A DNA stretch of 61,735 nt, filler included, from Stramenopiles sp. TOSAG23-6 (Eukaryota), in assembly GCA_900128565.1 (NCBI GenBank). It is 17 parts of 17 records of this genome, joined end to end, with 100 filler letters (N's around TTAATTAATTAA, not from the genome) between each part and the next. Parts side by side here need not be neighbours in the genome. Positions count along the whole stretch, not along the records: positions 3,664 to 7,225 come from LT637455.1; positions 7,326 to 10,884 come from LT637456.1; positions 10,985 to 14,543 come from LT637457.1; positions 14,644 to 18,200 come from LT637458.1; positions 18,301 to 21,849 come from LT637459.1; positions 21,950 to 25,496 come from LT637460.1; positions 25,597 to 29,141 come from LT637461.1; positions 29,242 to 32,778 come from LT637462.1; 9 more parts are not named here. One strand, written 5' to 3'. The first letter of the stretch is position 1, and each line of letters starts with the position of its first letter. Below are positions 1-61,735 of the stretch, piece by piece. The notes under the pieces were generated by a model that saw only the letters and a list, made by a program, of their open reading frames with translations, did no database searches and was not told the origin of the DNA. The position numbers and the translations under genes are program-made.

Positions 1-138
1 AAGTTTCAGAGCGATTCATGGACAAATGAAAAAGTTGGAGTGATATGGTTACAGTAATTTCTGCCATTCTTTTTTCAAGTCAATTCAATTCATACATTTA
101 TTATACTAGAAAGCACATTTATTATACTAGAACGCTAA

Positions 139-3100
139 CTATACATATTCATACACACTGAGATACTTTTTCTTTAAATAAACGAGCTTGGCTTTCAATT
201 TGTTAACAAATCTTCCCGTTGGATTAAGAGCAGTATCCGTCATATCTCCCTGAAATGTTGGAAATTCTATATGTTGATCGTGATTGTTTTGTAGTATAGG
301 TGGCTTAAACTTGTCCTTTCTTGCTGTCTTATATCCTCCAATTCCCTGAGATTTTTCTACATTATTATCAAGTAAAAGTACTGCATCATACTGTGGTAAC
401 TCAATTCGATGGAATAAAGCAACTGGCTTTATCACAATAACTTTTTTAGTTCCGGGGAAAAATCTATTTCTTCCTTTCTTTGCAAATTGTTGATGACTAT
501 AAAAAGCGTACTTTACTATTTTGTTCTTCCCTACACTACCTAATCCATACGGTTTAAGATAACCAAGAAGAATATTCAGTTGTGTCTGTCCTTTAGAACC
601 GCACCACAAGCCAAGATCTAACCAATCTTTGAATTCAACACCTGTTATAAAATTTATGAACTCTTTTAAGTATGGACGGAACACAGGTTTGGCACGCGGC
701 TTGCCTTCGACCCATTTACGGTATAATAGCAGCTCGTTTATGTCTAGAAAAAGAAGGATTTTCCCAATTTTTGTTACTCTAGCGTCTCCTACATTATTTA
801 TACGCTCACGTTCTGACCATTCTAAATGTATACCAGGAATCTCGTATTTCTCCGAATGCTCTATCATACTTTTACTCGTATTTTTTGTTTTCCCGAATTC
901 TTTTGATAAACTCAGTCGTGTACTTCCATTATGGTTAAGACGCGTGTTTTTACCCAAAAATCCCCCTTCCTTTATATTTTTTGAATGTTGAACTCGTTGC
1001 GCAGCTGACTGCATTCTATTGGCCTTCTCAAGACGCTTGCGTAACCGTTCCTTCTGAGTCTGTCGTCGCCATACTTCGTTCATACGATTTTCTACTTTTT
1101 TTTTTTCTACTTTCCGTACTCTTGGTAAAACAGGTAAGCCTGCTTCTTTTATGCATTCAAGCCTCCATGAGTATTCATCTCCAAAAAAATGGTACATTGC
1201 AGTAGCATTGCTTCTCATTGCTCCCATAGCTGCAATTCCATTCCAGTGTGGTTCTGAAATCTTCCGTCTCTTTGTACCTCTAGTGTGAGTAAATGCAAAT
1301 CCTACTTCACTCACGTTTGTAGTTACTCTCCCATGTTCTCTATCAATCAAACTATCAGCTTTTTCAACACGCTTGTCGCAAATTGTTTTTATGAGCTTTC
1401 TGTGCGCGTCACACGAAACTATCAGCCGTTTTTCAGTTTTAGTAACACCATCTTCATGATGTTGGCATGACGTAACCTCTCCATCAATCACAGCAGAGTG
1501 AACATCATTTAAACAATGAAAAAGCATTTGTACATACCTAGCATACCAACAAGGATCTCTACGTGCGCCTGCTTCTTTTTGTAGCTTGAAGTTTGCTGCT
1601 TTTGACCATTTCATATGGTCACTACTCCTGATGCAACCACAAAAGTTAATCACACGTGCGGGAATTGTACGTTTGTACTTCAATCCCCTTTCTTTTCCAC
1701 TATCCTTTTTAATATTCTTTGGCAGGGTAAAGTCTACCAGTCCATGCTCTTTTGTTTCTAATTGTATTGTTTGGTCTGGACACCACGAATCCTCAACTTT
1801 AACCGTATGTGTGAATATTTTTTTTTTTGCTGGTACATTTCTCGTTGTCCACGTATGCGATTTGTTCTTACATCCGCAGCCTTTCGGCTTCTTGGCTGCA
1901 GCCGTCTCAATTGCTTTTCCAAAACATTTGTTGTCATGGGCGCAACATGCTCTCAAGAGTGCCCATGGGAAAAGAATTTTCAGAATTATGTCAACAGCTG
2001 TATCACCATCACTTATAGACGTCAAGGACTCTTTACCGTAACCCAATGCTTGTAATTCAAGAAATACAAATGTACAAAGAAGTGATTCAAAACTTGCACT
2101 TGTTCCCAAGGATGGATTTTCTTTACTATTCCTTGACATAGTTTTATAGGCCATGATAGCCCCATATAGTCGCGGTTCTCGAACTTGGAATTGTGCATGA
2201 GGGGCATTACTACCTGGTGTATTCCAGGCACAATCTGCAGACGTCAGTGCATTTTCAAAATAACCCTTCAGTTTCGCTTGCCTGTGTGCTTCGTTTACTT
2301 CTCTATCTAATACCCGTATCGTGATTTTGGCAAATTCATCTATTACACTATTAAAAATAGGTTTACTATAAGGGTCTGCACCAAGTAAATCGAAAAAATC
2401 TTTATATTCAGAATAAAAGCCGCGTCCTCCTCCAAGAAACATTGTGAATATTATAGTCCTTCCTAAGTTCCATCGTCTTACATTATTGATTGAGTCATCT
2501 GGTATTGAGTCACCAGATACATTACCACCTAAAGAGCATTCTTCTCCACAGCCATCACACTTGAATTTTACAAATAGCTCGCACCCACGGCCTTTCAATG
2601 GTATTGGAACTATTTGATATTTCCCTCCACAACGTTTACCGTTAACAATTTTGTCATGAGAGGTATCCATACATTTAAAAAGGTCTGCTATGTGTGCTTC
2701 AGAAGTTATCCCATATCTTTTGATTTGTGATTTCCTGTTGGCCTCGGCCTTTTGTTTTAGTACATGAATTCGAAGGCTAGCATGTTTTCTAACTTGTGGG
2801 TATTTCTTTTCAAGAGCAATAACAGGTGCACCTTGGTCTAGTTGAATTGGAATTTCAGGGTTAAGTCCTGCTCCATCTTTATTGGCTCTTCTTTTCAGTC
2901 TAGCACTTAGCCATGGCTTATATACTCTAGATGTTTTGGGGCTTATAAACTTTCCATCAGGTCGACTTTTCCAACCAGCAGCTTCTAATCTTCTTTCAGA
3001 TTGTTCGGGAAGAGTTGATACAAACTTTCGTTTGCTTGTGTTGTTCGTCGTTGACGACGACGTTGACCGGTCCGTTGACCGGTCCGTTGACCGTGTAACT

Positions 3101-3537
3101 CGTTGAGCCTCTCCAACTTCTCTTCCAACTGCAATTGGTCTTGAAGCTGAACCAAGTAGCCCACTACCTCTTTTCGTCGCCATTGCACATGGGGTGTATG
3201 AACTGTGAGCCATTGGCATCAATTTCTCTGGTTGTTCCAGAATATTTTTCATGGTGCCAGAAAGACCTGTCTGTGATGACGCATGGTCATCTTTGTTCTT
3301 TTTTGCATCACTTCGAATGGGAAATACACGCTTTTTTTTTTTCTTTCGATCATTCATCATCTTAGCCCATGCTTTCCTTTTCTTGGGACCCATTCCTCCC
3401 ATTCCTCCCATGCTAAAAATGGGGGAAATGTGAATTAGTGCGGCAATATTTGATATAGTACACCAAAGAAGATAAAAAACATAACAATTCTCGCGCGTAA
3501 TTTTTCTTTTAAAAAATCGCGCGAAAAGGCAAAACAC
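139..3537 (-). mobile_element. Mutator-like DDE transposase ORF with a C-terminal FCP1/NIF-like HAD phosphatase domain
   Basis: Intronless 1132-aa ORF (true start probably the ATG near 3411). A Cys cluster (KCDGCG) is followed by SADCAWNTPG, SASFES, SISDGDT, CCAHDNK and TTNVSE, matching the DGxW..G / S..ME / GDGDS / CxxH / NxxE series of Mutator-like transposases. The C-terminus has LLFLDINELL..FRPYLKEF..LLLDN, typical of the NIF/FCP1 family. Confidence 0.7.
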
Positions 3538-3562
3538 GAAAAAACGGTTTACTTACCTCTTA

Positions 3563-3663
3563 ANNNNNNNNNNNNNNNNNNNNNNNNNNNNNNNNNNNNN
3601 NNNNNNNTTAATTAATTAANNNNNNNNNNNNNNNNNNNNNNNNNNNNNNNNNNNNNNNNNNNN
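3563..3663. other. Artificial contig linker (N-TTAATTAATTAA-N); the same linker recurs at about 7226, 10885, 14544, 18201, 21850, 25497, 29142, 32779, 36415, 40046, 43676, 47298, 50914, 54528 and 58136
   Basis: Identical 100-nt spacers carrying stops in all six frames, about every 3.6 kb; gene content is unrelated across them. Confidence 0.97.
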
Positions 3664-3746
3664 GGAAAAATATTTGAAAAAAAAATCGTTAGGTACAAAA
3701 TTTCGTATGAAAAAAAAAATTAGAAATTTAAAAAAAATAAAACTTA

Positions 3747-5238
3747 CATTGCTCTTCCTTCCTGCGTTAAAGTCAAATGCTGAGGACCTTACAGAATCTG
3801 CCATATACTCTGATTTAGAAAGAAACATTGTGATGAGATCGCAGTATATATTTTGGAAAAATATTATTTTTAGTAAAAATTTGTTAGGTACAAAATTTGG
3901 TACAAAAAAAAAATCGAAATTCAATTTTGAAAATTTTGGAAAAATATTATTTTTAGTAAAAATTTGTTAGGTACAAAATTTTCATAGTAAAAAAAATCGA
4001 AATTCAATTTTGAAAACGTACATCTAGACTCTCCAAATATATTTGATCCCATACCCCACAGACTTAATGCAGCACGATGTTCTAATGCTTCTCTCCATAA
4101 CTTTCTTACTGTACCTAGTTTGACTTTCGCTTTCGGATTTCCGTTTCCAAAGCACATCAATCCAGCCATTTGAATTTTACAAATTCCTTGAAAAAAACGA
4201 TCACCCAATTTATTCGCTTTCTGTGTAGCTTTCATATGTATTTTGGAAAAATATTTCAAAAAAAAAAACTAAAATTTGTTAGGTACAANNNNNNNNNNNN
4301 NNNNNNNNNNNNNNNNNNNNNNNNNNNNNNNNNNNNNNNNNNNNNNNNNNNNNNNNNNNNNNNNNNNNNNNNNNNNNNNNNNNNNNNNNNNNNNNNNNNN
4401 NNNNNNNNNNNNNNNNNNNNNNNNNNNNNNNNNNNNNNNNNNNNNNNNNNNNNNNNNNNNNNNNNNNNNNNNNNNNNNNNNNNNNNNNNNNNNNNNNNNN
4501 NNNNNNNNNNNNNNNNNNNNNNNNNNNNNNNNNNNNNNNNTACAAAATTTCGTATGAAAAAAATATTAAATTAGAAATTCATATAAACATACATAGATAA
4601 GACCTAGATGGATATTGGCTCCCTAATTTGGATAGATCTTGACGCCATAGTTTTCGAGTAGCCTTCAAACCAACTACAGCTACTGCATATTTAAGATCAT
4701 TTAGATCCATTCCTGCAAATGTTTTCGGATCTTCTATCATTTCATTATTCCAATTATCAGATTGTTCTTGATTATTCAAGTATACAGATAAACCCTCAAA
4801 CACTTGACGCATATCATTGCTTGTTTTTAAAACGTCCGTTAGGTTATTGCAATAGTATATCTTCACACTAGCTGCGGCAGCGTGAATAATACATTCATGC
4901 GGATTTAGCTCTTGTAGGGTAGAACCTTTCTTAGTCGCCATAATTTCAGCAGTGTCGTAAACACGTGGAATTACCATAAGAAGGTCACTTTGTAAAGCCA
5001 ATCGCTGATCACTTTTGCCTACCGCATCAAGATATAAAGCACAAGCACGGACCATACTATCGTCAGAAGCCAAGTCATCGACATAGCCCATGCGCATATA
5101 GTCAGGAAACTTTGACAAAAGACTGGTTGCTTTCTCTAAATTCTGGTATAAGGTGGTAAACAACTTTTCCGTAGGCCCAATATCAGACTTGGAGAGCGTT
5201 GCTAGTAGCTTCTCCGCATTACTTATCGACATTTTCAC
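3747..5238 (-). CDS. Multi-exon hypothetical protein (partial, interrupted by an N gap)
   Basis: ORF 4579-5238 plus exons at about 4022-4234 and 3747-3845, separated by family introns (TACAT|MKATQ; AGA T|GTACG...TATAT|AC). No family recognised. Confidence 0.5.
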
Positions 5239-5619
5239 TCACTTGATTGTTTATAATTTGCACAACCTTACCTTCCTGGTGTTTATTAAATTAGCTAGAT
5301 CTTTGAATGATCGGGGTGTTGGTTTATAAAATTCATTCAACTGGTGCCAGCATTCATTCAACTGTTGAACATCAACGTCGGGTACACGTCGGGTCAGATT
5401 TTTTTTTCACTCAGGGGCTCACTTCATTTTTCGTTTTGCCACACGAAATCATGAGAGTTTGTTGGCCAATTAATTTTTTGAAACATTGAATTGAATTTAA
5501 TTCAATACCTTCAAAAATTGACTAAACAATTTTTAAAGTATTTCAAAATGTGCTTGACACCAGTGAAGATCATCATGATTTAAAGCAATTATAATCAAGT
5601 TTTGATTGAATCAGAGACT

Positions 5620-7164
5620 ATGGAGAGCACGTCTTTGTTACCAAATAAGCGACCAAAGGAAGAAAGTCCTTCAGGGGTGCCTGAAATGCTCAGACGTGTT
5701 TCTGTCCATCGACTCCGTACCCAGCCGAGTGCACCGGAACACCAACACTCTAGAGAAGCTCGGCATCGTTCTAGAATCGTGCCACTTTCACCATCGACTC
5801 CATCTTCCGCAACTATCGACTTTCAAAAATGGAGTGTTAATGCAACAAAGGCAAAGATTATGGTATTACCAGCTGAAGTTCGTTTCAACCTTCGTTGTAT
5901 TGTCTTTGAGATGGACGAGTTAGCACTTGACCAATCAGCGTACTTTTCAGAAGAGATAAAGTGGCAGCAACGCCGCGATCTTGTAGTAGAATTACTATCA
6001 TCTGCATTAAATGATCACGATATGGAGCTCGATGCTGCTGTAAGTCGTGTTGTAGCACCAGTGTCATCAAGACGGTGGAAAGTATTCCGACAACGAACTC
6101 TTGATTCAAAGGTCTATAAGGCGTTTTTACAAATTGTGAGTGTACTATATTGTTTGTTATCATTTTATGAGGAGCCTTATTCTGGGAAATGGAGTCATAC
6201 AGAGATGAAGAATGCAGCTTGGACAGAATATACAGAGTATTTCATTCTTTGTATCTTTTTATTTCATGTACGTTTTCATCATTAGGGTTACTAGGGTTTA
6301 AAAAAAAAACATTTTGTAGTACATTTTGTACCTAACAAAAAATTAAATTTTCGAAATATTTTTTCACTGTACAGATCTTACTTGCCAAATCATACCAATA
6401 TAGTAAATGGGGAATTCTATTTTTGGTTTTATGGCTATTGTACGTGAGCGATGTGATCATGTATACAGTACATTCTTTAGGTTTGACTACATTTGATAAG
6501 AAACATGTACGTTTTCAAAATTGAATGTAAAATTTGTTTTATACGAAAATGTATACCTAACAAAAAAAAATTTCAAAAAAAAAAATATTTTTTCGCAATG
6601 TATATTTTTTCTTGGTGTAGATTATCAAGACCATTGCGCCCATTGTCTGTAGCGGCTTTATCACATACATATCGTAATTTATCTGGTTCTCTATTCCAAG
6701 TTTTACCTCATATAATGCCTGCAAATGTCATGATATGGATCATTATGCTTGCTTATGTACGTTTTCATTTTAATTTCAATTTTTTTTTTTTTGAAAATTT
6801 TGTACCTAACAATTTTTAGGTTTTTTTTTGAATATTTTTATATAATTCATGCTGTTTGGGGATTTCAAGCATTTTCTGATGATTTGACGTCGCAGTTATA
6901 TCAACTTGGAGGACCTGGTTTAGAAAATTTTAATACTGTGAGTCAATCATTTCTTGCAACATTTGTATTAATGAGTGAAGAGAACTATCCATATGTCATG
7001 TATCCAGCACAAATGGTAAAACCTGTCCATGCAGTATTTTATTTCACTTCATTTATAATATTGATGTTATTTCTAATGATACCATTATTATTAGCTATGA
7101 CATACTCTCAATATAAGAAGAATATGAAAAAACAGTATAAAGCAGAAATCATTCGTAAACACAT
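5620..7164 (+). CDS. Two-pore calcium channel (TPC family), 5' part, 4 exons
   Basis: LLSFYEEP, RLSRPLRPL (S4) and FLATFVLMSEENYPYVMYPA (pore) motifs. Introns 6268-6374 (GT-AG), 6507-6603 (GT-AT) and 6757-6850 (GT-AT) join the exons in frame. Confidence 0.8.
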
Positions 7165-7773
7165 GTATGATTTATTTTTTTTTTTAACAAAAAAATCGAA
7201 TTTATTTTTCGTACGAAATTTTGTANNNNNNNNNNNNNNNNNNNNNNNNNNNNNNNNNNNNNNNNNNNNTTAATTAATTAANNNNNNNNNNNNNNNNNNN
7301 NNNNNNNNNNNNNNNNNNNNNNNNNCTTTGATTACTTATAATAACACTTGTATTATATTTAAATACTCCTTACGTTTCTTTTAGATTAAGTCTCCACAAA
7401 ACGAATCTAATAGTTGTTGCGATTTTGGATTTGATTGTGAAGAACGGCACAGCAGCACTCTCTTCGGCAATAATACACAAAAAATCTCCATTCAAAGATC
7501 CGTTAGCCATTTTACGTACAAAATTTTGGTAGAGATTGATCATGGAGGTCGACAGTTTCAAGAGACAGGATCGACAACTTTTTGTTCACGTATATACGCA
7601 AACCTGCTTAGAAATCAAATCGAAAAAAAAAAAATAAAATATTATGTTTTTTGCAACACTCTTCCTTAATTTTTTAGCTACTATTAATTAGTGTCTTGCA
7701 TTACGATGTCATAGCAAGGTTTTCCCATTCACGGTAATTGCACAGCAACTGATTCTTTCGAGTCTTACTATTC

Positions 7774-8726
7774 ATGGAAATGTTATCTTCAGCGCAAGAT
7801 AATGGTGGGGTAGAGCCTCATTTAAAGTCTCATTCTGAAAAGTATGAGATATTTATTAGTAATCCAGACTTTAAATTCAATGCAGCGCACTTTATAGCTT
7901 ACAAAGGATATCGAGAACGTCTACATGGCCACAATTATCGTGTATCTGTTCGAGTTAAAGGGCGACTTGGTTCAGATGGATATGTTGTTGACTTTGGGGA
8001 TATTAAAAAGTCAACGAGACGAATCTGTAAAAGTTTAAACGAGGTATTTATTTGTCCTACTTTAAGTGATTGTTTGAATATAACTCATGTGAATAGTGTA
8101 GACGGTAAAGCTGGAAATATTGATATAGAATGTGAAGATGGTGCGCGATTTAGTTTCCCATTTGGTGATTGTGCCATGCTACCTATTGCCCATACTTCAT
8201 GCGAAGAGCTAGCGAAATATGTGTGTTTTCAGGATCAATTTTAAATTTATTTATTTTTCGTACGAAATTTTGTACCTAACAAAAAAAACAAAAAAAAAGA
8301 AAATATTTTCCCAAAATACATGTGTGTAATGTCATACTTGAAGATATGAAAATTTCCGAGTTACAATCCCGTGGAGTTTCTTCTTTCGAAGTCGGTGTCG
8401 CAGAGCGTAAGAATCAAATGGCACTATACGCTGTTGATATATTACCAAAAGTGTCTCAAAATAATTTGGTTCCACCTAATCTCAAAATGTCTGATTTGAA
8501 TCTGTCTGATAGAGAATCCAATCTCAAAATGTCTGTTTTGAATCAAGTTAGTCCTGGAATGATTACTACTATTTGTGATGAAAGTGATGATAAAAATATT
8601 GATGATGATAAAAATATTGATGATGATAAAAATATTGATGATGATAAAAATATTTATGATGATAAAAATATTGTTGTAAGCGATGGTAATGAATCAAACG
8701 ATACAAGTAGTAGCAGTGAAATATAG
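7774..8726 (+). CDS. 6-pyruvoyl-tetrahydropterin synthase (PTPS/QueD family), 2 exons
   Basis: FNAAHF, ERLHGHNY, GYVVDFGDIK and SCEELAKY motifs. Intron 8221-8321 (GT...CAT) joins ELAKY-VCNVIL. The tail has DDDKNI repeats. Confidence 0.85.
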
Positions 8727-8935
8727 TTCAGACTTATTTTATTCCTATGTCAAGTAGTAAAACGATTTAAAAATAAGTTTCATTTATTGTTTTGATGCAT
8801 CTTTAGCATATCTCAGGATTTTAATTTTTTTTTTATAGTAAATTTTGTACCTAAACAAATTTTTGATTTTTTTTTATCTCAGGATTTCAGGTAAAAATAA
8901 ATTGTTAGTTACATAATTTGGAACATGAAAAACAT

Positions 8936-10625
8936 CTATACCCATTCTTTTGGTTTACCTTGAAGTAAATCCAATGTTTTTTTTTCTGGACTATCCAACT
9001 CAGGAATATTTTTATACTCATAACGGACAGTAAGTGGAAGTGACATTAATACTGCTTCAATATCAACACCAGGTACATGTATTTTGAAAAAATATTTCAA
9101 AAAAAAATTTGAAAAAATTGTTAGGTACAAAATTTCGTACGAAAAAAAANAAAAAAATTCGNAANTNAAAAAAAAATAAAACATACAGCATATCCAAATT
9201 TCGTACCTCGATCATATACCAAGTTAAATTCAACATACCGACCATGCCTTAATGCTTGCCATTCTTTTTCTTTAGTAGTGTATGGCATATTCATTCGTTT
9301 TAATAAAATAGGCCAATAACAAGGAACAAAAGCTTTTACACAATCTTGTACAAACGATAAAGATGATGATTGTAGAGTTTGTTCATTTGGTGTAAGTAGT
9401 GTGAAACGATATTTTAAATTCGAAATTCGTTAGGTACAAAATTTCGTACGAAAAAAAAATAAATTTGAAATTCATGATGGAAACGTACAATTCTACTAGA
9501 ATCATCTCGATGTGAAAGAAACGAAAGTGCACTATTTACTTTTTCATTATTTGTATTATTATTTACTTTTTCATTATTTGTATTATTATTTGTTGTAACT
9601 GTATTCGTTTGTGATTTATATTGGTGAATATTCGTGAAATCGTCAAAAAATATTCCTCCAATGCCTCTCGCTTCTGCTCTTGCTTTGTTATAAAAATGTA
9701 TTTTGGAAAAATATTTCAAAAAAAATTCAAAAAAAATTGTTAGGTACAAAATTTTGTAAGAAAAAAAAAAAAAATTAAAACATACATATGTATCACAATC
9801 AGTTTTCATTATTGAGTATCGACTTTTAGTACTATTGTCATTTTTATCATGTTTATCACAGACATTTTTTAACGTTTTATGAAAATGTTTTGCATCGTCT
9901 TCAAATAAATAAATCGGAGTTAAATCAGTTCCTCCTCCAAACCACCAAGAAACAACTTCATCATCATCATCTGTTATTTCAAAATATCTATAATTAAAAT
10001 GTACAGTGGGTGCCATTGGATTGACTGGATGTAATATCCCACTTAACCCACACACCCACATTTGTAAATTAGGGTCACTTTCATGGCTAGGTTGTGTATT
10101 ACAAGTTTGCTCTTTCTTTTCTACCTTTTTATCCATTTTTCGCTTTTGAAGTTTTTCGCGCAACTGAGGATGATTTGCAGACATTTGTCGAATAATTGCT
10201 GGTGTAAGTGAGCGTGTCATGACTGTGAGACCAACTCCAGCTTTTTCAAAAACTCGACCATCTTGTAAAACTGCAGTTAACTTGAGAGCTCGTTTAGACG
10301 ATTTATCACGGCGCCATGTTACAATTTTCGTATCATCTGGAGCAGCAATAGACGCAGCTTTATCTTCTAATGAAGCAACACGATTGCATATATCGTGCTG
10401 TACCTGTACTAGTGTATTAATCATGGCTCTACGTGTGCTATTATTTCGAGATAAGTCGTTGCCTCCAAGAAAGTCTGACAATGTTGACGTATCGTCAGGG
10501 AGTGCAGGCGCACTACAACTACAATTGTCTGAATATTGACTTGTTGCATATATAGAGACGCCAGCAATAGCTGACGATGCAAATAACATACATCTTGAAG
10601 TCATCGCTGGTGTATTGTGTTTCAC
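8936..10625 (-). CDS. CPOX: Oxygen-dependent coproporphyrinogen III oxidase, 4 exons
   Basis: [61 protein letters not shown] and LMSLP motifs. Introns at 9696-9785, 9394-9488 and 9077-9186. Confidence 0.93.
9696..9785 (-). other. Representative family intron, GTATG...TACAT (GT-AT), 90 nt
   Basis: Removing exactly these 30 codons (VCF...KIH) restores the conserved HemF motif CDTY-FYNKAR.EARGIGG. No AG gives this junction. Confidence 0.8.
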
Positions 10626-11021
10626 TTTTTGGTGGTTGTAGAATAGTAGATATCGAAAGTTATATCATATAATATGTTTCTTTTGGCTAAGAGCGAAGCG
10701 TCCAGAAGTACTAGGGACTTTCCACTAGAGATTTTTTTTTTCTTTGTAGCCCTAACCCTAGGCTTGTCGTTTTGTGGTACCCGGTTCCATCGGTTCGCTC
10801 GCAATATTTGAATTTGCAAAAAGGTGAACAGTGAGCAGTGAGCGAAATAGTGAACATTGAGCGAAAAATGGATAAAAAGGTAGANNNNNNNNNNNNNNNN
10901 NNNNNNNNNNNNNNNNNNNNNNNNNNNNTTAATTAATTAANNNNNNNNNNNNNNNNNNNNNNNNNNNNNNNNNNNNNNNNNNNNAAAAAAAAGATGTTTG
11001 TTTTTCCTTTTGCATTTATCT

Positions 11022-13507
11022 TTAATCTTTTTGCTTCAAATTTCTTTCCTTTTCATAGTTTTTACTTAGCTCAATAATCATCTGGCGAGGACAAGGTTTG
11101 TGCTCTGTATAAACCATAGAAAATTCTCCTTTACCAACAGTTGCCGTGCGAAGATCCGTAGAATATCCAAACATAGCATTAAGAGGAACTTCACAGGTTA
11201 TATTAGTATAGTTCATGTCAGTTACAGTATCTTTGATGTAGCCTTTGCGTCTGTTGAGACCACTGATTGTATTACCTTGATATTCTTCAGGAACAACCAC
11301 ATCAACATCCATAACAGGTTCTAGAACAGTTGGTCCAGCTTGAGGGAAGTATTTACGAAATGCACCTTGAGCACATAGTCTAAAGGCCATCTCACTGGAG
11401 TCAACGGAGTGAGCATCACCATCAGTGATCACAAATCGAATACCTTCTACTGGATGTCCAATTTGTGTCCCTTTCTCCATAGCTTGTTGAAAACCTTTTT
11501 CGACTGCAGAAATGTATTCTGGTGGAATTGCATTACCTAAAATATTATTTTCAAATTCAAATGTAATGCCTTTTGATTTTAATTCATCTTCCAAAGGCTC
11601 CATATAACCAATAATTCGACCATACTGTCCTGACCCTCCAGTTTGTTTCTTGTGGAGGTAATTAAACTCTACCCTTTGAGTAATTGCCTCTCGATAATTT
11701 ACTCGAGGTTTACCCACTTTTACATCAACACCATATTCTCGAGACAAACGTTCGATATATATTTGTAAGTGTAACTCACCCATTCCAGAAATAATATTTT
11801 CTTTAGTTTCTTTATCTACATGACGACGGAAAGTTGGATCTTCCTTACAAAACCGTGAGATTGCTTTACCAAATTTAGTGCCATCTTTATTATTTGGCGT
11901 TACTGCTAAAGACATCACCGGATCTGGCACAAACATCGATTCCATCGAATATCTATTGAGTAGAAAATATTAGTAAATATTATCAAAAATAAGTTTTTGT
12001 AGATAATTATGAAATAGTATCAAAAAAAGGTTTGAAAGTCATCTGATAATAATAATAATAATGATGATAATAAAAGTTTTGTCCTTATTCGGTAATTCCA
12101 AAAACTGAATCTACATGGAAAGCGAAGCTCGCCAATGAGGGGTCTAATCCTCTTTCAGACTGGTGCCAGTATGTTTGTAGTCATCGGACAATTTACATTA
12201 TAAAAAACAGATAAAAAACACTTAAAAAAATATTACTTACTTAACATCACCAGACGTAAATGTATCCCCAGATGCACAATCAACACCAAACATTGCAAGA
12301 ATTTCTCCTGCTTTAGCACTTTCAATATCTTCCATTTCATCACTGTGCATTCGAACAATACGAGGCACCTTGATCTTACCACCGCCAGCATCAGGATTCA
12401 TATTATGAAACCATTGGCCGCGTTCAAGTGTGCCTTGATATACTCTCATATATGTCAGCTGACCAAATTGTCCTTCTTCCAATTTGAATGCAAGAGCAAC
12501 CAATGGTGCTTTCGGATCATTAGATAGAGTAATTTCCTTTTCATCATCTTTTAAATCAAGAGCAATATTTTTCACTTCTGGAGGTGATGGTAAATAATCA
12601 ATGACGGAATCCAATACATTCTGAACACCACGATTTTTGAACGCTGAGCCCATCAAAACAGGAACAAACTTCAGATTGATAGTACACCGTCGTATTGCGG
12701 ATTTCAGAACGTCATCTGGAATTTCTTCTTCCATTAAAAACAGTTCTTCAACTTCTTCATCAACTTCAGCAATTGCTTCAATTAAATCCTGTCGCTTCTG
12801 AGCTGCTTCTTCGGAAAGTTCCGAGGGAATCTCAGATACATCAATGACTTCACCATTGTCTCCAAGATTACGAACTGCTTTCATCGTCACAAGGTCAACA
12901 ACGCCTTCGAGTCCCTTTTCTTCTCCAATTGGAATCTGAATAGCACACGCATTTAGAGCAAGTTTTTCACGAAGATCAGTAATAACTTTCCATGGGTCAG
13001 CTCCTTCTCTATCCAACTTATTAATGAAAGCGATACGAGGCACGTCGTAGCGCTTCATCTGGCGATCAACAGTAATTGATTGACTTTGCACACCTGCTAC
13101 ACCACACAATACAAGCACAGCTCCATCCAGCACACGAAGTGCACGCTCCACTTCGACTGTAAAATCAACGTGGCCTGGAGTATCAATAATGTTCATATGT
13201 GACTCTTTCCATTGACAAAAAGTAGCAGCAGATTGAATTGTAATACCTTTTTCTCTTTCTAAATCCATGGAATCCATTTTTGCTCCGACACCATCTTTTC
13301 CCCTGACTTCATGAATTGCATCCAGTTTTCCAGCGTAAAAGAGAATTCGTTCAGTCAAAGTTGTTTGTGTGCCGAAATACCAAAGTTACGGTACCTATTG
13401 ATTGCGTCATCACTGCCAGCAGAGGATGCAAAAGTACGGGACAACAAATTCGATTTTATAGGAGCTGCCCATGCCTTGCGTGTAGCCTGGACAATGAACC
13501 GATTCAT
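11022..13507 (-). CDS. GFM1: Mitochondrial elongation factor G, 2 exons, with a frameshift in the G1 box as assembled
   Basis: [27 protein letters not shown] and [12 protein letters not shown] motifs, and a transit-like N-terminus. Canonical GTAAGT...TAG intron at about 11953-12240. Confidence 0.92.
12079..12191 (-). ncRNA. Candidate intronic box C/D snoRNA guiding the 18S rRNA helix-18 region
   Basis: GC-richer island in the EF-G intron, sense to the host, bounded by a TTGTCC/GGACAA stem. It contains CTGGCACCAG-T-CTGA and TGGAATTACCG, both antisense to the universal 18S segment CTGGTGCCAG...CGGTAATTCCA. Boxes C and D are degenerate. Confidence 0.6.
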
Positions 13508-13631
13508 TGTGCCGGAATTTAAAACTGAGAACGAGCAAAGTCTTCTGTAGTACACTTGCGACACACACATACACAAAAGATGCTGAATATACACACGCTT
13601 TTGCATCAAGTTCGACACGTGCTCATGAACG

Positions 13632-13643
13632 TACCCGGTAACA
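13632..13643. promoter_or_regulatory. Recurrent promoter 12-mer TACCCGGTAACA
   Basis: Identical copies at 13632-13643, 23296-23307 and 50315-50326 (reverse), each about 95-260 nt upstream of a start codon on a different contig. Confidence 0.55.
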
Positions 13644-14643
13644 CATTCGATTGAAAGGACTCTTCGCCAGCAGGTTCATCTGCGGTTCATCTCGAATATT
13701 AAGTACGAAAATTAGAATTTATTATCTCCATCATATAAATGTAAAGAAATATATCATACGTTGTGTTTATCTCAAAAGTTAAAGAATGAACCCCATTTCC
13801 CTTCATTTAAACGAAGTCTTCAATATTGTTTTTTTTTATTAGTGGCGAATGATTTTAATCCCCATAAAATTATAAATATACCCGTTATATATATCGTACA
13901 TTGCATCATTAGCAGCATTCTGGAATATACCAGAGGTGTACCACCACTATGCAAATTCTGCAAATTCGTTTTTCTTTTTTTCTCGGGTAAGATAAACAAC
14001 TGCCGACCTCTCCAATTTACATTTGTTATACCACTATNNNNNNNNNNNNNNNNNNNNNNNNNNNNNNNNNNNNNNNNNNNNNNNNNNNNNNNNNNNNNNN
14101 NNNNNNNNNNNNNNNNNNNNNNNNNNNNNNNNNNNNNNNNNNNNNNNNNNNNNNNNNNNNNNNNNNNNNNNNNNNNNNNNNNNNNNNNNNNNNNNNNNNN
14201 NNNNNNNNNNNNNNNNNNNNNNNNNNNNNNNNNNNNNNNTAGGTTTTGGTGTGATTTTACGTAAGACATTCTATACAAATCAAGTATATTGACAATTTTT
14301 GCATTATTTACAGCTACATTTAGGTTTTTGTCATATATTTTTTTCAATACATTTGATAAATCCATAGTATTCTTTTTTTCATATATAGTTTCACTACTTT
14401 TTAGTAATAATGGTGATTTAAAAGCATTTTGATCCTTCAAAAATGGATGAAAGTTCACAAATTTAGTATTAAGGTATATTGTAGATAAATATTTTCTAAA
14501 ATATTGACCATTGGAAACTCCAAATTTACCAAAAGTTATAGATNNNNNNNNNNNNNNNNNNNNNNNNNNNNNNNNNNNNNNNNNNNNTTAATTAATTAAN
14601 NNNNNNNNNNNNNNNNNNNNNNNNNNNNNNNNNNNNNNNNNNN

Positions 14644-17600
14644 AAAAGAAGTTCCGAAATACGTGGCATGAATGAAGCTAAAGTACTCATGAAAATAGAG
14701 GAATCAGCCGCTTGATCATGTTGAACACGATCTGCATAACTTAATCTTTGCTCTAATTCTATCTTTGTATCTTTATCTTCAAGTCGCTTTTCCTCAGCAA
14801 CTAACATTTCTCGTAAAGATTCCAGCACACTTCCTCGGATTTTGAACTCGGGACTTTTCAAAGCAGATTTTAGCATTGATATTGATTTTGGGTACAACAT
14901 TAGCCTAGGGTATCGTGTGAATAAACAAATTGCTGCCTTCAGAGCTTGTATTTTGACGCCAACATGATTCATTTCGTAGTAATGGATACACACTTGGTAT
15001 ACTGAATCTTTAATATTGCCAGGTATGAGAGAATAGGGTCCACCTTTCTTCACTGGTGAAGAAAATGGAGAAGCAAATGGAGACAGAGTATTTCCTGTGT
15101 TGCGTAATTCACCAGCGGTGACAATTTTGCTATCAAATTCAAAAGATTTACACATAAGTCCTAATACAAATAAAGCACGTTGCATATTACTGACAGTGCC
15201 TATTGATAGAGATCGTAACTTTTTTGGAGCGATTGAATGTTGAAATTTCAGCAAAAAACGATAGAAACGTCGAAGCATTGCCAAAAAGTTGGATGAATCT
15301 TTAGTGACATTACACAAACATGCCATACAATGAACTGCTGATGCTACTGACGCTGGATCTCTTCTCATAATAATTACAGAAAGATTTTTACGAATAGAAT
15401 TGGTAAGAGCAACTGGTGGACGTAAAAGACAAGGGAAAACCATTTTCATTAGTTGAGTCGCACACAACACAGCTGCCGCTTCATCTTCTGTCTCAAGGTT
15501 ACCATCACCAACAAGATAAGTGGATATTGTCTGAACATGCGGAATGAGTAATGAAGGTTCTGTACGACCTAATATACAAAGTGTTTCTAGTATACCTGTT
15601 ATCTTGTATCCGGTTTCTGTCGGATTAAGAATGACACTTTCTTCAAGTGATAACACTTTATCGATCATTCCTTGAACAATCAGAGAAAACATTTCACGAA
15701 TGCTGGAATCATCATGGGTCTTACATCTACCTTTCATTTGGATAAGTTTACGTTTATTTCGCTTCCTTTTCTTACTTGTTGTGTCTTTTTTCACAGTTTC
15801 GTAATTTCCGGGATGGTATACTTCTTGCATGAGTTGGACTAAACTATCGCGATTATCCATCGACATTGCTACTTGAATAATTTCATCTATAATTGTTTTT
15901 ATTCTTCGAATGGGTCGAGCAATATTTTCAGAAGACTTTTTTTGGGTTGTACATGTAGGAGATAAAATAGATTCATTTTCTGAATTTTTAAAGGGAGTAG
16001 CAGGTGCACCTAATTCAAAAGCAGTCTTTTCATTCATCAAAGCGTGTATACGCGCGACACTTGCAGTAGTTACGGGGGATAGTATACCAAGATCACATTC
16101 TTCATTTGTATTTTCTGAAATACATCTAGGTACAACTGGAGATGCTATCATTCCACTATTTAATATTTCATCATCAAAGTTAAACCAAAGAGTTTTAAAT
16201 GTATCAAGTACTAATGATTGCTCGCGATCTGCATCACCTTCACAGAATCGACTCAGAAGATTTGCACAAATTTCTGTTCTCTTTGGATGTTCAGGCTGTT
16301 GAACTAAAATATTACGTAAGATAACAATGACTTTTCTACGTACGGAAATACCTGTATCCGTCAGTCGCTCGATGAAACTTTTGTAATACGCTGATGCAAA
16401 TTCAGGTTTTAATGCAATATAATTACCTATTAGTTCGACAGCAGCCTCACGGACACTAATTGCAAGATCACGAAATCTACTTTTGACTGCTCTCTGTATA
16501 ACCGGATCTGCCATAATACTTGGATTTTCCGCAAGGACGGCACCGAGTGCTTTTAGAGCTTCAGCGCGATACGATATTTTAGATGCTCCTAACACGGAGA
16601 CTATATTAAGAAGCATATGTTTAAATGCATCCATTAGTGGCCGAGTGGTTGACATTGCACGACACATTCTAATAGTTGAAGGACGAGAAAGTGTGGCGAC
16701 TTTACCAATAACACTTTCAACAGGTAGTTTCCACTGCTTTGAATAATGATCTACTCTAAGCTGAAATGTATTTACTGAGCTTCCTTTGCTTTCCTTTGCC
16801 CATAAACTCAAACAATATTCCCTTGCATACGCAACTTGTGGATCACTATAGGCTTCTTCAGTGAGAAAATTAAGTACAAGTTGTTCCATAACATCACGTT
16901 GAATATCACTTTTACTCCAAGCAACACTTTCATTATCTATTTCTATTGTATTAGTATTATAATCCTCTTCAGAGTCAGATAAATGCACAGAATCTTTACT
17001 AGTACGTCGTTTTTTTTTGCTTTTTTTTGTTTTTTTCTTTACCTTTTTGTTATTCTTTGCATTTATCTCATCTTGTCTAATTTTATGAGATTTTCTATTC
17101 TCTGCAATTTGTTGCTTAACAATACTTTTAATTTTACACGTCTCACAAATCCATTCAGACGGGGGATTTTCTTTTTCTATTCCTTGGCACCTTCCGTGGA
17201 ACCAATGATGACATACATCGCAATCAAGCATGAAATCGTCAGGCTCAGTATTGCCACAACTACACGAAATTACTTCACCATCATCTTTGGGACATGCAGT
17301 CTCATTTACTTCTATTTGTTCTATTGGTATATCCACAGGATCAGATGCATGTAGGGATAATTCCTTCTGAACATGACTGCAGATCTTTCCAAGCATTCTT
17401 AGTACCATGACACGTAACGGTGCTGATAATTTGTTTTTATTAGACTGTGCAGTATGTGACGGAAGTAGTTTAATAATTCGTGTTGCGAGTAATTGCAACG
17501 CAATCTCAGCAGCAGGCCATTCGGGAATGTTAAATAGGCGCAAAATATCATCTAAAACGTTTTCTAGAATCTTCCTATAACTAGAACCGTGTTCTTTGCC

Positions 17601-18200
17601 TTTACACCTTTCTAACAAGTGAGAAAAAAAATGCGAAAGAGTGACACCAGAGGTATGAAAGGAATTCTTCATTTCATCTCTTTGAGAAGATATAGTATTA
17701 TTCGTCTCTGTATCATCTTCATCATCTTCATCATCTTCATCGTCCTCAGAAAGGCATCCTGTTTTACACACGACTGTATCACACACATCAAGTCCAGTGC
17801 AACATTGTGCCAACAGTAGAATTAAAGCTGTTATCATTTGTATATTTTTACTTGACGAGTTTATCGTATACATATACATATATTTTTTCGATGTAGGTAA
17901 TTTAAGAAGAGTACCTATGACATCCTCCAATATAACAATACGATGATGCGAATACCGCCGAAAAATTGAACGTAAAATATCAATAGAAGCAAGTTGCAGA
18001 GAATTGATATCTCGGCCTTGTATGGTAAAACTTAATAAACAAACTGAACTAAGTTGTAGAATTAATCTATCTCTCAAGACCGTTCCCTCTAATAGCCGTT
18101 TAATATTAGCCAATAAGAGGCGTAACCTACGTGCAATTTTTCGACCAAACTCTTCAGCTATTTTCATTGGATCACTTACAATGCTGGTTTTAGATCGAAT
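14644..18200 (-). CDS. NIPBL: Cohesin loader Nipped-B/SCC2 with an internal PHD finger (internal fragment)
   Basis: PEWPAAEIAL, RAEALKAL, DLAISVREAAVELIG and LTDTGISVRRKVI motifs; PHD finger CSC..MLDCDVCHHWFHGRC..WICETC. Confidence 0.9.
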
Positions 18201-18331
18201 NNNNNNNNNNNNNNNNNNNNNNNNNNNNNNNNNNNNNNNNNNNNTTAATTAATTAANNNNNNNNNNNNNNNNNNNNNNNNNNNNNNNNNNNNNNNNNNNN
18301 AATTAATGAAAGTATTAAAATGAGAACAAAC

Positions 18332-18512
18332 ATGTTCAGAAAATCCATTAATACCCCACATCTTTAAAAGTCCAGCAACAAGGCCTTGTGAAACACCACT
18401 AGAATGAAGTGAAGTAGCTTGTGAATATTTTGTAAAAAATATATTTTTTTTTTTTCCGTAAAATGTTTTTTTTGTTAGGTACAAAATTTCGTACGAAAAA
18501 AAAAAAAAAAAC

Positions 18513-18543
<31 letters not shown>

Positions 18544-18794
18544 AAATGACTCAATGATCAAACACAAACGTACATGGCACAGACCAAGAAGCTAATCGAC
18601 CATCTGGTGATGTTGTTGAAGTACCTTCGCCTAAATGTTTTTCTGCTAATCGTAGAAACATATCCCTACGTTGACGGTAAAAATGCGTAATATTGACAAC
18701 ATGTATTTTTGTATAATATTTTTAAAAATATTTCAAATTTTTGTTAGGTACAAAATTTCGTATGAAAACTAAATAAATTTAAAATTTTCGAAAA

Positions 18795-18825
<31 letters not shown>

Positions 18826-20133
18826 CCTTAAAAGTTTTTTTTTTTTGGGTAAAAAATTTCGTACGAAAAAAAAAAAATAACAAAAAAATAAAAACATCGT
18901 ACATGTAATTGTAAACGGTCAATTAACTGTGATGGTCCAGTTGCCCAACCCACACGAATTCCTGAACTTAATACTTTTGAAAATGAATCAAATCGGATAA
19001 CTCTTTGATCGATATCCATTGAATAAAATGATTTCATGTTTCGTGTTTCATTAGGGTTAGGGTTTTCATTACTAGGGTTAGGGTTAAATTGTAGATAAAA
19101 ATATGGATCATCTTCTAAAATAATCAAATTTTCACGTCTTGCTATTTCATATATTTTCTCTCTACGTTGACTGGATAGAGTAGCTCCAGTTGGATTTGAA
19201 CCATTTGGTATTGTATATATATTTTGGAAAAATATTTCAAAAATTAAAAAAAAAAAATTTGTTAGGTACAAAATTTCGTATAAAAAAAATATTTTGGAAA
19301 AAAAAAATTGAAAAAAAAATAAAACATACATAAAACACGAGGTTTTCGTTTTGAAGGGTATAATACATTCCAATTTTTTAAAACCTCATCAAGAATATCA
19401 GGTTGGAGACCGTTCTGTTTGTTAGCTATTATATATATATAGATTTTCATACTTGAGAAAAAAAAAAAATTTAGTTGTAAAAAAAAATTTAAAAAAAAAT
19501 TAAAAAAAAATTTTGAAATTTTTTTGAAATATTGGAAAGGAAACGTACTTCATCTGTATCAATACCAATTTGATTGATACCATATGGTGTAAGAAAAGCA
19601 AGTGATCCAGAATATGTTGGTGTTTCAAGGAGTAAAGAATCCCCAGGATTAAGAAGCATTTCGAAAGATTTTGTCAGAACATCTTGAGACCCTGTTCCTA
19701 CTAAAATACTCGAATTCTTGGAATGTTCTGATGGATGATACGTAGACTGGATGATCTCAAGTTGTTCAATGAGAGAAGGTAAACCGAGGGTTGGACTATA
19801 TTGCAAAACTTCTTCTAGTGTTTTTCCTTCTAAAGTAAAAGAAGAAGAAGATGTTTTGTTACTATTTGTCTTTGATGATTTTTTTACCATTGTTGTATGA
19901 ATTTCAATCTGGTCAAAAGGAAAAGTCTCGCTATTCGGCATTCCTCCACCTAAAGAAATCATACCAGGAATTTTTAATAGTGGTTGTAAAGCACGAATTG
20001 CACTTGGTTTACGCTGAAGAGAAGCCTTTGAAAAAAAATGTTCATAGTCATGGAGAGTTGTTGTTGAAGCATACATACAACGTATTGAACGATTGATCTC
20101 CATGCATTTTTGTCTTGAACGCAAAATCATCAA
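18332..20133 (-). CDS. AADAT: Kynurenine/alpha-aminoadipate aminotransferase (PLP class I), partial, last two exons in swapped order
   Basis: MISLGGGMPN, LQYSPTLG, YTIPNGSNPTG, ILEDDPY and DSFSKVLSSGIRVGW motifs. Introns 19415-19548 (GT-AG) and 19217-19329 (GT-AT). Confidence 0.88.
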
Positions 20134-20494
20134 AGACTAATGTGACTATACTGTATTAGAAGGATAATAATAATTTATTTGTCTTGTGATTGCCAATAAA
20201 AAGTACTTGATATTTAAAACTTGATTCTTATTTTGTAGTTATGTGTTTCTTTTTTTGTATTATTATATTGAGATCTGAATCAAATCATCTGATCGATCCT
20301 GATTTGAGATTTGTCATCGGTCAAAAATGACGTATTAATAATATTATTATTTAAAGTACAAAAGGTACAAAAACTACTGGTCAACAATAATGGTCAACAA
20401 TACCTACCTTTCAATAGTACTGGAAAGGTATTACACTGAATAATACTATAAATAATATACAAATTGATGTACAAAGTATAATACTAAGCATATA

Positions 20495-21745
20495 ATGTAT
20501 TATCTGTTTAAAACGCCTGTACGTCGTATGGGTATAGCGTGTCTTGGTGCTGCTACTGCCGGAATCGGGTTTCATAGTTATTCAACAATGGAACGTCGAG
20601 AAGAAAAAAAGATAACACAGGAAGAACTTGAACAAAACGATGGCAGTGAAGGCATGCCGCTGTGGATTTCTTACAAAAATTCTGTGTATGATGCAACAGA
20701 CTTTATCGATATTCATCCTGGTGGTCGAGAGAATCTAATGATGGCTGCTGGTGGTGCTATTGACTCCTTTTGGGACTACTATTCAGCTCATCGAGGAAGT
20801 GGTAAAGGTGTCAAAGCGTTGAATGCCCTTCCACGTGTCGGAACTTTAGTTATAGAACCAACTGATACATCTGTCGATGAATTAGAATTGGATCCATGGG
20901 AGAATGAACCCTCTAGATCTACTACATCAACACTTCAGCCTCTTAACGGTGATACGGGAAATAATTTGACTGGTCCTTTTGAAGCTGAGTCTTGGCCGAT
21001 CCCATTTACATTTAAAACTCCAAATTCTTCGTTTTATGTTCGAAATCATGCTCCAGTACCAGAATCAATAGATCTAAAACACGCAGGATTATCTATCGGT
21101 ATTGATTCAAGTATTTTTAAAAGAAAAAATACAAAAAATACAAAAAATACAAAAAATACAAATTTGGAGTCCAAAGAAATATCAAAATATTTTTTACTGA
21201 AAGATTTGGTCAAAAATACTTCAAATTATGAAACAATTACGTTGGACGTCACCATCCAATGTACAGGTAATCGTCTTCAAGAAGCTGAATCGGCTCTTAA
21301 AACAGCTGATATGGATTTAAAATGGGATGGAAAAGGTGTAGCACCAAAAAGTGGTGGATTGATCAGTAATGCTTCTTGTTTGTTTTATTTTGTTTTATTT
21401 TGTTTTATTTTTTTTTATTTTTTTTTTTTGAAATATTTTTTTTTGAAATATTTTTTTTTGAAATATTTTTTTTTGAAATATTTTTTTCGTACGAAATTTT
21501 GTACCTAACGTTTTTTTTTTCATAATTTCATGTTTTATTTTTCACAATACATGGACTGGAATCAGACTAACAGACTTACTTTTTCAAGCAGGTTTGAACG
21601 ATGCAGACATTGACACAGAAAATATTGATAAATACTGTGTCACAATGTATGGGGCAGATGGATTTTCGAATGCAATGCCTTTAGCTCATGTCATTAATAA
21701 AAAAAATGATGTACTGGTTGCATGGAAAATGAATGGAACACTTAT
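20495..21745 (+). CDS. SUOX: Sulfite oxidase (cytochrome b5 plus molybdopterin domain), 5' part
   Basis: VYDATDFIDIHPGG, FYVRNHAPVP, TIQCTGNR and AWKMNG motifs. Intron 21378-21552 (GT-AT) restores ISNASWTG. Confidence 0.85.
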
Positions 21746-21950
21746 GTATGTTTTTTTTTTTTTTCAACAAAAAAAAATCGATTTTTTTTTTTGGTTTTCG
21801 TACGAAATTTTGTACCTAACGAATTTTTTTTTGAAATATTTTTCCAAAANNNNNNNNNNNNNNNNNNNNNNNNNNNNNNNNNNNNNNNNNNNNTTAATTA
21901 ATTAANNNNNNNNNNNNNNNNNNNNNNNNNNNNNNNNNNNNNNNNNNNNT

Positions 21951-23195
21951 TCAAAAAAAAAAAATTTTTTGGTTAGGTACAAAATTTCGTATTAAAAAAA
22001 AAAATAAATAAAATTTGAAATAATAAGATACAGATTCTTCCATAACAGTACTATTTGGATCTGAACGATCATGACAACGTTTCCAATTTACAAATGCAAA
22101 CAATCGTTCAACTCCTTCCATTCGACCTCCTATAGCTGTCGTTGTTATTATCTGTTCATTATTTTGTTTTTTTTCTTCCGTATTATTTTCAGAATTTTTA
22201 CTTGGCTTTGCACCTTGTGCTATTGGTGTTCGTGATTTCATCATACGATTTAAATTATTTCCATATTTTAATTTTGTACTTAATTTTGTACTCAACATCT
22301 TTTTAGTCTCTGAATTCTTCATAATATCAGAAATCTTCCCTCCCCCCTGCAACCATTTCAACATAGCACTACTACAATCATTCATTCTAAGTTTTTCTGT
22401 CTCACAATTAGAATCATCTTTAATGTATGATTTATATTTATGTTTTTCTATATTTTGTTTTTGAATATCAAAGAATTCACGTTTTGCAATAGACCTATTG
22501 ATTCTCTCACTCCGGTCAGAATCGGACATTTTACTCTTCTGTCTAGCAGAAATGGAAGAGTCCATTTCATACAATGCTTTAATATACTCAATTTCAAATT
22601 TAAATGGACCTTCTTGACCTTCTCCACCTATAACAGTAAAACCGATCGTCTTTAAACGCGAGGAATCGACTTCGCGTCCAGTCGCTTTTTCATAACCAAA
22701 AGAAGTAAGTAATAAATTTTCAAACTGTAGTTCAACGTTATTCCATTTATTCACATCCTCTTTATCCATTTTAATGTATCCTTGGTGTAAGTCATCAGGG
22801 AAAAATGAAAGGGCAGTAATATTTAGCGTATATAAATTATTATCTGTTTTAATGCGCATCCCAAGTCCCTCATAATCTTCACAATCAGCCAAGTCACGAG
22901 GAATTTTGGTGCGTATTGCTGCGTAACCTTGGTTAGATCGTGTTCCATTTCGATCAAGTGAAATCACTCCTGAAAAGACACCACCACTATCATCAAGCCC
23001 AGGGGTAAAGTGTGCAGTTGATGACCCTCCAATAGTGGAATCAGTTGTCACGAGCCAATTATCTATCTGTGACTGCGCGTCAGTGCGAAAGTCAAAAAGC
23101 ATTTTGTCTGTTCTCGGAGGTGTTTGATTCCAACGCAAACTATCAATAGTTTGTCGGAATTGCCATCTAACTTCACTAATAGCCCTTTTCAACAT
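21951..23195 (-). CDS. NDUFAF1: Complex I assembly factor CIA30/NDUFAF1-like (3' end truncated)
   Basis: LFDF, WLVTTDSTIGGSS, GYAAIRT and EGPFKFEIEYIKA motifs. Confidence 0.8.
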   Translation of the reverse strand: MLKRAISEVRWQFRQTIDSLRWNQTPPRTDKMLFDFRTDAQSQIDNWLVTTDSTIGGSSTAHFTPGLDDSGGVFSGVISLDRNGTRSNQGYAAIRTKIPRDLADCEDYEGLGMRIKTDNNLYTLNITALSFFPDDLHQGYIKMDKEDVNKWNNVELQFENLLLTSFGYEKATGREVDSSRLKTIGFTVIGGEGQEGPFKFEIEYIKALYEMDSSISARQKSKMSDSDRSERINRSIAKREFFDIQKQNIEKHKYKSYIKDDSNCETEKLRMNDCSSAMLKWLQGGGKISDIMKNSETKKMLSTKLSTKLKYGNNLNRMMKSRTPIAQGAKPSKNSENNTEEKKQNNEQIITTTAIGGRMEGVERLFAFVNWKRCHDRSDPNSTVMEESVSYYFKFYLFFFLIRNFVPNQKIFFF

Positions 23196-23400
23196 GATTA
23201 GAATATGTCGGTACCAGTACTACTACTATCATGCTTTGTGCAAGTGCTACACGCATCCTTGACACGACAGAAACATATCGCGCGATCGATCCAATTACCC
23301 GGTAACATGCATGGCGATGCGATCATCCGAACGAAGAAAACGAAANTAAAAAANTTAAAAAANCACAACTGCGTCGTACTATCGAAAATATATATTCAGG

Positions 23401-24744
23401 ATGCCGCTCGAATCAACAATGATTTGTTTGGATAATTCCGAGTGGATGCGCAATGGTGATTATACACCATCCCGTCTAGGTGCCCAGCTTGATGCTGCTA
23501 ATGCTGTCAGCTCTCGACGAGTGAATCCTCCTTGTCATCCAGAGAATACTGTGGGTATCATGACGATAGCTGGTCGGACACCAGAAGTATTGTGTACTCC
23601 GACGCGCGATCAGACTTTATTATTAACTGCTACAGAATCTGTAGAAATTTCTGGGAAAGCTAGTGTTTATAATGCTGTTAAAGTTGCACTTCTCGCACTG
23701 AAACACCGCACAAATAAAAACGGTGGACAACGTGTTGCCTTGTTTGTTGGCAGTCCAGTGGACGACGATACGAAGAAACTAACAAAGGTTGGTAAAGAAT
23801 TGAAAAAAAATGGTGTTGCTATCGATATTATTCTCTTAGGTCCAACGGAAGGCAATAAAAAGGAAGAAAAGTTGGAGTCTTTAGTCAAAGCAGCTGATAA
23901 AGACGGAAATTCACATTTGATAGTTGTTCCTCCCGGACAGTTGCCCTCTGACGTTCTACGCTCTTCACATCTATGTGTTGAAGGTGGATCTATATCTGCA
24001 CCTGGTACTGATAATGCATCAGCAGGCGGCGATAATAATTTTGCAGAGTATGGTGGTTTTGATCCTAGTGTTGACCCAGAGATGGCACAGGTCATGAGAA
24101 TGTCTCTCTTGGAGGAGCGCGCACGGCAAGAAGCGACAGTACAAGAGGTAACGGCAGAAAGCGAAGTTGCAGCTACAGAAGAAGCTATAGCCCAATCATC
24201 TGTACCTGTAACACCTGCTCCTTCGACAGCATCTATTCCAACCTCTGCTGCTGCGTCAGATCAACAAGCGAGTGAAATGACCGACGATCAATTACGTACG
24301 TTTTCGTCATGAATTTTAATTTTTTTTTCGTACCAAATTTTGTACCTAACGAATTTCGAATTTTGAATATTTTTTCACAATACATTCTCCCAGGCTCTAG
24401 CTATGTCAATGGCTGCTGCTGCTGAAGAAGAAGCACAGGGGGAGAGTCAAGCTAATATAGATCAAGAAGATGTTGTAATTCAACAGGCTTTACGGTTATC
24501 TGAAGAAAGTCAACAAAATAATACAAGTGAGCCAACTGCAGCATCTAACCCTAACCCTCCACTACCTCCTCAACGAACTGGTGAAACTACTCCTTATTTT
24601 GACCCAGCATTTGTTCAAGGTTTACTACAAGGATTACCTGGTGTCGATCCAAATGATCCACGAATCCAGGCAGCAATGCAGACATTCAATCAAAACAACG
24701 ATAAAAGTGATAAAAATGATTCTGATAAGACAAAGGAGAAATAG
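23401..24744 (+). CDS. PSMD4: 26S proteasome ubiquitin receptor RPN10, 2 exons
   Basis: MPLESTMICLDNSEWMRNGDYTPSR vWA start, DPSVDPEMAQVMRMSL and LPGVDPNDP motifs. Intron 24296-24385 (GT-AT) gives the UIM DDQLLSQALAMS. Confidence 0.95.
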
Positions 24745-24930
24745 AAAGAAAATAAGAGCAAATTCGAAATTCAAAAAATTTAATAAAATTAGAATGTCAA
24801 AAAAAGAACTTTCCTGGAAAAGTCAATTTTTTCATCTTCTTCACTCTTATGTCCAGAATACACTTTTTAGAGTGTTACCTTCTTTACAAAGAATTAGTTT
24901 ACCCGTCGGATATAATCAGGCATTGAAACA

Positions 24931-25496
24931 ATGTCAACGTTGTCCGACGACCTCATATCGAACGACAGTGATGGATTTGTTGTCATTAATAAAACTTCGA
25001 AAAACGAGCCATGCGATATACTCCGAGGAATGTCACCCGTTCAGTATTTTGAGCATGGGCTTAGCGAAAAAGACACCGCGGCAGCAATAAATTCCCATAA
25101 GATGGCTATGTTAGGAATATTGAATCAACTCCCGTGTGCCGAGCTAACCGCAGAGAACAAAACAAATCATCATCGACTTTTATTGCAAGTGCTAAGTCAA
25201 CTTCCATGTAATTTCAAAACACCTGAAGCTGAAAATTTTCATAAAAATGCAATGCTTGGAGTTTTAAGTCAACTTCCTTGTGAGCAAATGAACGAAACAA
25301 ACAAAGCAGAGCATCATCAACAGCTATTACAAGTTCTGAGTCAACTTCCATGTAATTTCAAAACACCTGAAGCAGAAAATGCTCATAAAAAAGCGATGCT
25401 TGGAGTTTTAAGTCAACTTCCATGTGAGCAAATGAACGAAACAAACAAAGCAGAGCATCATCGACAGCTCTTACAAGTGCTAAGTCAACTCCCATG
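24931..25496 (+). CDS. Tandem-repeat protein (about 23-aa H..LLQVLSQLPC units), partial
   Basis: Six units in a 138-bp dimer periodicity; runs into the contig end. Confidence 0.55.
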
Positions 25497-25596
25497 NNNN
25501 NNNNNNNNNNNNNNNNNNNNNNNNNNNNNNNNNNNNNNNNTTAATTAATTAANNNNNNNNNNNNNNNNNNNNNNNNNNNNNNNNNNNNNNNNNNNN

Positions 25597-27691
25597 AGCT
25601 AAAGCCAAAGCAGAAGCTTTAGCAGCTAAACTTGCTGCAGAAGAAGCTGAACGAATTAAAAAAGAAGCAGAAGCGACTGCTGTATGGGAAGAAACACCAA
25701 TTATTGCTAAAAAGTATCAGTCGGATACGGTGGATGAAACAGCAGCTGAAATTGCTGCATATACCCAGCCAAACAATCGTCCTTTATTTGTTCTGGCTCT
25801 CTCAAAAAAACGTTCTGAATACGGATGTCCATATAAATTTTCAAATTATGAAGCTGACACAACTGTCACAGAATTCCGCAGTAAAGTAAACCCAAACTTT
25901 GAACTAAATATGTGCGAAGTCGATTGGGGGTTGCAGGCGCCTGGGCCTTCGGCGTTTTCGTATATGTCTGATAAAAAAGTTCAAACAACTTCCAATGCCA
26001 AGACCAACAGAAGTATTCAGTATGAATCGAATAAATCTAAAGATACAGAGAAAGAGGCTACCATAGAATCGCCTGGATTCATTGATTTCTTACAGCGAGC
26101 TACGTTTGCCTGTGAGTATGTGCTCCAACAGAACGAAACTGTTAATTTGTATAAAGAAGAGCTAGGTGCAATATCAGATACTGCAATATCTCATTTAGTA
26201 TATTCCAAAGGTCGATGTATTTCCAGTGTTGATTGGCATCCAGTAGTAAAAGGTGTTGTTTTGGTTACGTGTACTAATAATGATACTTTTGATGAACGAA
26301 CTAACAAAGCTGGTCGTTCATCTGTGTCGTATAATCTAATTTGGAATTTCCGAGATTTACTACATCCACAAAATGTTCTTGAAACTCCACATGAAACGTT
26401 TAAATGTCTATTTAATCCAATAAATCCAGATATCATTGTTGGGGGGACCATAACCGGTCAAGTCGTTATGTGGAACGTGGCATCTCTGAAAAAAGAAGAA
26501 AAGACAAAACATGATGATGATGGAGATCCAAAACCTTTAATGTATGAAATGTTGTCTTCGATTGATTATAGTCATTCACGTGCAGTAAGCGATCTTTGTT
26601 GGATGCCAGATTGCACAGAAGTAGATTCGAAAGGTAATATATCCGTCAACCCAGATGGGAAAATATATCAATTTATAACAGTTTCTACAGATGGACAACT
26701 TCTCATTTGGGATCTGAGACACAAAAAGGCAATACGAAAACCGGGAAAGAGATCTCGAAAAGCAGAACAAGAAGCTGAGCTTTGGGTACCTATTTTTGGT
26801 GTTAAGATGACCGATACTACAGGAACTGGTGGTATGAATACATACAAATTTACACTAAAAGGCCCGGGAAATTGCGGTGCTAACTTTTATTGTGGAACTA
26901 GTAATGGAGAAATAGTTGCTGGGAATTGGAATTTCACACCAGGTGCTTCAAAAAAGACTTCAGAAGAAGAGAATGGTTCTGGTGGTGGTAATGATGGTCA
27001 ATTAAAATACATAAAATGGAGTGCTAGAGATCATTTTAGGCCCTGTGTAGCTTTGGAACGTTCGCCATTTTTTGGTGATATTATTTTGAGCGTGGGTGAC
27101 TGGGGATTTAATATCTGGAAGGAAGGTGAAAAAGAGCCTATATATACATCACCGAATGCTGATAGTTATGTTACATCGGGAAAATGGAGCCCGACAAGGG
27201 CTGGAGTCATTCTTATTGCAAAACGTTCTGGGGACATTGATGCTTGGGATTTGACATATTCTTCACACAGACCATTGCAAGTAATTCATGTTGGTACACT
27301 TCCAGTAACATCTATTAACTTTTGGCATCATGGTGGAAAAGATGGTTCTGGAAAACAATTACTTGCTGCAGGTGATATTAGTGGTGCGATGCACGTCATA
27401 GAAATGCCGCGAAATCTCAGAACTCGGTCTTCACATGCTAATGAAGCAGCACTAATGCAAGCATATCTCGATCGTGAAACAAAACAACTGGCATATACAC
27501 GCATGAGAAGAACGGAAAGAGAATACGAAAAACAAAAACTGGATGAAGCAGCAGCAGCAGCTGAGAATGTTGATAATAGCAAAGAAATTAATATGGCGAA
27601 GGAGCAAGCCAAAGAAGATACTGAAGCTGAAAAGGAATACAGAGCTATTGAAGCAAAATTCCGTCAAATGTTTGGTTTACAGGATAATTAA
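25597..27691 (+). CDS. Axonemal dynein intermediate chain, WD40 (WDR63/DNAI3-like), 5' truncated
   Basis: LQQNETVNLY, FNPINPDIIVGGTITGQVVMW, LERSPFF..IILSVGDW and WSPTRAGV motifs. Confidence 0.82.
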
Positions 27692-27981
27692 TGTAAATTT
27701 GTTTTTGGCTACGTACTCCTCCGAATATTTTAATATTTGTTTATAATAAAACACCGTTTTGATTGCTGATAATGTTTCATAATCTACGTTTTTTTTACAA
27801 TACAATTATACTAATTTTCATTTTTTTTGTACCAAAATTTGTACCTAATATGTTTTTTACTACAACAAATATTTATGTATAGATGAATGTTTAGAATATA
27901 AATTAAAAACGAAATGCGATTATTTTCATTATACATTTATAAAGTCATTTAATATTATATGAATAAGGATGATATTTATAA

Positions 27982-29141
27982 TCATATCCAAGCCTTATCT
28001 TTTGCGACAGACATCAAGATGTATACCAGCCATAAAGTGAACATCGCTGCAGACGTTATATAGTTATACGTTCTGTTTCCTCCAAGCTCTGCTCCCAAAT
28101 ATTTTCTTCTCCCAACAAGCATTCCTAAACAAAGGATAGCAGCAAATACAAATACTGTTACCGAAAATCCTAAGTCTCCTCCTGGTACTACAAATGCACC
28201 ATCCCTGTACGAGGAACCAGGCCCAACTATATGATCGTACTCTTTATATCTATCACGAAACTCTACAAGATCCTGTCCAGTAACACCACCCGACCAATAT
28301 ATAGCGGCTATCAACCATGGTAAACCTAATCCGAGGAAGACATTGACAGAATTTGATCCCGTTACATTTCCTAATGATGCATCTGCATATTTATCACCGA
28401 TAGCAGCTGACATCGACGCAAATGTATCAGGAAGAGAAGTACCAAGAGCAACAAAAGTAATTGCCGTTATTGAAGGGCCAACTCCCAGAGTACATCCAAA
28501 GAGTGATGCTAAATCAGAAATAAGAGCTGTGACTATACCAATTGCTCCAAGAGCAACAAAGAAGCAGAGCCACCCACCGCTAAAATCTGTTGGTGGAATG
28601 AAAGCAAAGAAGAATTTCCATGGAAACAATAAGCAATGCATCACCGCTTCAAAGCAAGATAGTTTCCCATCTGCTCCACGATCTACAAGCATGAGTGCTT
28701 TAAATTGATCTATATAGTTAGTCTGTCCGATCTTAATCAAATCTCTATTCATGCGCATCATCAATAAAAACCGATCGGTTGATTTTCGTTCATCATCATC
28801 GCTAATAATACACACTGTTGCAATGTCCGTTTCTTTTTCACCATCTGTCATGGGATTAATTATAGCTCCTCCTTGAGGGTCGGATAAGATCACCTGGAAA
28901 AATTCATCTTTTTCGTACGACTCATCATCAATAATTGTAATGAAATACATTTTGGTATGCTCCCCATTTGCAAAAATGATTCTTTCATTTTTAGCGATAT
29001 AATCTGCTCCGGCAATTGCTGTCTCATCACGTGTTGAAATATTTACAGATACTTCACCAACACATCCACCAACACGTTCAATAGTTACTCCAATCGCTCC
29101 TTCTGATTCAGTGGATGTGAATTTTCTCTCTTCAAAAGAAA
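27982..29141 (-). CDS. Na+/Ca2+ exchanger (SLC8/NCX), C-terminal part with Calx-beta domain
   Basis: AITFVALGTSLPDTFAS and GNVTGSNSVNVFLGLGLPW alpha-2 repeat; IIDDESYEKDEFF Calx-beta motif. Confidence 0.92.
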
Positions 29142-29328
29142 NNNNNNNNNNNNNNNNNNNNNNNNNNNNNNNNNNNNNNNNNNNNTTAATTAATTAANNN
29201 NNNNNNNNNNNNNNNNNNNNNNNNNNNNNNNNNNNNNNNNNAAAAAAAAAAAAAAATCAAAAATTTGTTTAGGTACAAAATTTCGTACCAAAAAAAAATA
29301 AATTAATAAATTCATGATGAAAACGTAC

Positions 29329-32270
29329 ATTGGTCGACCTACTCTACGAAGTTTTATAGAAGAAGGCATCAATGGTAGGATTGATGCTACATCTAAAACA
29401 TCGCCACATTCACTTAATATTGACATACCCTGTTCTATATTTTTATTCTTCTGAAAACAATAATGAATCAATGAAAGCCATAAATGTATTTTGTAAAAAT
29501 ATTTCAAAAAAAAAATCGTTAGGTACAAAATTTCGTATGAAAAAAGAAACGAATTTGAAAAAAAATAAAACATTCATGTTTACTCATTTGTGAATCATCC
29601 ACAACATTTTTAATGACTTCTTTTGCTTCATGGATAAGATTATTTTGTAACGCTACATCCATTGCGTCATTATATAAATGCAACATGGTATAAATATATA
29701 TACAACATCTTGTAAGGTGTAAACGTTGACATGTATTGTGAAAAAATAAAAAAAACAAGAATGTTTTTCTTAGGTACGAAATTGTGTACGAAAAAAAACA
29801 ATTTGAAAATCATAATGTAAACGTACATATCCGTAACGCGCTATTTAGATTAAGTATAACACCAATATCATCATCTTTTCGTTCCGCTAAAAACCTCAAA
29901 ACTTCAGTTTCAGATTGAGTTTTAGCTAAAAGACGGAAAAAGTAGTTAAATACAAAACTATCACGACACGAAATCTTTCTGAAATATTTGCGATGTTTGT
30001 TTTGTACTACATCTAAATGTTTTGTACAAGATTTCGTACTTGAAGATTTATTCTTTACATTTGATTTTTCTATTGTATCATTAAGTTTATGATTCGTTTT
30101 CATTCTCTGTGATATATTTGATGGTCGTGACGTAATTGGAGCACTTAAAACATTTGTACCTGTAACATATTCCAAATACTTAAGTACAGAAATTGTACCA
30201 TTATTATTACTATTATCATTCGTTTTCACTTCATATTGAACTAATGATGGCATTAACTGACGAGGGATTAAAAAGTCACACGTACCAGAAATCCATACTT
30301 GAATCGTTTCTTTAGGTATGTGTTTCATGAATTCAAACGAAAATTCGTAATGTAAAGCTGATGCTTCATGTTGTGGAATTTTTTGTAAGATACGTAATGC
30401 AGTCAGAAATTGTTTCTGTTGAGAATGAATGTAAAGAACACGTTGCCACAAACCTGTTTCTTGTGCAAAATATGTTAATTCATTTATCTGCCCAAAATTA
30501 CTCAGAGCAGCTAAAGTGGTTCGAGAGTCTAAATCACATTTATATTGAAGTAAAAAATCCCTCAAAATGTTTACGTAGGACTGTAAACATTTTTGTGATT
30601 TTGTAATTCTGTCTGTCAGATATTTTCTGTGTTTTTCACTTTTTCGATACTTTTGATGTTTTAATTGTTTTTGAGGTATGGAGCCAATGACACATTTTGC
30701 TATATGCACTTTATAAATAAGCAAATGACACATCCATGTTAAAATAACTGTTTTTTGGCTCCTCATGTATTGTGAAATTTTTTTTTTTGTAAAATTTGTT
30801 AGGTACGAAATTTCGTACGAAAAAAAAATAAATTTGAAATTGAAAAAAAAAAAACATACATGTTTCGGTGAATATTCTTTGAAAGTATTAGACGTAGATA
30901 TTCAAGTAGTGATTCAATTGGGGAAGTAACCATGTCTAATTTAATATCAGTGTTTGTACCCAAATCTGTTGCAATTGGTAATATTGAAAAATATTTCAAA
31001 ATTACATCTTCAAATGAACACTTTGATATAAAATACTTTTTTGCAGCTTCGGAATAGTTTTTGTGACGAAACAATGCATTCGCATACTGTATATTCACAA
31101 TATTTCGTTGTTTGTCGTTTTCACAATAAAATAATGATTTTTTGAAACCAACAAAATTTATTTTATTCGGGTTGTTTTCGTTACTGAGTGATTTACATTG
31201 TTGTATTGCATTTTGCAAGTAATCAGACCAAAGATTTCTATCTTCTCCAGTTATAGAAATTAACCAAATATTATGACTAGATATAATCCATTTCTCATTA
31301 GATACGAAATCATGAATGAGAAAACTGTTCATCTTATTTGACAATCCTGTCAAATTGTTTGAGACAAGATTTCGTGTCTTATCCCAAGACCATTTTTTTT
31401 CTAGAGGAAAGATTTTCTGGTACAAGATAGATTTCGTTATTATACTAATTATACGAAAGCGCAAACTTACTATACAATTATCTTGTTTTTGTAGTCTTGT
31501 GTCATTTTCATATTTCGTGTTATTTTCATATTTCATGTTATTTTCACTTATATCGATAATATCTGTACAATACACATGATATTGTGATACACTTATATCA
31601 TGAGAAAATTTCATTGAATCTTTATCAACTATATTCATTTTGATAAATCCTGGATCGTTTATAATTGATTGACTCTTCGTTACTACCGAGGTCGATGACG
31701 TCATCAAACCATCTGTTGATTTTGTTTTTCTTTTTTTATCTAATGAACTGTTACAAAAAACACAACCATTACCAGTTAAAATACCAAACCCATCAGAAAC
31801 ACCACCATCTGGTGAAGCTATGGATAGTGTTGGTTTCTCCATTCGAATACCTGCTGGAATATCCGCCCAGAAAATATCTCCAATATTCTGAGTTGTAGCA
31901 TCTCGCTTGTATTCATTCATTACATTTATATTATTTAGTAGGTCCTGCTCAATATTATCATTATTATCCTCCTCAATATTATCATTATTATCCTCCTCAA
32001 TATTATCATTATTATCATTCCTCTTGAATTCATCAAAATTATTTTTGTAATATTTAAATAATATCTCAAAATTTGGACCTCCAAAAAATTCATAGACACG
32101 AATTATTTTCTGTTTTGCGTTTCTGCCTGTAGCTAATATAAACCAAGTCGTAGTTTCCATTATTTGGTCAGAATCTGTACGACAAAAAGAAGCATTTGTT
32201 TCAGATTTGTTTTCCGAATTTGATAAACTTTGTTCTTGTGTGGAAACTGACGTCCATTTACTTTTAAGAT
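29329..32270 (-). CDS. VPS18: VPS18/PEP3-like HOPS/CORVET subunit, multi-exon fragment
   Basis: EDRNLW..YL, FEDVILKY, LIPRQLMPSL, ALRIC..CIYIY..LYNDAMDVAL, LWLSLI and ILPLMP motifs. Introns at 29731-29826, 29484-29575 and about 30765-30859. Confidence 0.75.
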
Positions 32271-32347
32271 TAGATTTCAGAAAAAAATCGTTAGGTACAA
32301 AATTTCGTACGAAAAAAAATCGAATTTGAAAAAAAAATAAAACATAC

Positions 32348-32724
32348 CAAACGGCTCTTAAATTTACCTGCTTTGATGACTTCAGTATTTCGTCCTCTCT
32401 TCACATCATCTTCCATTTCTCTTGTCCAATGAGCTACTAAATCTAAAATACGTTCTTTCCCGTCCACTGGGACAGTTATCTGATTGTTTTTTTCTTTACC
32501 TGGTAAGTACTCATATATAGAAAAAGGTTCTGGATTTCGGATTCCAAGCAAAGCCGCAGTCATTTTTGAGACATCATCAGAAGTAGTCCAGGATTCTACA
32601 GGAACAACAACACTTGCATTTTGATTTAAAGAATTGGATTTCCCCTCGATAGTTTCAAGAGTAAATACTCTGACCATTACGGGGTGCATATTTAATGCAG
32701 CAGCAATTTCCATATCCAATGGTA
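32348..32724 (-). CDS. FERM-domain exon (MyTH4-FERM motor-like), probably chimerically joined to the VPS18 contig
   Basis: VPVESWTT..LGI..PFSIYE..ERILDLVAHW resembles a FERM F1 lobe; flanked by family introns. Confidence 0.5.
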
Positions 32725-32929
32725 ATGTATTTTGGAAAAATATTTGAAAAAAAAAAACTTAAATTTGTTAGGTACAAANNNNNNNNNNNNNNNNNNNNNN
32801 NNNNNNNNNNNNNNNNNNNNNNTTAATTAATTAANNNNNNNNNNNNNNNNNNNNNNNNNNNNNNNNNNNNNNNNNNNNGTACAAAATTTCGTACGAAAAT
32901 AAATTCAAATTTGAAAAAAAATAAAACAT

Positions 32930-35900
32930 ACATTTGAAGCAATGAATACAATGCCCAGAAGAATCTAAATAATAATTTGGTTTACACCCCAAACACTTTG
33001 AATCATGTGAAGTATTTCCCTCACAGGAAACAGAATTTTCTTTACATCCAGATAGTGGTGCACATACTTCACAAACTCCAATATGATTTCTATAAAAGCC
33101 AAACTTGCACTTATTTACAGCACAAGAAGTCTCTAGTCCATAGTCAGCAGTACACAGATTCATTCCTTGTATATCTGTAGAATGTTTGCAATGACATGAA
33201 GTATGACCCTTCATACAGCCCTCCATATTACAGGGAACACATTGACCTTCAGAGTCTAAATTATGGCTACTATCACACTTGGAACAAATAGATTTCAGTA
33301 CATTTGAGCATGTAAGCGAAGCACTTGGTTTACAACCGATAACTGGCTTACACTTTGAGCACGTTTTTGTATCACTATTTTTAAAATACCCTGGACCACA
33401 ATGTGTACAAGACATATCAGTTATACTGGTACATACTACACTGTTTTTACTACACCCTTCAATGTTTCTACAAGGTACACACACACCATTATCAACAAAG
33501 TACCCAGTCTTGCATATAGAACAAACAGCATCTCTATCATTTGTACACAAAATAGATGTATCTACACAATTATCAATGAGTGAATCCGCCGAGGCAAGCC
33601 ATCGAGCATGTGCCGATTTCGTAGCAGGATCAGAAGTTTGATACATTTTACGAGTTTTGCGAAAGAAGGACAAACATGATTCACACTTTCCTGATTCAGT
33701 CAAAAAGTATCCACTTTCACACTTGAAACAATGTGAGTTTGTAGCATTTGAACATGTTATATGATTCGCAGAACATTGAGGAACAAAAGAGCATATTTTA
33801 CAACTATAAGATACTGGGTCCCAGTAGCTACCACCTTCACACGAACCTGTTCTGCAAATAGAATCATTTTTGTTAGTGCAAGAGACCAAATCATCTTCAC
33901 AAGATGACAAAGGCGAACATAAAACACATCCAAATTGAGGAGTCCCGCCTTTGACGACTTCTAACATTGCTGAGTAAGTTCCAGGCTTGCATTTTGTACA
34001 AACACTATCAATTGCATTTGAACAAGATGTAAATCCAGGTTCGCAATTTTGTATATGCTTACAAGTATTACAGTGCACATCTGTTGTACCACTGCCATCA
34101 CACACACCTGAAGGATAAACACTACTATGATCGCATAAGCGACAAGCATCACAACCTCCAGTGATTTCATTTAAATAATAACCTTTTTTACANTGAGTGC
34201 ATCGAATATTAGCAATACTCGAACATACAACAGATGTACAGTGCTCAACTCGAAGGGCCAATTGCTTTTCATCAACGGTGCCTCCATATGTGTTAATGTG
34301 CGCGGGCCATAACATACAACTTTGGCATTTCGAATTTGAATTATTGAAAAAGTAGCCAGCTTGACACTTGTAGCATTTCGAATTGTTTGGAGATGTACAC
34401 ATTAATCCATTTAAAGAGCAGCCATGTATTGGAGTACAAGCAATACATTTTTGAGTGGAATCATTTCTATAGAAACCGGATGCACACTTTGCACACTTTG
34501 TATCAGTAATCTCACCAGTACAAATATGAGTGGCTATTTTTTTATCTATGGGTATTTTACAACCTGTAAGAGCTACCATGTTACATGTATCACATACTCC
34601 AGTAGATACATTGTAATAATATCCATCATTACACATGTTTTCAGTACATTTTGCATCTTCAGCTGATGTACATATGACTCCTTCGATTTTACAGCCGATG
34701 ACTGTAGGACAAGCTNTGCATNAGGGTTTTGTTGTCGTTGTATTATTGCAAACACCAGAGTATGACCCAGTGCTACACTTTGGACATGGTGAACAATACC
34801 CGGTATCACTATCAACATAGAATCCAGAAATGCATGAATTACATTGGACGTCTATCATATTAGTACACTTCGATGCTTCTGGAAGGCAGTATTGCATCCC
34901 ATTCCAAGTGTGCATTATGCTATCAAAAGAAAGATTAGAAAATGGAAGAGCATTAGATTTCAAAAAATTATTTCCAAACTTTTTCACATCATTGACAAAC
35001 TTCATACAAGTTTGACACATACTATTATGTGTCAAGTAATACNTGTCTTTGCATCGCCAACATTTGGAAACACCATTATTTGAACATGTAATATGAGAAT
35101 TATGACATCCTTTTAAAATGGGACACATCTTACATTTACCATCTTGAACATAATATCCACCACCACACATAGTACTATTTTCACTTTCAGTCACACATAT
35201 ACCGCCAGATTTTACATAACCAGTCTCGCATTTTGTACAAGTACTATTATTAGAGTTTGTACAAGAAAGGTATCCTGTTTCGCAGTGTTGTATAAGCTTA
35301 CAATTAATACACTGCACATCTGTTGTACCAGTGCCATCACACATGCCCAAAGGATAAACACCATCATGATCACACGATCGACAAGCATTGCATTCTCCAT
35401 TAATATCAATGAAGTAGCCTGACTTACATGCCAGACATTTGACATCCATTCCGTTCGAGCATCGTAACTTTTCACTACGGCAGTTAAGTAGCTTTGTGTG
35501 CATCTTCTGAAATTTGATTATATCATCAGAATCAATATTAAGACCCTGTGTATGAACCAGTGAATTTGGATTGTTTGAGTTCATAACAATATCATCAAGT
35601 AAAGTTAAGCACCTCGAACAAGCACCGTTTACATTTAAATAATACCCAGGTTCGCAGCGACTACACCGGCTGCTTTCTGCAGAGATACATCCAAGGCTAT
35701 CGCTCATACAATATGGTATTAGTGAGCATTTGGTGCATAAACTATTTGTCCCCATATAATGACCAGCACTACATTTACTGCATTTTGAATCTGAACTGTT
35801 GGTACATGTAATCTTTGAATCATTTCCACAAACTTCATTACTCACCGGGGTACATTTTTGACAACTTCCAACAATGTCAATGTCGCCACTAAAATGATTT

Positions 35901-36324
35901 TTATTGATTTCCCCACTTGGCAAAAAGAAATATCCTGGTTGACACTTTCCTGGAAGACAATAAGATCCTTTACCGGGGTCATCGAAACATTTTTGTGCAT
36001 CATTTTGGCAACCTACAACTTCATCACATTTGCTACAAGAATGTACTGTGAAAATATATTTTTGTAAAAAAAAACGTTAGGTACAAATTTGAGTACGAAA
36101 AAAATATAAATTTGAAATGAATTGTGAAAATGTACATAGTCTGTGGATCCAGTTCCATCACATGTACCGTATCTCCTCTCATTGTTTGCACAAGATGGAT
36201 GGCATTTTCTACATTGACCATTATGAAGATAAAAACCTTCATTACATTGTTCAACACAATGAATATTAGTTGCAACAGAACACCGAATATTTTCTTCTTT
36301 ACAATTCTTCAACGACATATATGC
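32930..36324 (-). CDS. Large cysteine-rich (furin-like/TNFR-like CxxC repeat) surface or secreted protein, fragment
   Basis: More than 1000 aa of CxxC..GYY..C repeats, with family introns at both ends. Confidence 0.75.
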
Positions 36325-36514
36325 ATGTATTTTGGAAAAATATTTCAAAATGTACCAAAAAAAAAAATTTGTTAGGTACAAAATTTCGTACGAAAAAGTT
36401 TTTTTTAGATAATTNNNNNNNNNNNNNNNNNNNNNNNNNNNNNNNNNNNNNNNNNNNNTTAATTAATTAANNNNNNNNNNNNNNNNNNNNNNNNNNNNNN
36501 NNNNNNNNNNNNNN

Positions 36515-39500
36515 GCAACACCTGAAGACAAAATTATGCTACCACTTGAATCAGTGCTATTTGCAGATACAATGGACATTTCTCCTTCACTTTTAAGCTC
36601 AATGGAGCCACCAAACCCTGTATTAGTGGAACCAGCCTTTATATCGACTACACTACCTACTGTACTAGAAGTGCCACTACCGATATAAATATCTCCTGCG
36701 TCGTCACTTGCAGAAGATGATTGAATTTGCAAATCACCAGATGCACCACTGGTTGCATTGCCTGTGAGAGCTTTGACTTCTCCAGTATTTGTCCCATTAG
36801 AACTCAAAATACCAATAGCCCCACTAGATTCGGTGCCAGGGCCACTTGTTACCTCTACTGAACCACCCTGTGTATTACTAGAGCCAGATTTAATTGCAAC
36901 TGTCGCACCACTTGAAGTATCAGTATGTCCGGCATGAATGTCAATGTTGGCACCCTTTCCAGAATTTACGACTAAAAGTTCAGTATTACCATTGTGAGTT
37001 GGACCGGACATAAACTTGGCATCACCGGTTGAGCTGCTGTCACTGGAAACAATATAAACTTCACCAGATATTTTTTCTGTGCTAATACCACTAGTGATAT
37101 CTACATTGCCACCACTATGATCCGATGAAGAACCAGCTGAAACTAAATACGTATCACCAACAGTACGTGAACTACCTCCAGTAATACTAATTAATCCTGC
37201 ACTTGCCTCTTCCGAAACACCAGAAACAACTTCAACATAACCACTGTTTCCTGTATTGCTACTACCTGTATACAAAGCGATGTCGCCAGTAATATTACCA
37301 TTTGTAGTTTCGAGTTGTACTTTTCCACTGGAATGTGTTCCTGCACCAGATGACATCACAATATTGCCATGAATTCCGATGGAACCCCCGTTTGTGCTTG
37401 CTTCAGAAGCACTGAGAATCACTGAGTTTCCATGTACATCAATCTTACCCGACGATCCCTTTGATGAATCTCCTGAAGCTATATGAATACTTCCACTTGT
37501 TTTAGTACTATTAGAAGATGCAACAGAAATTATGCCTCTACTATTTAATTCAATGTTACCACCAATAGAACCACTCGTAGAACCCGCTCTTATGTTGATT
37601 ACACCTGCATCTTTATCAGATGTACCAGTTTGTATTTTAATAGATCCAGCTGTAGAAGATGCGCTTCCTGTATTGATTGATACATTACCAGATTTACCAT
37701 TGGTTGCATCGCCTGAAATAATATTTATCATACCGCTACTTTTGCCTCTATTACTTCTTATATTGATATCTCCCCCAGATTCATTTCCTGAACCACTGAA
37801 TAGGGAAATAATACCTCCAGTTGTGGTGCTATTTCCTGACTGGATTGAAATGTATCCTCCAGCGAGAGCATTTGTATACCCTGATTGCACTTGTATGTCA
37901 CCACCTTTCTGCGAATATACATTTACAATTCCACTGGAGCCATTAGTTGTCAGTCCAGAGCTAAGATCGACATTTCCACTTGAAGGTCCCACTGAGGAAG
38001 CAACAATGACACTTTGATCTGATATGTTGCCTGTTCCAGTTTGTAATATAATAGACCCCCCAACCTGGTTAGTGGAAGTTCCACCTAGTAGATAAGTACC
38101 CTTTACAAGTTTACCATGGGATACCCCAGGCGAAATACTGATTGTTTGTGTCCCCTGGTTTGATGAACCAGTGGTTATTTCCAGTAACCCCGATTCTTTT
38201 GAGTTTGACCCAGATATGGCTTTTATATCTCCAGATTTTGTATCTATTTTAAGGGTATTTTCTGATGCTATTATGATTTTACCTGTCAGGGTTTTGCTAG
38301 ACCCACTGTGTAAACTAATGCTGCCTCCTGAAAATTCTGAGTTTGTAGACATGCCAGCTTGAATCTTAACAGAAGGTTTCACCGTAGACACACCATTTCC
38401 ACTGGTAATACTGATACTACCTGCATGAGTTTCCTTGGAGTCTTTGGTCATTATTTTTAACATGCCGCTATTTCCTTCGGTGGCATTTCCACTACTCAAA
38501 TTAAAAGGATCGGATAAACTTTCAGAACTACTCGCAATTTGAAAGCTACCACTGGAAATATTACCAGTTCCACTTAATATTGAAGCAGCTTCATCATCAG
38601 CTGAACTACTTATTTTCATTTTCCCCACATTAGAACGGCTACTGCCAACACTCAAAATTGTTGAAGAATTCGTATGCGACACACCAGGGGTAATATAAAT
38701 ACCACCGCTTTCCATCGATGACCCAGTAGAAACAACAACGTCACCAGACAGACCATCCTGTGCTTGTGTAGATTGAAGTAAAATTTTACCACTCGTTGTA
38801 TGCGTTCCAAGTCCACTTTGAATACTTAAAGAACTGCCAGTAAAAAAGTTTGATGAAGCGGTAGATAAACGAACATTACTGGAAATAGTACTTTTACCTA
38901 CATTAATTTGAATTCCCCCACTTTCAGCACCAGTGGTGTCTCCGGTTGTCATGATTATATCACCAGAAGAATCATTCCCTCCTTCTCCAGTACTAATTTG
39001 GATTGCGTCTGAACCGCTAGAGTTTGAACTTATGTTGACAGCACCGCTTTCACGTGGAACGTTTTGTTCAATTTGAAAATTTCTTTGCCTAGCTTTCACG
39101 GCAGATAATAAATCAACTGTAAGCCTTTGTGGGCTGAATGAGCTTGTTTGAGTTTCTGTGGCATAACCGTATTCAGAAAATTCTTCGAGTACATTCTTAC
39201 TTAGATTTCTTACTTTAGTGTCGTTATTTTCTACTAAATATTCTTCCAACTTTAGTTTCTGTAAACGCATGAGTACACTAATATCATTAGTCAGTTCTTT
39301 GTTCTCTTTAATCCGATCATCTGCTGGGACGTTTAATTCGTCCGCAACAAAAGATCCATCAATATTAGCTTTTTCACTTGATAGCTTTAATATGTTTTCT
39401 TTCCCAATATTGAATTGCAAATCTTTATTGGCTAAAATATTCATACTTTGTGAGCTCTTTAAGCGTGCCATTTTCTCACTTGTAATTTCTAAACCTATTC

Positions 39501-40045
39501 TTTCAGATAGCAGCAGTGAAGAAGGCTTCTGAAAACCACCGCTAATAAAAACATCTGAATTATTGTCCTGTTTGACTATATGATTGCTTATTAAGATTTT
39601 GCCACCTGCACTGTCTTTACTTTTATCCGTTTTACCAGTGGATAGAATCACATCGCCTGAAAGCTTCGTAGAAATATCTATTTTCCCACTTTCTGTGTCA
39701 CTAGACGTACCACTGCGCAGCTCAGCTATTCCTGGTTTTTTACCATCACCTGCACTTATGAATATGTCATTCGATTTTGTTGATCCAAGGCCAACACTAA
39801 TGTACATATGTTTTCCTGTAGCAACAACGTCACCAGAAGTCTGTTTTGTCGCAATACCAGAACTAATACTTATGCTACCGCTGTTGCCCTCATCTTCCGT
39901 AGAAGATGTTACCATCAAAGTACTTTCACTCTTCAGTGTAGCATCGCCTCCTTTATTCTCCCCGTTCGATTTTCCTGCTTCAATGTGCAAAGCACTTCCA
40001 TTAGTATAAGATTTTCCTCCTTGAATTTGAATACTTCCAGCATTT
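36515..40045 (-). CDS. Giant Gly/Ser/Thr-rich beta-solenoid-like repeat protein with an internal S74-like chaperone segment, fragment
   Basis: About 14-aa SGxIxIxSG repeats, plus VPADDRIKENK..VLMRLQKLKLEEY near 39330-39230. Confidence 0.65.
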
Positions 40046-40265
40046 NNNNNNNNNNNNNNNNNNNNNNNNNNNNNNNNNNNNNNNNNNNNTTAATTAATTA
40101 ANNNNNNNNNNNNNNNNNNNNNNNNNNNNNNNNNNNNNNNNNNNNTTTCAATTTTTTATCTAAATATTTTTTTTTTTTTTTTTACGAAAAAAAAAAAATC
40201 TATACCTAACAAAAACAATTGAATTCTTCAATATTTTCAAAAAGAATATTTCTGCGGGTACATTA

Positions 40266-41476
40266 TTGAAAGTTTGCCCTGGTGTTGATGTAAATGGAGA
40301 GCCTATTATTGTTCGAATTAAAGTTCCAGAGTGTGAAGCTGGTTCAACCCTTCAAGTAAGAATATTAGTACAAGCTAACCCTAACCCTAAAGAATTAGTA
40401 CAAGCTAACCCTAACCCTAAAAATCCTAAAAATATGTTATTGAATGGGACAAAAATGATGGATCCAATCAGAAAGAAATCGATTATAGAGAACAGTACTT
40501 TATCCAAAAACCCTAACCCTAATGACATATATATACCGTATGATAATACATCACATATGAAAGAGAAAGAAAAACATTGTAATAAAAGAAAGCATCCTAA
40601 CCCTAACCCTAATCATTTGGAACAAAATGTAGGAAACCCTAACCCTAAAAAGAAAAAAGTAATGATTTCACTTAAACCAACGAAATCACCAATGATATCA
40701 GCAATGGATAAGTTAAATAAAAAAGTAGGGTTGTGTGATGACGTGGCATTACAAAATATGCAAAACACACAAAATGAAGAATTAATGGTACAAAAACAGG
40801 ATGACATAAAAAATAACCCTAACCCTAGTAACCCTACTCATACGTCTACTACTACGACTATACAACGAAATATTGAGAGTAAATTACAATTATATCAAAA
40901 ACAAATTGAGAAATTGGATCAATTTGATAATGATATTTCAAACCCTAAAAATCCTAAAAATCATATGAACAAATCATTTAAATCATCATTGGAAACAAAA
41001 TGTAAACCATTCTATCTTAATAACTCAACTGTAGATACTAACCCTAACCCTAATAAACATAAACATAAAAAATATGACAAACAATATGGAACCAACCAAA
41101 ATGATCCAATTAGGGTTAGGGTTAGGGTGGATGGATGTGATATAGATAGTATACAAGGTACTATGAAATCGTCTCAAACAAACAAAACAAACAAAACAAA
41201 CAAAATAAACAAAACAAACAAAATAAAACATATTGATGATGATTCATCACTAGGGTTAGGGTTATCATCCAGTGGTAACCCTAACCCTAATAACAACAAA
41301 AGAGAAGGAAATTTTTTACATAACAAAATTATTCCTGGTATTCCATCAATAAAATCAAACATTGATGCAACCCCTAACCCTAACCCTATCGAAGCCAAAC
41401 CAAAAGGAAAATCAAAAGGAAAAACAAAAGGATCTACAAGTGAAAGTGGTTATTGTCTAACAGGTCGTCAAATTCG
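40266..41476 (+). CDS. Low-complexity Asn/Lys/Pro-rich exon of unknown function, rich in CCCTAA/TTAGGG tracts
   Basis: 408-aa ORF bounded by family intron remnants; NPNP, LGLGL and RVRVRV all encoded by telomere-type repeats. Confidence 0.45.
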
Positions 41477-43775
41477 TGTATTTTTTATATGAATTTCTAA
41501 TTTAATTTTTTTTTTTTGGTTTTTTTTCGTAAAAAAANNNNNNNNNNNNNNNNNNNNNNNNNNNNNNNNNNNNNNNNNNNNNNNNNNNNNNNNNNNNNNN
41601 NNNNNNNNNNNNNNNNNNNNNNNNNNNNNNNNNNNNNNNNNNNNNNNNNNNNNNNNNNNNNNNNNNNNNNNNNNNNNNNNNNNNNNNCGTTTTAATTTTT
41701 TTTTTTTTTTTGGTTTTCATACGAAATTTTGTACCTAAGAAAAAAAAACATTTTTTTTTTTTTGAGTTTTTATTTTTTTTTAGGGTTAAGAACAATGTCT
41801 TGTATACTCTTACTATACCAAGATAAACAAAATCATAAAACATTTTACACAAACAACAAATATCTAATTTTTTGTTCTTTTCTACATGTATATACAAACA
41901 TTATATGCAGTTGGATCAAAATTGATGGAAATAAAAATGTAAAAATTTTAAAATCTATGCGTGGTAGACGGCCTGGTGGCAAAGTGTATAGGAATGACAC
42001 TGAAATCTCTCTCTCTGATGTTAAATGTATGTTTTTTTTTTTTTTTTAAAAAAAAAATCGATTTTTTTTTGGTTTTTTTTTAAAAAAAAAATCGATTTTT
42101 TTTTGGTTTTTTTTTAACAAAAAAATCGATTTTTTTTTTGGGTTTTTTTTTTGGTTTTTTATAAAAATTTTGTACCTAACGATTTTTTTTTGAAATCTCT
42201 CTCTCCGATATTAAATCAGCTTCGACGACAACAGAATTGTTCAAAGCACTACAAAACTTTCAAACGGTTATAGACAAAAAAACTTCAATTAAATGGATAT
42301 ATTGATTCAAAACTCTTAAAAATTGTATCACAAACATTAGAAAAAAGCAAAACTGAAATTTGGACTCCTGAAATTTCAGAGAAAATTACATATTTATTTA
42401 AGCGTTTAGAACCATTTTGTATTGATCCTGATCATGATAAAATGGATGAATGTAAAGCAAAACAAAAGACTTATTCCAATAGTGTGTGGCCAACTCATGA
42501 AGTTTGTTTTCATCATGAATTTTTTTTATTTTTTTTTTTTCATAAAGAATTTTTTTTTTATTTTTTTTTCATCATGAATTTAATTCCAAAATGTNNNNNN
42601 NNNNNNNNNNNNNNNNNNNNNNNNNTTTTTTTTATTTATTTTTTTTTTTTGAGTATGTACCAATGTACCATTCATTCATCATGATAAAAACATCAATCAA
42701 TTTTGAATTCTTATTTCTCAATATGATACCTTTTTTAACATATTTTCTTCATAATAGTGTAAATTAAATGAAACACCACAAAATGTTGCTTTAAAATATT
42801 TCGTTGATTTGGAATCTCTTTTAATAATTAATAGAATTATATACAAAAATCTCTCTTCTACGTCAAAGCTACGTGAACACACAGTGTATGTTTTATTATT
42901 ATTTTTTTTTTTACAAAAAAATCGAATTTTTTNNNNNNNNNNNNNNNNNNNNNNNNNNNNNNNNNNNNNNNNNNNNNNNNNNNNNNNNNNNNNNNNNNNN
43001 NNNNNNNNNNNNNNNNNNNNNNNNTTAATTTTTTTTTTTTAAATATTTTTCTACAATACATACTTTGGTTACCTAGACAATTCCATAAAAGTAAAAATGA
43101 TAATAGTTTAGTACAAAGAGAAAAGCAACTCATGAAAGGAGCTTTTCTCGATACTGAGGATCCTAACCCTAATTCTGCTGATGTCAACCCTAACCCTAAT
43201 AATCAAAATTCAAACATTTCAAAAAAAACAAATATTGATAGTTCTATTGATAGTTCTATTGATAGTTCATTAACTCTGTCAGATGAAACACATGAACAAT
43301 TGGATAATAAAAAAACACAAATAATGATTGAGCAAAACAGAGAAAAACAACATACTACTCCAACTAATGTACATTTTCATCCTTCCTGTTAACCCTAACC
43401 CTAATTTTTATTTATTTTTTATATTTTAAAATCTAAAAAATTTTTTTTTTTTTTTTGTTTCTGTAAAAAAAAACACAAAAAATAAAAATTGTACCTAATT
43501 TTTTTTTTTACACTACAAGAGCAATTCACACACAGTAAAGGTCTACTATATTGCATATGATAATGAAACACCAAAACTAATCTCAAATGTATGTTTTATT
43601 TCTTTTCAATTTCGAATTTATTTTTCGTACGAAATTTTATACCTAACGATTTTTTTTTGAAATATTTTTCCAAAANNNNNNNNNNNNNNNNNNNNNNNNN
43701 NNNNNNNNNNNNNNNNNNNTTAATTAATTAANNNNNNNNNNNNNNNNNNNNNNNNNNNNNNNNNNNNNNNNNNNN

Positions 43776-45413
43776 GTTAGTGGAGATTTAAGTGTAACAA
43801 CAGGAACAACATCAGAAGGTAGTAGTGGATATGTTGTTCTTCGCACAGGTAGTGCCACTCTTGGTACAGGTGGAAGTATAAGTATTGTTATTGGAAGTGG
43901 GAAAACTGGCACTGGAGGTCGTGTTGTTATGTCAGCAGGAGAGAGTACAATTCTAACTGGTGGTGCTATTTCAGTTGTATCGGGATATGGTAGTGAATCT
44001 TCTAGCGGTTCATTCAGCATTCACACATCGAGAAGTGGAACTAATGGTGTATCTGGAGAAGTATCTTTGGTATCAGGAAAAGTAACTACAGGGGGTAGTA
44101 GTGGATCTATAACACTCCAAACTGGTTTGGCAAGATCAGGCACAAGTGGAAGTATTAGTCTCGCTGTTGGAAGTGGTAATACATCAGTCGGAGGACGTAT
44201 TGTTATTAATTCTGGTGAAAGCACGAGCACAACAGGTGGTGCGATATCGATTATTTCTGGATATGGATCATCATCATCATCTGGCAACTTTTCAATAAGA
44301 ACATCAAATGGAGGTGAGTCAGGAGTTAGTGGAGATTTAAGTGTAACAACAGGAACAACATCAGAAGGTAGTAGTGGATCCATTGTTCTTCGCACAGGTA
44401 GTGCCACTCTTGGGACAGGTGGAAGTATAAGTATCGTTATTGGAAGTGGGAAAAATGGTACTGGAGGTCGTGTTGGTATGTCAGCAGGAGAAAGCACAAT
44501 TCTAACAGGTGGTGCTATTTCATTTATATCTGGATATGGTAATGAATCTTCTAGCGGTTCATTCAGCATTCGCACTTCGAGAAGTGGAACTAATGGTGTA
44601 TCTGGAGAAATATCTTTTGTATCAGGAAAAGTAACTACAGGGGGTAGTAGTGGATCTATAACACTCCGAACTGGTTCGGCAATATCAGGCACAGGTGGAA
44701 GTATAAGTTTTACTGTTGGAAGTGGTAATACATCAGCCGGAGGACGTGTAAGTATAGATGCGGGAAATAGTGAAGGTTCCGGAGAGAGCTATGGTGGTTC
44801 AGTTTCGATGTTATCTGGTTATGGGAAATCTACATCAAGCGGAAGTTTCAGTATTAGAAGTGCTGATTCAGGTGACTCAGGTATTAGTGGATTGATGAAT
44901 ATTGTAACAGGTGACTCAATATTTGGAAATAGTGGAACAATGATGCTTCGCACAAGTAATGCAGAGAATGGCACTGGTGGTAACTTTAGTGTTGTTGTCG
45001 GGCGTGGTACACATAATAGTGGAGCTCGAGTTGCAGTAATTGCAGGAGAGATCGAAGATACTACTGGTGGGTCTATATCTATAATATCGGGGTATGGGCG
45101 TCAAAGCTCAAGTGGTATATTTAGTGTTCGTACGTCAAATTCTGGTAATGGTGGTGTCTCTGGTAGTTTGGGCATTTCCACTGGATATGCATCTAACAGT
45201 AGTGGTAAATTTTTGCTTCAAACTGGTACTGCAAAATTAGGTTCGTCCGGAAGTATTAGTGTTCTTGTAGGTGGTGGAAGTATAAAGTCTGGTGGGCGCT
45301 TAAGCTTAATATCTGGATCAAGCGAAGATGAAACTGGTGGAGCAATTTCAATATTTTCAGGTCATGGGAGTACTACATCTAGTGGAACATTTAGCATAAG
45401 TACATCTGATGTA
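43776..45413 (+). CDS. Gly/Ser-rich repeat protein (same family as 36515-40045), fragment
   Basis: GGAISxxSGYG..SSGSFSIRTS higher-order repeats; the coding strand flips at about 45407. Confidence 0.6.
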
Positions 45414-47297
45414 GGAACATTTGTTCCACTACCAACAATTACACTAACACTGCCACTTGTTCCTAGTGTTGCAGAACCAGTGCGGAATATCATATTTCCA
45501 CTACTTCCACCACTTGCTGACCCTGTAGCAATAGATATATCACCCGAAACACCATTCAAGCCAGAACGGGAAGTGCGGACACTGAAAGAGCCACTTGAAC
45601 TCAAAGATCCATATCCTGAAATTAAAGAAATGGCGCCTCCATTTAGCGATGTACTTTCACCAGCACTTATAATAATGCGCCCACCAACTGATTCATTGCC
45701 GCTACCAACTACAATACTCAAACTTCCACTTGTTCCTAATGTTGACGAACCTGTACGTAGCCTGATTATACCAGAGCTGCCACCTGTTATAACTTTGCCA
45801 GATGCCAAAGATATTGTCCCAGATATACCGTCTATTCCTGTATCAGAAGTTCGGAGACTAAATGAACCGCTTGACGATACATTTCCATAACCAGACATTA
45901 ATGAAATTGAACCACCTGTAGAAGTATTGCTTTTTCCAGCTGATATAACAACACGACCACCATATAAAACATTACCACTTCCGATGATCACACTCATGTT
46001 TCCACCAGTACCCGATGTGCTACTTCCTGTCCGGAGTATCACGGAGCCGCTAAAGCCAGCAGAAGAATTTCCGGAAGTGATATTTAATTTTCCATTTGCT
46101 CCGTGAGAACCCGCATTTGATGTTTTAATAGAAAATGATCCACTTGAAGATGTAGAGCCATACCCTGAGATGAGAGAAAAGGATCCACCAGAAGTAGATG
46201 TACTTTCCCCGGCGCTGATTACGATCCGTCCCCCGGAAGATGAAATCCCACTCCCAACAATTACACTTATAGACCCGCTAGCTCCAAGTGTAGCTGAATT
46301 AGAGCTGAGCGAGATTGTACCACTTTTACCACTACTAGATGAACCAGACGTCAATGCAATGGCGCCTGAAATACCCGCATCACCTGAGTTATTTGTCATG
46401 ATACTGAACGAGCCACTAGATGTTTCCCTTCCGTGTCCCGAGATGATTGAGAAGTTTCCACCACTTACTGTTGTGCTTTCTCCTGCGCCCATACTTATAC
46501 GACCTCCAACAGAAAAGCTACCTTTACCAATAATTACACTAATAGATCCTCCAGTCCCACTTATCGCAGATCCAGAACGAATAGTAACATAACCACTACT
46601 TCCTTTTGTAGCTGAACCCGATATTAAAGAAATCTCACCTGATACTCCTGAATTTCCGGCAAAAGGTGTACGTATGCTGAAGGAACCACTTGATTTTGTG
46701 CTTCCATATCCGGTTATAATGGATAAGCCACCACCTGTGACATCTGTACTTTCACCAGACGTCATTACAATTCTTCCTCCTGCATTATAATCGCCACTTC
46801 CAACAGAAACATTAATATTTCCACCAGATCCATTTACTCCAGAACCCGATGCAAACGTGAGCATACCACTACTACCGATCTTCGCAAAGCCTGTTCCTAA
46901 AGTCATAGAACCAGAAGCCCCATTTGTCCCTGATGCTAACGTTTTTAGAAAGAATTCCCCGCTAGTTTCATTTGCACTAAAGCCAGAAATCAAATGTATT
47001 GCCCCGCCTGTTCCATCTAACATTGTACCTGGAACGACTTTGGCAGCTCCACCAATTGATTTTTTTACGTCACCTTTACCGACAAGAAGACTTATACTGC
47101 CACTCGTGCCAAGCCTTGCTGTGCCAGTGGAGATTATCAACCCCCCACTATTACCCTTAGATGTTGTACCTGTTTTGAATGATAAAGAACCAGACACACC
47201 GTTATGCCCTGCATCCGATGTCTTAATAATGAATACACCACCAGATGTTATTTTGCCATACCCACTTATGATTGACATTGTCCCTCCTCTCGAATTT
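45401..47297 (-). CDS. Gly/Ser-rich repeat protein, fragment on the opposite strand
   Basis: Same repeat pattern in ORF 45362-47278. Confidence 0.6.
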
Positions 47298-47397
47298 NNN
47301 NNNNNNNNNNNNNNNNNNNNNNNNNNNNNNNNNNNNNNNNNTTAATTAATTAANNNNNNNNNNNNNNNNNNNNNNNNNNNNNNNNNNNNNNNNNNNN

Positions 47398-49270
47398 TCT
47401 ACCTAATGCTCTGCCTGCTGTTGAAATACCAGAAAATCCACTCCAAAATCATGGCTCCAACCTTGGTAATCGAGTGAGACTTGTTATGTGTAATATGAAC
47501 CGTATCAGTCGAATGTATCGTTCTGGTATGCGACCCGTGTATAAAACAATAAGTCTATCTACAGATGCACAACCTCATGGGTCATCACGGTTTGTGGACG
47601 ATGGTCAAGGCTGGAATATAGTGCCATTGGCGCCTTATATTCGGAGTGGTCAAGATGGTGTGGAATTGTGTATTGACCATGATTTCCCTGAACCTCCTTT
47701 ATCTTGCAAGGAATCCTTTTTGACATATTTTGCTTTTTGCTACCCATATAGTTTTGCAGCAATACAGAGGTGTCTTTCTAGAGCAGAAACGTCTGTACTA
47801 TCATCAAATAAAGTTCAGCCTGGAACTCAAGATAAAATTTATTATCATAGGGAACTACTTGTCCGTACACTTCAAAATAGAAGAGTAGACCTTATAACAA
47901 TAACTGCAGATGATGCTAGTCGGAGTGATGATCGAGAAGTATCTCTAGATGGTATATTTCCACCTGAGAGAGAATATGCTGATATCAAGAAGGATATTTC
48001 TAATATATCAAATAATAACTCTTCTACTAATGGCGCGTCTAAATTAAAGGAGTTAAAAGGATTTCATCCACCACCTTTACGACCATATAAATTTCCTGGC
48101 AAGCCTGTTGTGTTTATAAGCGCGCGTGTTCATCCTGGAGAGACACCTTCCTCTTTTATATTTGATGGTATTCTCAATTTTCTAATTGATCCAACCGACC
48201 CAAGAGCACATATTTTACGGAGTCACTTTGTTTTCAAACTTATTCCTGTTCTTAACCCTGACGGGGTGTCACTAGGGCATCACCGTACAGATTCAATGGG
48301 TAGAGATCTCAATCGCTTTTATAAAAATGCTGATCCAAAGGAACATCCAGTTGTCCATGCTGTGATGCGTGTATTGCGACAGATCAATGAACCTGCGTTG
48401 AAGAACTTAGTACAAAAGAATGATAAAGAAATTTCAGAAAAAGAAAGCAAAATAAATACAGACACAGATAAATTTCCAAAGACAATATATAGCAATAAAC
48501 AAAGCCTTTATATGTACATTGATCTTCATGCACATGCATCGAAGTCAGGAATGTTTATGTTTGGTAACCATCTTCCTACATTGGAAAAACGTATTGAAAC
48601 TAGACTTTTCCCATGGCTTGTGGGGCATAATTATTCTCTTTTTGAAGAAAATAGCTGTAATTTCTCTCTCTCCAGAATGAGTAATAAAGACAAAAGCGGA
48701 TTTTCAAAAGCAGGTTGTGGACGTGTTTGTGTTTATCATAACACATCATGTACCCGTGTTTATACTTTAGAATCTAACTATTATAGTGGTAAGAATAATC
48801 CTAACAAACAATATACCCCAAGTGATTGGAGAACTTTAGGAAGAAAATGTATGATATCACTTGTTTGTATGTTAGGTGTTGATGTCAGTGATACTGATGC
48901 TGTGCAGAATGTTAATGATATAGATGTAAAACAAAATGATAAATGTGATAATCTTCCAAAGATGAATAAATCTGACAATGTGTCGTTAACAAATATCGTT
49001 CCAAACGTGCCAAAAACTGAAGATTTCATAAACATCAAAACAATGAGTTCTGCCTTACCACCAATACCAAAAGCTGCACTTCTTCTTCAACAGGCAAAGT
49101 CAGAGTTGCGAGAAAAATTAACTGGGATAAAACCTACGAAAGGTTCAAAGGCTAAGGGAAGTCAGCTAAAAGCACAGAAAAAAGCTGCACGGCGTAAATT
49201 AGAAATGCAAAAGGCAAAGTCTCGTGGAGCTTCAAAAGAAGAAAAAAATTGGGTTGTGACTCGGCCTTAG
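47398..49270 (+). CDS. Cytosolic carboxypeptidase / tubulin deglutamylase (M14D, CCP5/AGBL5-like), 5' truncated
   Basis: YFAFCYPYS, ISARVHPGETPSS, KLIPVLNPDGV..GHHRTD..DLNR, IDLHAH and YTLESNY motifs. Confidence 0.9.
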
Positions 49271-49385
49271 TTAATATGCTTTATTATTATAAAAATGTTT
49301 TGTAGTATACTTATTTTTGAACAATAATTATATACTACCTGATAAGTTGAATGATAGATTTTAAAGTACTCATGCACAATATATT

Positions 49386-50060
49386 TCATACAGGAACAGT
49401 GAGAACAGTATGGGATTCTCGTTCATGGCGCCGTCTTTTTTTCTTTTTTCTTTTCTTTTTGGATTCTTCTTCACTCTCTGAGCTCGAACTACTACTGCTG
49501 TCCGTACTTGAATATTTTTCCTTCTTTTTTTTCTTTTTCTTCGATTTCTTTTTCTTCTTCCTCGATTTTCTATATTTTTCCTTATCTGTATCACTGTCGC
49601 TATCAGATACTTGTTTTTCTTTCTTTTCCTTCTTTCGCTTTTTCTTCTTCTTCTTCTTCTTAGCTTTCTTCCTCGTTTTTTTATCTTTTTCGCTATCGCT
49701 ATCAGATAAATCTATAGGTTTTGCAGTTGTTAGATCAGTTGCTTCGAAATGCTTCCTTTTCTTTCTGGCAGCTTTTTCACGGGCGTCACTGTTGTGTTTC
49801 TTGTAATCCACCGCGTCCTCCTCGTCACACGCGTCAAATACAGATTTCTGTAGATCTTTGACTGCTGACTTAATGCGATCTTTATACATCTCACGCAAAG
49901 TCTTTGTAGCATTGACACCCCCAAGTGCCCGGTTAGTGGCATCTGCCTTCGCCTTGCCACCGTCCTGCAAAGGGTGCCGAGCACACGTCCGTGTATAACA
50001 CGCAGAGCATACTGACGCTGCCACCCTCCTCATACCTCCTGGTGGATGTCTACCTACCAT
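49386..50060 (-). CDS. Small Lys/Ser-rich nuclear protein with an N-terminal CxxC..C..H motif
   Basis: 224-aa ORF with CSACYTRTCARH followed by poly-Lys and SDSDS tracts. Confidence 0.55.
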   Translation of the reverse strand: MVGRHPPGGMRRVAASVCSACYTRTCARHPLQDGGKAKADATNRALGGVNATKTLREMYKDRIKSAVKDLQKSVFDACDEEDAVDYKKHNSDAREKAARKKRKHFEATDLTTAKPIDLSDSDSEKDKKTRKKAKKKKKKKKRKKEKKEKQVSDSDSDTDKEKYRKSRKKKKKSKKKKKKKEKYSSTDSSSSSSSESEEESKKKRKKKKRRRHERESHTVLTVPV

Positions 50061-50567
50061 ATTTTTGAAATTGACTTCCTCCTAAAAGACTAAAGATTCA
50101 ATTAAAAATAAAAAATGTGTATATATTCGATCTACTTTAGCGAAAAGAGTTTGAATGTTCCAATAATATAGAATCCGGTATAGATTTTTGGCGAATATTG
50201 GGACCAAAAAGTCGGTGTATTATCTCTGAGCTCTCCCACCACTATCCACGAGAGAGATCTATCGCAATTTATTGCGCGCTCGAAAGCAGCTCAAGCTCGA
50301 ATCGCGCTATAATATGTTACCGGGTACACCTAGTATTTTCGCTCAAGACTGTGTTTTCGACAGAAATATAATATAATAACATGAAAAACATTTCTAAATT
50401 TTCAAGCAAACATCGAAGTATCCTAGTTTATTTGTATTTTTTTCTCAACAAACTTTCATTGTATTATCTAAAAGTCATAAACTNNNNNNNNNNNNNNNNN
50501 NNNNNNNNNNNNNNNNNNATCACAAGGAAAATATTTACAAACAATGTCAAACATAACTTCTGCATGT

Positions 50568-50864
50568 CTACAGCTCAATATCAATAAACATTATATCAGG
50601 CGCCCTTAGGGTAGCATAAGGGTATGTTCCTAATGGTGTTTCTAGTTTTGATATAAAAAAAGTGTCCTGTGAATCATTGGTACCACAAAGAGAGCCAGAA
50701 ACTTTTAATTTATTCCTCATAGTAAACTGAGCCTCATGTGGCTCCACAGTGACTTTATGACAGAATTGAAGAAAGCGAGTACGCATTACTGCCGCCTTAT
50801 TTTTACAAGGAAAGGATGTTTGATTCTTGCTATACAAATTGACATCTTGAATAATATTGGTCAC
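50568..50864 (-). CDS. GEMIN7: Gemin7-like Sm-fold SMN complex subunit
   Basis: AVMRTRFL..FTM..V....D.FFISKLETPLG..A.LR..DI matches the Gemin7 pattern LRERYL..FYVSQLQTPIG..ALLR.SDI. Confidence 0.7.
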   Translation of the reverse strand: MTNIIQDVNLYSKNQTSFPCKNKAAVMRTRFLQFCHKVTVEPHEAQFTMRNKLKVSGSLCGTNDSQDTFFISKLETPLGTYPYATLRAPDIMFIDIEL

Positions 50865-51295
50865 TTTTTCATGTTGGGTCGGACATATCTCCTCTTGAGA
50901 TTTGTTCTGAAGTNNNNNNNNNNNNNNNNNNNNNNNNNNNNNNNNNNNNNNNNNNNNTTAATTAATTAANNNNNNNNNNNNNNNNNNNNNNNNNNNNNNN
51001 NNNNNNNNNNNNNGTCACTGAAAGCACAAAATATAAATGTTTTAGAAGATGATGAATATAAAAAAATGCAACTTGTTTATAAAATGAATTTCGAATTTTC
51101 AATTTTTCGGCAATTTTTCGGGCTCCAAAAAAGTTATTTTTTGGATTCGATTTTTGAATTAGGATAGGAGAATACGTTTTTTTTTGGATCGAAGATCTTT
51201 TTGTGTTTTGAAATCCATACCTATGTTATTTACTATTCGCATATAGTCGTAGATAAACAAGACAATAAACGTAAGTTCAGCGAATATTTTCAAAA

Positions 51296-52117
51296 ATGGA
51301 GGATGACAACGAAACATTGTTCGAGGCGGAAGAAGCGCCACTTTTGAAAGGACAAGATGAAGTACATAAAGAGTCAAAGAAAAAGTGTTTCATGAGTTCT
51401 ACCGTTTGCTTCATTTCGTTGGCAGTTTTGTTGGCAGTTTTGTTCATAGTTAGCGTAACATTCAACATCATTCAATTCAAGAATCAACCTAAGGCTAAAG
51501 ATTTTCAACTTGTGAAGACTAAATACAAGAATAAGGTCTCCAAGTTCGATTTTAGCCTTGAACAGTTCGACTTCAAAGTTGACCAATTTACTATTGTTCG
51601 AAAAGGAGACGAGTCTGATCCGATTGGCCACACTGCGATGTTCTTTGGTACTGCCGAAGAACCAAGTAAAGTCAAAGTGCATCTCGTTGGTGTAACTCTA
51701 CAAGGGGGAGGATTTCTAGGGCTTTCATCGAACCGAAATGGTTATGTGGTTGATGTAGACCCACCAAAGAAAGCTGGCAAGTACCTACCAAGTCAAAACT
51801 GTTGGACGACAAAATTGGATAAGGCGATATCATTAAAGGAGTTAATTGGGGAGTTATGGATATGGGTATGGAATACATGGGACAAATTCGGCGAATATGA
51901 TCAAGCCACTTCAACCTGTAGGCACTTTGTTGATAATTTTGCAGAACTACTCACTAAAGGCAATAGTGATGTGTATCCTGATCCTTTGATGTCCAAAGAC
52001 AACAGAGAAACTTTACTGGCTGAACCAAGACAAACCATAAAAGGAAAAAAACAAGTCGTCTGTCCTCTTGAAGTTCAGAAATTATGGAAGTCTCATCTTG
52101 GAAGTGGGGTTAACTGA
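51296..52117 (+). CDS. Type II membrane protein with a possible permuted papain-like (PPPDE/LRAT-type) domain
   Basis: N-terminal transmembrane helix; GHTAMFF and YDQATSTCRHFVDNF resemble the H...Y....NCxHF catalytic motifs. Confidence 0.45.
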   Translation: MEDDNETLFEAEEAPLLKGQDEVHKESKKKCFMSSTVCFISLAVLLAVLFIVSVTFNIIQFKNQPKAKDFQLVKTKYKNKVSKFDFSLEQFDFKVDQFTIVRKGDESDPIGHTAMFFGTAEEPSKVKVHLVGVTLQGGGFLGLSSNRNGYVVDVDPPKKAGKYLPSQNCWTTKLDKAISLKELIGELWIWVWNTWDKFGEYDQATSTCRHFVDNFAELLTKGNSDVYPDPLMSKDNRETLLAEPRQTIKGKKQVVCPLEVQKLWKSHLGSGVN

Positions 52118-52657
52118 TGTTTTGGAAAGGACGAAAAAATAACTTGATTACAAGTAAATATATATTTCAGAAGTTATTGAAGCAGTGTACAATAAATTGA
52201 AGCAGATCAACGATACATCGACAATGAAGTCGTTCTTTTTTTATTTCTAATAAAAATTATAGTATTGTTTCAGTTTATTCGTTGGTGCCATTACAATTTT
52301 CATAGTTCATTGTATGTAACACTAGCCATTACATTTATATATCAAGGAATCTATTTCCTTGGATATATTAGTATAATTCCTACACGAAATCAAATATTTT
52401 TGAAACTGTGTAAAAAATGTTGTCGTCGAAGAGAACATCAGAGAGAGTGTCACACACACCCACACCACAACATTCATGAATAATACTACCTATAGCTAGA
52501 CCCTACTATTATTATAATAGGTGAAATAATTAGCACTTTTTCGGACTCTCGGTTAGCATTAAATATCTATTTAACTATACAATAGTACAAGATAATTAGG
52601 AATAGATTCGCTGGAATCCATGACCTATAATATTGACTAACAACCATTGTAAGGACG

Positions 52658-54404
52658 ATGAACTCGACTGTACAGACACAATCGAAAATACGTGACTCCA
52701 ATTGCGCCTTTTCGCACGTTGATTTTAATGTTATTGCAAATCTAGGTTTCGGCGAAACAATTCGGGTATGTGGACATGTTCCTGCGTTAGGTTGTTGGGT
52801 ACCAAATGATGGTGTCCCCCTTGTGACAACTCCCGAAAGCCATCCAATGTGGTACACAGCTCGCCCGGTGGCTCTCTCCCGTGGTGAAGTTGTAAAATAT
52901 AGGTACGCATTATTTGTAGCTGGTGAATTTGATCGATGGGAAGATTCCGAAAACTCAAGAGTTCGTGAATTGCGTCTCACAGAAGATATGCAAGTTTGGT
53001 GTGTTCAAGACCGTGTTGATATTAAGAATCGAGCTCGAGTGAATATTCCTGAATCTGCTCTGCATCAACAATTACTAAAGAAAAGACTGTCACCCAGCAC
53101 AAAGTCATTCTTATCACCGCTTATACAACAGCAACGTAAAGCAATAGAAACATCTCAGTCTTCTGTCACTGCACCTGGTGAACCAGCTGAACATCAGTCT
53201 GTACATTCAAACCTTTCAAATACTTCGCTAATGAACCCTAACCCTAATAAGCTCACATTGCCTACATCGATTAATTCTGAAACTGATAGTTCTGTGTATT
53301 CTGGCCCAGTGATTGATGGAGAAAGACTACAACGTTCAAGTATATATTCGACATCTAATCCACTTCAAGCACCACCATCGTTCAGCACAGCAACCGGATT
53401 ACACAGAAATGTAGCAAATAGTGATGAAGATATTAGTATTGGTCGAAATGATGGCATTTTAATTATTGTTCTTTATCTACCAGTACACATTGTTCGTGAA
53501 CCGGGTACTAAAGAGTGGAGCGTAACTTGGGATGGGAACAGCTTACTTGCAAGAAAAAAAACAACAATTGCAGACAAATTGAGATTTCTTTGGATTGGAA
53601 TGCCAAAACTTCCTCCTGATACAAAGTACACACATCGTGAACGAATGGAAATTACAGTGGCGTTAAGTAAACTTCGTTGTATTCCTGTGTTTGCAAAACT
53701 GTCCACCAGAAAACTTCATGAAGAATATTGCCGTAACACTTTACATGTATGTCAAATGTTTTTTTCATTTTCCATGGATTGATTTTTCATACGAAATTTT
53801 GTACCTAACGATTTTTTTTGAATGTAATTTTTTTTTGGTTTTTTTTTTGGTTTTTTTTTGTTTTTTTTTGTTTTTTTTTTAGTTTTCGTACGAAATTTTG
53901 TACCTAACAATGTTTTTTTATGATTTCATGTTTTTTCACAATATATGATTTATTTCATAATGTCATTGATGTATACGCTAAATTACCAACTCGCTGGTGT
54001 CGCAGAAAAGATCAAAATAATGACTGGCAAGGATACACTGCGTTAAATCAAATTTTTGCCAACAAAATATCTGAAACGTATGATGAAGGTGATTTTATAT
54101 GGATACAGGATATTCACTTTTTGGTGTTACCTTCTTTTGTTGCTCGTAAACTTCCAAAATCGAATATCGGTTTATATTTATGTACGTTTTCATTTCAATT
54201 TCAAAATTTTTTTTTTATAGTAAATTTTGTACCTAACGAATTTAAGTTTTTTTTTTGAAATATTTTTTCATAATCCAGATTCGCCGTTTCCATCATCAGA
54301 AATATTTCGAACTCTTTCAGTAAGGGATAAACTTTTACGTGGTATGCTCAACGCGGATCATTTGGGATTTCCTTTATTTGAATACACAAGGCATTTCTTA
54401 GCTT
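52658..54404 (+). CDS. CBM20-fused trehalose-6-phosphate synthase (GT20), 5' part
   Basis: FGETIRVCGHVPALGCW (CBM20), WIQDIHFLVLPSF and SPFPSSEIFR..LLRGMLNADHLGF motifs. Introns 53747-53946 (GT-AT) and 54182-54278 (GT-AG). Confidence 0.88.
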
Positions 54405-54627
54405 GTATGTTTTTATAATTATTTATATAATTATTTATATAATTTATTCATTTCAAAAAAAAAAATTTTAAATTTAAATTTTTTTTTTTTTTTTTTTTTT
54501 ACTAAAAAAAAATATATATATATAAATNNNNNNNNNNNNNNNNNNNNNNNNNNNNNNNNNNNNNNNNNNNNTTAATTAATTAANNNNNNNNNNNNNNNNN
54601 NNNNNNNNNNNNNNNNNNNNNNNNNNN

Positions 54628-55587
54628 AAAAAAAAAAAAAAAACACAAAAAAAAAAATATGTTTCACAATATATGAATTACTATTTCACTTGATTGAAGA
54701 GAGATGGATAAAGAAAAAAAAATCATATTGGTGGTCATATCTTAATACCTTACCACTACCTCATCAGCAGCAAAATCCTTTATATTTCAATAAAGACGAA
54801 ATTCGTGGATTGAAAGGATCGACGATGGAAATCGATGTAATTGAGTATCAAAATTCTGTTTCGACAATGTTTACCTTTATCAAAAAACGTGTTTTTGATA
54901 AATTTCCTGAAAATTTTCCTGCAAAATATTTCAACTTGGATACGTATAAATGGGCGACAGCAATACTCAATAGTCAAAGTGTATGTTGTTTTTTTTTCGT
55001 ACGAAATTTTGTACCTAACAAAATATTTTTTTTTTTTTTTTTGGATAAATTTTTCTTAGGTTTAGGTACAAAATTTTTTTACCAAAAAAAAAAAAAAAAA
55101 AAAAAAATTTTTTTTTTTTTTTTTTTTTTTTGGTAAAAAAATTTTGTACCTAAACCTAAGAAAAATTTATCCAAAAAAAAAAAAAAAAATATTTTGTTAG
55201 GTACAAAATTTCGTACGAAAAAAAAACAACATACACTTTGACTATTGAGTATTGCTGTCGCCCATTTATACGTATCCAAGTTGAAATATTTTGCAGGAAA
55301 ATTTTCAGGAAATTTATCAAAAACACGTTTTTTGATAAAGGTAAACATTGTCGAAACAGAATTTTGATACTCAATTACATCGATTTCCATCGTCGATCCT
55401 TTCAATCCACGAATTTCGTCTTTATTGAAATATAAAGGATTTTGCTGCTGATGAGGTAGTGGTAAGGTATTAAGATATGACCACCAATATGATTTTTTTT
55501 TCTTTATCCATCTCTCTTCAATCAAGTGAAATAGTAATTCATATATTGTGAAACATATTTTTTTTTTTGTGTTTTTTTTTTTTTTTT
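54628..55587. repeat. Perfect 960-bp palindrome duplicating a SET-protein exon (likely amplification/assembly fold-back)
   Basis: ORFs 54690-55136 (+) and 55079-55525 (-) are identical; the centre is a polyA/polyT run at about 55107. Confidence 0.9.
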
Positions 55588-55903
55588 ACAAAGATTCAAA
55601 AAAAATCGTTAGGTACAACATTTACTATGAAAAAAAAAAATTGAAAAAAAATTAAAAACATTTAAAAAAATAAGGGTTAGGGTTAGGGTTGATGAAAAAG
55701 GAACATACATGATGAGAATCACCTTGTGGAAATTCAACTCTCAATTTTTTCAAAGCTGGTGCAATTAAATTACTGTTTTGAAGTGCTGAAAATGACGTCA
55801 TATACATTCTTTGAGGAAGAACTAAATAATTTTTACCTATACTGATATTTGATGTACTAATCACCGAAATTAAAAGTCCGCCTTTTTGAACTGCCGTTTT
55901 TAC
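55233..55903 (-). CDS. SET-domain (Rubisco-LSMT/SETD3-like) methyltransferase exons
   Basis: LVLPQRMYMT, GDSHH-ELLFHLIEER, SYWWSYLNTLP, PLYF..EI..LKGS and YKWA..ILNS motifs. Confidence 0.72.
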
Positions 55904-56033
55904 ATGTATTGTGAAAAAAACACGAATTTTACAAAAAAAAAAAATCGTTAGGTACAAAATTTCGTACGAAAAAAAAAAATTCGATTTTTTTTTTTTTTCG
56001 GTAAAAAAAAAAAAAAAAATAAATAAACCATAC

Positions 56034-57096
56034 AGCTCCTTCAACGCCCTCAATCGAATCAACCACATTTTTTATATTTTTTATATTTTGTATATTTTTA
56101 TGATTTTGATAATTTTCTGAACACTCATCATTATAATGGATTTCGTGATAATTATTCAAAGTATGTGTTTGAATTGTATCAAAACAGGTTTGTTCAAATG
56201 AAGATTTTATACATGTTGAAAAATCTGTATTAAAATTTGTTAAATGATTATTCATTCCGTTGGGAGAACACGAAAAACGTGGATATATACTAGCTAAACT
56301 TGGCATTGATAAAAATTTCTGAAATGTTGCACGTAATAAAATGGTACGAATTTTGATACCTACATATAATGTGAAAAAAAAAAAAAAAATTTACATTTTA
56401 CATTTTTTGTTAGGTACAAAATTTCGTACGAAAAATAAAAATAAATTTGAAATTGACAAAAAAAACAAAAAAAACAAAAAATACCCGAGCTGACATAAAT
56501 TCTTGATGAGACTGAGCAATGGAAGCAATGAGTTGGGTAAATAAAAGAGCTAGAGAGCATTGCCATCCTGTTGATATAGTTCGATGTTGACAACCATTCA
56601 CTTCTTGACAATATTCATCTCCGCCAGCAAGAATCCATTCTACTAAATTTTTGATGAGAAATGGCGACAAGAAATGACAAGAGATGCTAATTACGTATAA
56701 AAACGCTGCTACAATAAGTTCGCTAGCAAACATTCGAAAAAAGATCGATATAAGTCTAGGTTGTTTTGTTTGATATTGGTTATTTCGGTTATGTATGTGT
56801 ATGTTTGGTTCATTTTGTTCATTTGATTCATCTCCCTCTTGTGTAGGGTTGTTTGTGTGTATAGTTTGAATGAAGAATGATGAACTCTCTGTGTTTTTTT
56901 CATCATTAATTGTTTGAAATTCTCTTGTTAATTCTTGATTAAATCTATAATGTAAATGTTGTACTTTATCTGATTCTGGGATATTATATATGTCTGAAAA
57001 ATCAAGGGGTCTTGAAAAAGCAGCATTTGTTAATGAAGACGTCCATAAGAAGAAAAGTTTATCGAAAAAAGAGGAATGTTCAAAACCTTGTGACAT
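56034..57096 (-). CDS. ABCC/MRP-type ABC transporter, N-terminal exons
   Basis: SFFDKLFFLW, PLDFSDIYNIPESD and LSPFLIKNLV motifs. Intron 56364-56484 (GT-AT) gives SAR-VGIKIRTIL...FQKFL. Confidence 0.8.
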
Positions 57097-57567
57097 TTCG
57101 TATTTTTAGAAAAGTAGATTGTTTTGTATACACGTATAAGGACAAGATGGGAGATACTCTTTGACACTTTAACAAATCATATTGGTTGCCATTGACTATT
57201 GATTCATCAAACTGTTTTCAATAACAACAATGAATACAAATGTGACATCCAAACCAAAATCACTATTACAATTGTTTCGAACAAAAAGAGACCAATTGCC
57301 TTTTTTTCTCTCAAAAAAAATTCAATCATGTCAATCAAATCTGAAATCATTGAAGTCGAAGTCTTCGTTTTTTGTATATAAATTTCGTACCTAACGAAAA
57401 AAGAGAAGAAAAGACAACAGCAGTTACACTTTAGGTTAGGTATATGACCACACATAATATCATGAATGACACAAACAATAAACATTGACTCGTTCGTTGA
57501 TCACAAAAATCTTGTATAGCCAATACAATTATCTGTTTTATTAGTATAGTCGTGTTTGTGTGAGATA

Positions 57568-58070
57568 ATGATGGCAAGAGATGAAGAGGAACAAATAAAG
57601 TTTCCATTATTACCAAAACAACAACAACAACAACAACAAAAACAACGTCACATGAGTATTCAATACAATAAAAACTCTCGTCACGATGCCTACAACAAAA
57701 CAACGAAACAAATACGCAAAAGATTCAATCTTCAAAGTAATCAAAGCGATGAAACCAATCAAAATCATCAAACCAATCAAAGCAAACAAAGCAATCAAAC
57801 CAATCAAAGGTTTGATAAAGAAACACAAAAGCGAAAAGCACAACAAAGAAAAAGACGTTCAAAAAAAAGAGCGAATGAATGGGATCAAATGTCAAATGTC
57901 GTTCAATATTGGTTGGGTAGTTTACAGAAGGAATCTAAAACAAAAATTTTACAATGTGATTTAGAAAATATATGGAATATATTCATGGTTGATGATTATC
58001 AAAGAGTTGGTGTATTGTCAATTGATAAATTCAAAGAAACAATACAAAAATTAAAGTTTTCAATTCCAGT
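57568..58070 (+). CDS. Gln-rich protein with an EF-hand-like segment, first exon
   Basis: IWNIF..DDYQRVGVLSIDKFKETI; the exon ends at a family intron. Confidence 0.4.
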
Positions 58071-58322
58071 GTACGTTTATATTATGAATTTCAAATTTAT
58101 TTTTTTTTTTTGGTTTTCGTACGAAATTTTGTACCNNNNNNNNNNNNNNNNNNNNNNNNNNNNNNNNNNNNNNNNNNNNTTAATTAATTAANNNNNNNNN
58201 NNNNNNNNNNNNNNNNNNNNNNNNNNNNNNNNNNNAAAAAATCTAAAAAAATTTGTTAGGTACAAAATTTCGTACGAAAAAAAAAATCAAATTTTCAAAA
58301 AAAAAAAAAAAATAAAACATAC

Positions 58323-58989
58323 TTGCTCTATAACCAAAACCCAATTCCCTCAGTTGTGTAGTTAAATATTCTTTTTTATTCATTTCGATGTTTTTCGGAG
58401 TGTTTAATAAATCTTCAGGTGTTGGAAATGAAAAAAATGGACCTTCAGAATGAGACAAGATTTTTGATTGCTTTGCGTCAGAATCAATACAAGGATCGGA
58501 AGATTTATTCATGAGTAGTTTCCCATAGCGTGCTCGCATCTTTTCCAACATTAAAGTTATGCGAGGAATATTATTATTAGAACTACATATAAATGAAAGC
58601 AAACATTCAGTAGGATCTTGTCGTACAATTCGCATTCCTTTTAATGCACTTGCAACTACAGAAAAACGACCCGTTGGATCAGATGTAGCCCAAGATGAAG
58701 ACAGTGACTGAAGAGGTACATCTAACTGAAAATAATCCCATAACATTTTTTTTGATTCATCATCAATATTAACCCTTGAAGTTGTAAAAGCTTCATCTGG
58801 GTTCCATATTTTAAATTCTACACCAGACGTTGTGTCACGAAGCCCAACTACTGCATTTTTAATGACTCCAGTATACTCTTTAGTCTGTGGCTTATTGCGC
58901 CAGCCAAAACACTGTCCATTCATCAACGTATACTCACATGATAACTCTGATAAAGGGACTCCAAGGGGAATCCATGGACGTAGTTGCAT
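58323..58989 (-). CDS. OGG1: 8-oxoguanine DNA glycosylase, first exon
   Basis: TLMNGQCFGW, GMRIVRQDPTECLLSFICSSNNNIPRI and LRELGFGYRA motifs. Confidence 0.93.
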
Positions 58990-59159
58990 CACTATTAAGC
59001 GTTTTAGCTTTGCTTTTTATGTAACAACAAGAGCTTGAAGCTTTCCGGTCAAGAAATGAAATGACTTACTTTAGTTTTAGTTAGTTACGAACAATTTTTA
59101 ATATGACCCGTTCGTTCGAACGTTGTTGTTTCAACTTTCAAGTTCTTGCCGTGTTTGAC

Positions 59160-59433
59160 CAAGGTTATAGAATTGGGAAGGAATGACACGAAATTTGAAA
59201 AAAAAAAATAATTCACCTACCAAAATTTCATACCTAAAGCAGAACACGAAATCCTGCTGGAATCATCTTTAGCAACTCAAAAATAATTGAATTTACTATA
59301 AAACCAATTTCAAATTTATTATTTTTTTTTTTGCTACAAAATTTTTGTACTTAACAATTTTTTTTTATTTTTGAGTTGCTAAAGATGATTCCAGCAGGAT
59401 TTCGTGTCATTCCTTCCCAATTCTATAACCTTG
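59160..59433. mobile_element. MITE-like element with about 70-bp TIRs and a GTTTGAC target-site duplication
   Basis: CAAGGTTATAGAATTGGG... and ...CCCAATTCTATAACCTTG are inverted arms; GTTTGAC lies at 59153-59159 and 59434-59440. Confidence 0.65.
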
Positions 59434-59636
59434 GTTTGACCGTCGTTTAAACACTAAATTGATTGTAATACCAATTTTTTGTACCTAAAAAAACTAAATT
59501 CGAAATTCATTGGCGTTTTTTTCCGTTTCTTTAGAAATGTCGAAAAACAACTGCCCTACAGTTGTTTTTTGTACCCTACCCTAACCTAACCCTAATACTT
59601 TAAACCTATTTTCAGTATAGAGCTTCAGTTAAACAA

Positions 59637-60233
59637 ATGCGTCAAGAGAAAGCTGCTACAGCTATTCAGTCTGCTGTACGTCGCCGTCAAGCAACAGCTT
59701 CAGTTAAACAAATGCGACAAGAGTATACAAGAGAAGTTTCTCGTTTAACTGATAGCACACAGAATCCAATCTTCGCAAATCTTATCAGAGAATTATGTCA
59801 AAGTATTCAACAAATACCACTACAAATGCATCAAAGTTCACTACAAATGCAGCAAGGATTTCAACAATCAATACAAACCTTCGCTGAATCTAACGAACGT
59901 GTGGCTGAATCTAACAAACGTTTAATGATAACCTTGGCTGAATCTTTCAAATGTGTGGTTGAATCTATCAAAGGTTCGATTGAATCTAACAAAGGTGTGA
60001 TTGAATCTAACAAACGTTTGGCTGAATCTAACAAACGTTTGGCTGAATCTAACAAACGTTTGGCTGAATCTAAGAAAGGTAACCTNCAACAGCTGCAAAT
60101 ACTGCTTGAAAAAAAACAAAATGCATCACAGAGCAACCAAACAGACACAGATGACGATTCAACCACATGTTCAGATACATCTGGGGATCAATTTAGGGTT
60201 GAATATTTTGGTCGGCGTCAGTATCAGAATTGA
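59637..60233 (+). CDS. IQ-motif plus heptad-repeat (AESNKRL) coiled-coil protein, probably a last exon
   Basis: AATAIQSAVRRRQA IQ motif; 21-bp tandem repeats at about 59880-60075. Confidence 0.5.
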   Translation: MRQEKAATAIQSAVRRRQATASVKQMRQEYTREVSRLTDSTQNPIFANLIRELCQSIQQIPLQMHQSSLQMQQGFQQSIQTFAESNERVAESNKRLMITLAESFKCVVESIKGSIESNKGVIESNKRLAESNKRLAESNKRLAESKKGNXQQLQILLEKKQNASQSNQTDTDDDSTTCSDTSGDQFRVEYFGRRQYQN

Positions 60234-60818
60234 AAGAATTGCCAGATGTAGGTGACACTGAGTCAAGCACCTAGCAAAAATAAGACATGGAAATCTACTA
60301 CTTGATTACTAAAATTTAATAGTAACCCTAATGAATAATAAAATTAAAATATAATTTAAAAAAAAAATATAAGGTTCATCTACTTGAAACATAAATTTAT
60401 TAATTAGTCATATAAATTCAAAATTTATTCTAAACCCTAACCCTAATAAATAATAAATAATAAAACATTTGAACTATCTGAAAATCCTTGATACAACTAA
60501 CCCTAACCCTACACATATCCCAAGTGCAATAGCAGCCATTTCATAGTTATTAATAATATTACTATTAAATTTACTTTCATCAGTAGTAGCCCTAACCCTA
60601 CCAATAGGCTTTCCATTCACAGTAGGGTTAGGGTTATAAGAGTAAAAAGATTCATTTTTTTCTTGAATTTTTTTTCGACAAATTCTATTATTCAAATGAG
60701 TTTTTTGACCATCTAGAAAAATAACCGTTGGAGATTTGTATTCATATTCATATACGGTGAAAAAAAATCATAATTTTTTTTTTAGTCAAAAAAATTTGTT
60801 AGGTATGAAATTTTGTAC

Positions 60819-60861
<43 letters not shown>

Positions 60862-61153
60862 CCCCATAAAAAAAAAAAAAAAAAAAAAAAATATATATTT
60901 CTTCACTATACATTTATCACCTATTTACATGTGTCGTAAATGCATACCATTAACTATACCTATCTGTGCTGATACTGAATATATACAACAACCAAAAAAA
61001 TATAAACATGAAAATTTTGTATATCTAGAAAATAGGCAATGTATAAAAATGACAAAATGTACTATAAAAGAATTTATTTATTTTTCAGGTGAATTTGGAA
61101 AAAAAAATCGAATTTGTCAAACACTTCGTATTTGTACATCAGATGTACGTTAT

Positions 61154-61190
<37 letters not shown>

Positions 61191-61669
61191 CTTACAAAAT
61201 TTTTTCCCAAAAAAAAAAAAAAAAAAAAAATGAAAAAAAAAAATATTTTTTCACAATATATAAAACATATACAAAACGATGTAATGAAATTAAAGGATCT
61301 TGCGATATTGGAAAAGATTGGCGAGTACAGAATGGTGATGGTAAAGATACACGAAATATTGAAATAGGTCTCCAACGCAAATGTACGTTTTTTTCTCTTT
61401 CATTTCGAATTTATTTTTTTTTCATACGAAAATTTGTACCTAACAAAAATTTAAAATTTTTTTGAAATATTTTTTCATAATACTTGTACAAAAAATGAAT
61501 ATATGTTCAATGATGCTTATTTTTATAATGCATATCATCACCCACCGTCTTACTTGTTTTATAACTATTATGAATCAAACCCTAACCCTTATAGGCATGT
61601 ACGTTTTTTACCATTTTTTTTTTTATACCAAATTTTGTACTTGAGATTTTTTTTGAATTTTTTTCACCA

Positions 61670-61706
<37 letters not shown>

Positions 61707-61735
61707 CCCTTTAAAAAAAAAAAAAAAAAAAAAAA

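Follow-up and report, generated by a model that had tools for sequence, protein, structure and literature searches.

The genes on this stretch of stramenopile DNA raise the question of how inserts that begin like ordinary introns but end in AT can be removed exactly, and where such ends come from. The window, which is the whole stretch of 61,735 nucleotides, consists of about 17 contigs of ~3.5 kb each with linkers (N/TTAATTAATTAA) between them, so that neighbouring genes are unrelated. Judging by the best-named hits, the host, a marine protist, is a stramenopile and is MAST-3-like. Across 59.5 kb of sequence, a single element of ~90–120 nt occurs about 45 times, whole or fragmentary; it has a GTAYGT start, a CGTACGAAATTTTGTACCTAAC box, and a YAT end. 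Its 22-nt core gave 30 matches with three or fewer mismatches, versus none expected from 100 shuffles, and an nhmmer profile built from 13 copies gave 51 hits with E<0.01, including one reverse-strand echo of the palindromic core and one assembly-duplicate pair. At least 12 of the 32 contig ends fall within family copies, an example being the plus-strand copy at 21746–21849, which is interrupted by a contig end. We interpret the family as a young and very abundant introner, a short non-autonomous DNA transposon that acts as a spliceosomal GT–AT intron, and assign this reading a probability of roughly 0.65.

The 5′ ends of the 37 curated copies are GT in 35 and GA in one (29575), and the remaining one (row 18329) is a misplaced end. 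The 27 curated 3′ ends comprise 23 AT, two AG (6374 and 54278), and two TT (9394 and 61485); all of them have a pyrimidine (C or T) at position −3, and 25 have A at −2. Among the 22 complete copies, 18 end in AT (one of these with a GA start), two in AG, and two in TT. All 22 are located within coding sequence and have the same orientation as the reading frame of the host gene, in agreement with the single sense-oriented family of the original prediction. The orientation fits the asymmetric signals of the inserts, which are a canonical-looking donor, a branch-like box positioned 33–45 nt (67 nt in one copy) from the intron end, and a T tract. The two CAG members were correctly described as sharing a common position: their G occupies the same alignment column as the terminal T of the other members. 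These two copies, with the last T changed to G, are plain GT–AG introns, one of which is confirmed by profile continuity in trehalose-phosphate synthase (TPS, PF00982). The copies are depleted in AG (4 observed versus 15.3 expected), which is not independent evidence because they are related.

When the complete copies are removed exactly from the GT to the family end, 35 or more codons remain open on either side in 22/22 cases, and in 17 of them the acceptor can be shifted only by multiples of three if the frame is to be kept. Exact removal is required both for the frame and for the conserved motifs of HemF, AADAT, PTPS, and sulfite oxidase. The 90-nt GTATGT...CAT intron of HemF (9696–9785, minus strand) is an exact 30-codon gap relative to 8/8 homologues; the Y/F join is invariant in 111/111 homologues, with zero residues between. 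A second HemF intron (9077–9186, minus strand; GTATGT...CAT, CT before the donor) also joins without an indel relative to the 111 homologues. Likeness to family copies across the genome stops exactly at 9187 and 9696 (loose ends). The third HemF intron (9394–9488, minus strand) ends in CTT. The dinucleotide upstream of it is likewise TT, suggestive of a duplicated TT target, and because this intron falls within a part of HemF inserted specifically in the lineage, its support comes from the frame.

Further joins were checked by homology. In AADAT, the phase-1 GTATGT...TAT intron at 19217–19329 (minus strand) restores VL/Y/TIPNG without an indel, with Y in 78/83 and P in 79/83 homologues. The PTPS intron (8221–8321, plus strand; GTGTGT...CAT, phase 0) has exon ends that align to residues 141 and 142 of 1y13_A in a gap-free join, and the PF01242 match extends to the very end of the upstream exon. 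In sulfite oxidase (21378–21552, plus strand; GTTTGT...CAT, phase 1, with an internal tandem repeat), the join codon T+GG encodes Trp, aligned with W214 of 1sox_A. The TPS intron with the CAG end (54182–54278, plus strand) joins PF00982 positions 171 and 173 through a split codon without a gap, and the upstream exon is aligned to its last residue. The other TPS copy (53747–53946, plus strand; two cores, GTATGT...TAT) is supported by the frame, and both Pfam and PDB alignments stop short of its join. A longer AADAT region (18425–18902, minus strand) has three cores of the element inside it, together with a misplaced exon (18574–18700); joining donor GTACGA (18902) to acceptor TAT (18425) gives LH/SQA, with Q in 52/83 homologues and no indel. 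A GT..AG alternative shifted by +7/+7 gives VRS of equal length and is chosen by the public gene model P0361.

The other members rely mainly on the reading frame. The two-pore-channel gene (TPC, plus strand) carries the second CAG-ended intron (6268–6374; profile and frame), which has TTAGGG-like inserts inside, and two phase-0 introns placed by frame only, GTACGT...TAT (6507–6603) and GTACGT...CAT (6757–6850). Frame only also places the RPN10 intron (24296–24385, plus strand; GTACGT...CAT, AC before the donor) and the copy with the GA donor (29484–29575, minus strand; GAATGT start, CAT end). Profile and frame agree for the VPS18 intron (29731–29826, minus strand; GTACGT...CAT, phase 1), which has no frame-preserving AG from −40 to +45. 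On the minus strand, the frame additionally supports a composite intron of two tandem units (3846–4021; GTACGT...TAT, phase 1, offsets in multiples of three only), an intron with a CCCTAA ×3 insert inside (55541–55708; GTATGT...TAT), and one with CT before the donor and no frame-preserving AG nearby (55904–56033; GTATGG...CAT). A phase-2 GTATGT...CAT intron (30765–30859, minus strand) is kept in frame by its YAT end but could also use an AG acceptor, as AGs that keep the frame follow it at distances of 3 and 6 nt. The gene for a Cys-rich repeat protein carries an intron (36041–36135, minus strand; GTACAT...CAT) with a CAG 5 nt before its end, and a cut at that CAG (offset −5) would disrupt the reading frame. 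Frame evidence is weak for the ABC transporter intron (56364–56484, minus strand; GTATTT...TAT, GG before the donor), one side of which has two open frames, and for a profile-detected copy in an unidentified ORF (61383–61485, plus strand; CTT end, AT upstream), where two are open.

The frames could also be explained if removal were imprecise, with the genes decaying or using nearby AGs, and the apparent fit being a by-product of unchanged insertion. In agreement with this, the public gene models P0361 and P0187 of this genome avoid YAT ends, and in 11 of the 20 copies that do not end in AG, the frame would also be kept by an AG 3–45 nt downstream, which may serve as the acceptor where homologues are absent. 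However, nine of the 20 have no frame-preserving AG within −40 to +45, and in the homology-checked genes the use of in-frame AGs would delete conserved residues. The public models lose residues such as YTIPNGSNPTGA, and P0361 continues into 19217–19329, where the motif is lost. The inserts are found within conserved motifs of many unrelated housekeeping genes whose frames are otherwise intact, which makes imprecise removal highly improbable, even though the only contig from an RNA library that covers a donor is unspliced.

Reading without differences through donor 9186, from exon to HemF intron, that 197-nt contig (X8, record 17) represents either unspliced RNA or carried-over DNA. Examination of RNA reads, suggested with the original prediction, did not provide the anticipated junctions: among the joints listed for the two metatranscriptome runs compared with the HemF introns, no spliced joint was present at either intron. 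Family sequence is abundant in both libraries, and a search for proteins or contigs derived from transcripts of this organism found none. DNA contigs from X1, a single-cell-type run, and X2, an independent seawater metagenome, span both ends of 9696–9785 with the same letters as the assembly. The exon–insert borders are spanned by X1 record 8 (depth 54.7) and X2 records 15 and 16 at the depth of the unique exon, and no skip of 9696–9785 was seen among the joints listed (243 further joints are unlisted). These data bear on precise transposase-type excision from DNA, of the kind known for the internal eliminated sequences of ciliates. It would leave a single AT, and the expressed gene copy would lack the inserts; AT...AT borders with one retained copy are the signature of such excision, and the flank palindrome suggests a transposase. 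Such excision predicts neither the strict sense orientation nor the donor and branch signals, and in view of the intact borders we regard it as extremely improbable.

In most copies the two cuts can be moved together by 1–2 nt with no change in the product. A leftward shift of both by 2 nt leaves the mRNA unchanged in 15 of the 22 complete copies, so that GT..AT and NN..AC cannot be distinguished by homology in these; the original prediction did not mention this ambiguity. It held that the YAT ends restore conserved motifs, which is the case in HemF, AADAT, PTPS, and sulfite oxidase, but the S–W of sulfite oxidase is obtained in both registers, and support for this join is weaker than for the other three. 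It also held that the CAG copies, whose G aligns with the terminal T, fix the register. RPN10 (Leu versus Phe), HemF 9186/9077, 56484/56364, and 56033/55904 are register-informative, although the residues at such joins are weakly conserved: at HemF 9186, GT–AT gives Ala (2/111 homologues) and the slid register Asp (0/111).

An A at the start of an intron and a C at its end are known to be compatible. The major spliceosome might therefore remove the same elements 1–2 nt further left, as AT-GTAY...RTAC introns of the AT–AC type; U2-dependent introns of this type are described in PMC1557818. AT precedes 24/37 copies, CAT ends 15/27, and this reading is feasible with the same mRNA in 7/22 complete copies. 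As a single rule it fails, since 13/37 copies have no preceding AT and 8/27 end in TAT, so that the slid intron would end in AT or GT. The slid donor AUGUAY also matches the ordinary-intron donor consensus of this genome worse than GUAYGU, and the CAG copies and the Asp at HemF 9186 speak against it. We consider AT–AC splicing unlikely; GT..AT, GT..AG, or GT..TT ends account for 21/22 copies.

Ordinary introns of the same DNA are GT–AG. The control intron of mitochondrial EF-G (11953–12240, minus strand; GTAAGT...TACTAAT...AATAG), which is not a family member, is flanked by homologue residues 364 and 366. An AADAT intron (19415–19548, minus strand; GTACGT..CTAAC..CAG) combines the family-like 5′ end GTACGTTTCC with a CTAAC..CAG 3′ end, and its join GIDTDE/NGLQPD agrees with homologues and with P0361. 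Donor and branch types of the family thus recur in ordinary GT–AG introns. U12-type introns have the donor RTATCCTT and the branch TTCCTTRAC. The long and fixed donor and branch motifs of the family might indicate that a minor (U12-type) spliceosome, or some other separate one, handles them and tolerates GT–AT ends, but GTAYGTTT is unlike that donor, the box TACCTAAC is unlike that branch, and the family donor types also serve GT–AG introns here. Rfam gave no matches to snRNA genes in the window. GT–AT is competent for U12-type splicing, with seven catalogued introns (PMC1557818), and Physarum has a TTTGA branch motif 9–12 nt from the 3′ splice site (Physarum preprint), whereas the family box is at 33–45 nt (67 nt once). 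There is very little probability that such a separate machinery is involved.

The inverted ends of the element might alternatively guide a non-spliceosomal excision of RNA by pairing, and when copies are folded individually, (AU)GUAUGUUUU is frequently paired with AAAAUACAU, as in 8221, 19329, 6507, and 30859. In the nonconventional introns of euglenids and diplonemids, both junctions are brought together (PMC6221363, PMC12621601), but their 5′ ends have no U1 complementarity (PMC6221363), whereas the present copies have the donor GUAYGU and a branch box. The terminal pairing is only 5–6 bp long, the short stems consist largely of A-U pairs (z from +0.4 to −2.1), and by eye no compensatory change was seen in it, the GTACG subfamily having uncompensated mismatches. 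If a symmetric stem guided removal, either strand should serve equally well, in contrast to the 22/22 sense copies, and the host is by its best-named hits a stramenopile. Pairing-guided excision is therefore very unlikely.

We thus infer that the spliceosome removes the family at the RNA level in the GT..AT register. Removal up to YAT fits the frames, as expected for the AT-tolerant spliceosome of the original prediction; the AT alone, however, is insufficient. An earlier YAT is located between the branch box and the used end in 19/21 copies, usually 15 nt upstream, and a CAG precedes the required cut by 5 nt in 36041–36135, so that YAU by itself cannot set the cut; ordinary introns keep AG. 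Non-AG acceptors are also known from Amoebophrya. The statement that AT acceptors of this kind had not been described was too strong: Fritillaria introns ending in AC or AT are removed by the U2 spliceosome, according to PMC13326754, and GT–AT is reported as sporadic among U2- and U12-type introns (PMC1557818; Physarum preprint).

The flanks of the copies suggest where the AT comes from. Upstream (n=37), T is at −1 in 32 (p=2e-11), A at −2 in 27 (p=1e-6), and Y at −3 in 25; downstream (n=27), R is at +1 in 21 (p=0.003) and T at +2 in 14. These preferences point to AYAT|RT as a palindromic target at which 2 nt, AT, are duplicated. The element proper, GTAY...RTAC, would insert at this target and duplicate its central AT; the intron would consist of the element and one AT copy, which accounts for its AT end. 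The major spliceosome would read the GUAYGU donor, the UACCUAAC branch box, and the U tract of the element, and cut just behind the 3′ one of the two AU copies; the loss of the element with one AT would restore the original codons. The acceptor YAU would then be a YAG with its final G replaced by U, recruited from the target-site duplication. The original prediction did not propose the 3′ copy of a target-site duplication as the source of the AT. Introners are known to take one splice site from their target-site duplication (bioRxiv 10.1101/2020.10.14.339549); the present family would likewise have recruited a splice site, but from a duplication of AT instead of AG. This putative transposon origin of the AT acceptor is the new element of the present analysis.

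The core sequence CGTACGAAATTTTGTACCTAAC occurs 30 times in the window at up to three mismatches, against 0 expected, and a profile built from 13 copies matched 51 stretches, which bears out the original observation of a repeated insert family. Approximately 45 copies or fragments, or ~0.75 per kb of the window, are distributed over separate contigs and at least ten unrelated genes. Single copies have lengths of 90–130 nt, and composites with two or three cores reach 168–478 nt. The 5' end is GT in 35 of the 37 curated starts; one start is GA, and one row is misplaced. The 3' end is AT in 23 of the 27 curated ends, AG in two, and TT in two, and every one of these ends has a pyrimidine at −3 (CAT 15, TAT 8, CAG 2, CTT 2). 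By tally, 14 copies are inserted in phase 0, seven in phase 1, and one in phase 2, a bias consistent with targets that end in a CAT or TAT codon. In the DNA sequencing runs, the family has a summed depth four to five orders of magnitude higher than that of unique sequence. Together with the density in the window, this suggests ~10^4 copies in the genome, an order of magnitude that is inferred rather than counted.

Several copies have unusual surroundings. Telomere-like repeats are located inside or beside copies at 6285–6305 (TTAGGGTTACTAGGGTTT, inside 6268–6374), 55660–55690 (CCCTAACCCTAACCCTT, inside 55541–55708), and 41790–41800 (TTTAGGGTTAAG, near 41795). The copy at 32200–32347 (minus strand) has the usual start and branch box and lacks the usual 3' block. 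By eye, neither of its nearby AG dinucleotides fits the downstream frame, and an AAT ending 21 nt past the box does. An inverted repeat of ~40 nt (CACGAAATCCTGCTGGAATCATCTTTAGCAACTC...) surrounds a degenerate family-like core at 59245–59440 and may be another small foldback element.

Exact removal of the inserts is required. After excision from GT to the family end, each of the 22 complete copies leaves at least 35 open codons on either side, and in 17 of them the open frame is kept only at offsets that are multiples of three. The HemF copy at 9785–9696 corresponds to an exact 30-codon gap in all eight tblastn alignments. The flanking tyrosine and phenylalanine are invariant in the alignment of 111 homologues, with nothing between them, and the CDTY-FY join had indeed been predicted to need an exact YAT end. 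The same alignment contains no indel at the second HemF copy (9186–9077). For AADAT, 83 homologues of 330–600 amino acids were selected from 149 non-self matches. At the join across 19329–19217, VL-Y-TIPNG, the tyrosine is present in 78 of the 83 and the proline in 79, without an indel, as expected from the proposed TAT end. The join LH-SQA across 18902/18425 is also free of indels, and its glutamine is shared by 52 of the 83 homologues.

Other host genes provide joins of varying precision. Removal of 8221–8321 from PTPS brings residue 141 of chain 1y13_A directly up to residue 142, and in the trehalose-phosphate synthase (TPS) copy ending in CAG, profile positions 171 and 173 meet around the split codon. 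In sulfite oxidase, the tryptophan codon T+GG aligns with W214 of 1sox_A at a weak E of 1.2–1.8, obtained with the terminal T included and a relaxed E threshold. The downstream exon alone gave no PDB match at E ≤ 0.01, the join is loosened by an eight-residue insert just upstream, and the Pfam coordinates overlap at the join (positions 73 and 72) and are not usable. No alignment was found near the TPS join at 53747–53946. By eye, this join is perhaps one residue short of what we take to be the usual motif. For the remaining joins, the reading frame was the sole basis.

The predicted splicing of the inserts as GT-AT introns agrees with the frames of all complete copies, but no spliced joint was found in the Logan contigs of two metatranscriptome runs, X8 and X9, over HemF (9168–10884). 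Exon cover in these runs is thin (9168–9341 and 9527–9689 in X8, 10192–10364 in X9), and the contigs touch three HemF exons, none bridging a join. One X8 contig (record 17) crosses the donor at 9186 into the intron with no difference from the exon, and may be pre-mRNA or DNA carry-over, since RNA libraries of this kind can contain DNA. The ratio of family to unique depth is ~3,000–7,000 in the RNA runs, lower than the ~24,000–56,000 in the DNA runs, although such depths are not comparable. Protein searches with HemF, EF-G, and HemF around the intron yielded no near-identical transcript-derived protein. Scanning metagenomes with the first HemF exon gave 80 loci of at most 43% identity, with no empty sites and no cDNA, and Rfam identified no family in the window.

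The stretch is present in runs coded "organism A" (contigs totalling 6–18 Mb), in seawater metagenomes, and in the two seawater metatranscriptome runs. Contigs of the DNA runs X1 (single-cell type) and X2 (independent seawater metagenome) cross both ends of the HemF copy at 9696–9785 with the letters of the assembly, and the terminal AT shows no listed variant. The terminal AT of this copy is therefore not an assembly error. Other copies in the genome cease to match at 9187 and 9696, which are the predicted borders. Excision at the DNA level, as of a ciliate-type internal eliminated sequence, was rejected: the X1 and X2 contigs contain the inserts and bridge the exon-insert borders at unique-sequence depth, and such contigs could hide rare insert-free forms.

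A conventional acceptor near the family end was considered as an alternative to the AT end. In nine of 20 non-AG copies, no AG within −40 to +45 nt preserves the frame, and the other 11 have an in-frame AG 3–45 nt downstream. In HemF, PTPS, AADAT (19329), and sulfite oxidase, use of the in-frame AG was excluded because conserved residues would be lost. In copies without homologues, such as the one at 30765–30859 with AG at +3 and +6, an AG acceptor may be used. At AADAT 18902/18425, moving both cuts by 7 nt (+7/+7) to a GT..AG pair leads to a product of equal length. This pair is used by the public model P0361, but yields VRS where the homologues have xQx.

AG is still in use as an acceptor elsewhere in the same genome. 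The ordinary intron of EF-G reads GTAAGT...TACTAAT...AATAG, and in AADAT an intron that starts like the family ends with CTAACAAACAG. Comparison with these ordinary introns indicates that the family donor and branch box are of the same kind. The branch box TACCTAAC is positioned 33–45 nt from the intron end in 19 of 21 copies, and 23 and 67 nt from it in the remaining two. The donor, box, and spacing are major-spliceosome-like. A U12-type intron was rejected on its donor (RTATCCTT as opposed to the GTAYGTTT of the family, with G at +5 and T at +6) and on its branch sequence and short branch-to-end distance (TTCCTTRAC near the 3' end as opposed to TACCTAAC at the spacing described).

The flanking repeats leave some freedom in the placing of the two cuts. 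Sliding both cuts 1–2 nt to the left gives an identical mRNA in 15 of the 22 complete copies because AT is present on both sides. A strict AT-AC reading gives an identical mRNA in only seven of the 22, and a U2-type AT-AC intron, beginning with A and ending with C, was rejected as compatible with these seven only. The single rule GT...Y-A-(U/G) fits 19 of 22 copies, the exceptions being two TT ends and one GA start, whereas the slid reading demands many different starts and ends. Weak support for the GT-AT register comes from the HemF join at 9186, where the alanine it produces occurs in two of 111 homologues and the alternative aspartate in none, and from the CAG copies, the G of which aligns with the terminal T of the family. 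Given spliceosomal removal, the GT-AT register is probable.

The position of the cut is not set by the trinucleotide alone. In 19 of 21 copies, a YAT already occurs downstream of the branch box before the used end is reached, in 17 of 21 at −14 or −15. In one copy a CAG stands 5 nt short of the required cut, and its use would break the frame. There are four AG dinucleotides between the branch box and the end, as opposed to 15.3 ± 3.0 in shuffles, and upstream of the box there are seven AG as opposed to 37 GA. Owing to the shared ancestry of the copies and this upstream rarity, the AG depletion says little. The terminal hexanucleotide AUACAU is able to pair with the exon AU and the donor GUAU, and the resulting stem is present in many single-copy folds. 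The stem is short, with modest z-scores, and the mismatches of the GTACG subfamily are, by eye, uncompensated. We hypothesize that the conserved 3' block UUUUYCAMAAUAYAU, possibly together with the terminal pairing, positions the second step.

The flanks of the inserts carry statistics that point to a cut-and-paste DNA transposon. Before the donor, T is present at −1 in 32 of 37 copies (p = 2e-11), A at −2 in 27 (p = 1e-6), a pyrimidine at −3 in 25, and A at −4 in 18. After the intron, a purine is present at +1 in 21 of 27 copies (p = 0.003) and T at +2 in 14 of 27. With the insert taken out, the target reads as the palindrome A-Y-A-T-R-T, centred on AT, and with the insert in place an AT stands on each side, directly upstream in 24 of 37 copies and as the terminal dinucleotide in 23 of 27. 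In the copy at 9488–9394, the dinucleotide on either side is TT. No covariation between the two sides is seen at the third base, from which the length of the duplication is taken as 2 nt. The ends GTAY/RTAC are inverted over only 4–6 bp. The element proper would be GTAY...RTAC, the intron would consist of the element and its 3' AT, and the AT of the target duplication would have become the acceptor.

Many contigs of the runs also join the 3' end of the family to its 5' start, with 0–2 bases between them (9168–9187 to 9695–9698). The commonest form was observed in 70 contigs of X1, 52 of X2, and four of X9. These joints may have arisen by tandem insertion, with a new copy entering the AT of an existing one, or may represent circles. 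An open frame of 1137 amino acids fills contig 1 (139–3552, minus strand). It has no Pfam match and no observed tie to the insert family, and a weak Atlas lead connects it to clusters of Mutator-like transposases (score 0.78, a lead only).

The window consists of ~17 contigs of 3.50–3.56 kb in order of falling length, linked by N44-TTAATTAATTAA-N44, and gene neighbourhood across the linkers is therefore meaningless. A search with the EF-G exons identified the public model P0187, named GSMAST32.ASY1.ANO1.416.1 by a source, which is block-wise identical to the EF-G of the window without internal segments. Other best-named matches are stramenopiles (Aphanomyces, Nannochloropsis, brown algae). On these names and matches, the host is taken as a MAST-3-like marine stramenopile. 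Amoebophrya had been considered as the host and was rejected on its higher GC content, and a diplonemid was rejected on the EF-G matches.

At least 12 of 32 contig ends are located inside family copies, which indicates that the assembly breaks at these repeats. Public gene models of this genome mis-handle the introns: P0361, matching 18302–20136, loses the YTIPNGSNPTGA motif of AADAT and reads into a family intron, and P0187, matching 11022–13385, drops internal segments with the loss of 24 EF-G residues. It is therefore likely that the gene catalogues of such uncultured lineages, and their completeness scores, suffer from bias.

Additional irregularities were observed in the contigs. The AADAT exons at 18330–18902 (minus strand) are out of order, with the exon for homologue residues ~376–422 (18700–18574) preceding that for ~328–353 (18424–18330). 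Every join among them is in phase 0 and flanked by family copies, and the misorder is probably a repeat-driven misassembly. The P-loop region of EF-G (13330–13400, minus strand) is seemingly broken. Homologue alignments start at 13367, the preceding GISAH is in a different frame, the IDSGK part is missing, and by eye the region is ~13 nt short; an assembly or amplification error may be responsible. A perfect 510-nt inverted duplication (54630–55139 and 55076–55585) with a central overlap makes its contig a palindrome, like amplification chimeras, and causes one family copy to be counted twice (54981 and 55228). Very long open frames at 36463–40089 and 43728–47341 contain Ser/Gly/Thr-rich repeats of ~30 residues (GSISI...SGYG) and may encode surface proteins; the one frame searched, 36517–38400, has no Pfam match.

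Introners are known from Micromonas, Aureococcus, Polarella, Symbiodinium, and many others. In the available text of two reports, they resemble the present family in their many near-identical copies at unrelated positions, sense bias, short inverted ends, and target-site duplication (10.1101/2020.10.14.339549; PMC12130899). One splice site is borne by the element and the other comes from the duplication, so that the element and one duplicate are removed (same reports, available text). The introner families described in the sources available end with AG and start with GT, GC, or GA. The 2025 survey lists, in its available text, AG and AC 3' sites, discarded families with unfamiliar sites lacking RNA support, and makes no mention in the main text, datasets aside, of a MAST lineage or stramenopile (PMC12130899). 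The family differs from the introners described there in that the duplicated dinucleotide is AT, and the intron ends with AT accordingly. The copies, their exact removal, and the transposon marks of inverted ends and duplication agree with an introner, and the departure lies in the standard GT/GC/GA...AG ends, AG being present at only two of 27 ends. The original interpretation of the inserts as an intron family with AT acceptors is partly supported, and is narrowed here to a probable transposon-born GT-AT introner.

Other departures from AG are on record. Fritillaria borealis and its relatives have non-AG 3' ends genome-wide, including AC and AT, with a U2-type spliceosome; fewer than 10% of their introns conform to GT/AG at either end, and the odd ends are read by additional, diverged paralogues of U2AF (PMC13326754, available text). 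The present family has a canonical donor, departs only in the last base, and is a single repeat family in a protist. The introner elements of the marine protist Amoebophrya are repeated introns with inverted terminal repeats and direct repeats of 3–5 nt over the borders, without consistent terminal dinucleotides or a clear U1 system, and the genes quoted have a GC content of ~54–58% (PMC7789003, available text). Here, GT..AT is uniform, and the GC content of the window is 24–41% per 4-kb bin. Sporadic GT-AT introns have been reported in animals, U2-type in DGCR2 and U12-type in DEADC1 and SLC24A6 (PMC1557818, available text), and among the U12 introns of Physarum (10.1101/2020.10.12.336362). 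These share the end pair, and their splicing was shown or argued, but they occur at isolated loci or as a minority class and are mostly U12-type, whereas here the pair is the norm throughout a family that has U2-like signals. The nonconventional introns of euglenids and diplonemids, from another host lineage, have ends that can pair, and a transposon origin has been discussed (PMC6221363; PMC12621601, available text); they lack both conserved borders and a U1-complementary donor (PMC6221363, available text). This type was rejected for the family, in which GTAYGT is conserved and the end pairing is present but short.

Neither the family nor odd introns in MAST lineages were found described in the literature, supplements aside. 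The text of three MAST genome papers contains no such introns (PMC5778133, PMC8163842, PMC12614181), the first mentioning introns in its methods only. The original remark that no description was known is too broad: non-AG acceptors and sporadic GT-AT introns had already been described (PMC13326754, PMC1557818, as far as their available text extends).

The boldest reading considered, with a probability only somewhat better than even (about 0.55), is that in a MAST-3-like stramenopile the major spliceosome routinely ends the second step after U rather than G in around ten thousand introns. An AT-duplicating DNA transposon would have colonised coding sequence, the duplicated AT becoming the acceptor, and the cut would be set by the conserved 3' block or by pairing of the inverted end with the donor, not by the dinucleotide. 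If RNA confirms the YAU cut, the family would be a clean case of a non-canonical splice site derived from the target duplication of an introner. The genome would then be a natural, genome-scale experiment on 3' splice site choice, in which the spliceosome accepts YAU thousands of times and AG elsewhere in the same genome. This bears on how stringently the final base of an intron is read in the second catalytic step, and on the mass creation of introns by transposons.

What the first reader, a model, noticed from the sequence alone, without database searches (positions are those of the whole stretch)
8219..8327. Intron ends mirror each other as direct repeats and as an inverted repeat
Most upstream exons end in AT, the same as the intron end (YAT|GT ... 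YAT|). In PTPS the direct repeat is 8 nt (ATGTGTGT at 8219 and 8320). In HemF intron 9394-9488, exon ATT| is matched by intron end TACTT|. In addition, 5' ATGTAT(G)TTTT is nearly the reverse complement of 3' AAAATACAT. Inference: either the acceptor derives from a target-site duplication, as known for introner elements, or end-to-end pairing brings the splice sites together.
Basis: partly seen in the sequence, partly recalled or inferred. Interest (0 to 1): 0.7.

Follow-up and report, generated by a model that had tools for sequence, protein, structure and literature searches.

The report
Introner family with GT–AT ends
The repeat-flanked intron is one copy of a short, apparently mobile intron that interrupts many genes of a marine protist and seems to be cut out at an unusual end signal, which bears on how new introns arise and are recognised.

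Summary
The repeats are real, but they are features of a whole family and are not specific to this locus. The 101-nt PTPS intron (8221-8321) is one copy of a ~90-200-nt intron family. Its 21-nt core occurs 36 times in the 62-kb window, against 0 expected. No copy was seen antisense within a gene.

I defined 23 complete copies by reading frame. Four junctions are confirmed against homologues: PTPS, HemF (two) and Rpn10. The family consensus is WYAT|GTAYGTTTT ... TTTCGTACGAAATTTTGTACCTAAC ... TTCAMAATACAT|R. Of the 23 introns, 22 start with GT. At the 3' end, 19 end in AT, 2 in AG and 2 in TT. The Rpn10 copy (AC|GT...AT|TC) cannot be read any other way.

The upstream exon ends in AT in 17 of 23 copies. 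However, the exon end does not predict the intron end beyond this shared consensus: 15 of 23 match, against 14.2 expected by permutation (P=0.35). A 2-bp target-site duplication at a palindromic WYAT|RW site therefore remains possible but cannot be proven from this window. The ends are only weakly complementary.

My best reading is an introner-type element spliced as a non-canonical GT-AT intron, in a genome that also has an ordinary GT-AG intron. I did not obtain RNA evidence for the splice junctions.

The parts
8221..8321 (+). PTPS copy of the intron family, in the GT...AT register. Eight other registers from 8219-8319 to 8227-8327 give the same mRNA.
   Evidence: The frames of ORFs 7753-8244 and 8280-8726 require a removed length of 2 mod 3. 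Exon 1 residues 15-149 align to PDB chain 1y13_A residues 13-141, and exon 2 residues 2-35 align to residues 143-176, so the two exons abut exactly (the exon 2 match is weak, E=0.76, but is the only hit).
8219..8226 (+). Left copy of the 8-nt direct repeat ATGTGTGT (exon AT plus intron GTGTGT).
8320..8327 (+). Right copy of the 8-nt direct repeat (intron AT plus exon GTGTGT).
8256..8280 (+). Conserved family core TTTCGTACGAAATTTTGTACCTAAC, branch-site-like at its 3' end.
   Evidence: The 21-mer has 36 matches with up to 3 mismatches against 0 expected. These are invariant columns in the 18-copy alignment.
8310..8321 (+). Conserved 3' terminal 12-mer (family consensus TTCAMAATACAT; here CCCAAAATACAT).
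   Evidence: Position table of 19 introns: -5 T in 19/19, -9 A in 18/19, -10 C in 17/19.
9696..9785 (-). HemF family intron, AT|GT...AT|TT, 90 nt.
   Evidence: Frame-consistent. The junction DTY|FYNKAR matches homologues with no gap.
9394..9488 (-). HemF family intron, TT|GT...TT|AC, 95 nt. The 3' boundary is uncertain.
   Evidence: Frame only. It lies in a low-complexity insert absent from homologues.
9077..9186 (-). HemF family intron, CT|GT...AT|GT, 110 nt.
   Evidence: Frame-consistent. The junction FGYA|VPGVDIE matches P0121 FGFAVPGVDIE exactly.
24296..24385 (+). Rpn10 family intron, AC|GT...AT|TC, 90 nt. No sliding is possible, so it is unambiguously GT-AT.
   Evidence: Frame-consistent. 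TDDQL-L-SQALAMSM matches P0241 TDEQLLNQALAMSM residue for residue.
6268..6374 (+). Family intron ending in AG (AT|GT...AG|AT).
6507..6603 (+). Diverged family intron, AT|GT...AT|AT.
   Evidence: My first 3' guess (6605) was out of frame. The end was corrected by frame and used.
6757..6850 (+). Diverged family intron, AT|GT...AT|GC.
53747..53946 (+). 200-nt composite intron with two cores. It looks like one copy nested in, or tandem to, another after ...GAAT.
54182..54278 (+). Family intron ending in AG (AT|GT...AG|AT).
61383..61485 (+). Family intron, AT|GT...TT|GT.
61145..61261 (+). Diverged family intron, AT|GT...AT|AA.
21378..21552 (+). Family intron with an internal 4x tandem repeat, TT|GTTTGT...AT|GG.
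56364..56484 (-). Family intron, GG|GT...AT|GT.
55904..56033 (-). Family intron, CT|GT...AT|GT.
55541..55708 (-). Family intron, AT|GT...AT|GA. Its 3' end lies in one arm of the fold-back 54628-55587.
36041..36135 (-). Family intron, AT|GT...AT|TC.
30765..30859 (-). Family intron, AT|GT...AT|GA. In-frame AGs lie 3 and 6 nt downstream.
29731..29826 (-). Family intron, AT|GT...AT|GT.
29484..29575 (-). Family intron that starts GA instead of GT (AT|GA...AT|TT).
19217..19329 (-). Family intron, AT|GT...AT|AT.
18701..18902 (-). 202-nt composite family intron with two cores, AT|GT...AT|GT.
3846..4021 (-). 176-nt family intron with an internal tandem duplication, AT|GT...AT|AC.
18425..18573 (-). Family intron with a clear 5' end (AT|GTACG). 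The frame requires a 3' end 2 nt earlier (…AAT|) or 1 nt later (…ATT|) than my motif-based guess.
32256..32347 (-). Family intron with ambiguous boundaries. TG|GTATG...AAAT| is out of frame. An upstream GTAAAT donor, or a 1-nt error in the sequence, would reconcile it.
19433..19548 (-). Intron with a family-type 5' end (AA|GTACGTTTCC) but no core. The in-frame 3' ends are ...ATAT| (19433 or 19439), and the nearby AATAG is out of frame.
3664..3747 (-). 5' part of a copy cut off by a contig end (AT|GTAAG).
21746..21849 (+). 5' part of a copy cut off by a contig end (AT|GTATG).
21950..22031 (-). 5' part of a copy cut off by a contig end (CT|GTATC).
29242..29328 (-). 5' part of a copy cut off by a contig end (AT|GTACG).
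36325..36414 (-). 3' part of a copy cut off by a contig end (...CCAAAATACAT|GC).
43589..43675 (+). 5' part of a copy cut off by a contig end (AT|GTATG).
58236..58322 (-). 5' part of a copy cut off by a contig end (AA|GTATG).
11953..12240 (-). Comparator: an ordinary GT...AG intron in the mitochondrial EF-G gene (GTAAGT ... CAATAG, 288 nt). It is not a family member.
   Evidence: The junction GDVK|YSMESMF fits P0067 and P0004.

Best explanation
The segment 8221-8321 is one copy of a recently multiplied, introner-type intron family. The host genome is AT-rich and its genes look stramenopile (MAST-3-like).

Each copy is 90-202 nt long (median 103) and sits in the sense orientation of a protein-coding gene. 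Each copy carries:
- its own 5' splice site, GTAYGTTTT;
- a T-rich body with a conserved core, TTTCGTACGAAATTTTGTACCTAAC;
- a conserved 3' terminal 12-mer, TTCAMAATACAT.

The copies lie at sites of the form WYAT|RW. As a result AT precedes the element and AT also ends it, and these two ATs are the direct repeat. Because AT is its own reverse complement, and the element starts GTA and ends TAC, the same letters also read as the inverted repeat ATGTA...TACAT.

What is shown: the family exists, the orientation is consistent, and the exact removed segment is GT...AT for four homologue-checked junctions and for 23 junctions by reading frame.

What is inferred:
- Removal happens at the RNA level, by a spliceosome that accepts a non-AG 3' end (AT, and less often TT or AG).
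- The 3' end is positioned by the conserved 3' motif, or by a branch site within it or in the core, and not by AG scanning.
- The family spread by transposition into AT sites.

Whether the 3' AT is a duplicated target or the element's own last two bases cannot be decided from this window.
For: Family: the 21-nt core occurs 36 times with up to 3 mismatches against 0 in 100 shuffles. Copies align end to end. Several ~3.5-kb contigs end inside a copy.

Orientation: for 32 of 36 core matches, the longer nearby ORF (stop to stop, within about 250 nt) lies on the core's sense strand. This is a crude test in which some windows cross contig joins. The other 4 are a fold-back artefact pair, one locus hit on both strands, and a window that reached across a contig join.

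Boundaries: 18 of 21 boundaries guessed from motifs alone were frame-consistent, where about 1/3 is expected. Four more came from a motif-pair scan.

Homologue-checked junctions: PTPS, HemF 9696-9785 and 9077-9186, and Rpn10 24296-24385.

End letters: GT at 22 of 23 starts; AT at 19, AG at 2 and TT at 2 ends.

No canonical alternative: there is no in-frame AG upstream of any 3' end. 12 of 23 have no other in-frame AG within 45 nt, and where one exists it would delete conserved residues.

The PTPS copy holds an unused AG inside its 3' part.

Recent gain: the closest HemF relative, P0121, is one uninterrupted ORF across all three HemF positions.

The host also has an ordinary GT-AG intron.

Two runs of one seawater RNA sample gave 868 and 835 contigs that match, nearly all on the two intron cores. 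The family therefore exists in hundreds of sequence contexts outside this assembly.

Precedents for transposon-derived introns with direct repeats, inverted repeats and non-canonical ends are given in passages of PMC7789003, PMC11282704 and the Physarum preprint.
Against: No spliced junction was observed. In the three RNA runs laid on 9168-10884, no contig joins exons across either intron. One 197-nt contig (X2 record 9) runs unspliced from the exon into intron 9077-9186. DNA carry-over in that library cannot be excluded.

A 3' AT is a poor substrate for known major spliceosomes (my background knowledge). GT-AT introns are only rare exceptions elsewhere (passages of PMC1557818).

Three motif-defined copies were not frame-consistent at my first boundary guess. 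Two of them remain ambiguous.

One copy starts GA.

Mobility is inferred only from copy similarity and from absence in one 52%-identical orthologue. No empty allele and no autonomous element were seen.

Only 62 kb of a fragmented, amplification-derived assembly was available.
Confidence: 0.7

Rival explanations
1. The acceptor comes from a target-site duplication. The element proper is GTAYG...ATAC. A transposase makes a 2-bp staggered cut at AT inside a palindromic WYATRW target, and the duplicated AT becomes the 3' splice site.
For: Both flanks fit a palindrome around AT. Exon -3 is Y in 15 of 19 and -4 is W in 18 of 19. Exon +1 is R in 15 of 19 and +2 is W in 15 of 19.

Exon ends in AT in 17 of 23 against a 9.4% background.

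The composite intron 53747-53946 looks like one copy inserted after ...GAAT inside another copy.

Families that carry the 5' site and co-opt the 3' site from a TSD are known (passage of PMC9860276; PMC11282704).
Against: There is no locus-specific match: 15 of 23 identical dinucleotides against 14.2 expected by re-pairing (P=0.35).

All five exon ends that are neither AT nor the TT/TT pair (AC, GG, CT, CT, TT) face an intron end AT. Of the 11 AT/AT pairs among the 19 introns, 4 agree at position -3 (my count).

The only non-AT match (TT/TT, 9394-9488) has an unverified boundary, and a second ...ACTT end (61383-61485) faces an exon AT.

The survey's own rule calls such a pattern ambiguous.
Confidence: 0.4
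2. Structure-guided, non-conventional splicing. Base pairing between the 5' junction and the 3' end brings the two cut sites together and defines them, as proposed for euglenid non-conventional introns and Amoebophrya introners.
For: Junction regions are more complementary than controls: -4.8 kcal/mol against -2.5 for shuffled ends and -2.0 for an internal segment.

True pairs are slightly better than re-paired ends: -4.83 against -4.17 +/- 0.28, P=0.012.

In 7 of 8 folded introns the minimum-energy structure pairs the 5' junction region with the 3' end region, 5 of them in the AUGUA/UACAU register.
Against: Whole-intron folding energies do not differ from shuffles (z from -1.6 to +1.2).

Strict in-register pairing of 5 bp or more occurs in only 5 of 23.

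The homologue-verified Rpn10 intron has -1.0 kcal/mol and no terminal helix.

The common T/C difference at intron +4 is not compensated at -6.

RNAalifold finds no consensus pair, though the 5' ends were partly misaligned.

The excess of true over re-paired ends can come from subfamilies inheriting both ends together.

The 5' end is an ordinary GTAYGT donor.
Confidence: 0.15
3. The family is spliced by a minor (U12-type) or otherwise second spliceosome. In that system the 3' site is set by distance from a branch motif close to the 3' end and the last dinucleotide is loosely specified, as in the transposon-like U12-type introns of Physarum.
For: GT-AT is a recognised non-canonical U12-type pair and can be spliced by that machinery (passages of PMC1557818). 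[quoted passage not shown]

Here the last dinucleotide varies (AT, AG, TT), while a 12-mer with an almost invariant A at -9 sits at a fixed distance.
Against: The 5' site GTAYGTTT lacks the [G/A]TATCCTT consensus quoted.

No TTCCTT[G/A]AC-type motif is present. The nearest, ACCTAAC in the core, lies 33-67 nt from the 3' end.

Phase 0 dominates (15/7/1), whereas U12-type introns are biased away from phase 0.

No snRNA gene is in the window (0 Rfam matches), and no genome is held.
Confidence: 0.15
4. The family spreads through RNA, by reverse splicing into transcripts followed by reverse transcription and recombination, and not by DNA transposition. The AT|G(T) context would then be a 'proto-splice site' and not a duplicated target.
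For: No antisense copy was seen in a gene.

The ligated-exon junction resembles the joined ends of the intron. Exon 2 starts GT in 7 of 23 against 6.8% expected after AT (P=6e-4). It starts with G in 12 of 23 (my count; the test was run with 11 and gave P=0.03).

Phases (15/7/1) depart from what the availability of AT, ATR or YATR sites predicts (P=0.016, 0.006 and 7e-4). This is easier to explain by selection or recognition at the transcript level.
Against: In the survey, an RNA-based spread is favoured only for ascomycete families (passage).

Sense bias can equally come from selection against unspliceable antisense insertions.

The palindromic target fits a DNA enzyme.

Nothing here tests the mechanism directly.
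Confidence: 0.3
5. These are not RNA introns at all. They are an assembly or amplification artefact, or DNA segments removed at the DNA level.
For: The assembly carries amplification artefacts (a perfect 480-nt fold-back). No spliced RNA was seen.
Against: The copies differ from each other and always keep the reading frame on removal.

They sit in sense orientation in conserved genes.

The family occurs in hundreds of contigs of independent seawater libraries.

Programmed DNA elimination is not known in this lineage (my background knowledge).
Confidence: 0.03

Closest known systems
Introner elements (Micromonas, Aureococcus, Chrysochromulina and others; reviewed in PMC11282704, surveyed in PMC9860276)
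   Same: Many near-identical short introns in unrelated genes. They carry one or both splice signals and sit at species-specific positions. Short repeats overlap the junctions, and removal leaves the mRNA length unchanged.
   Different: Described families use GT/GC...AG. Here the 3' end is AT in 19 of 23. The candidate TSD is only 2 nt and invariant, so it cannot be called. The inverted termini are very short, 5 nt in most copies.
MITE-derived non-canonical introns of the tunicate Fritillaria borealis (Henriet et al. 2019, as summarised in PMC11282704; I did not read the original)
   Same: Transposon-like introns with inverted repeats and junction repeats. The 3' ends include AT, and they coexist with a minority or majority of ordinary GT-AG introns.
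   Different: Fritillaria introns mostly start AG (AG-AC, AG-AT) and follow an exonic TAC. Here the 5' end is a standard GTAYGT and the exon ends in YAT. The lineage is a protist, not an animal.
Introner elements among non-canonical introns of Amoebophrya (PMC7789003, passages)
   Same: Direct repeats overlapping the exon/intron boundaries, plus inverted repeats between the intron ends. Copies are repeated, and a hairpin is proposed to join the exons.
   Different: Amoebophrya has 8-20-nt inverted repeats, 3-5-nt variable direct repeats and no preferred terminal dinucleotides. Here there is one dominant GT-AT pair, a 2-nt invariant repeat and weak pairing.
U12-type introns of Physarum polycephalum (10.1101/2020.10.12.336362, passages)
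   Same: Thousands of introns whose ends form an inverted repeat flanked by a 2-nt direct repeat (TA there, AT here). A transposon origin is proposed, GT-AT occurs, and a short motif lies close to the 3' end.
   Different: Physarum introns keep the U12-type 5' consensus and avoid phase 0. This family has neither feature.
Non-conventional and 'intermediate' introns of euglenids (as summarised in PMC11282704)
   Same: Non-AG 3' ends, pairing of intron ends, and TSD-like repeats at the junctions.
   Different: The euglenid pairing sits at fixed internal positions (+4 to +6 with -8 to -6). Those introns vary widely in length and do not form one sequence family.

Membership tests
Introner elements | Many introns of near-identical sequence in unrelated genes of one genome | tested here: met
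   36 core matches against 0 expected. There is an 18-copy alignment. Hosts include PTPS, HemF, Rpn10, a cytochrome-b5-domain protein, a CBM20 protein and proteins without a Pfam match.
Introner elements | Each copy is a precisely removable intron in the sense orientation | tested here: met
   23 frame-consistent copies. Four junctions were checked against homologues. By the crude longest-nearby-ORF test, 32 of 36 cores lie on the coding strand, and none is clearly antisense.
Introner elements | Removal from RNA shown by transcript data | tested here: inconclusive
   No exon-exon joint in three RNA runs. One contig is unspliced.
Introner elements | Positions not shared with relatives (recent gain) | tested here: met
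   Tested for HemF only. P0121 (52% identical) is one ORF across all three positions. No closer relative's DNA was available.
Introner elements | Locus-specific target-site duplication | tested here: inconclusive
   15 of 23 matches against 14.2 by re-pairing. This is an across-intron match only, which the survey's rule calls ambiguous.
Introner elements | Canonical GT/GC...AG splice sites | tested here: not met
   The 3' end is AT in 19 and TT in 2 of 23.
MITE (non-autonomous DNA transposon) | Terminal inverted repeats of 6 nt or more | tested here: inconclusive
   ATGTA/TACAT (5 nt, two of them exonic) in most copies. About 10 nt with one bulge in the CCAAAATACAT subfamily.
MITE (non-autonomous DNA transposon) | Copies in both orientations and outside genes; a cognate transposase in the genome | not testable with these tools
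   No whole genome is held. The window is gene-dense. A few degenerate core fragments lie between genes (8836, 27830).
U12-type introns | 5' consensus [G/A]TATCCTT (as quoted) | tested here: not met
   The family 5' end is GTAYGTTT.
U12-type introns | Branch motif TTCCTT[G/A]AC within about 45 nt of the 3' end (as quoted) | tested here: not met
   Only ACCTAAC, 33-67 nt upstream. The 3' 12-mer does not match.
U12-type introns | Minor snRNAs present in the genome | not testable with these tools
   No genome is held. 0 Rfam matches in the window.
Euglenid/Amoebophrya-type structure-dependent introns | Stable pairing of the intron ends that juxtaposes the splice sites in most members | tested here: inconclusive
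   The pairing is weak and at consensus level. It is absent in the verified Rpn10 copy.

The most novel reading that the evidence does not exclude
A free-living marine stramenopile lineage has been colonised, at roughly one copy per 2 kb of gene space in this sample, by an introner whose 3' splice site is AT and not AG. Its splicing machinery would then routinely read a GT-AT code. The acceptor would be specified by a conserved 12-nt 3' motif (TTCAMAATACAT) and not by AG, and this would operate alongside ordinary GT-AG splicing. It would be an independent, previously undescribed case of a spliceosome evolving tolerance for transposon-borne non-canonical acceptors. It would also imply that public gene models for this group, built with canonical splice rules, are systematically wrong.
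Probability: 0.5. Interest if true: 0.8.

Novelty: new variant of a known kind. Interest (0 to 1): 0.62.

Why it matters
Introners are the best current explanation for bursts of intron gain. The few lineages where they carry non-canonical ends (Fritillaria, Amoebophrya, Physarum, euglenozoans) are the test cases for how spliceosomes adapt to invading elements.

This family would add a stramenopile case with a simple, uniform code: a standard GT donor and an AT acceptor behind a fixed 12-mer. That makes acceptor recognition without AG directly testable.

It also has a practical side. Canonical-only gene prediction cannot model these introns. One database CDS for a gene of this window (P0067) already differs from the open reading frame by missing internal pieces. 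Proteomes of such uncultured protists may be distorted in the same way.

Tried and rejected
It was rerun on 9168-10884. Exons were covered thinly, no exon-exon joint appeared, and the many listed 'skips' join different intron copies. Splicing is therefore neither shown nor excluded.
- More copies elsewhere. The 20-nt core gave 0 hits in JGI metagenome contigs and 0 in IMG/VR. It gave one hit in a Bacteroidales MAG (L001). My own estimate is that about one such hit is expected by chance in 596 Gb, so I set it aside.
- Whole genome: none is held.
- Transcript-derived proteins spanning junctions. Searches with EF-G, HemF and Rpn10 exons found no near-identical protein for HemF or Rpn10. They served only to supply homologues.
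- AT-AC reading (shift by -2). It is possible only where both ends are AT (15 of 23) and impossible for the Rpn10, 9077, 55904, 56364 and 21378 copies. I rejected it as the general reading.
- Canonical GT-AG alternatives. There is none in frame upstream. Downstream ones would delete conserved residues.
- Consensus RNA structure. RNAalifold gave 0 pairs. The MAFFT alignment misplaces some 5' ends, so this is weak negative evidence.
- tRNA-type (bulge-helix-bulge) or RNase-III-type excision. I considered both because the terminal helix would leave a 2-nt 3' overhang. No bulge-helix-bulge geometry is present and the helix is absent in some verified copies, so I did not pursue them.
- Rfam on the window: 0 matches.
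- Earlier findings of this scan: nothing on this genome. The two hits were ordinary Ostreococcus introns and are not relevant.
- Literature. Term searches and passages of three papers on uncultured stramenopile or MAST genomes gave no description of such introns. I did not read the supplementary tables of the introner surveys (PMC9860276, PMC12130899), which list species and families. They could hold this family, so the novelty claim is limited to what I searched.
Full report
**What the window is.** The 61,735-base window is not one stretch of chromosome. It is a chain of about seventeen ~3.5-kb contigs in descending size order, joined by N44-TTAATTAATTAA-N44 linkers. Neighbouring contigs are therefore not genomic neighbours. 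The DNA is AT-rich, about 23-42% G+C per 2 kb. It encodes ordinary eukaryotic nuclear genes: PTPS, coproporphyrinogen oxidase (HemF), mitochondrial EF-G, Rpn10, a Na/Ca exchanger, CIA30 and a cohesin-loader-like protein. The best named relatives of the EF-G and Rpn10 exons are oomycetes, brown algae and other stramenopiles. One database CDS (P0067, label beginning GSMAST32) is the same EF-G gene with internal pieces missing. I read the host as a marine stramenopile of the MAST-3 kind. No whole genome is held for it.

**The observation.** ATGTGTGT stands at 8219-8226 and again at 8320-8327. Removing 101 nt in any of nine registers joins ...EELAKY to VCNVILEDM.... Exon 1 aligns to residues 13-141 of a solved PTPS (1y13_A), and exon 2, from its second residue, aligns to residues 143-176, so the exons abut exactly. 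The other quoted letters (ATT| and TACTT| at 9394-9488; ATGTATGTTTT against AAAATACAT) are also present.

**What it really is.** The PTPS intron and the three HemF introns share a core, TTTCGTACGAAATTTTGTACCTAAC. The 21-mer occurs 36 times in the window with up to 3 mismatches, and 0 times in 100 shuffles. Full copies align from end to end.

I placed boundaries from sequence motifs alone and then tested them against the flanking open frames:
- 18 of 21 were frame-consistent, where about one third is expected by chance.
- One of the three failures was my own mis-set 3' end. Its corrected end, 6603, was used.
- The other two failures stay ambiguous.
- A motif-pair scan added four more, giving 23 complete introns of 90-202 nt, median 103.
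- Eight further copies are cut off by contig ends or by a fold-back, which suggests the repeat breaks the assembly.

By a crude test, 32 of 36 core matches lie on the strand of the longer nearby ORF. The other four are an artefactual mirror pair, one locus hit on both strands, and a search window that crossed a contig join. I saw no antisense copy within a gene.

**Boundaries.** Four junctions were checked against homologues:
- PTPS, as above.
- HemF 9696-9785, where DTY|FYNKAR matches the relatives column for column.
- HemF 9077-9186, where FGYA|VPGVDIE matches FGFAVPGVDIE in P0121.
- Rpn10 24296-24385, where TDDQL-L-SQALAMSM matches TDEQLLNQALAMSM in a 68%-identical relative.

The Rpn10 copy reads AC|GTACG...ATACAT|TC and allows no sliding, so it is GT-AT without ambiguity. 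Over all 23 introns, 22 start with GT and one with GA. Nineteen end in AT, two in AG and two in TT. No in-frame AG lies upstream of any 3' end. Twelve of 23 have no other in-frame AG within 45 nt, and elsewhere an AG would delete conserved residues. The AT-AC reading (register -2) works only where both ends are AT, so it cannot be the general rule. Its 3' boundary therefore rests on frame alone. The same genome also has an ordinary intron: EF-G 11953-12240 is GTAAGT...CAATAG.

**The repeats at the ends.** The consensus is W-Y-A-T|GTAYGTTTT ... TTCAMAATACAT|R-W. The exon ends in AT in 17 of 23 copies, against a 9.4% background (P=2e-13). Counting truncated copies, it is 23 of 34.

The match is family-wide and not locus-specific. 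Exon-end and intron-end dinucleotides agree in 15 of 23 copies, while random re-pairing of 5' and 3' ends gives 14.2 (P=0.35). In the first 19 introns, the length of the left repeat and of the total repeat also do not exceed re-paired controls (P=0.62 and P=0.21). All five exon ends that are neither AT nor the TT/TT pair (AC, GG, CT, CT, TT) face an intron that still ends in AT. The largest introner survey states that such across-intron matches cannot separate a TSD from a site preference without duplication (Methods passage).

Two things keep a 2-bp TSD plausible. First, the target is palindromic around AT, with Y at -3 and R at +1, and W at -4 and +2. Second, a composite intron (53747-53946) looks like one copy sitting after ...GAAT inside another.

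Exon 2 begins with GT in 7 of 23 copies against 6.8% expected (P=6e-4). The joined exons therefore tend to look like the joined ends of the intron. The 8-nt PTPS repeat is an extreme case of that tendency, and its extra six letters are not a general feature.

Because AT is self-complementary, and the element starts GTA and ends TAC, the direct repeat and the inverted repeat are partly the same letters.

**Pairing of the ends.** Duplex energies between the 5' junction (exon -4 to intron +12) and the 3' junction (intron -14 to exon +4) have these means:

| Pairing | Mean energy (kcal/mol) |
|---|---|
| True pairs | -4.8 |
| Re-paired ends | -4.2 (P=0.012 against true pairs) |
| Shuffled 3' ends | -2.5 |
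| Internal control segment | -2.0 |

The ends are therefore complementary at consensus level, with a small locus- or subfamily-specific excess. However:
- Whole introns fold no better than shuffles (z from -1.6 to +1.2).
- In 7 of 8 introns the minimum-energy fold pairs the two junction regions, but the verified Rpn10 intron has no such helix.
- Strict in-register pairing of 5 bp or more occurs in only 5 of 23.
- The common T/C difference at +4 has no compensating change.
- RNAalifold finds no consensus pair (on an imperfect alignment).

Pairing may help, but it is unlikely to define the splice sites.

**How it most likely works.**

Shown:
- It is a multi-copy intron family in sense orientation.
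- The removed segment is exactly GT...AT.
- A GT-AG intron coexists with it.
- The HemF copies are absent from the nearest available orthologue, P0121, which is one ORF.
- The family is present in hundreds of other sequence contexts in seawater libraries: 868 and 835 matching contigs, nearly all on the cores.

Inferred:
- The copies are spliceosomal introns with a standard donor.
- The acceptor is chosen by the conserved 3' 12-mer, or by a branch point in it (A at -9 in 18 of 19) or in the core. The core resembles the budding-yeast branch heptamer with one extra C. That resemblance is recalled from memory and comes from no call.
- AG scanning is not used, because the PTPS copy skips an internal AG.
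- The family spread by insertion at WYAT|RW sites.

Whether insertion was by a DNA transposase with a 2-bp staggered cut, or through RNA, is open. Phases are 15/7/1, which departs from what the availability of AT, ATR or YATR sites predicts (P=0.016, 0.006 and 7e-4). Some selection or recognition beyond the bare target therefore acts.

**RNA evidence.** I could not show splicing. Three seawater RNA runs held small shares of the words. Laid on 9168-10884, they cover exons thinly, give no exon-exon joint, and include one contig that runs unspliced from the exon into intron 9077-9186. DNA carry-over cannot be excluded.

**Comparison with known systems.** The family works like an introner, and like the transposon-derived non-canonical introns of Fritillaria, Amoebophrya, Physarum and euglenids (passages).
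- It meets the introner criteria of multiplicity, sense orientation, precise removability and, for HemF, recent gain.
- It fails the criterion of canonical GT-AG ends.
- Its TSD and TIR calls are ambiguous.
- It is not a U12-type family by sequence: there is no TATCCTT-type donor, no matching branch motif, and a phase-0 excess. Still, GT-AT is tolerated by that machinery, and the snRNA complement could not be examined.

**Novelty.** My term searches and the passages I read found no description of such introns in MAST or other stramenopile genomes. Survey pipelines drop families with mostly non-canonical sites unless transcripts support them (Methods passage). I did not read the surveys' supplementary species lists. 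I therefore rate this a new variant of a known kind: an introner family with a uniform GT-AT code in a new lineage.

Noticed in passing
whole window; linkers at e.g. 3564-3663, 7226-7325, 10885-10984: The window is a concatenation of ~3.5-kb contigs in descending length order, joined by N44-TTAATTAATTAA-N44. Adjacency across linkers is artificial, and ORFs listed across linkers are not real.
   Followed up: yes
54628-55587: A perfect 480-nt fold-back (arms 54628-55107 and 55108-55587, no spacer) sits at the start of a contig. It is most likely an amplification or assembly chimera, and it mirrors one intron copy (cores at 54999 and 55196).
   Followed up: partly
13355-13390 (-) and 11022-13385 (-): The EF-G reading frame breaks inside the GTP-binding G1 region: ...GISAH is followed out of frame by ...TTLTERIL, so a few codons seem to be missing. 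The database model P0067 of the same gene lacks three internal stretches that are open in the window.
   Followed up: no
about 55650-55675 (-), 6290-6310 (+), about 61585-61598 (+), 10745-10765 (-): Short telomere-like CCCTAA/TTAGGG runs lie inside or beside family introns and in one intergenic stretch.
   Followed up: no
23 family introns (list in parts): The phase distribution is 15/7/1 (phase 0/1/2). Phase 2 is strongly depleted relative to the availability of AT, ATR or YATR sites in coding sequence (P=0.016, 0.006 and 7e-4).
   Followed up: partly
29484-29575 (-): One otherwise typical copy begins GAATGT instead of GTATGT. It could be a dead copy, a sequencing error, or a tolerated donor.
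   Followed up: no
21378-21552 (+), 3846-4021 (-), 18701-18902 (-), 53747-53946 (+): Several copies are enlarged by internal tandem duplication (for example four repeats of a 15-nt GAAATATTTTTTTTT unit) or carry two cores. Poly-T tracts vary in length in all copies.
   Followed up: partly
8811-8890 (+), 27784-27936 (+), about 57396: Degenerate core fragments without recognisable splice ends lie between convergent genes. The one near 57396 has its core on the + strand and lies among short ORFs on both strands, so its orientation relative to any gene is unclear.
   Followed up: no
8560-8680 (+): The PTPS gene has a C-terminal extension with tandem 18-nt repeats encoding DDKNI-type low-complexity sequence. 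HemF has a similar Asn/Thr-rich insert (9489-9600).
   Followed up: no
9400-9457 and 9690-9747: In two total-RNA seawater runs, the summed depth on the intron cores is thousands of times the exon depth, because hundreds of different contigs carry the core. A poly(A) run shows almost none, but its exon cover is also negligible.
   Followed up: partly
L001 (Bacteroidales MAG contig, 401-420): The 20-nt core has a single exact match in a bacterial MAG. By my estimate this is at the level expected by chance for a collection of that size.
   Followed up: no

Follow-up and report, generated by a model that had tools for sequence, protein, structure and literature searches.

The spacer between two convergent genes in the window (the whole stretch of DNA analysed, approximately 62 kb of AT-rich eukaryotic DNA including 2182 N) contains a structure that we tentatively read, at a little under an even chance, as a fragment of a known kind of element that lacks both element ends and whose insertion, along a side route of uncertain mechanism, produced a 13-bp duplication. 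The sequence TATCTCAGGATTT forms an exact 13-nt direct repeat at 8809-8821 and 8875-8887, with no other exact occurrence in the window, and brackets a 53-nt piece of a GT...AT intron family within a 209-nt spacer, 82 nt and 48 nt from the stops of the PTPS and coproporphyrinogen III oxidase genes, respectively. A sequence-only reading had described the locus as a core copy without donor and acceptor, flanked by 13-bp direct repeats and located between convergent PTPS and HemF genes, and each element of that description was confirmed: the repeats are exact, the family profile aligns with the copy over only positions 22-66 of 97, and Pfam matches to PF01242 (plus strand) and PF01218 (minus strand) place a gene, with its stop, on either side. 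The features of the locus are as follows.

7753-8726, plus strand: PTPS gene, two exons (Pfam match to PF01242; stop codon at 8724-8726)
8221-8321, plus strand: PTPS intron, a full-length copy of the family (RNA contig joint 8218>8320, 101 nt skipped)
8809-8821, plus strand: left copy of the 13-nt repeat TATCTCAGGATTT (exact match)
8822-8874, plus strand: internal fragment of the intron family, 53 nt, consisting of T-run, core and T-run (profile match and identity to other copies)
8840-8854, plus strand: exact 15-nt family core AAATTTTGTACCTAA (core search)
8875-8887, plus strand: right copy of the 13-nt repeat TATCTCAGGATTT (exact match)
8891-8932, minus strand: second copy of the family, weak and degenerate, adjoining the stop codon of the oxidase gene
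8936-10664, minus strand: coproporphyrinogen III oxidase gene, 3' part (Pfam match to PF01218 reaching the profile end; stop codon at 8936-8938)

The parent family comprises approximately 45 copies in 62 kb, nearly all of them genic; their ends form short inverted repeats, and their boundary repeat is short. In oriented copies, the unit is 90-113 nt long, starts with GTAYGTTTT, has a T-run on either side of the core and terminates in ..AATACAT, without AG. The core AAATTTTGTACCTAA, which includes a branch-site-like CCTAA (CCTAAAC at the flagged locus), has 55 matches at up to 2 mismatches in the window compared to 0.89 expected, a number reached in none of 100 shuffles. A profile of 97 positions, built from 13 full-length copies, returned 45 matches in the window at E < 0.001, and most of the truncated matches proved to be complete introns whose T/A runs are expanded, introns with two cores, or copies interrupted by N. 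The double-core introns lie at 3849-4021, 18718-18878 and 53769-53943, and a 49-nt exact repeat at 3850/3933 (83-nt period) represents a tandem duplication inside an element, a local rearrangement of the family. AG is present at the 3' end in 2 of the 13 clean full-length copies, while the rest end in AT; the AG-ending copies are located at 54182-54277 and 6268-6373, and perhaps also at 32275-32347 and 42161-42220, both 3' ends thus occurring in one family. Telomere-like CCCTAA/TTAGGG runs are scattered in introns and spacers of the window (40364-40640, 41110-41390, 60323-60600, 59570-59595, 6290-6310 and 55680-55700), sometimes as inverted pairs (e.g., around 41276-41390).

Removal of a family copy from RNA was observed in the poly(A) metatranscriptome run X6. 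The joint 8218>8320 in its RNA contig has an 8-nt register ambiguity that is compatible with GT at 8221 and AT at 8320-8321; therefore, the PTPS copy of the family is spliced out without AG. The 5' end of this intron is GTGTGT, and that of most family copies is GTAYGT. The oxidase gene also contains family introns (9078-9168, 9396-9488 and 9697-9770). In addition, the family unit has its own near-direct repeat around the core, such as GAATTTCAAATTTA and GAATTTCGAATTTA (seen in 9396-9488 and in other copies), and 10 of the 13 seed copies contain a near-repeat of at least 8 nt with no more than 1 mismatch around the core. Such element-intrinsic near-repeats could be mistaken for a target duplication.

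The flagged copy shares with this family the core and flanking T-runs, but it differs in its terminal sequences, in genic position and removal from RNA, and in the boundary repeat of approximately 2 nt. Its aligned part (8822-8862, E 9.5e-5) covers model positions 22-66, with positions 1-21 and 67-97 missing, and neither the 5' GTAYGTTTT nor the 3' ..AATACAT is present; no GT start and no ..ACAT end occurs within 8809-8887. The fragment is young: 8840-8874 is identical to a minus-strand copy at 29283-29249 (35/35) and 8823-8854 is identical to a copy at 54205-54236 (32/32). Family similarity spans 8818-8875, reaching 4 nt (ATTT) into the left repeat and 1 nt into the right repeat, and no family match at the level of these two identities was found outside these limits. 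In agreement with these limits, contigs of other family copies in three runs diverge at 8819-8823 and at 8854-8875. Both ends of the fragment fall in T-runs, and the first T of the right repeat can also be read as the last T of the fragment's own T-run. Run contigs show that other copies of the same subtype continue with additional T residues and then CATACAT, indicating that the fragment ends within the T-run, just short of the natural 3' end. The last 4 nt of the left repeat (ATTT) are common to the 5' arm of the family, its last 9 nt (TCAGGATTT) bear a weaker resemblance to that arm (TCATGAATTT; homeology in alignment), and TCAGGAT occurs both in the left repeat and in the 5' arm of the nearby PTPS intron. 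The 53-nt fragment has no inverted ends, the T-runs at its two ends being on the same strand. No RNA contig of X6 covers or skips the flagged copy, which is not spliceable and is probably without function.

The remainder of the spacer was also characterized. The second family copy (8891-8932) has a core with 2 mismatches at 8905-8919 and a profile E of 0.089, and aligns with the family fragment at 59304-59393 with a score of 35, compared to a null 95th percentile of 26 that was computed for the left flank; the PTPS-oxidase spacer therefore contains two opposed family pieces. Three further proposals for the spacer were rejected. Removing the insert in silico does not restore an older minus-strand family copy, as the match becomes no longer and there is no gain in profile score (8.8 vs 9.7 bits). 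Homology of the left flank to the inverted-repeat arm at 59244-59286, with which it has an 11-mer in common, scores 22-23, against a null median of 20 and 95th percentile of 26. For a hairpin or terminator formed by the two opposed cores, the folding energy of -16 kcal/mol (z 0.19) was equalled in 107 of 200 shuffles. Rfam returned only a chance-level miRNA match, far under threshold, at the flagged locus, and Tandem Repeats Finder made no call there. Within the C-terminal extension of the PTPS gene, a coding tandem repeat at 8585-8673 with a unit of 18 nt (4.9 copies, 97% matches) yields DDDKNI repeats.

Coincidence is unlikely for the 13-nt repeat, given both its rarity in shuffled flanks and its rarity in the real window. 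When the 40-nt flank windows of all 45 family matches were shuffled with composition preserved, a common 13-mer appeared in 22 of 2000 sets (family-wise 0.011; per match 0.00024), mostly as homopolymers or T-runs; among 18,269 random placements of a 53-nt segment in the real window, 1.0% reached 13 nt, with true tandem repeats and the flagged locus counted among them. It could be argued that the repeat arose by chance beside an unrelated family fragment, given that approximately 1% of random placements reach 13 nt and that approximately 50 copies were inspected in the sequence-only reading. However, the 1% is made up of true tandem repeats and the flagged locus itself, the shuffle frequencies are low, and the edges of the repeat fall within 4 nt and 1 nt of the limits of family similarity; we consider this explanation very improbable.

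The sequence-only reading had proposed a comparison of flanking repeats with shuffled controls for all non-genic core copies. Apart from the flagged locus, none of the 45 family matches has a complex flanking repeat of at least 11 nt. Longer repeats at those matches are homopolymers, element-internal repeats, tandem duplications of elements or a palindrome. Similarly, a list of exact direct repeats of at least 9 nt with spacers of 20-160 nt (762 pairs, of which 123 passed a complexity filter that also removed ACACGAAAT) contained no further unique-sequence pair around a core. A weaker case that had been put forward, ACTAAATT at 59453 and 59493, did not hold up: the letters are real, but 95.6% of shuffle sets and 20% of random positions yield a repeat of at least 8 nt, and this pair is due to chance or is intrinsic to the element.

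A second structure of like shape was found at 59186-59252, where comparison with a paralogous arm shows an insertion that duplicated its target, the arm itself serving as the empty site.

59186-59252, plus strand: second insert, with the 9-nt repeat ACACGAAAT (59186-59194 and 59244-59252) around 49 nt (repeat search and arm comparison)
59399-59407, minus strand: built-in empty site with the 9-mer once (other arm of a 71-nt perfect inverted repeat)

The arms of this inverted repeat (59158-59286 and 59365-59435) are otherwise identical, and the left arm alone has 58 extra nt, which correspond to the 49-nt insert (59195-59243) plus the second copy of ACACGAAAT. The insert contains a 17/17 match to the variant core of an intron at 60799-60815, and its first part resembles the 3' arm of the same intron. 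The inverted repeat (59158-59435) lies in the spacer between an OGG1-like gene on the minus strand and a Use1-like gene on the plus strand, and its 78-nt loop contains a family fragment without ends (profile positions 15-89). The two inserts differ in duplication length (13 vs 9 nt), in their end points and in the part of the element that was copied. These two events, from a single 62-kb window, constitute the entire sample of such inserts.

We favour, though as something less than an even bet, the explanation that an internal stretch of one GT...AT intron-family member was copied, as a short patch of 53 nt, into a break in the spacer, with the 13-nt repeat being a target duplication from the same event. 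A break with staggered ends would have occurred between ...TATCTCAGGATTT and CAGG. The 3' end, ...TCAGGATTT, would then have annealed to the 5' arm of a second family copy (..TCATGAATTT, then TAATTTTTTTTT..), to which it is imperfectly similar over 4-9 nt, and a polymerase would have copied approximately 53 nt through the core before leaving in the next T-run. Rejoining of the end 13 nt back, with filling in of the stagger, would leave the 13 nt on both sides. The template was probably DNA, reached by a template switch during repair or replication, and it is possible that it was RNA. Because the element's own ends are not used and the flanks are unlike those of full-length introns (approximately 2 nt, mostly AT), patch insertion would be a side route, apart from the element's normal integration.

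Several observations support a copied patch: an exact, shuffle-rare 13-nt repeat brackets a young family fragment, a second event of like shape has an uninterrupted paralogous arm, the ATTT at the left junction is common to the family, and the fragment ends in T-runs. Additionally, the variable duplications (13 and 9 nt) and the different parts copied fit break repair and not a transposase acting on fixed ends. A cut-and-paste transposon or MITE does not fit, as there are no terminal inverted repeats, duplication length is not fixed (13 and 9), and the ends of the unit differ. However, microhomology at the return junction amounts to 1 nt, and 9 of the 13 repeat bases resemble the family arm, such that the left copy might belong to an older element. 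The second insert also counts against a copied patch in that it includes 6 nt (AGCAGA) without an assigned source and its parts are not in the order of a linear element. Of the two routes that had been suggested for creating duplications of variable length, staggered-break repair is the one favoured here, with the 49-nt insert and its 9-nt repeat as a second case, while TPRT-like insertion finds weak support.

Insertion by a TPRT-like route would involve a nick after ...GGATTT that primes copying of an intron-antisense RNA, followed by a second nick 13 nt away. LINE-type insertions typically generate target duplications of variable length, and the 13-nt and 9-nt duplications are both within the LINE-type range of 7-20 bp. 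Read on the minus strand, the end of the insert is A10 then TTA, adjoining a duplication that starts with AAAT, and there are 4 nt of microhomology at this A-run junction. However, this route calls for an intron-antisense RNA, the A-run corresponds to the T-run of the element itself and is at best an ambiguous tail, and the second insert has neither an A-run nor a T-run at the end next to either copy of its repeat. Furthermore, no reverse transcriptase or endonuclease domain was detected in 51 of the 52 window ORFs of at least 110 aa (48 + 3 scanned; the excluded one is antisense to the oxidase gene). Taken together, we regard a TPRT-like origin as fairly unlikely.

It is also conceivable that the fragment was already in place and that only 8875-8887 is new, having been added during end joining as a templated insertion from 66 nt upstream, in which case no target site would have been duplicated. 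Polymerase-theta end joining is known to yield short templated insertions copied from nearby flanks, and this explanation fits such events. The family-arm-like character of the last 9 nt of the left repeat and the TCAGGAT in the arm of the PTPS intron would be expected if the left copy were part of the element. Yet there is no priming microhomology (the T-run end faces ...TTTAGCA upstream of 8809), and strong degeneration would have to be assumed for the 5' side next to a core and 3' side that show full identity to other copies. In the second case, the empty arm shows that insert and duplication arrived together. A pre-existing fragment is the simpler explanation, yet it leaves the second case unexplained, and we judge it unlikely.

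The patch-copy explanation must also be weighed against the possibility of an artefact, as the assembly contains one near-certain artefact and template switching during amplification could mimic the signature. Parts of the window are contained in 16 runs, four of which were examined (X1, X3 and X4 as DNA contigs; X6 as RNA contigs). An independent X1 contig spans the left junction (8625-8848) with zero differences and a depth of 64.6, compared to 55-61 in neighbouring contigs, and reads therefore support the left junction at full depth. No contig in the four runs bridges the full 8809-8887, as contigs break in the high-copy core, and the right junction is known from the window assembly alone. 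The joint 8821>8888 that would mark the empty form was not seen in the four runs, X3 and X4 being without cover at 8695-8784. A 24-mer across the right junction had 0 matches in metagenome contigs. A degenerate 20-letter core pattern was found at 78 metagenome loci, none of which exceeded the core itself in the family profile; the 7 of these 78 loci that were inspected were unrelated, three of them being one coding stretch that is apparently bacterial. The source organism seems to be absent from the metagenome collection.

The near-certain artefact is a perfect palindrome at 54628-55587, in which two 480-nt arms (960 bp) are 100% complementary with no spacer, immediately following an N gap. 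Exon-like sequence and a portion of a family intron are repeated there in inverse orientation, and the palindrome is most simply explained as a product of amplification or assembly; unusual structures in this window therefore need care. The flagged structure could likewise have resulted from a double template switch during whole-genome amplification or from mis-assembly via the high-copy core. The best-matching DNA runs are small and organism-labelled, which would be consistent with amplified single cells, and the window also contains the palindrome and 2182 N. Template switching in vitro also leaves junction microhomology, and that at the flagged insert fits such an origin. However, the left junction is present in the X1 contig at the depth of its neighbours with no empty form reported, the flagged locus lies in mid-contig, an assembler that uses words of approximately 31 would not be misled by a 13-mer, and a return within 13 nt of the departure needs two coordinated switches. 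We therefore consider an artefact improbable.

The sequence-only reading had gone further, proposing that the core is itself an insertion unit and that such insertion could be how the introns arise. Within the window, an origin of introns by this route is not supported, since clean introns carry boundary repeats of approximately 2 nt, mostly AT, near the control mean. Measured as the number of positions over which intron borders can slide, the total boundary repeat of the 13 clean introns averages 2.9 nt, compared to 2.4 nt for 156 mismatched 5'/3' pairs, and is 5 nt or less in 12 of the 13. Nine of the 13 clean full-length introns have only a dinucleotide in common at their borders (8 AT, 1 TT). 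The one intron that reaches 8 nt is the PTPS intron (8221-8321), with the boundary repeat ATGTGTGT; the maximum among the 156 mismatched controls is 6. Nor was the core borne out as a defined unit of insertion, as the two inserts differ in their end points and no other complex flanking repeat of at least 11 nt was found.

A small mobile core that generates variable duplications and seeds introns would account for the presence of the core in both duplication-flanked inserts and for the 8-nt ATGTGTGT, which exceeds the boundary repeats of all 156 mismatched pairs. Against this, the two inserts have no common ends or content, 44 of the 45 family matches are without a complex flanking repeat, the boundary repeats of nearly all clean introns are short, and the conserved intron ends (GTAYG.../...ATACAT) would not be supplied by a unit consisting of the core only; we regard this full proposal as highly doubtful. 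A related possibility, also unlikely in our estimation, is that the family has a second, end-independent mode of spread, in which core patches are copied from RNA or DNA into staggered breaks with duplications of 9-13 bp, and that some introns started in this way. If so, the duplication or adjacent bases could supply new intron borders when a patch landed in a gene, and the PTPS intron, with its 8-nt ATGTGTGT, would be a candidate for an intron of such origin.

How repeat-derived introns spread is debated, with transposase activity, reverse splicing and break repair all under consideration. The two loci described here suggest that pieces of one intron family may also be copied into breaks outside genes, leaving variable duplications, and the combination of patch and variable duplication is a concrete signature that can be counted genome-wide. 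On present evidence, the patch inserts are a by-product and not the origin of introns. It is also important to note that a flanking repeat near an intron copy need not reflect the main mode by which the family spreads.

Several known systems resemble the flagged structure in part. Templated insertions arising from template switching or polymerase-theta activity consist of a patch taken from elsewhere, with microhomology at departure and a short duplication when the return falls behind the departure point. The flagged structure, read as a copied patch, agrees in having microhomology where copying would have departed and a short duplication beside it; however, templates of such insertions are usually nearby, while the template here would be another copy of a dispersed repeat. 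LINE-driven retroposition (SINEs and processed copies) produces variable target duplications of 7-20 bp and truncated inserts, both of which are seen here, but a clear 3' A-tail is missing (ambiguous in one insert and absent from the other) and the template would be antisense to the intron.

Introner elements are intron families with transposon-like character, found in Micromonas, Aureococcus, Symbiodinium, Chrysochromulina and others, with target duplications of 3-9 bp that are fixed within a family and were seen in 49 of 130 assessable families, and with known copies outside genes (PMC9860276, PMC11282704). The parent family is similar to introners in that it has approximately 45 look-alike copies, almost all genic, whose inverted ends and boundary repeats are short, but it ends in AT and not AG, and the flagged copy differs in having a 13-bp duplication and no element ends and in not being an intron. 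The literature searched contained no paper pairing introners with GT-AT borders. Fritillaria borealis has non-canonical, MITE-derived introns with AG-AC and AG-AT borders (PMC11282704). The parent family resembles the introns of F. borealis and Amoebophrya in being repeat-derived and in having inverted ends, short repeats at the boundaries and borders other than GT/AG (PMC11282704); those introns nevertheless have other border dinucleotides, belong to other organisms and are uninformative on fragments without ends and with long duplications.

The new introns of Daphnia pulex are flanked by direct repeats of 4-12 bp that have been ascribed to repair of staggered double-strand breaks (PMC4202315). 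The inserts described here are similarly flanked by direct repeats of variable length (13 and 9 bp), and a fill-in reading is applied to them as it was to the D. pulex inserts. In contrast, the D. pulex inserts are exonic, became introns and involve no dispersed repeat family (PMC4202315), whereas both inserts in this window are non-coding pieces of an intron family, without intron ends and not spliceable. By analogy, the flagged structure would work like the D. pulex neointrons, built from an introner-like piece but itself no intron.

Follow-up and report, generated by a model that had tools for sequence, protein, structure and literature searches.

To our knowledge, AG at the 3' end of introns is close to universal, and in solved spliceosome structures this 3' AG is recognized through its contacts with two other parts of the intron, the first base and the branch adenosine. 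The RPN10 locus studied here raises the question of how the acceptor is fixed where an intron ends in AT. The preliminary description of this locus, centered on 24329-24385, proposed that the acceptor is not found by scanning for AG but is picked by distance or structure, together with a CACAAT/CCAAAAT motif, the structure being a GUACGA/UUGUAC stem directly 5' of CUAAC. The motif and the AT acceptor are both real and unusual. We consider it probable that they belong to an introner-like family of U2-type introns, in which a 21-nt 3' box ending in AU, rather than a hairpin or a measured distance, sets the acceptor.

The window, i.e. the whole stretch of DNA analyzed here, comprises 61,735 bases, including 2,182 N (59,553 non-N bases). 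A linker made up of 44 N, TTAATTAATTAA and another 44 N recurs in it about every 3.63 kb, and hence the window is a chain of contigs of about 3.6 kb rather than a single locus. Its GC content is 27-39%, and we take the source to be an AT-rich marine stramenopile. The best matches of the RPN10 protein are stramenopile RPN10 proteins with the PF13519 domain (from oomycetes, ochrophytes, Cafeteria and a EukProt protein with 68% identity), and the contig encoding it is present in two small 2015 DNA runs of a coded organism and in several seawater metagenomes, with parts of it also found in seawater metatranscriptomes. The assembly is fragmentary and contains at least one inverted chimera, at 54989-55226.

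The excision of 24296-24385 with GT..AT ends is documented at the RNA level. In a contig from a poly(A) metatranscriptome (run X8, record 23, 391 nt), position 24295 is joined to 24386, with 90 nt being skipped. This contig spans 24231-24295 and 24386-24711 (65 and 326 nt, respectively), has two differing letters and admits no alternative placement. The RNA sequences, which are contigs rather than reads, were aligned on the N-free stretch 23364-25496; they leave places in it uncovered and yield this one joint in all. Upon splicing, RPN10 reads DDQL followed by LSQALAMSM, and its homolog P0002 (68% identical) has DEQLLNQALAMSM across the same junction. A pyrimidine-preceded CAG lying 8 nt downstream of the AT is unused in the RNA contig and would be out of frame.

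This intron is one of many related copies. Its near-palindromic core has a single mismatch to the consensus, and CTAAC adjoins it; we read CTAAC as a putative branch motif on the ground that CURAY, or UACUAAC, is the general branch-site rule. With up to three mismatches allowed on both strands, the consensus 16-mer core has 83 matches in the window versus 1.11 expected, and none of 100 shuffles contained as many. These matches merge into 46 loci; in the one orientation assigned by the script, 27 of these have CTAAC directly after the core, three more have it on the other strand and four run into N. Thirteen complete introns can be aligned end to end (alignment A2), with a mean column identity of 66%. 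From the 5' end, the family consensus consists of an exon ending in AT, the donor GTAYGTTTT, a T-rich spacer and TTTTTC, followed by GTACGAAATTTTGTAC, CTAAC, an A/T spacer, AAATAT, a T-run and CA(C/A)AATAYAT, after which the next exon begins. The spacers are about 57% identical in pairwise comparisons and of low complexity. Columns of the core loop and 3' arm (AAATTTTG), on which the copies were not selected, are at least 90% conserved, while those of the 5' arm are 53% to 94% conserved. How the copies were picked partly accounts for the invariance of TAC-CTAAC in alignment A1; copy 9124, although left out of A1 due to its Ns, is included in the frame test below. As the loop and 3' arm are kept while the 5' arm varies, we read the core block as an extended branch-site region.

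The family extends beyond the window. Among the RNA contigs aligned from runs X6 and X8 (292 and 234, respectively), most, numbering in the hundreds, stack on 24300-24371, their flanks being unrelated. When metagenome contigs were scanned with a pattern allowing purine/pyrimidine wildcards in both arms of the stem, three loci were obtained, of which one is a true copy (L002), a yield too small for an external covariation test; this copy, on an unrelated contig, keeps the family layout and the AT end. Scans with 17-mers of viral contigs (6 loci) and prokaryotic genome contigs (31 loci) recovered none with intron context, and these are taken to be chance matches. A search of the window against Rfam matched no families.

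Where do these introns end? Twenty-one introns have both a usable donor and long ORFs on either side, and in all of them the frame is restored only by a cut immediately after the conserved CA(C/A)AATAYAT, closure being expected by chance in about one of three cases per intron and ends 3 nt apart being inseparable by frame. Among these, the 17 introns with a clear donor all close the frame when cut after the 10-mer ending in A-Y-A-T/G and fail with a cut one base to either side, and all four with unusual donors (GAATGT, GTATGG, GTACGA and GTATTT) likewise close it after the 3' motif. One of the 21, the RPN10 intron, is proven by RNA via one contig; for the other 20, the ends are based on frame and motif. 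Conservation within the family halts exactly at the base after which the frame closes. The donor is GT in 20 of the 21 and GA in one. In a wider set of 26 introns with a recognizable 3' end, including five placed by the motif alone, the terminal dinucleotide is AT in 21, TT in three and AG in two. In six of the 26, an AG occurs downstream of CTAAC but ahead of the actual intron end. Thus, the view that the acceptor is not set by AG scanning holds up, with 24 of 26 introns ending in AT or TT, internal AGs being skipped and the CAG at RPN10 being passed over; so does the proposed link between a 3' motif and the acceptor, with the conserved motif marking the end in every frame-tested intron. Introns 32294 and 42176, for which the acceptor could not be assigned, were left out of these counts, as were 8908, 40206, 57439 and 59084 (degenerate or non-family) and the N-cut copies 4540, 7211, 21816, 21976, 32879, 43643, 58119, 58259 and 3692. 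The features are collected in Table 1.

Table 1. Coordinates of the parts of the RPN10 locus and of the introns cataloged in the window
Feature	Position	Strand	Basis
RPN10 (26S proteasome subunit) exon 1; last residues DDQL, then a single base of the following codon	23401..24295	+	ORF, protein matches
RPN10 intron, 90 nt, GT..AT; contains 24329-24385 of the preliminary description	24296..24385	+	RNA contig
5' splice site GTACGTTTT (family consensus GTAYGTTTT)	24296..24304	+	alignment A2, donor list
Near-palindromic core GTACCAAATTTTGTAC	24330..24345	+	3' half and loop conserved, 5' arm variable
CTAAC, presumed branch-site motif	24346..24350	+	adjoins core in most copies; putative branch role
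21-nt 3' box: (G/A)AATAT, T-run, CA(C/A)AATAYAT, ending at acceptor	24365..24385	+	A2; register
RPN10 exon 2, LSQALAMSM through stop codon	24386..24744	+	ORF, RNA contig, homolog
Family intron, GT..AT, internal duplication of ~83 nt (two cores)	3846..4021	-	frame test
Family intron, GT..AG, 38 nt after CTAAC	6268..6374	+	frame test
Family intron, GT..AT, 42 nt after CTAAC	6507..6603	+	frame test
Family intron, GT..AT, 40 nt after CTAAC, internal AG skipped	6757..6850	+	frame test
Family intron, GTGTGT donor, AT end; 8-nt direct repeat ATGTGTGT across both junctions	8221..8321	+	frame test
Family intron, GT..AT	9077..9186	-	frame test
Family intron, GT..TT	9394..9488	-	frame test
Family intron, GT..AT	9696..9785	-	frame test
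Family intron, GT..TT, 50 nt after CTAAC	18424..18573	-	frame test
Family intron, two cores, AT end	18701..18902	-	frame test
Family intron, GT..AT	19217..19329	-	frame test
Contrast intron, GTACGT donor (family-like), no intact core, CTAAC 6 nt before CAG	19415..19548	-	exon homology
Family intron, GAATGT donor (GA), AT end	29484..29575	-	frame test
Family intron, GT..AT, 33 nt after CTAAC	30765..30859	-	frame test
Family intron, GTACAT donor, AT end	36041..36135	-	frame test
Family intron, two cores, GT..AT	53747..53946	+	frame test
Family intron, GT..AG in register of AT ends; earlier AG skipped	54182..54278	+	frame test
Family intron, GT..AT, outlier, 67 nt after CTAAC	55541..55708	-	frame test
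Family intron, GTATGG donor, AT end	55904..56033	-	frame test
Family intron, AT end	56364..56484	-	frame test
Family intron, GT..TT	61383..61485	+	frame test

The distance from CTAAC, counted as the nt between it and the intron end, takes the values 33, 34, 35, 35, 35, 37, 38, 38, 40, 41, 41, 41, 42, 42, 42, 42, 43, 43, 43, 43, 44, 45, 46, 48, 50 and 67 in the 26 introns (median 42; sd 6.5). Of the ten distances given in the preliminary description, eight (35, 38, 38, 40, 41, 41, 42 and 43) are reproduced by the frame test, that of 43 for 21552 agrees by motif alone, and that of 36 for 42216 is ambiguous, as the frame is kept whether the intron ends with AT at 42216 or with AG at 42219. These earlier counts are right but selected: the spacing described as a near-fixed 35-43 nt spans 33-50 plus one value of 67 across the 26 introns, 18 of which fall within the narrower range. 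While this spacing varies, the register of the 3' box is exact. In all 14 copies that have it, the start of the AAATAT box is exactly 21 nt away from the intron end, A2 columns 103-123, which cover the 3' box, are free of indels in 12 of 13 sequences, and the length differences between CTAAC and the end sit in the homopolymer spacer. The 5' half is about as regular, with a donor-to-CTAAC distance of 49-64 in 11 of 17 introns, and the spacing is therefore better seen as shared architecture of the element than as an acceptor-specific ruler. The sole exact register is local to the 21-nt 3' box.

Folded on its own, the consensus core gives the 6-bp stem of the proposal, with -4.4 kcal/mol and a z of -3.1. 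However, the spliced RPN10 copy has only a 4-bp stem at -2.1 kcal/mol, and for copies whose arms read ATACGA or ATAGTA the values are -1.2 and -0.1, although these too pass the frame test. For covariation we used 35 copies, 34 from the window plus the metagenome copy, of which 32 are distinct. At the six proposed stem pairs, compensatory change was sought in these 32 and no pair was found to be changed on both sides. The cells of the stem are paired in 78.1% of cases as against 78.7% in shuffles, with 471 of 500 shuffles scoring at least as high, and 15 of the 32 lack an intact outer G-C pair. RNAalifold returned no consensus pairs on the 13 full introns, and folds of whole introns, some of which include the core stem, have z values from +0.33 to -1.94. 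The preliminary description had itself put forward covariation as a check, naming an absence of compensatory changes as the refuting outcome, and this is the outcome obtained. Pairs kept by compensatory change, the mark of a conserved RNA hairpin, are not seen, and the GUACGA/UUGUAC stem does not behave as a selected structure. The 5' arm GUACGA repeats the donor (GTACG), and this makes the core look palindromic without its being kept as a stem. With neither a supported stem nor a constant spacing, the part of the earlier proposal in which distance or structure picks the acceptor is not supported.

The intron at 19548-19415 on the minus strand, which had been set apart as a contrast, differs in its 3' layout. 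It is of the GT..AG type, 134 nt long, and ends in CTAACAAACAG. When translated separately, exons 1 and 2 around it both align to the aminotransferase chain 6s8w_A: exon 1 through query residue 192 of 196 (chain residue 227), with an extrapolated end at 231, and exon 2 from chain residue 233 at its own second residue, this latter match being weak (E 0.065). From these positions the two exons are taken to abut, and hence the same organism appears to splice GT..AG introns too. Accordingly, its earlier portrayal as a GT..AG intron lacking an intact core stands, subject to the weak match of exon 2. A degenerate core-like site is also present about 55 nt upstream.

Taken together, the RPN10 intron, of which the segment 24329-24385 forms the 3' two-thirds, would be one of a dense family of short, sequence-related spliceosomal introns, mostly 90-110 nt long. 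Each member would begin, in most cases behind an exon that ends in AU, with a strong, yeast-like donor, GUAYGUUUU, and continue through a U-rich spacer into the conserved block AAAUUUUGUAC-CUAAC, the probable extended branch-site region. After a variable spacer would come the 21-nt 3' box (AAUAU, a U-run and CA(C/A)AAUAYAU), the last base of which would also be the last base of the intron. Splicing is likely to be U2-type, with the donor and CUAAC acting as usual, and the 3' splice site would be fixed by the 3' box rather than by AG, a hairpin or a measured distance, with AU being terminal in most copies and UU or AG tolerated. From these patterns we infer that CUAAC holds the branch point, that the 3' box acts in this way and that the family arose by amplification. 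As regards the marks of U2-type introns, precise removal from mRNA and a GU with an extension complementary to U1/U6 are found (GT in 20 of 21 introns), and a 3' AG is not the rule (two of 26 introns). A simple repeat and excision at the DNA level were also considered and rejected as explanations.

Several other readings of the 3' end deserve consideration. In one, the role of the GUACGA/UUGUAC hairpin is to present the branch site, with the acceptor set 35-43 nt downstream of that site and aided by CACAAT/CCAAAAT. The 6-bp fold of the consensus core, the appearance of the stem in some whole-intron folds and the 18 of 26 distances within 35-43 are what would be expected under it; nevertheless, it is rendered quite improbable by the absence of compensatory pairs, pairing no better than in shuffles, the empty RNAalifold result, the 4-bp stem at -2.1 in the RPN10 intron, the values of -1.2 and -0.1 for the in-frame copies with ATACGA and ATAGTA arms, and distances running from 33 to 67 against an exact 3' box register. 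A different use of structure, resembling that of the nonconventional introns of euglenids and diplonemids, in which the AU-GUAY junction pairs with the UACAU end and joins the splice sites, with the core being the tip of a long interrupted hairpin, strikes us as highly improbable. Intron ends are indeed partly reverse-complementary, and AUGUAY/RUACAU pairing appears in about six of ten whole-intron folds (8276, 9743, 30802, 36080, 19265 and 6806); but z values of 0.33 to -1.94 are weak, there is no consensus structure, the spliced RPN10 intron itself lacks the end helix (z +0.33), and variant ends (AG and TT, or exon ends AC, CT and TT) go uncompensated. Moreover, the strong U1-type donor and CUAAC set the family apart from nonconventional introns (PMC12621601). 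It could also be held that there is no splicing at all and that the joined form is a DNA variant without the element, or an artifact of assembly or amplification. The RNA evidence does consist of contigs and not reads, and the assembly has chimeras; but the library in which the joined form occurs was made from poly(A) RNA, this form keeps the reading frame and agrees with the homolog, and 21 of 21 introns close the frame at the same position of the motif, so that this possibility is barely credible.

The remaining question concerns the origin of the family rather than its 3' end. Under the introner-like reading, one element would have been amplified, as with introners, followed by selection on three signal blocks. 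What characterizes introners, namely many introns at unrelated sites that are similar along their whole length, is found here (the 13 introns at 66%, the 46 loci and the metagenome copy), and it is this whole-length likeness at unrelated sites in unrelated genes that leads us to the amplification of one element; the uneven conservation suggests that selection on the three blocks came afterwards. Amplification is also indicated by the two-core or internally duplicated introns (3846-4021, 53747-53946 and 18701-18902), and by the high copy number and the stretches outside the signals that are common to family introns. Further, contig ends frequently lie inside family introns, as expected if the assembler stops at a high-copy repeat. 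Alternatively, there might have been no amplification, the introns being old and having converged under a spliceosome that demands long signals and U-rich spacers. This would account for conservation being confined mainly to the three blocks, with low-complexity spacers at about 57%, and for the lack of subfamily structure and of clear target-site duplications (TSDs) or terminal inverted repeats (TIRs). Against this, introns of unrelated genes share stretches outside the signals, such as CATCATGAATTTCAAATTTA following the donor and GAATTTCGAATTT following CTAAC, there are internal duplications, two-core introns and assembly breaks at introns, and the genome also has a functioning GT..AG intron whose 3' layout is different; we therefore regard convergence as unlikely. 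No linkage of the 5' and 3' halves into subfamilies was detected among 13 introns (Mantel r -0.04, p 0.59), and the candidate TIRs, GTA..TTTT from the donor GTAYGTTTT versus AAAATAC, are short, partial and overlap the splice signals. For a candidate 2-nt duplication, with exons ending in AT in 14 of 17 cases and introns in 12 of 17, no co-variation was found in the informative cases. The approximately 57% identity of the spacers, the absence of subfamily linkage and the lack of a clear TIR or TSD argue against a very recent burst.

How does this family compare with known intron systems? Saccharomycete-type introns have a near-invariant GUAUGU and UACUAAC and a 3' end in YAG. The family resembles them in its long, strong donor and branch consensus and in placing the branch site some tens of nt before the 3' end, but differs in ending in AU or UU within a fixed 21-nt box and in having the branch block GUACCUAAC instead of UACUAAC. 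In Trichomonas and Giardia, introns have a fused branch-site/3' splice-site motif, with the branch A 6-8 nt from AG. Here too there is a conserved 3' motif with CA repeats in a fixed register, and the end of the contrast intron, CTAACAAACAG, is similar; however, CTAAC in the family lies 33-67 nt from a non-AG end. U12-type introns are marked by a 5' RTATCCTT and the branch sequence TCCTTAAC 10-15 nt before the 3' end. An AT..AC (U12-like) reading can formally be written for nine of 17 introns, in which exon and intron both end in AT, and a long conserved donor and branch motif are shared features. Both the U12-type assignment and the AT..AC reading were ruled out: the family donor is GTAYGTTTT and not RTATCCTT, CTAAC is 33-67 nt rather than 10-15 nt from the end, and the RNA-verified RPN10 intron is unambiguously GT..AT. 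The noncanonical introns of Fritillaria, Amoebophrya, euglenids and diplonemids are likewise abundant, non-GT-AG, thought to be derived from small transposons and in some cases endowed with potential for end pairing (PMC12621601; PMC11282704); in contrast, the introns described here have a canonical strong donor and branch motif, deviate only in the last base and give no support to end pairing. Closest in kind are the introners of Micromonas, Aureococcus, dinoflagellates and fungi, which are also short, numerous, placed at unrelated gene positions, alignable over their full length and provided with their own splice signals (PMC11282704; PMC12130899); they occur mostly in marine protists, and one stramenopile case is already known. 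Unlike them, the present family is without clear TIRs or TSDs, shown mobility or an autonomous partner, and its conservation is in signal blocks. In the curation of an introner survey, AG and AC were the accepted 3' ends (PMC12130899), and GT..AT lies outside these. No description of stereotyped GT..AT introns in stramenopiles was found in the literature searched, including passages of PMC5778133, PMC5269757 and the preprint 10.64898/2026.04.17.719054, whose supplements may hold intron statistics.

A bolder reading is that, in this stramenopile lineage abundant in the ocean, A-U has replaced AG as the default 3' site of the major spliceosome, with U-U also accepted, that this site is specified by the 21-nt box and not by the terminal dinucleotide, and that nearly all introns descend from one amplified element; this is possible, and we put it forward tentatively. 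A free-living eukaryote with mostly AU-ending introns that nevertheless have a canonical donor and branch motif would be a natural experiment on site choice in the second step of splicing, and would be an added case of an amplified intron family bringing its own unusual 3' signal. The window has about 40 short introns in 59.5 kb, or about one per 1.4 kb, and annotations of single-cell genomes of uncultured marine stramenopiles report few, long introns at 0.36-0.56 per gene (PMC5269757). If the organism belongs to such a lineage, standard predictors would miss introns, truncating or frameshifting many proteins. Should the default site indeed have become AU, there may be tens of thousands of such introns genome-wide, and gene models from GT-AG predictors would be wrong throughout for such organisms.

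Linkers of the form N44, TTAATTAATTAA, N44 recur in the window at one per ~3.63 kb, which shows that it consists of ~3.6-kb contigs joined end to end in order of length; 'genes' flanking a linker are not genomic neighbours. Several contigs, lying in two segments of the window, are devoid of any copy of the family of short, introner-like introns and have a somewhat higher GC content (0.34-0.39). They could hold genes with few introns or else be foreign sequence within the assembly.

Among the family members, one intron has the donor GAATGT instead of GTATGT, and its AT end nonetheless closes the reading frame, making it a possible GA..AT intron. Another, with the atypical donor GTGTGT, displays an 8-nt direct repeat, ATGTGTGT, across both its junctions, which resembles a target-site duplication. 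Besides this repeat, no other junction repeats of such length were seen. A perfect inverted duplication was also observed, in which the start of an intron and the flanking exon are identical on both strands. It is probably a chimera, produced during amplification or assembly, with the near-palindromic 16-mer core of the family as its seed. Three convergent pairs of cores resemble this arrangement.

Coordinates of the features in the window
Feature	Position	Remark
Linker	3564-3663, 7226-7325	examples
Contigs without the intron family	10985-18200, 43776-53700	
GAATGT donor	29570-29575 (-)	
Intron with GTGTGT donor	8221-8321	
ATGTGTGT repeat	8213-8226, 8314-8327	
Inverted duplication	54989-55226	
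Convergent core pairs	8835/8908, 56344/56414, 57391/57439	
AACCCTAACCCT sites	40377-41387, 60433-60635, 19053-19085, 24547-24558, 43186-43402, 53234, 55673-55690, 61578	12-mer matches

Dispersed over the ORFs and introns of the window is a telomere-like 12-mer, AACCCTAACCCT, with 27 occurrences at no more than one mismatch versus 0.18 expected. Within ORFs, including that of the proteasome subunit gene RPN10, it is read as N-P-N-P, and it is also carried by L002, a metagenome contig outside the window with one true copy of the intron family. AACCCTAACCCT appears to be a second short, dispersed element or else an insertion signature.

Over the core of the RPN10 intron (24300-24371), the summed depth of contigs from the RNA runs X6 and X8 reaches ~20,000-26,000, as against single digits on the exons; the metatranscriptomes contain intron-bearing RNA, or DNA carry-over, of very many loci.
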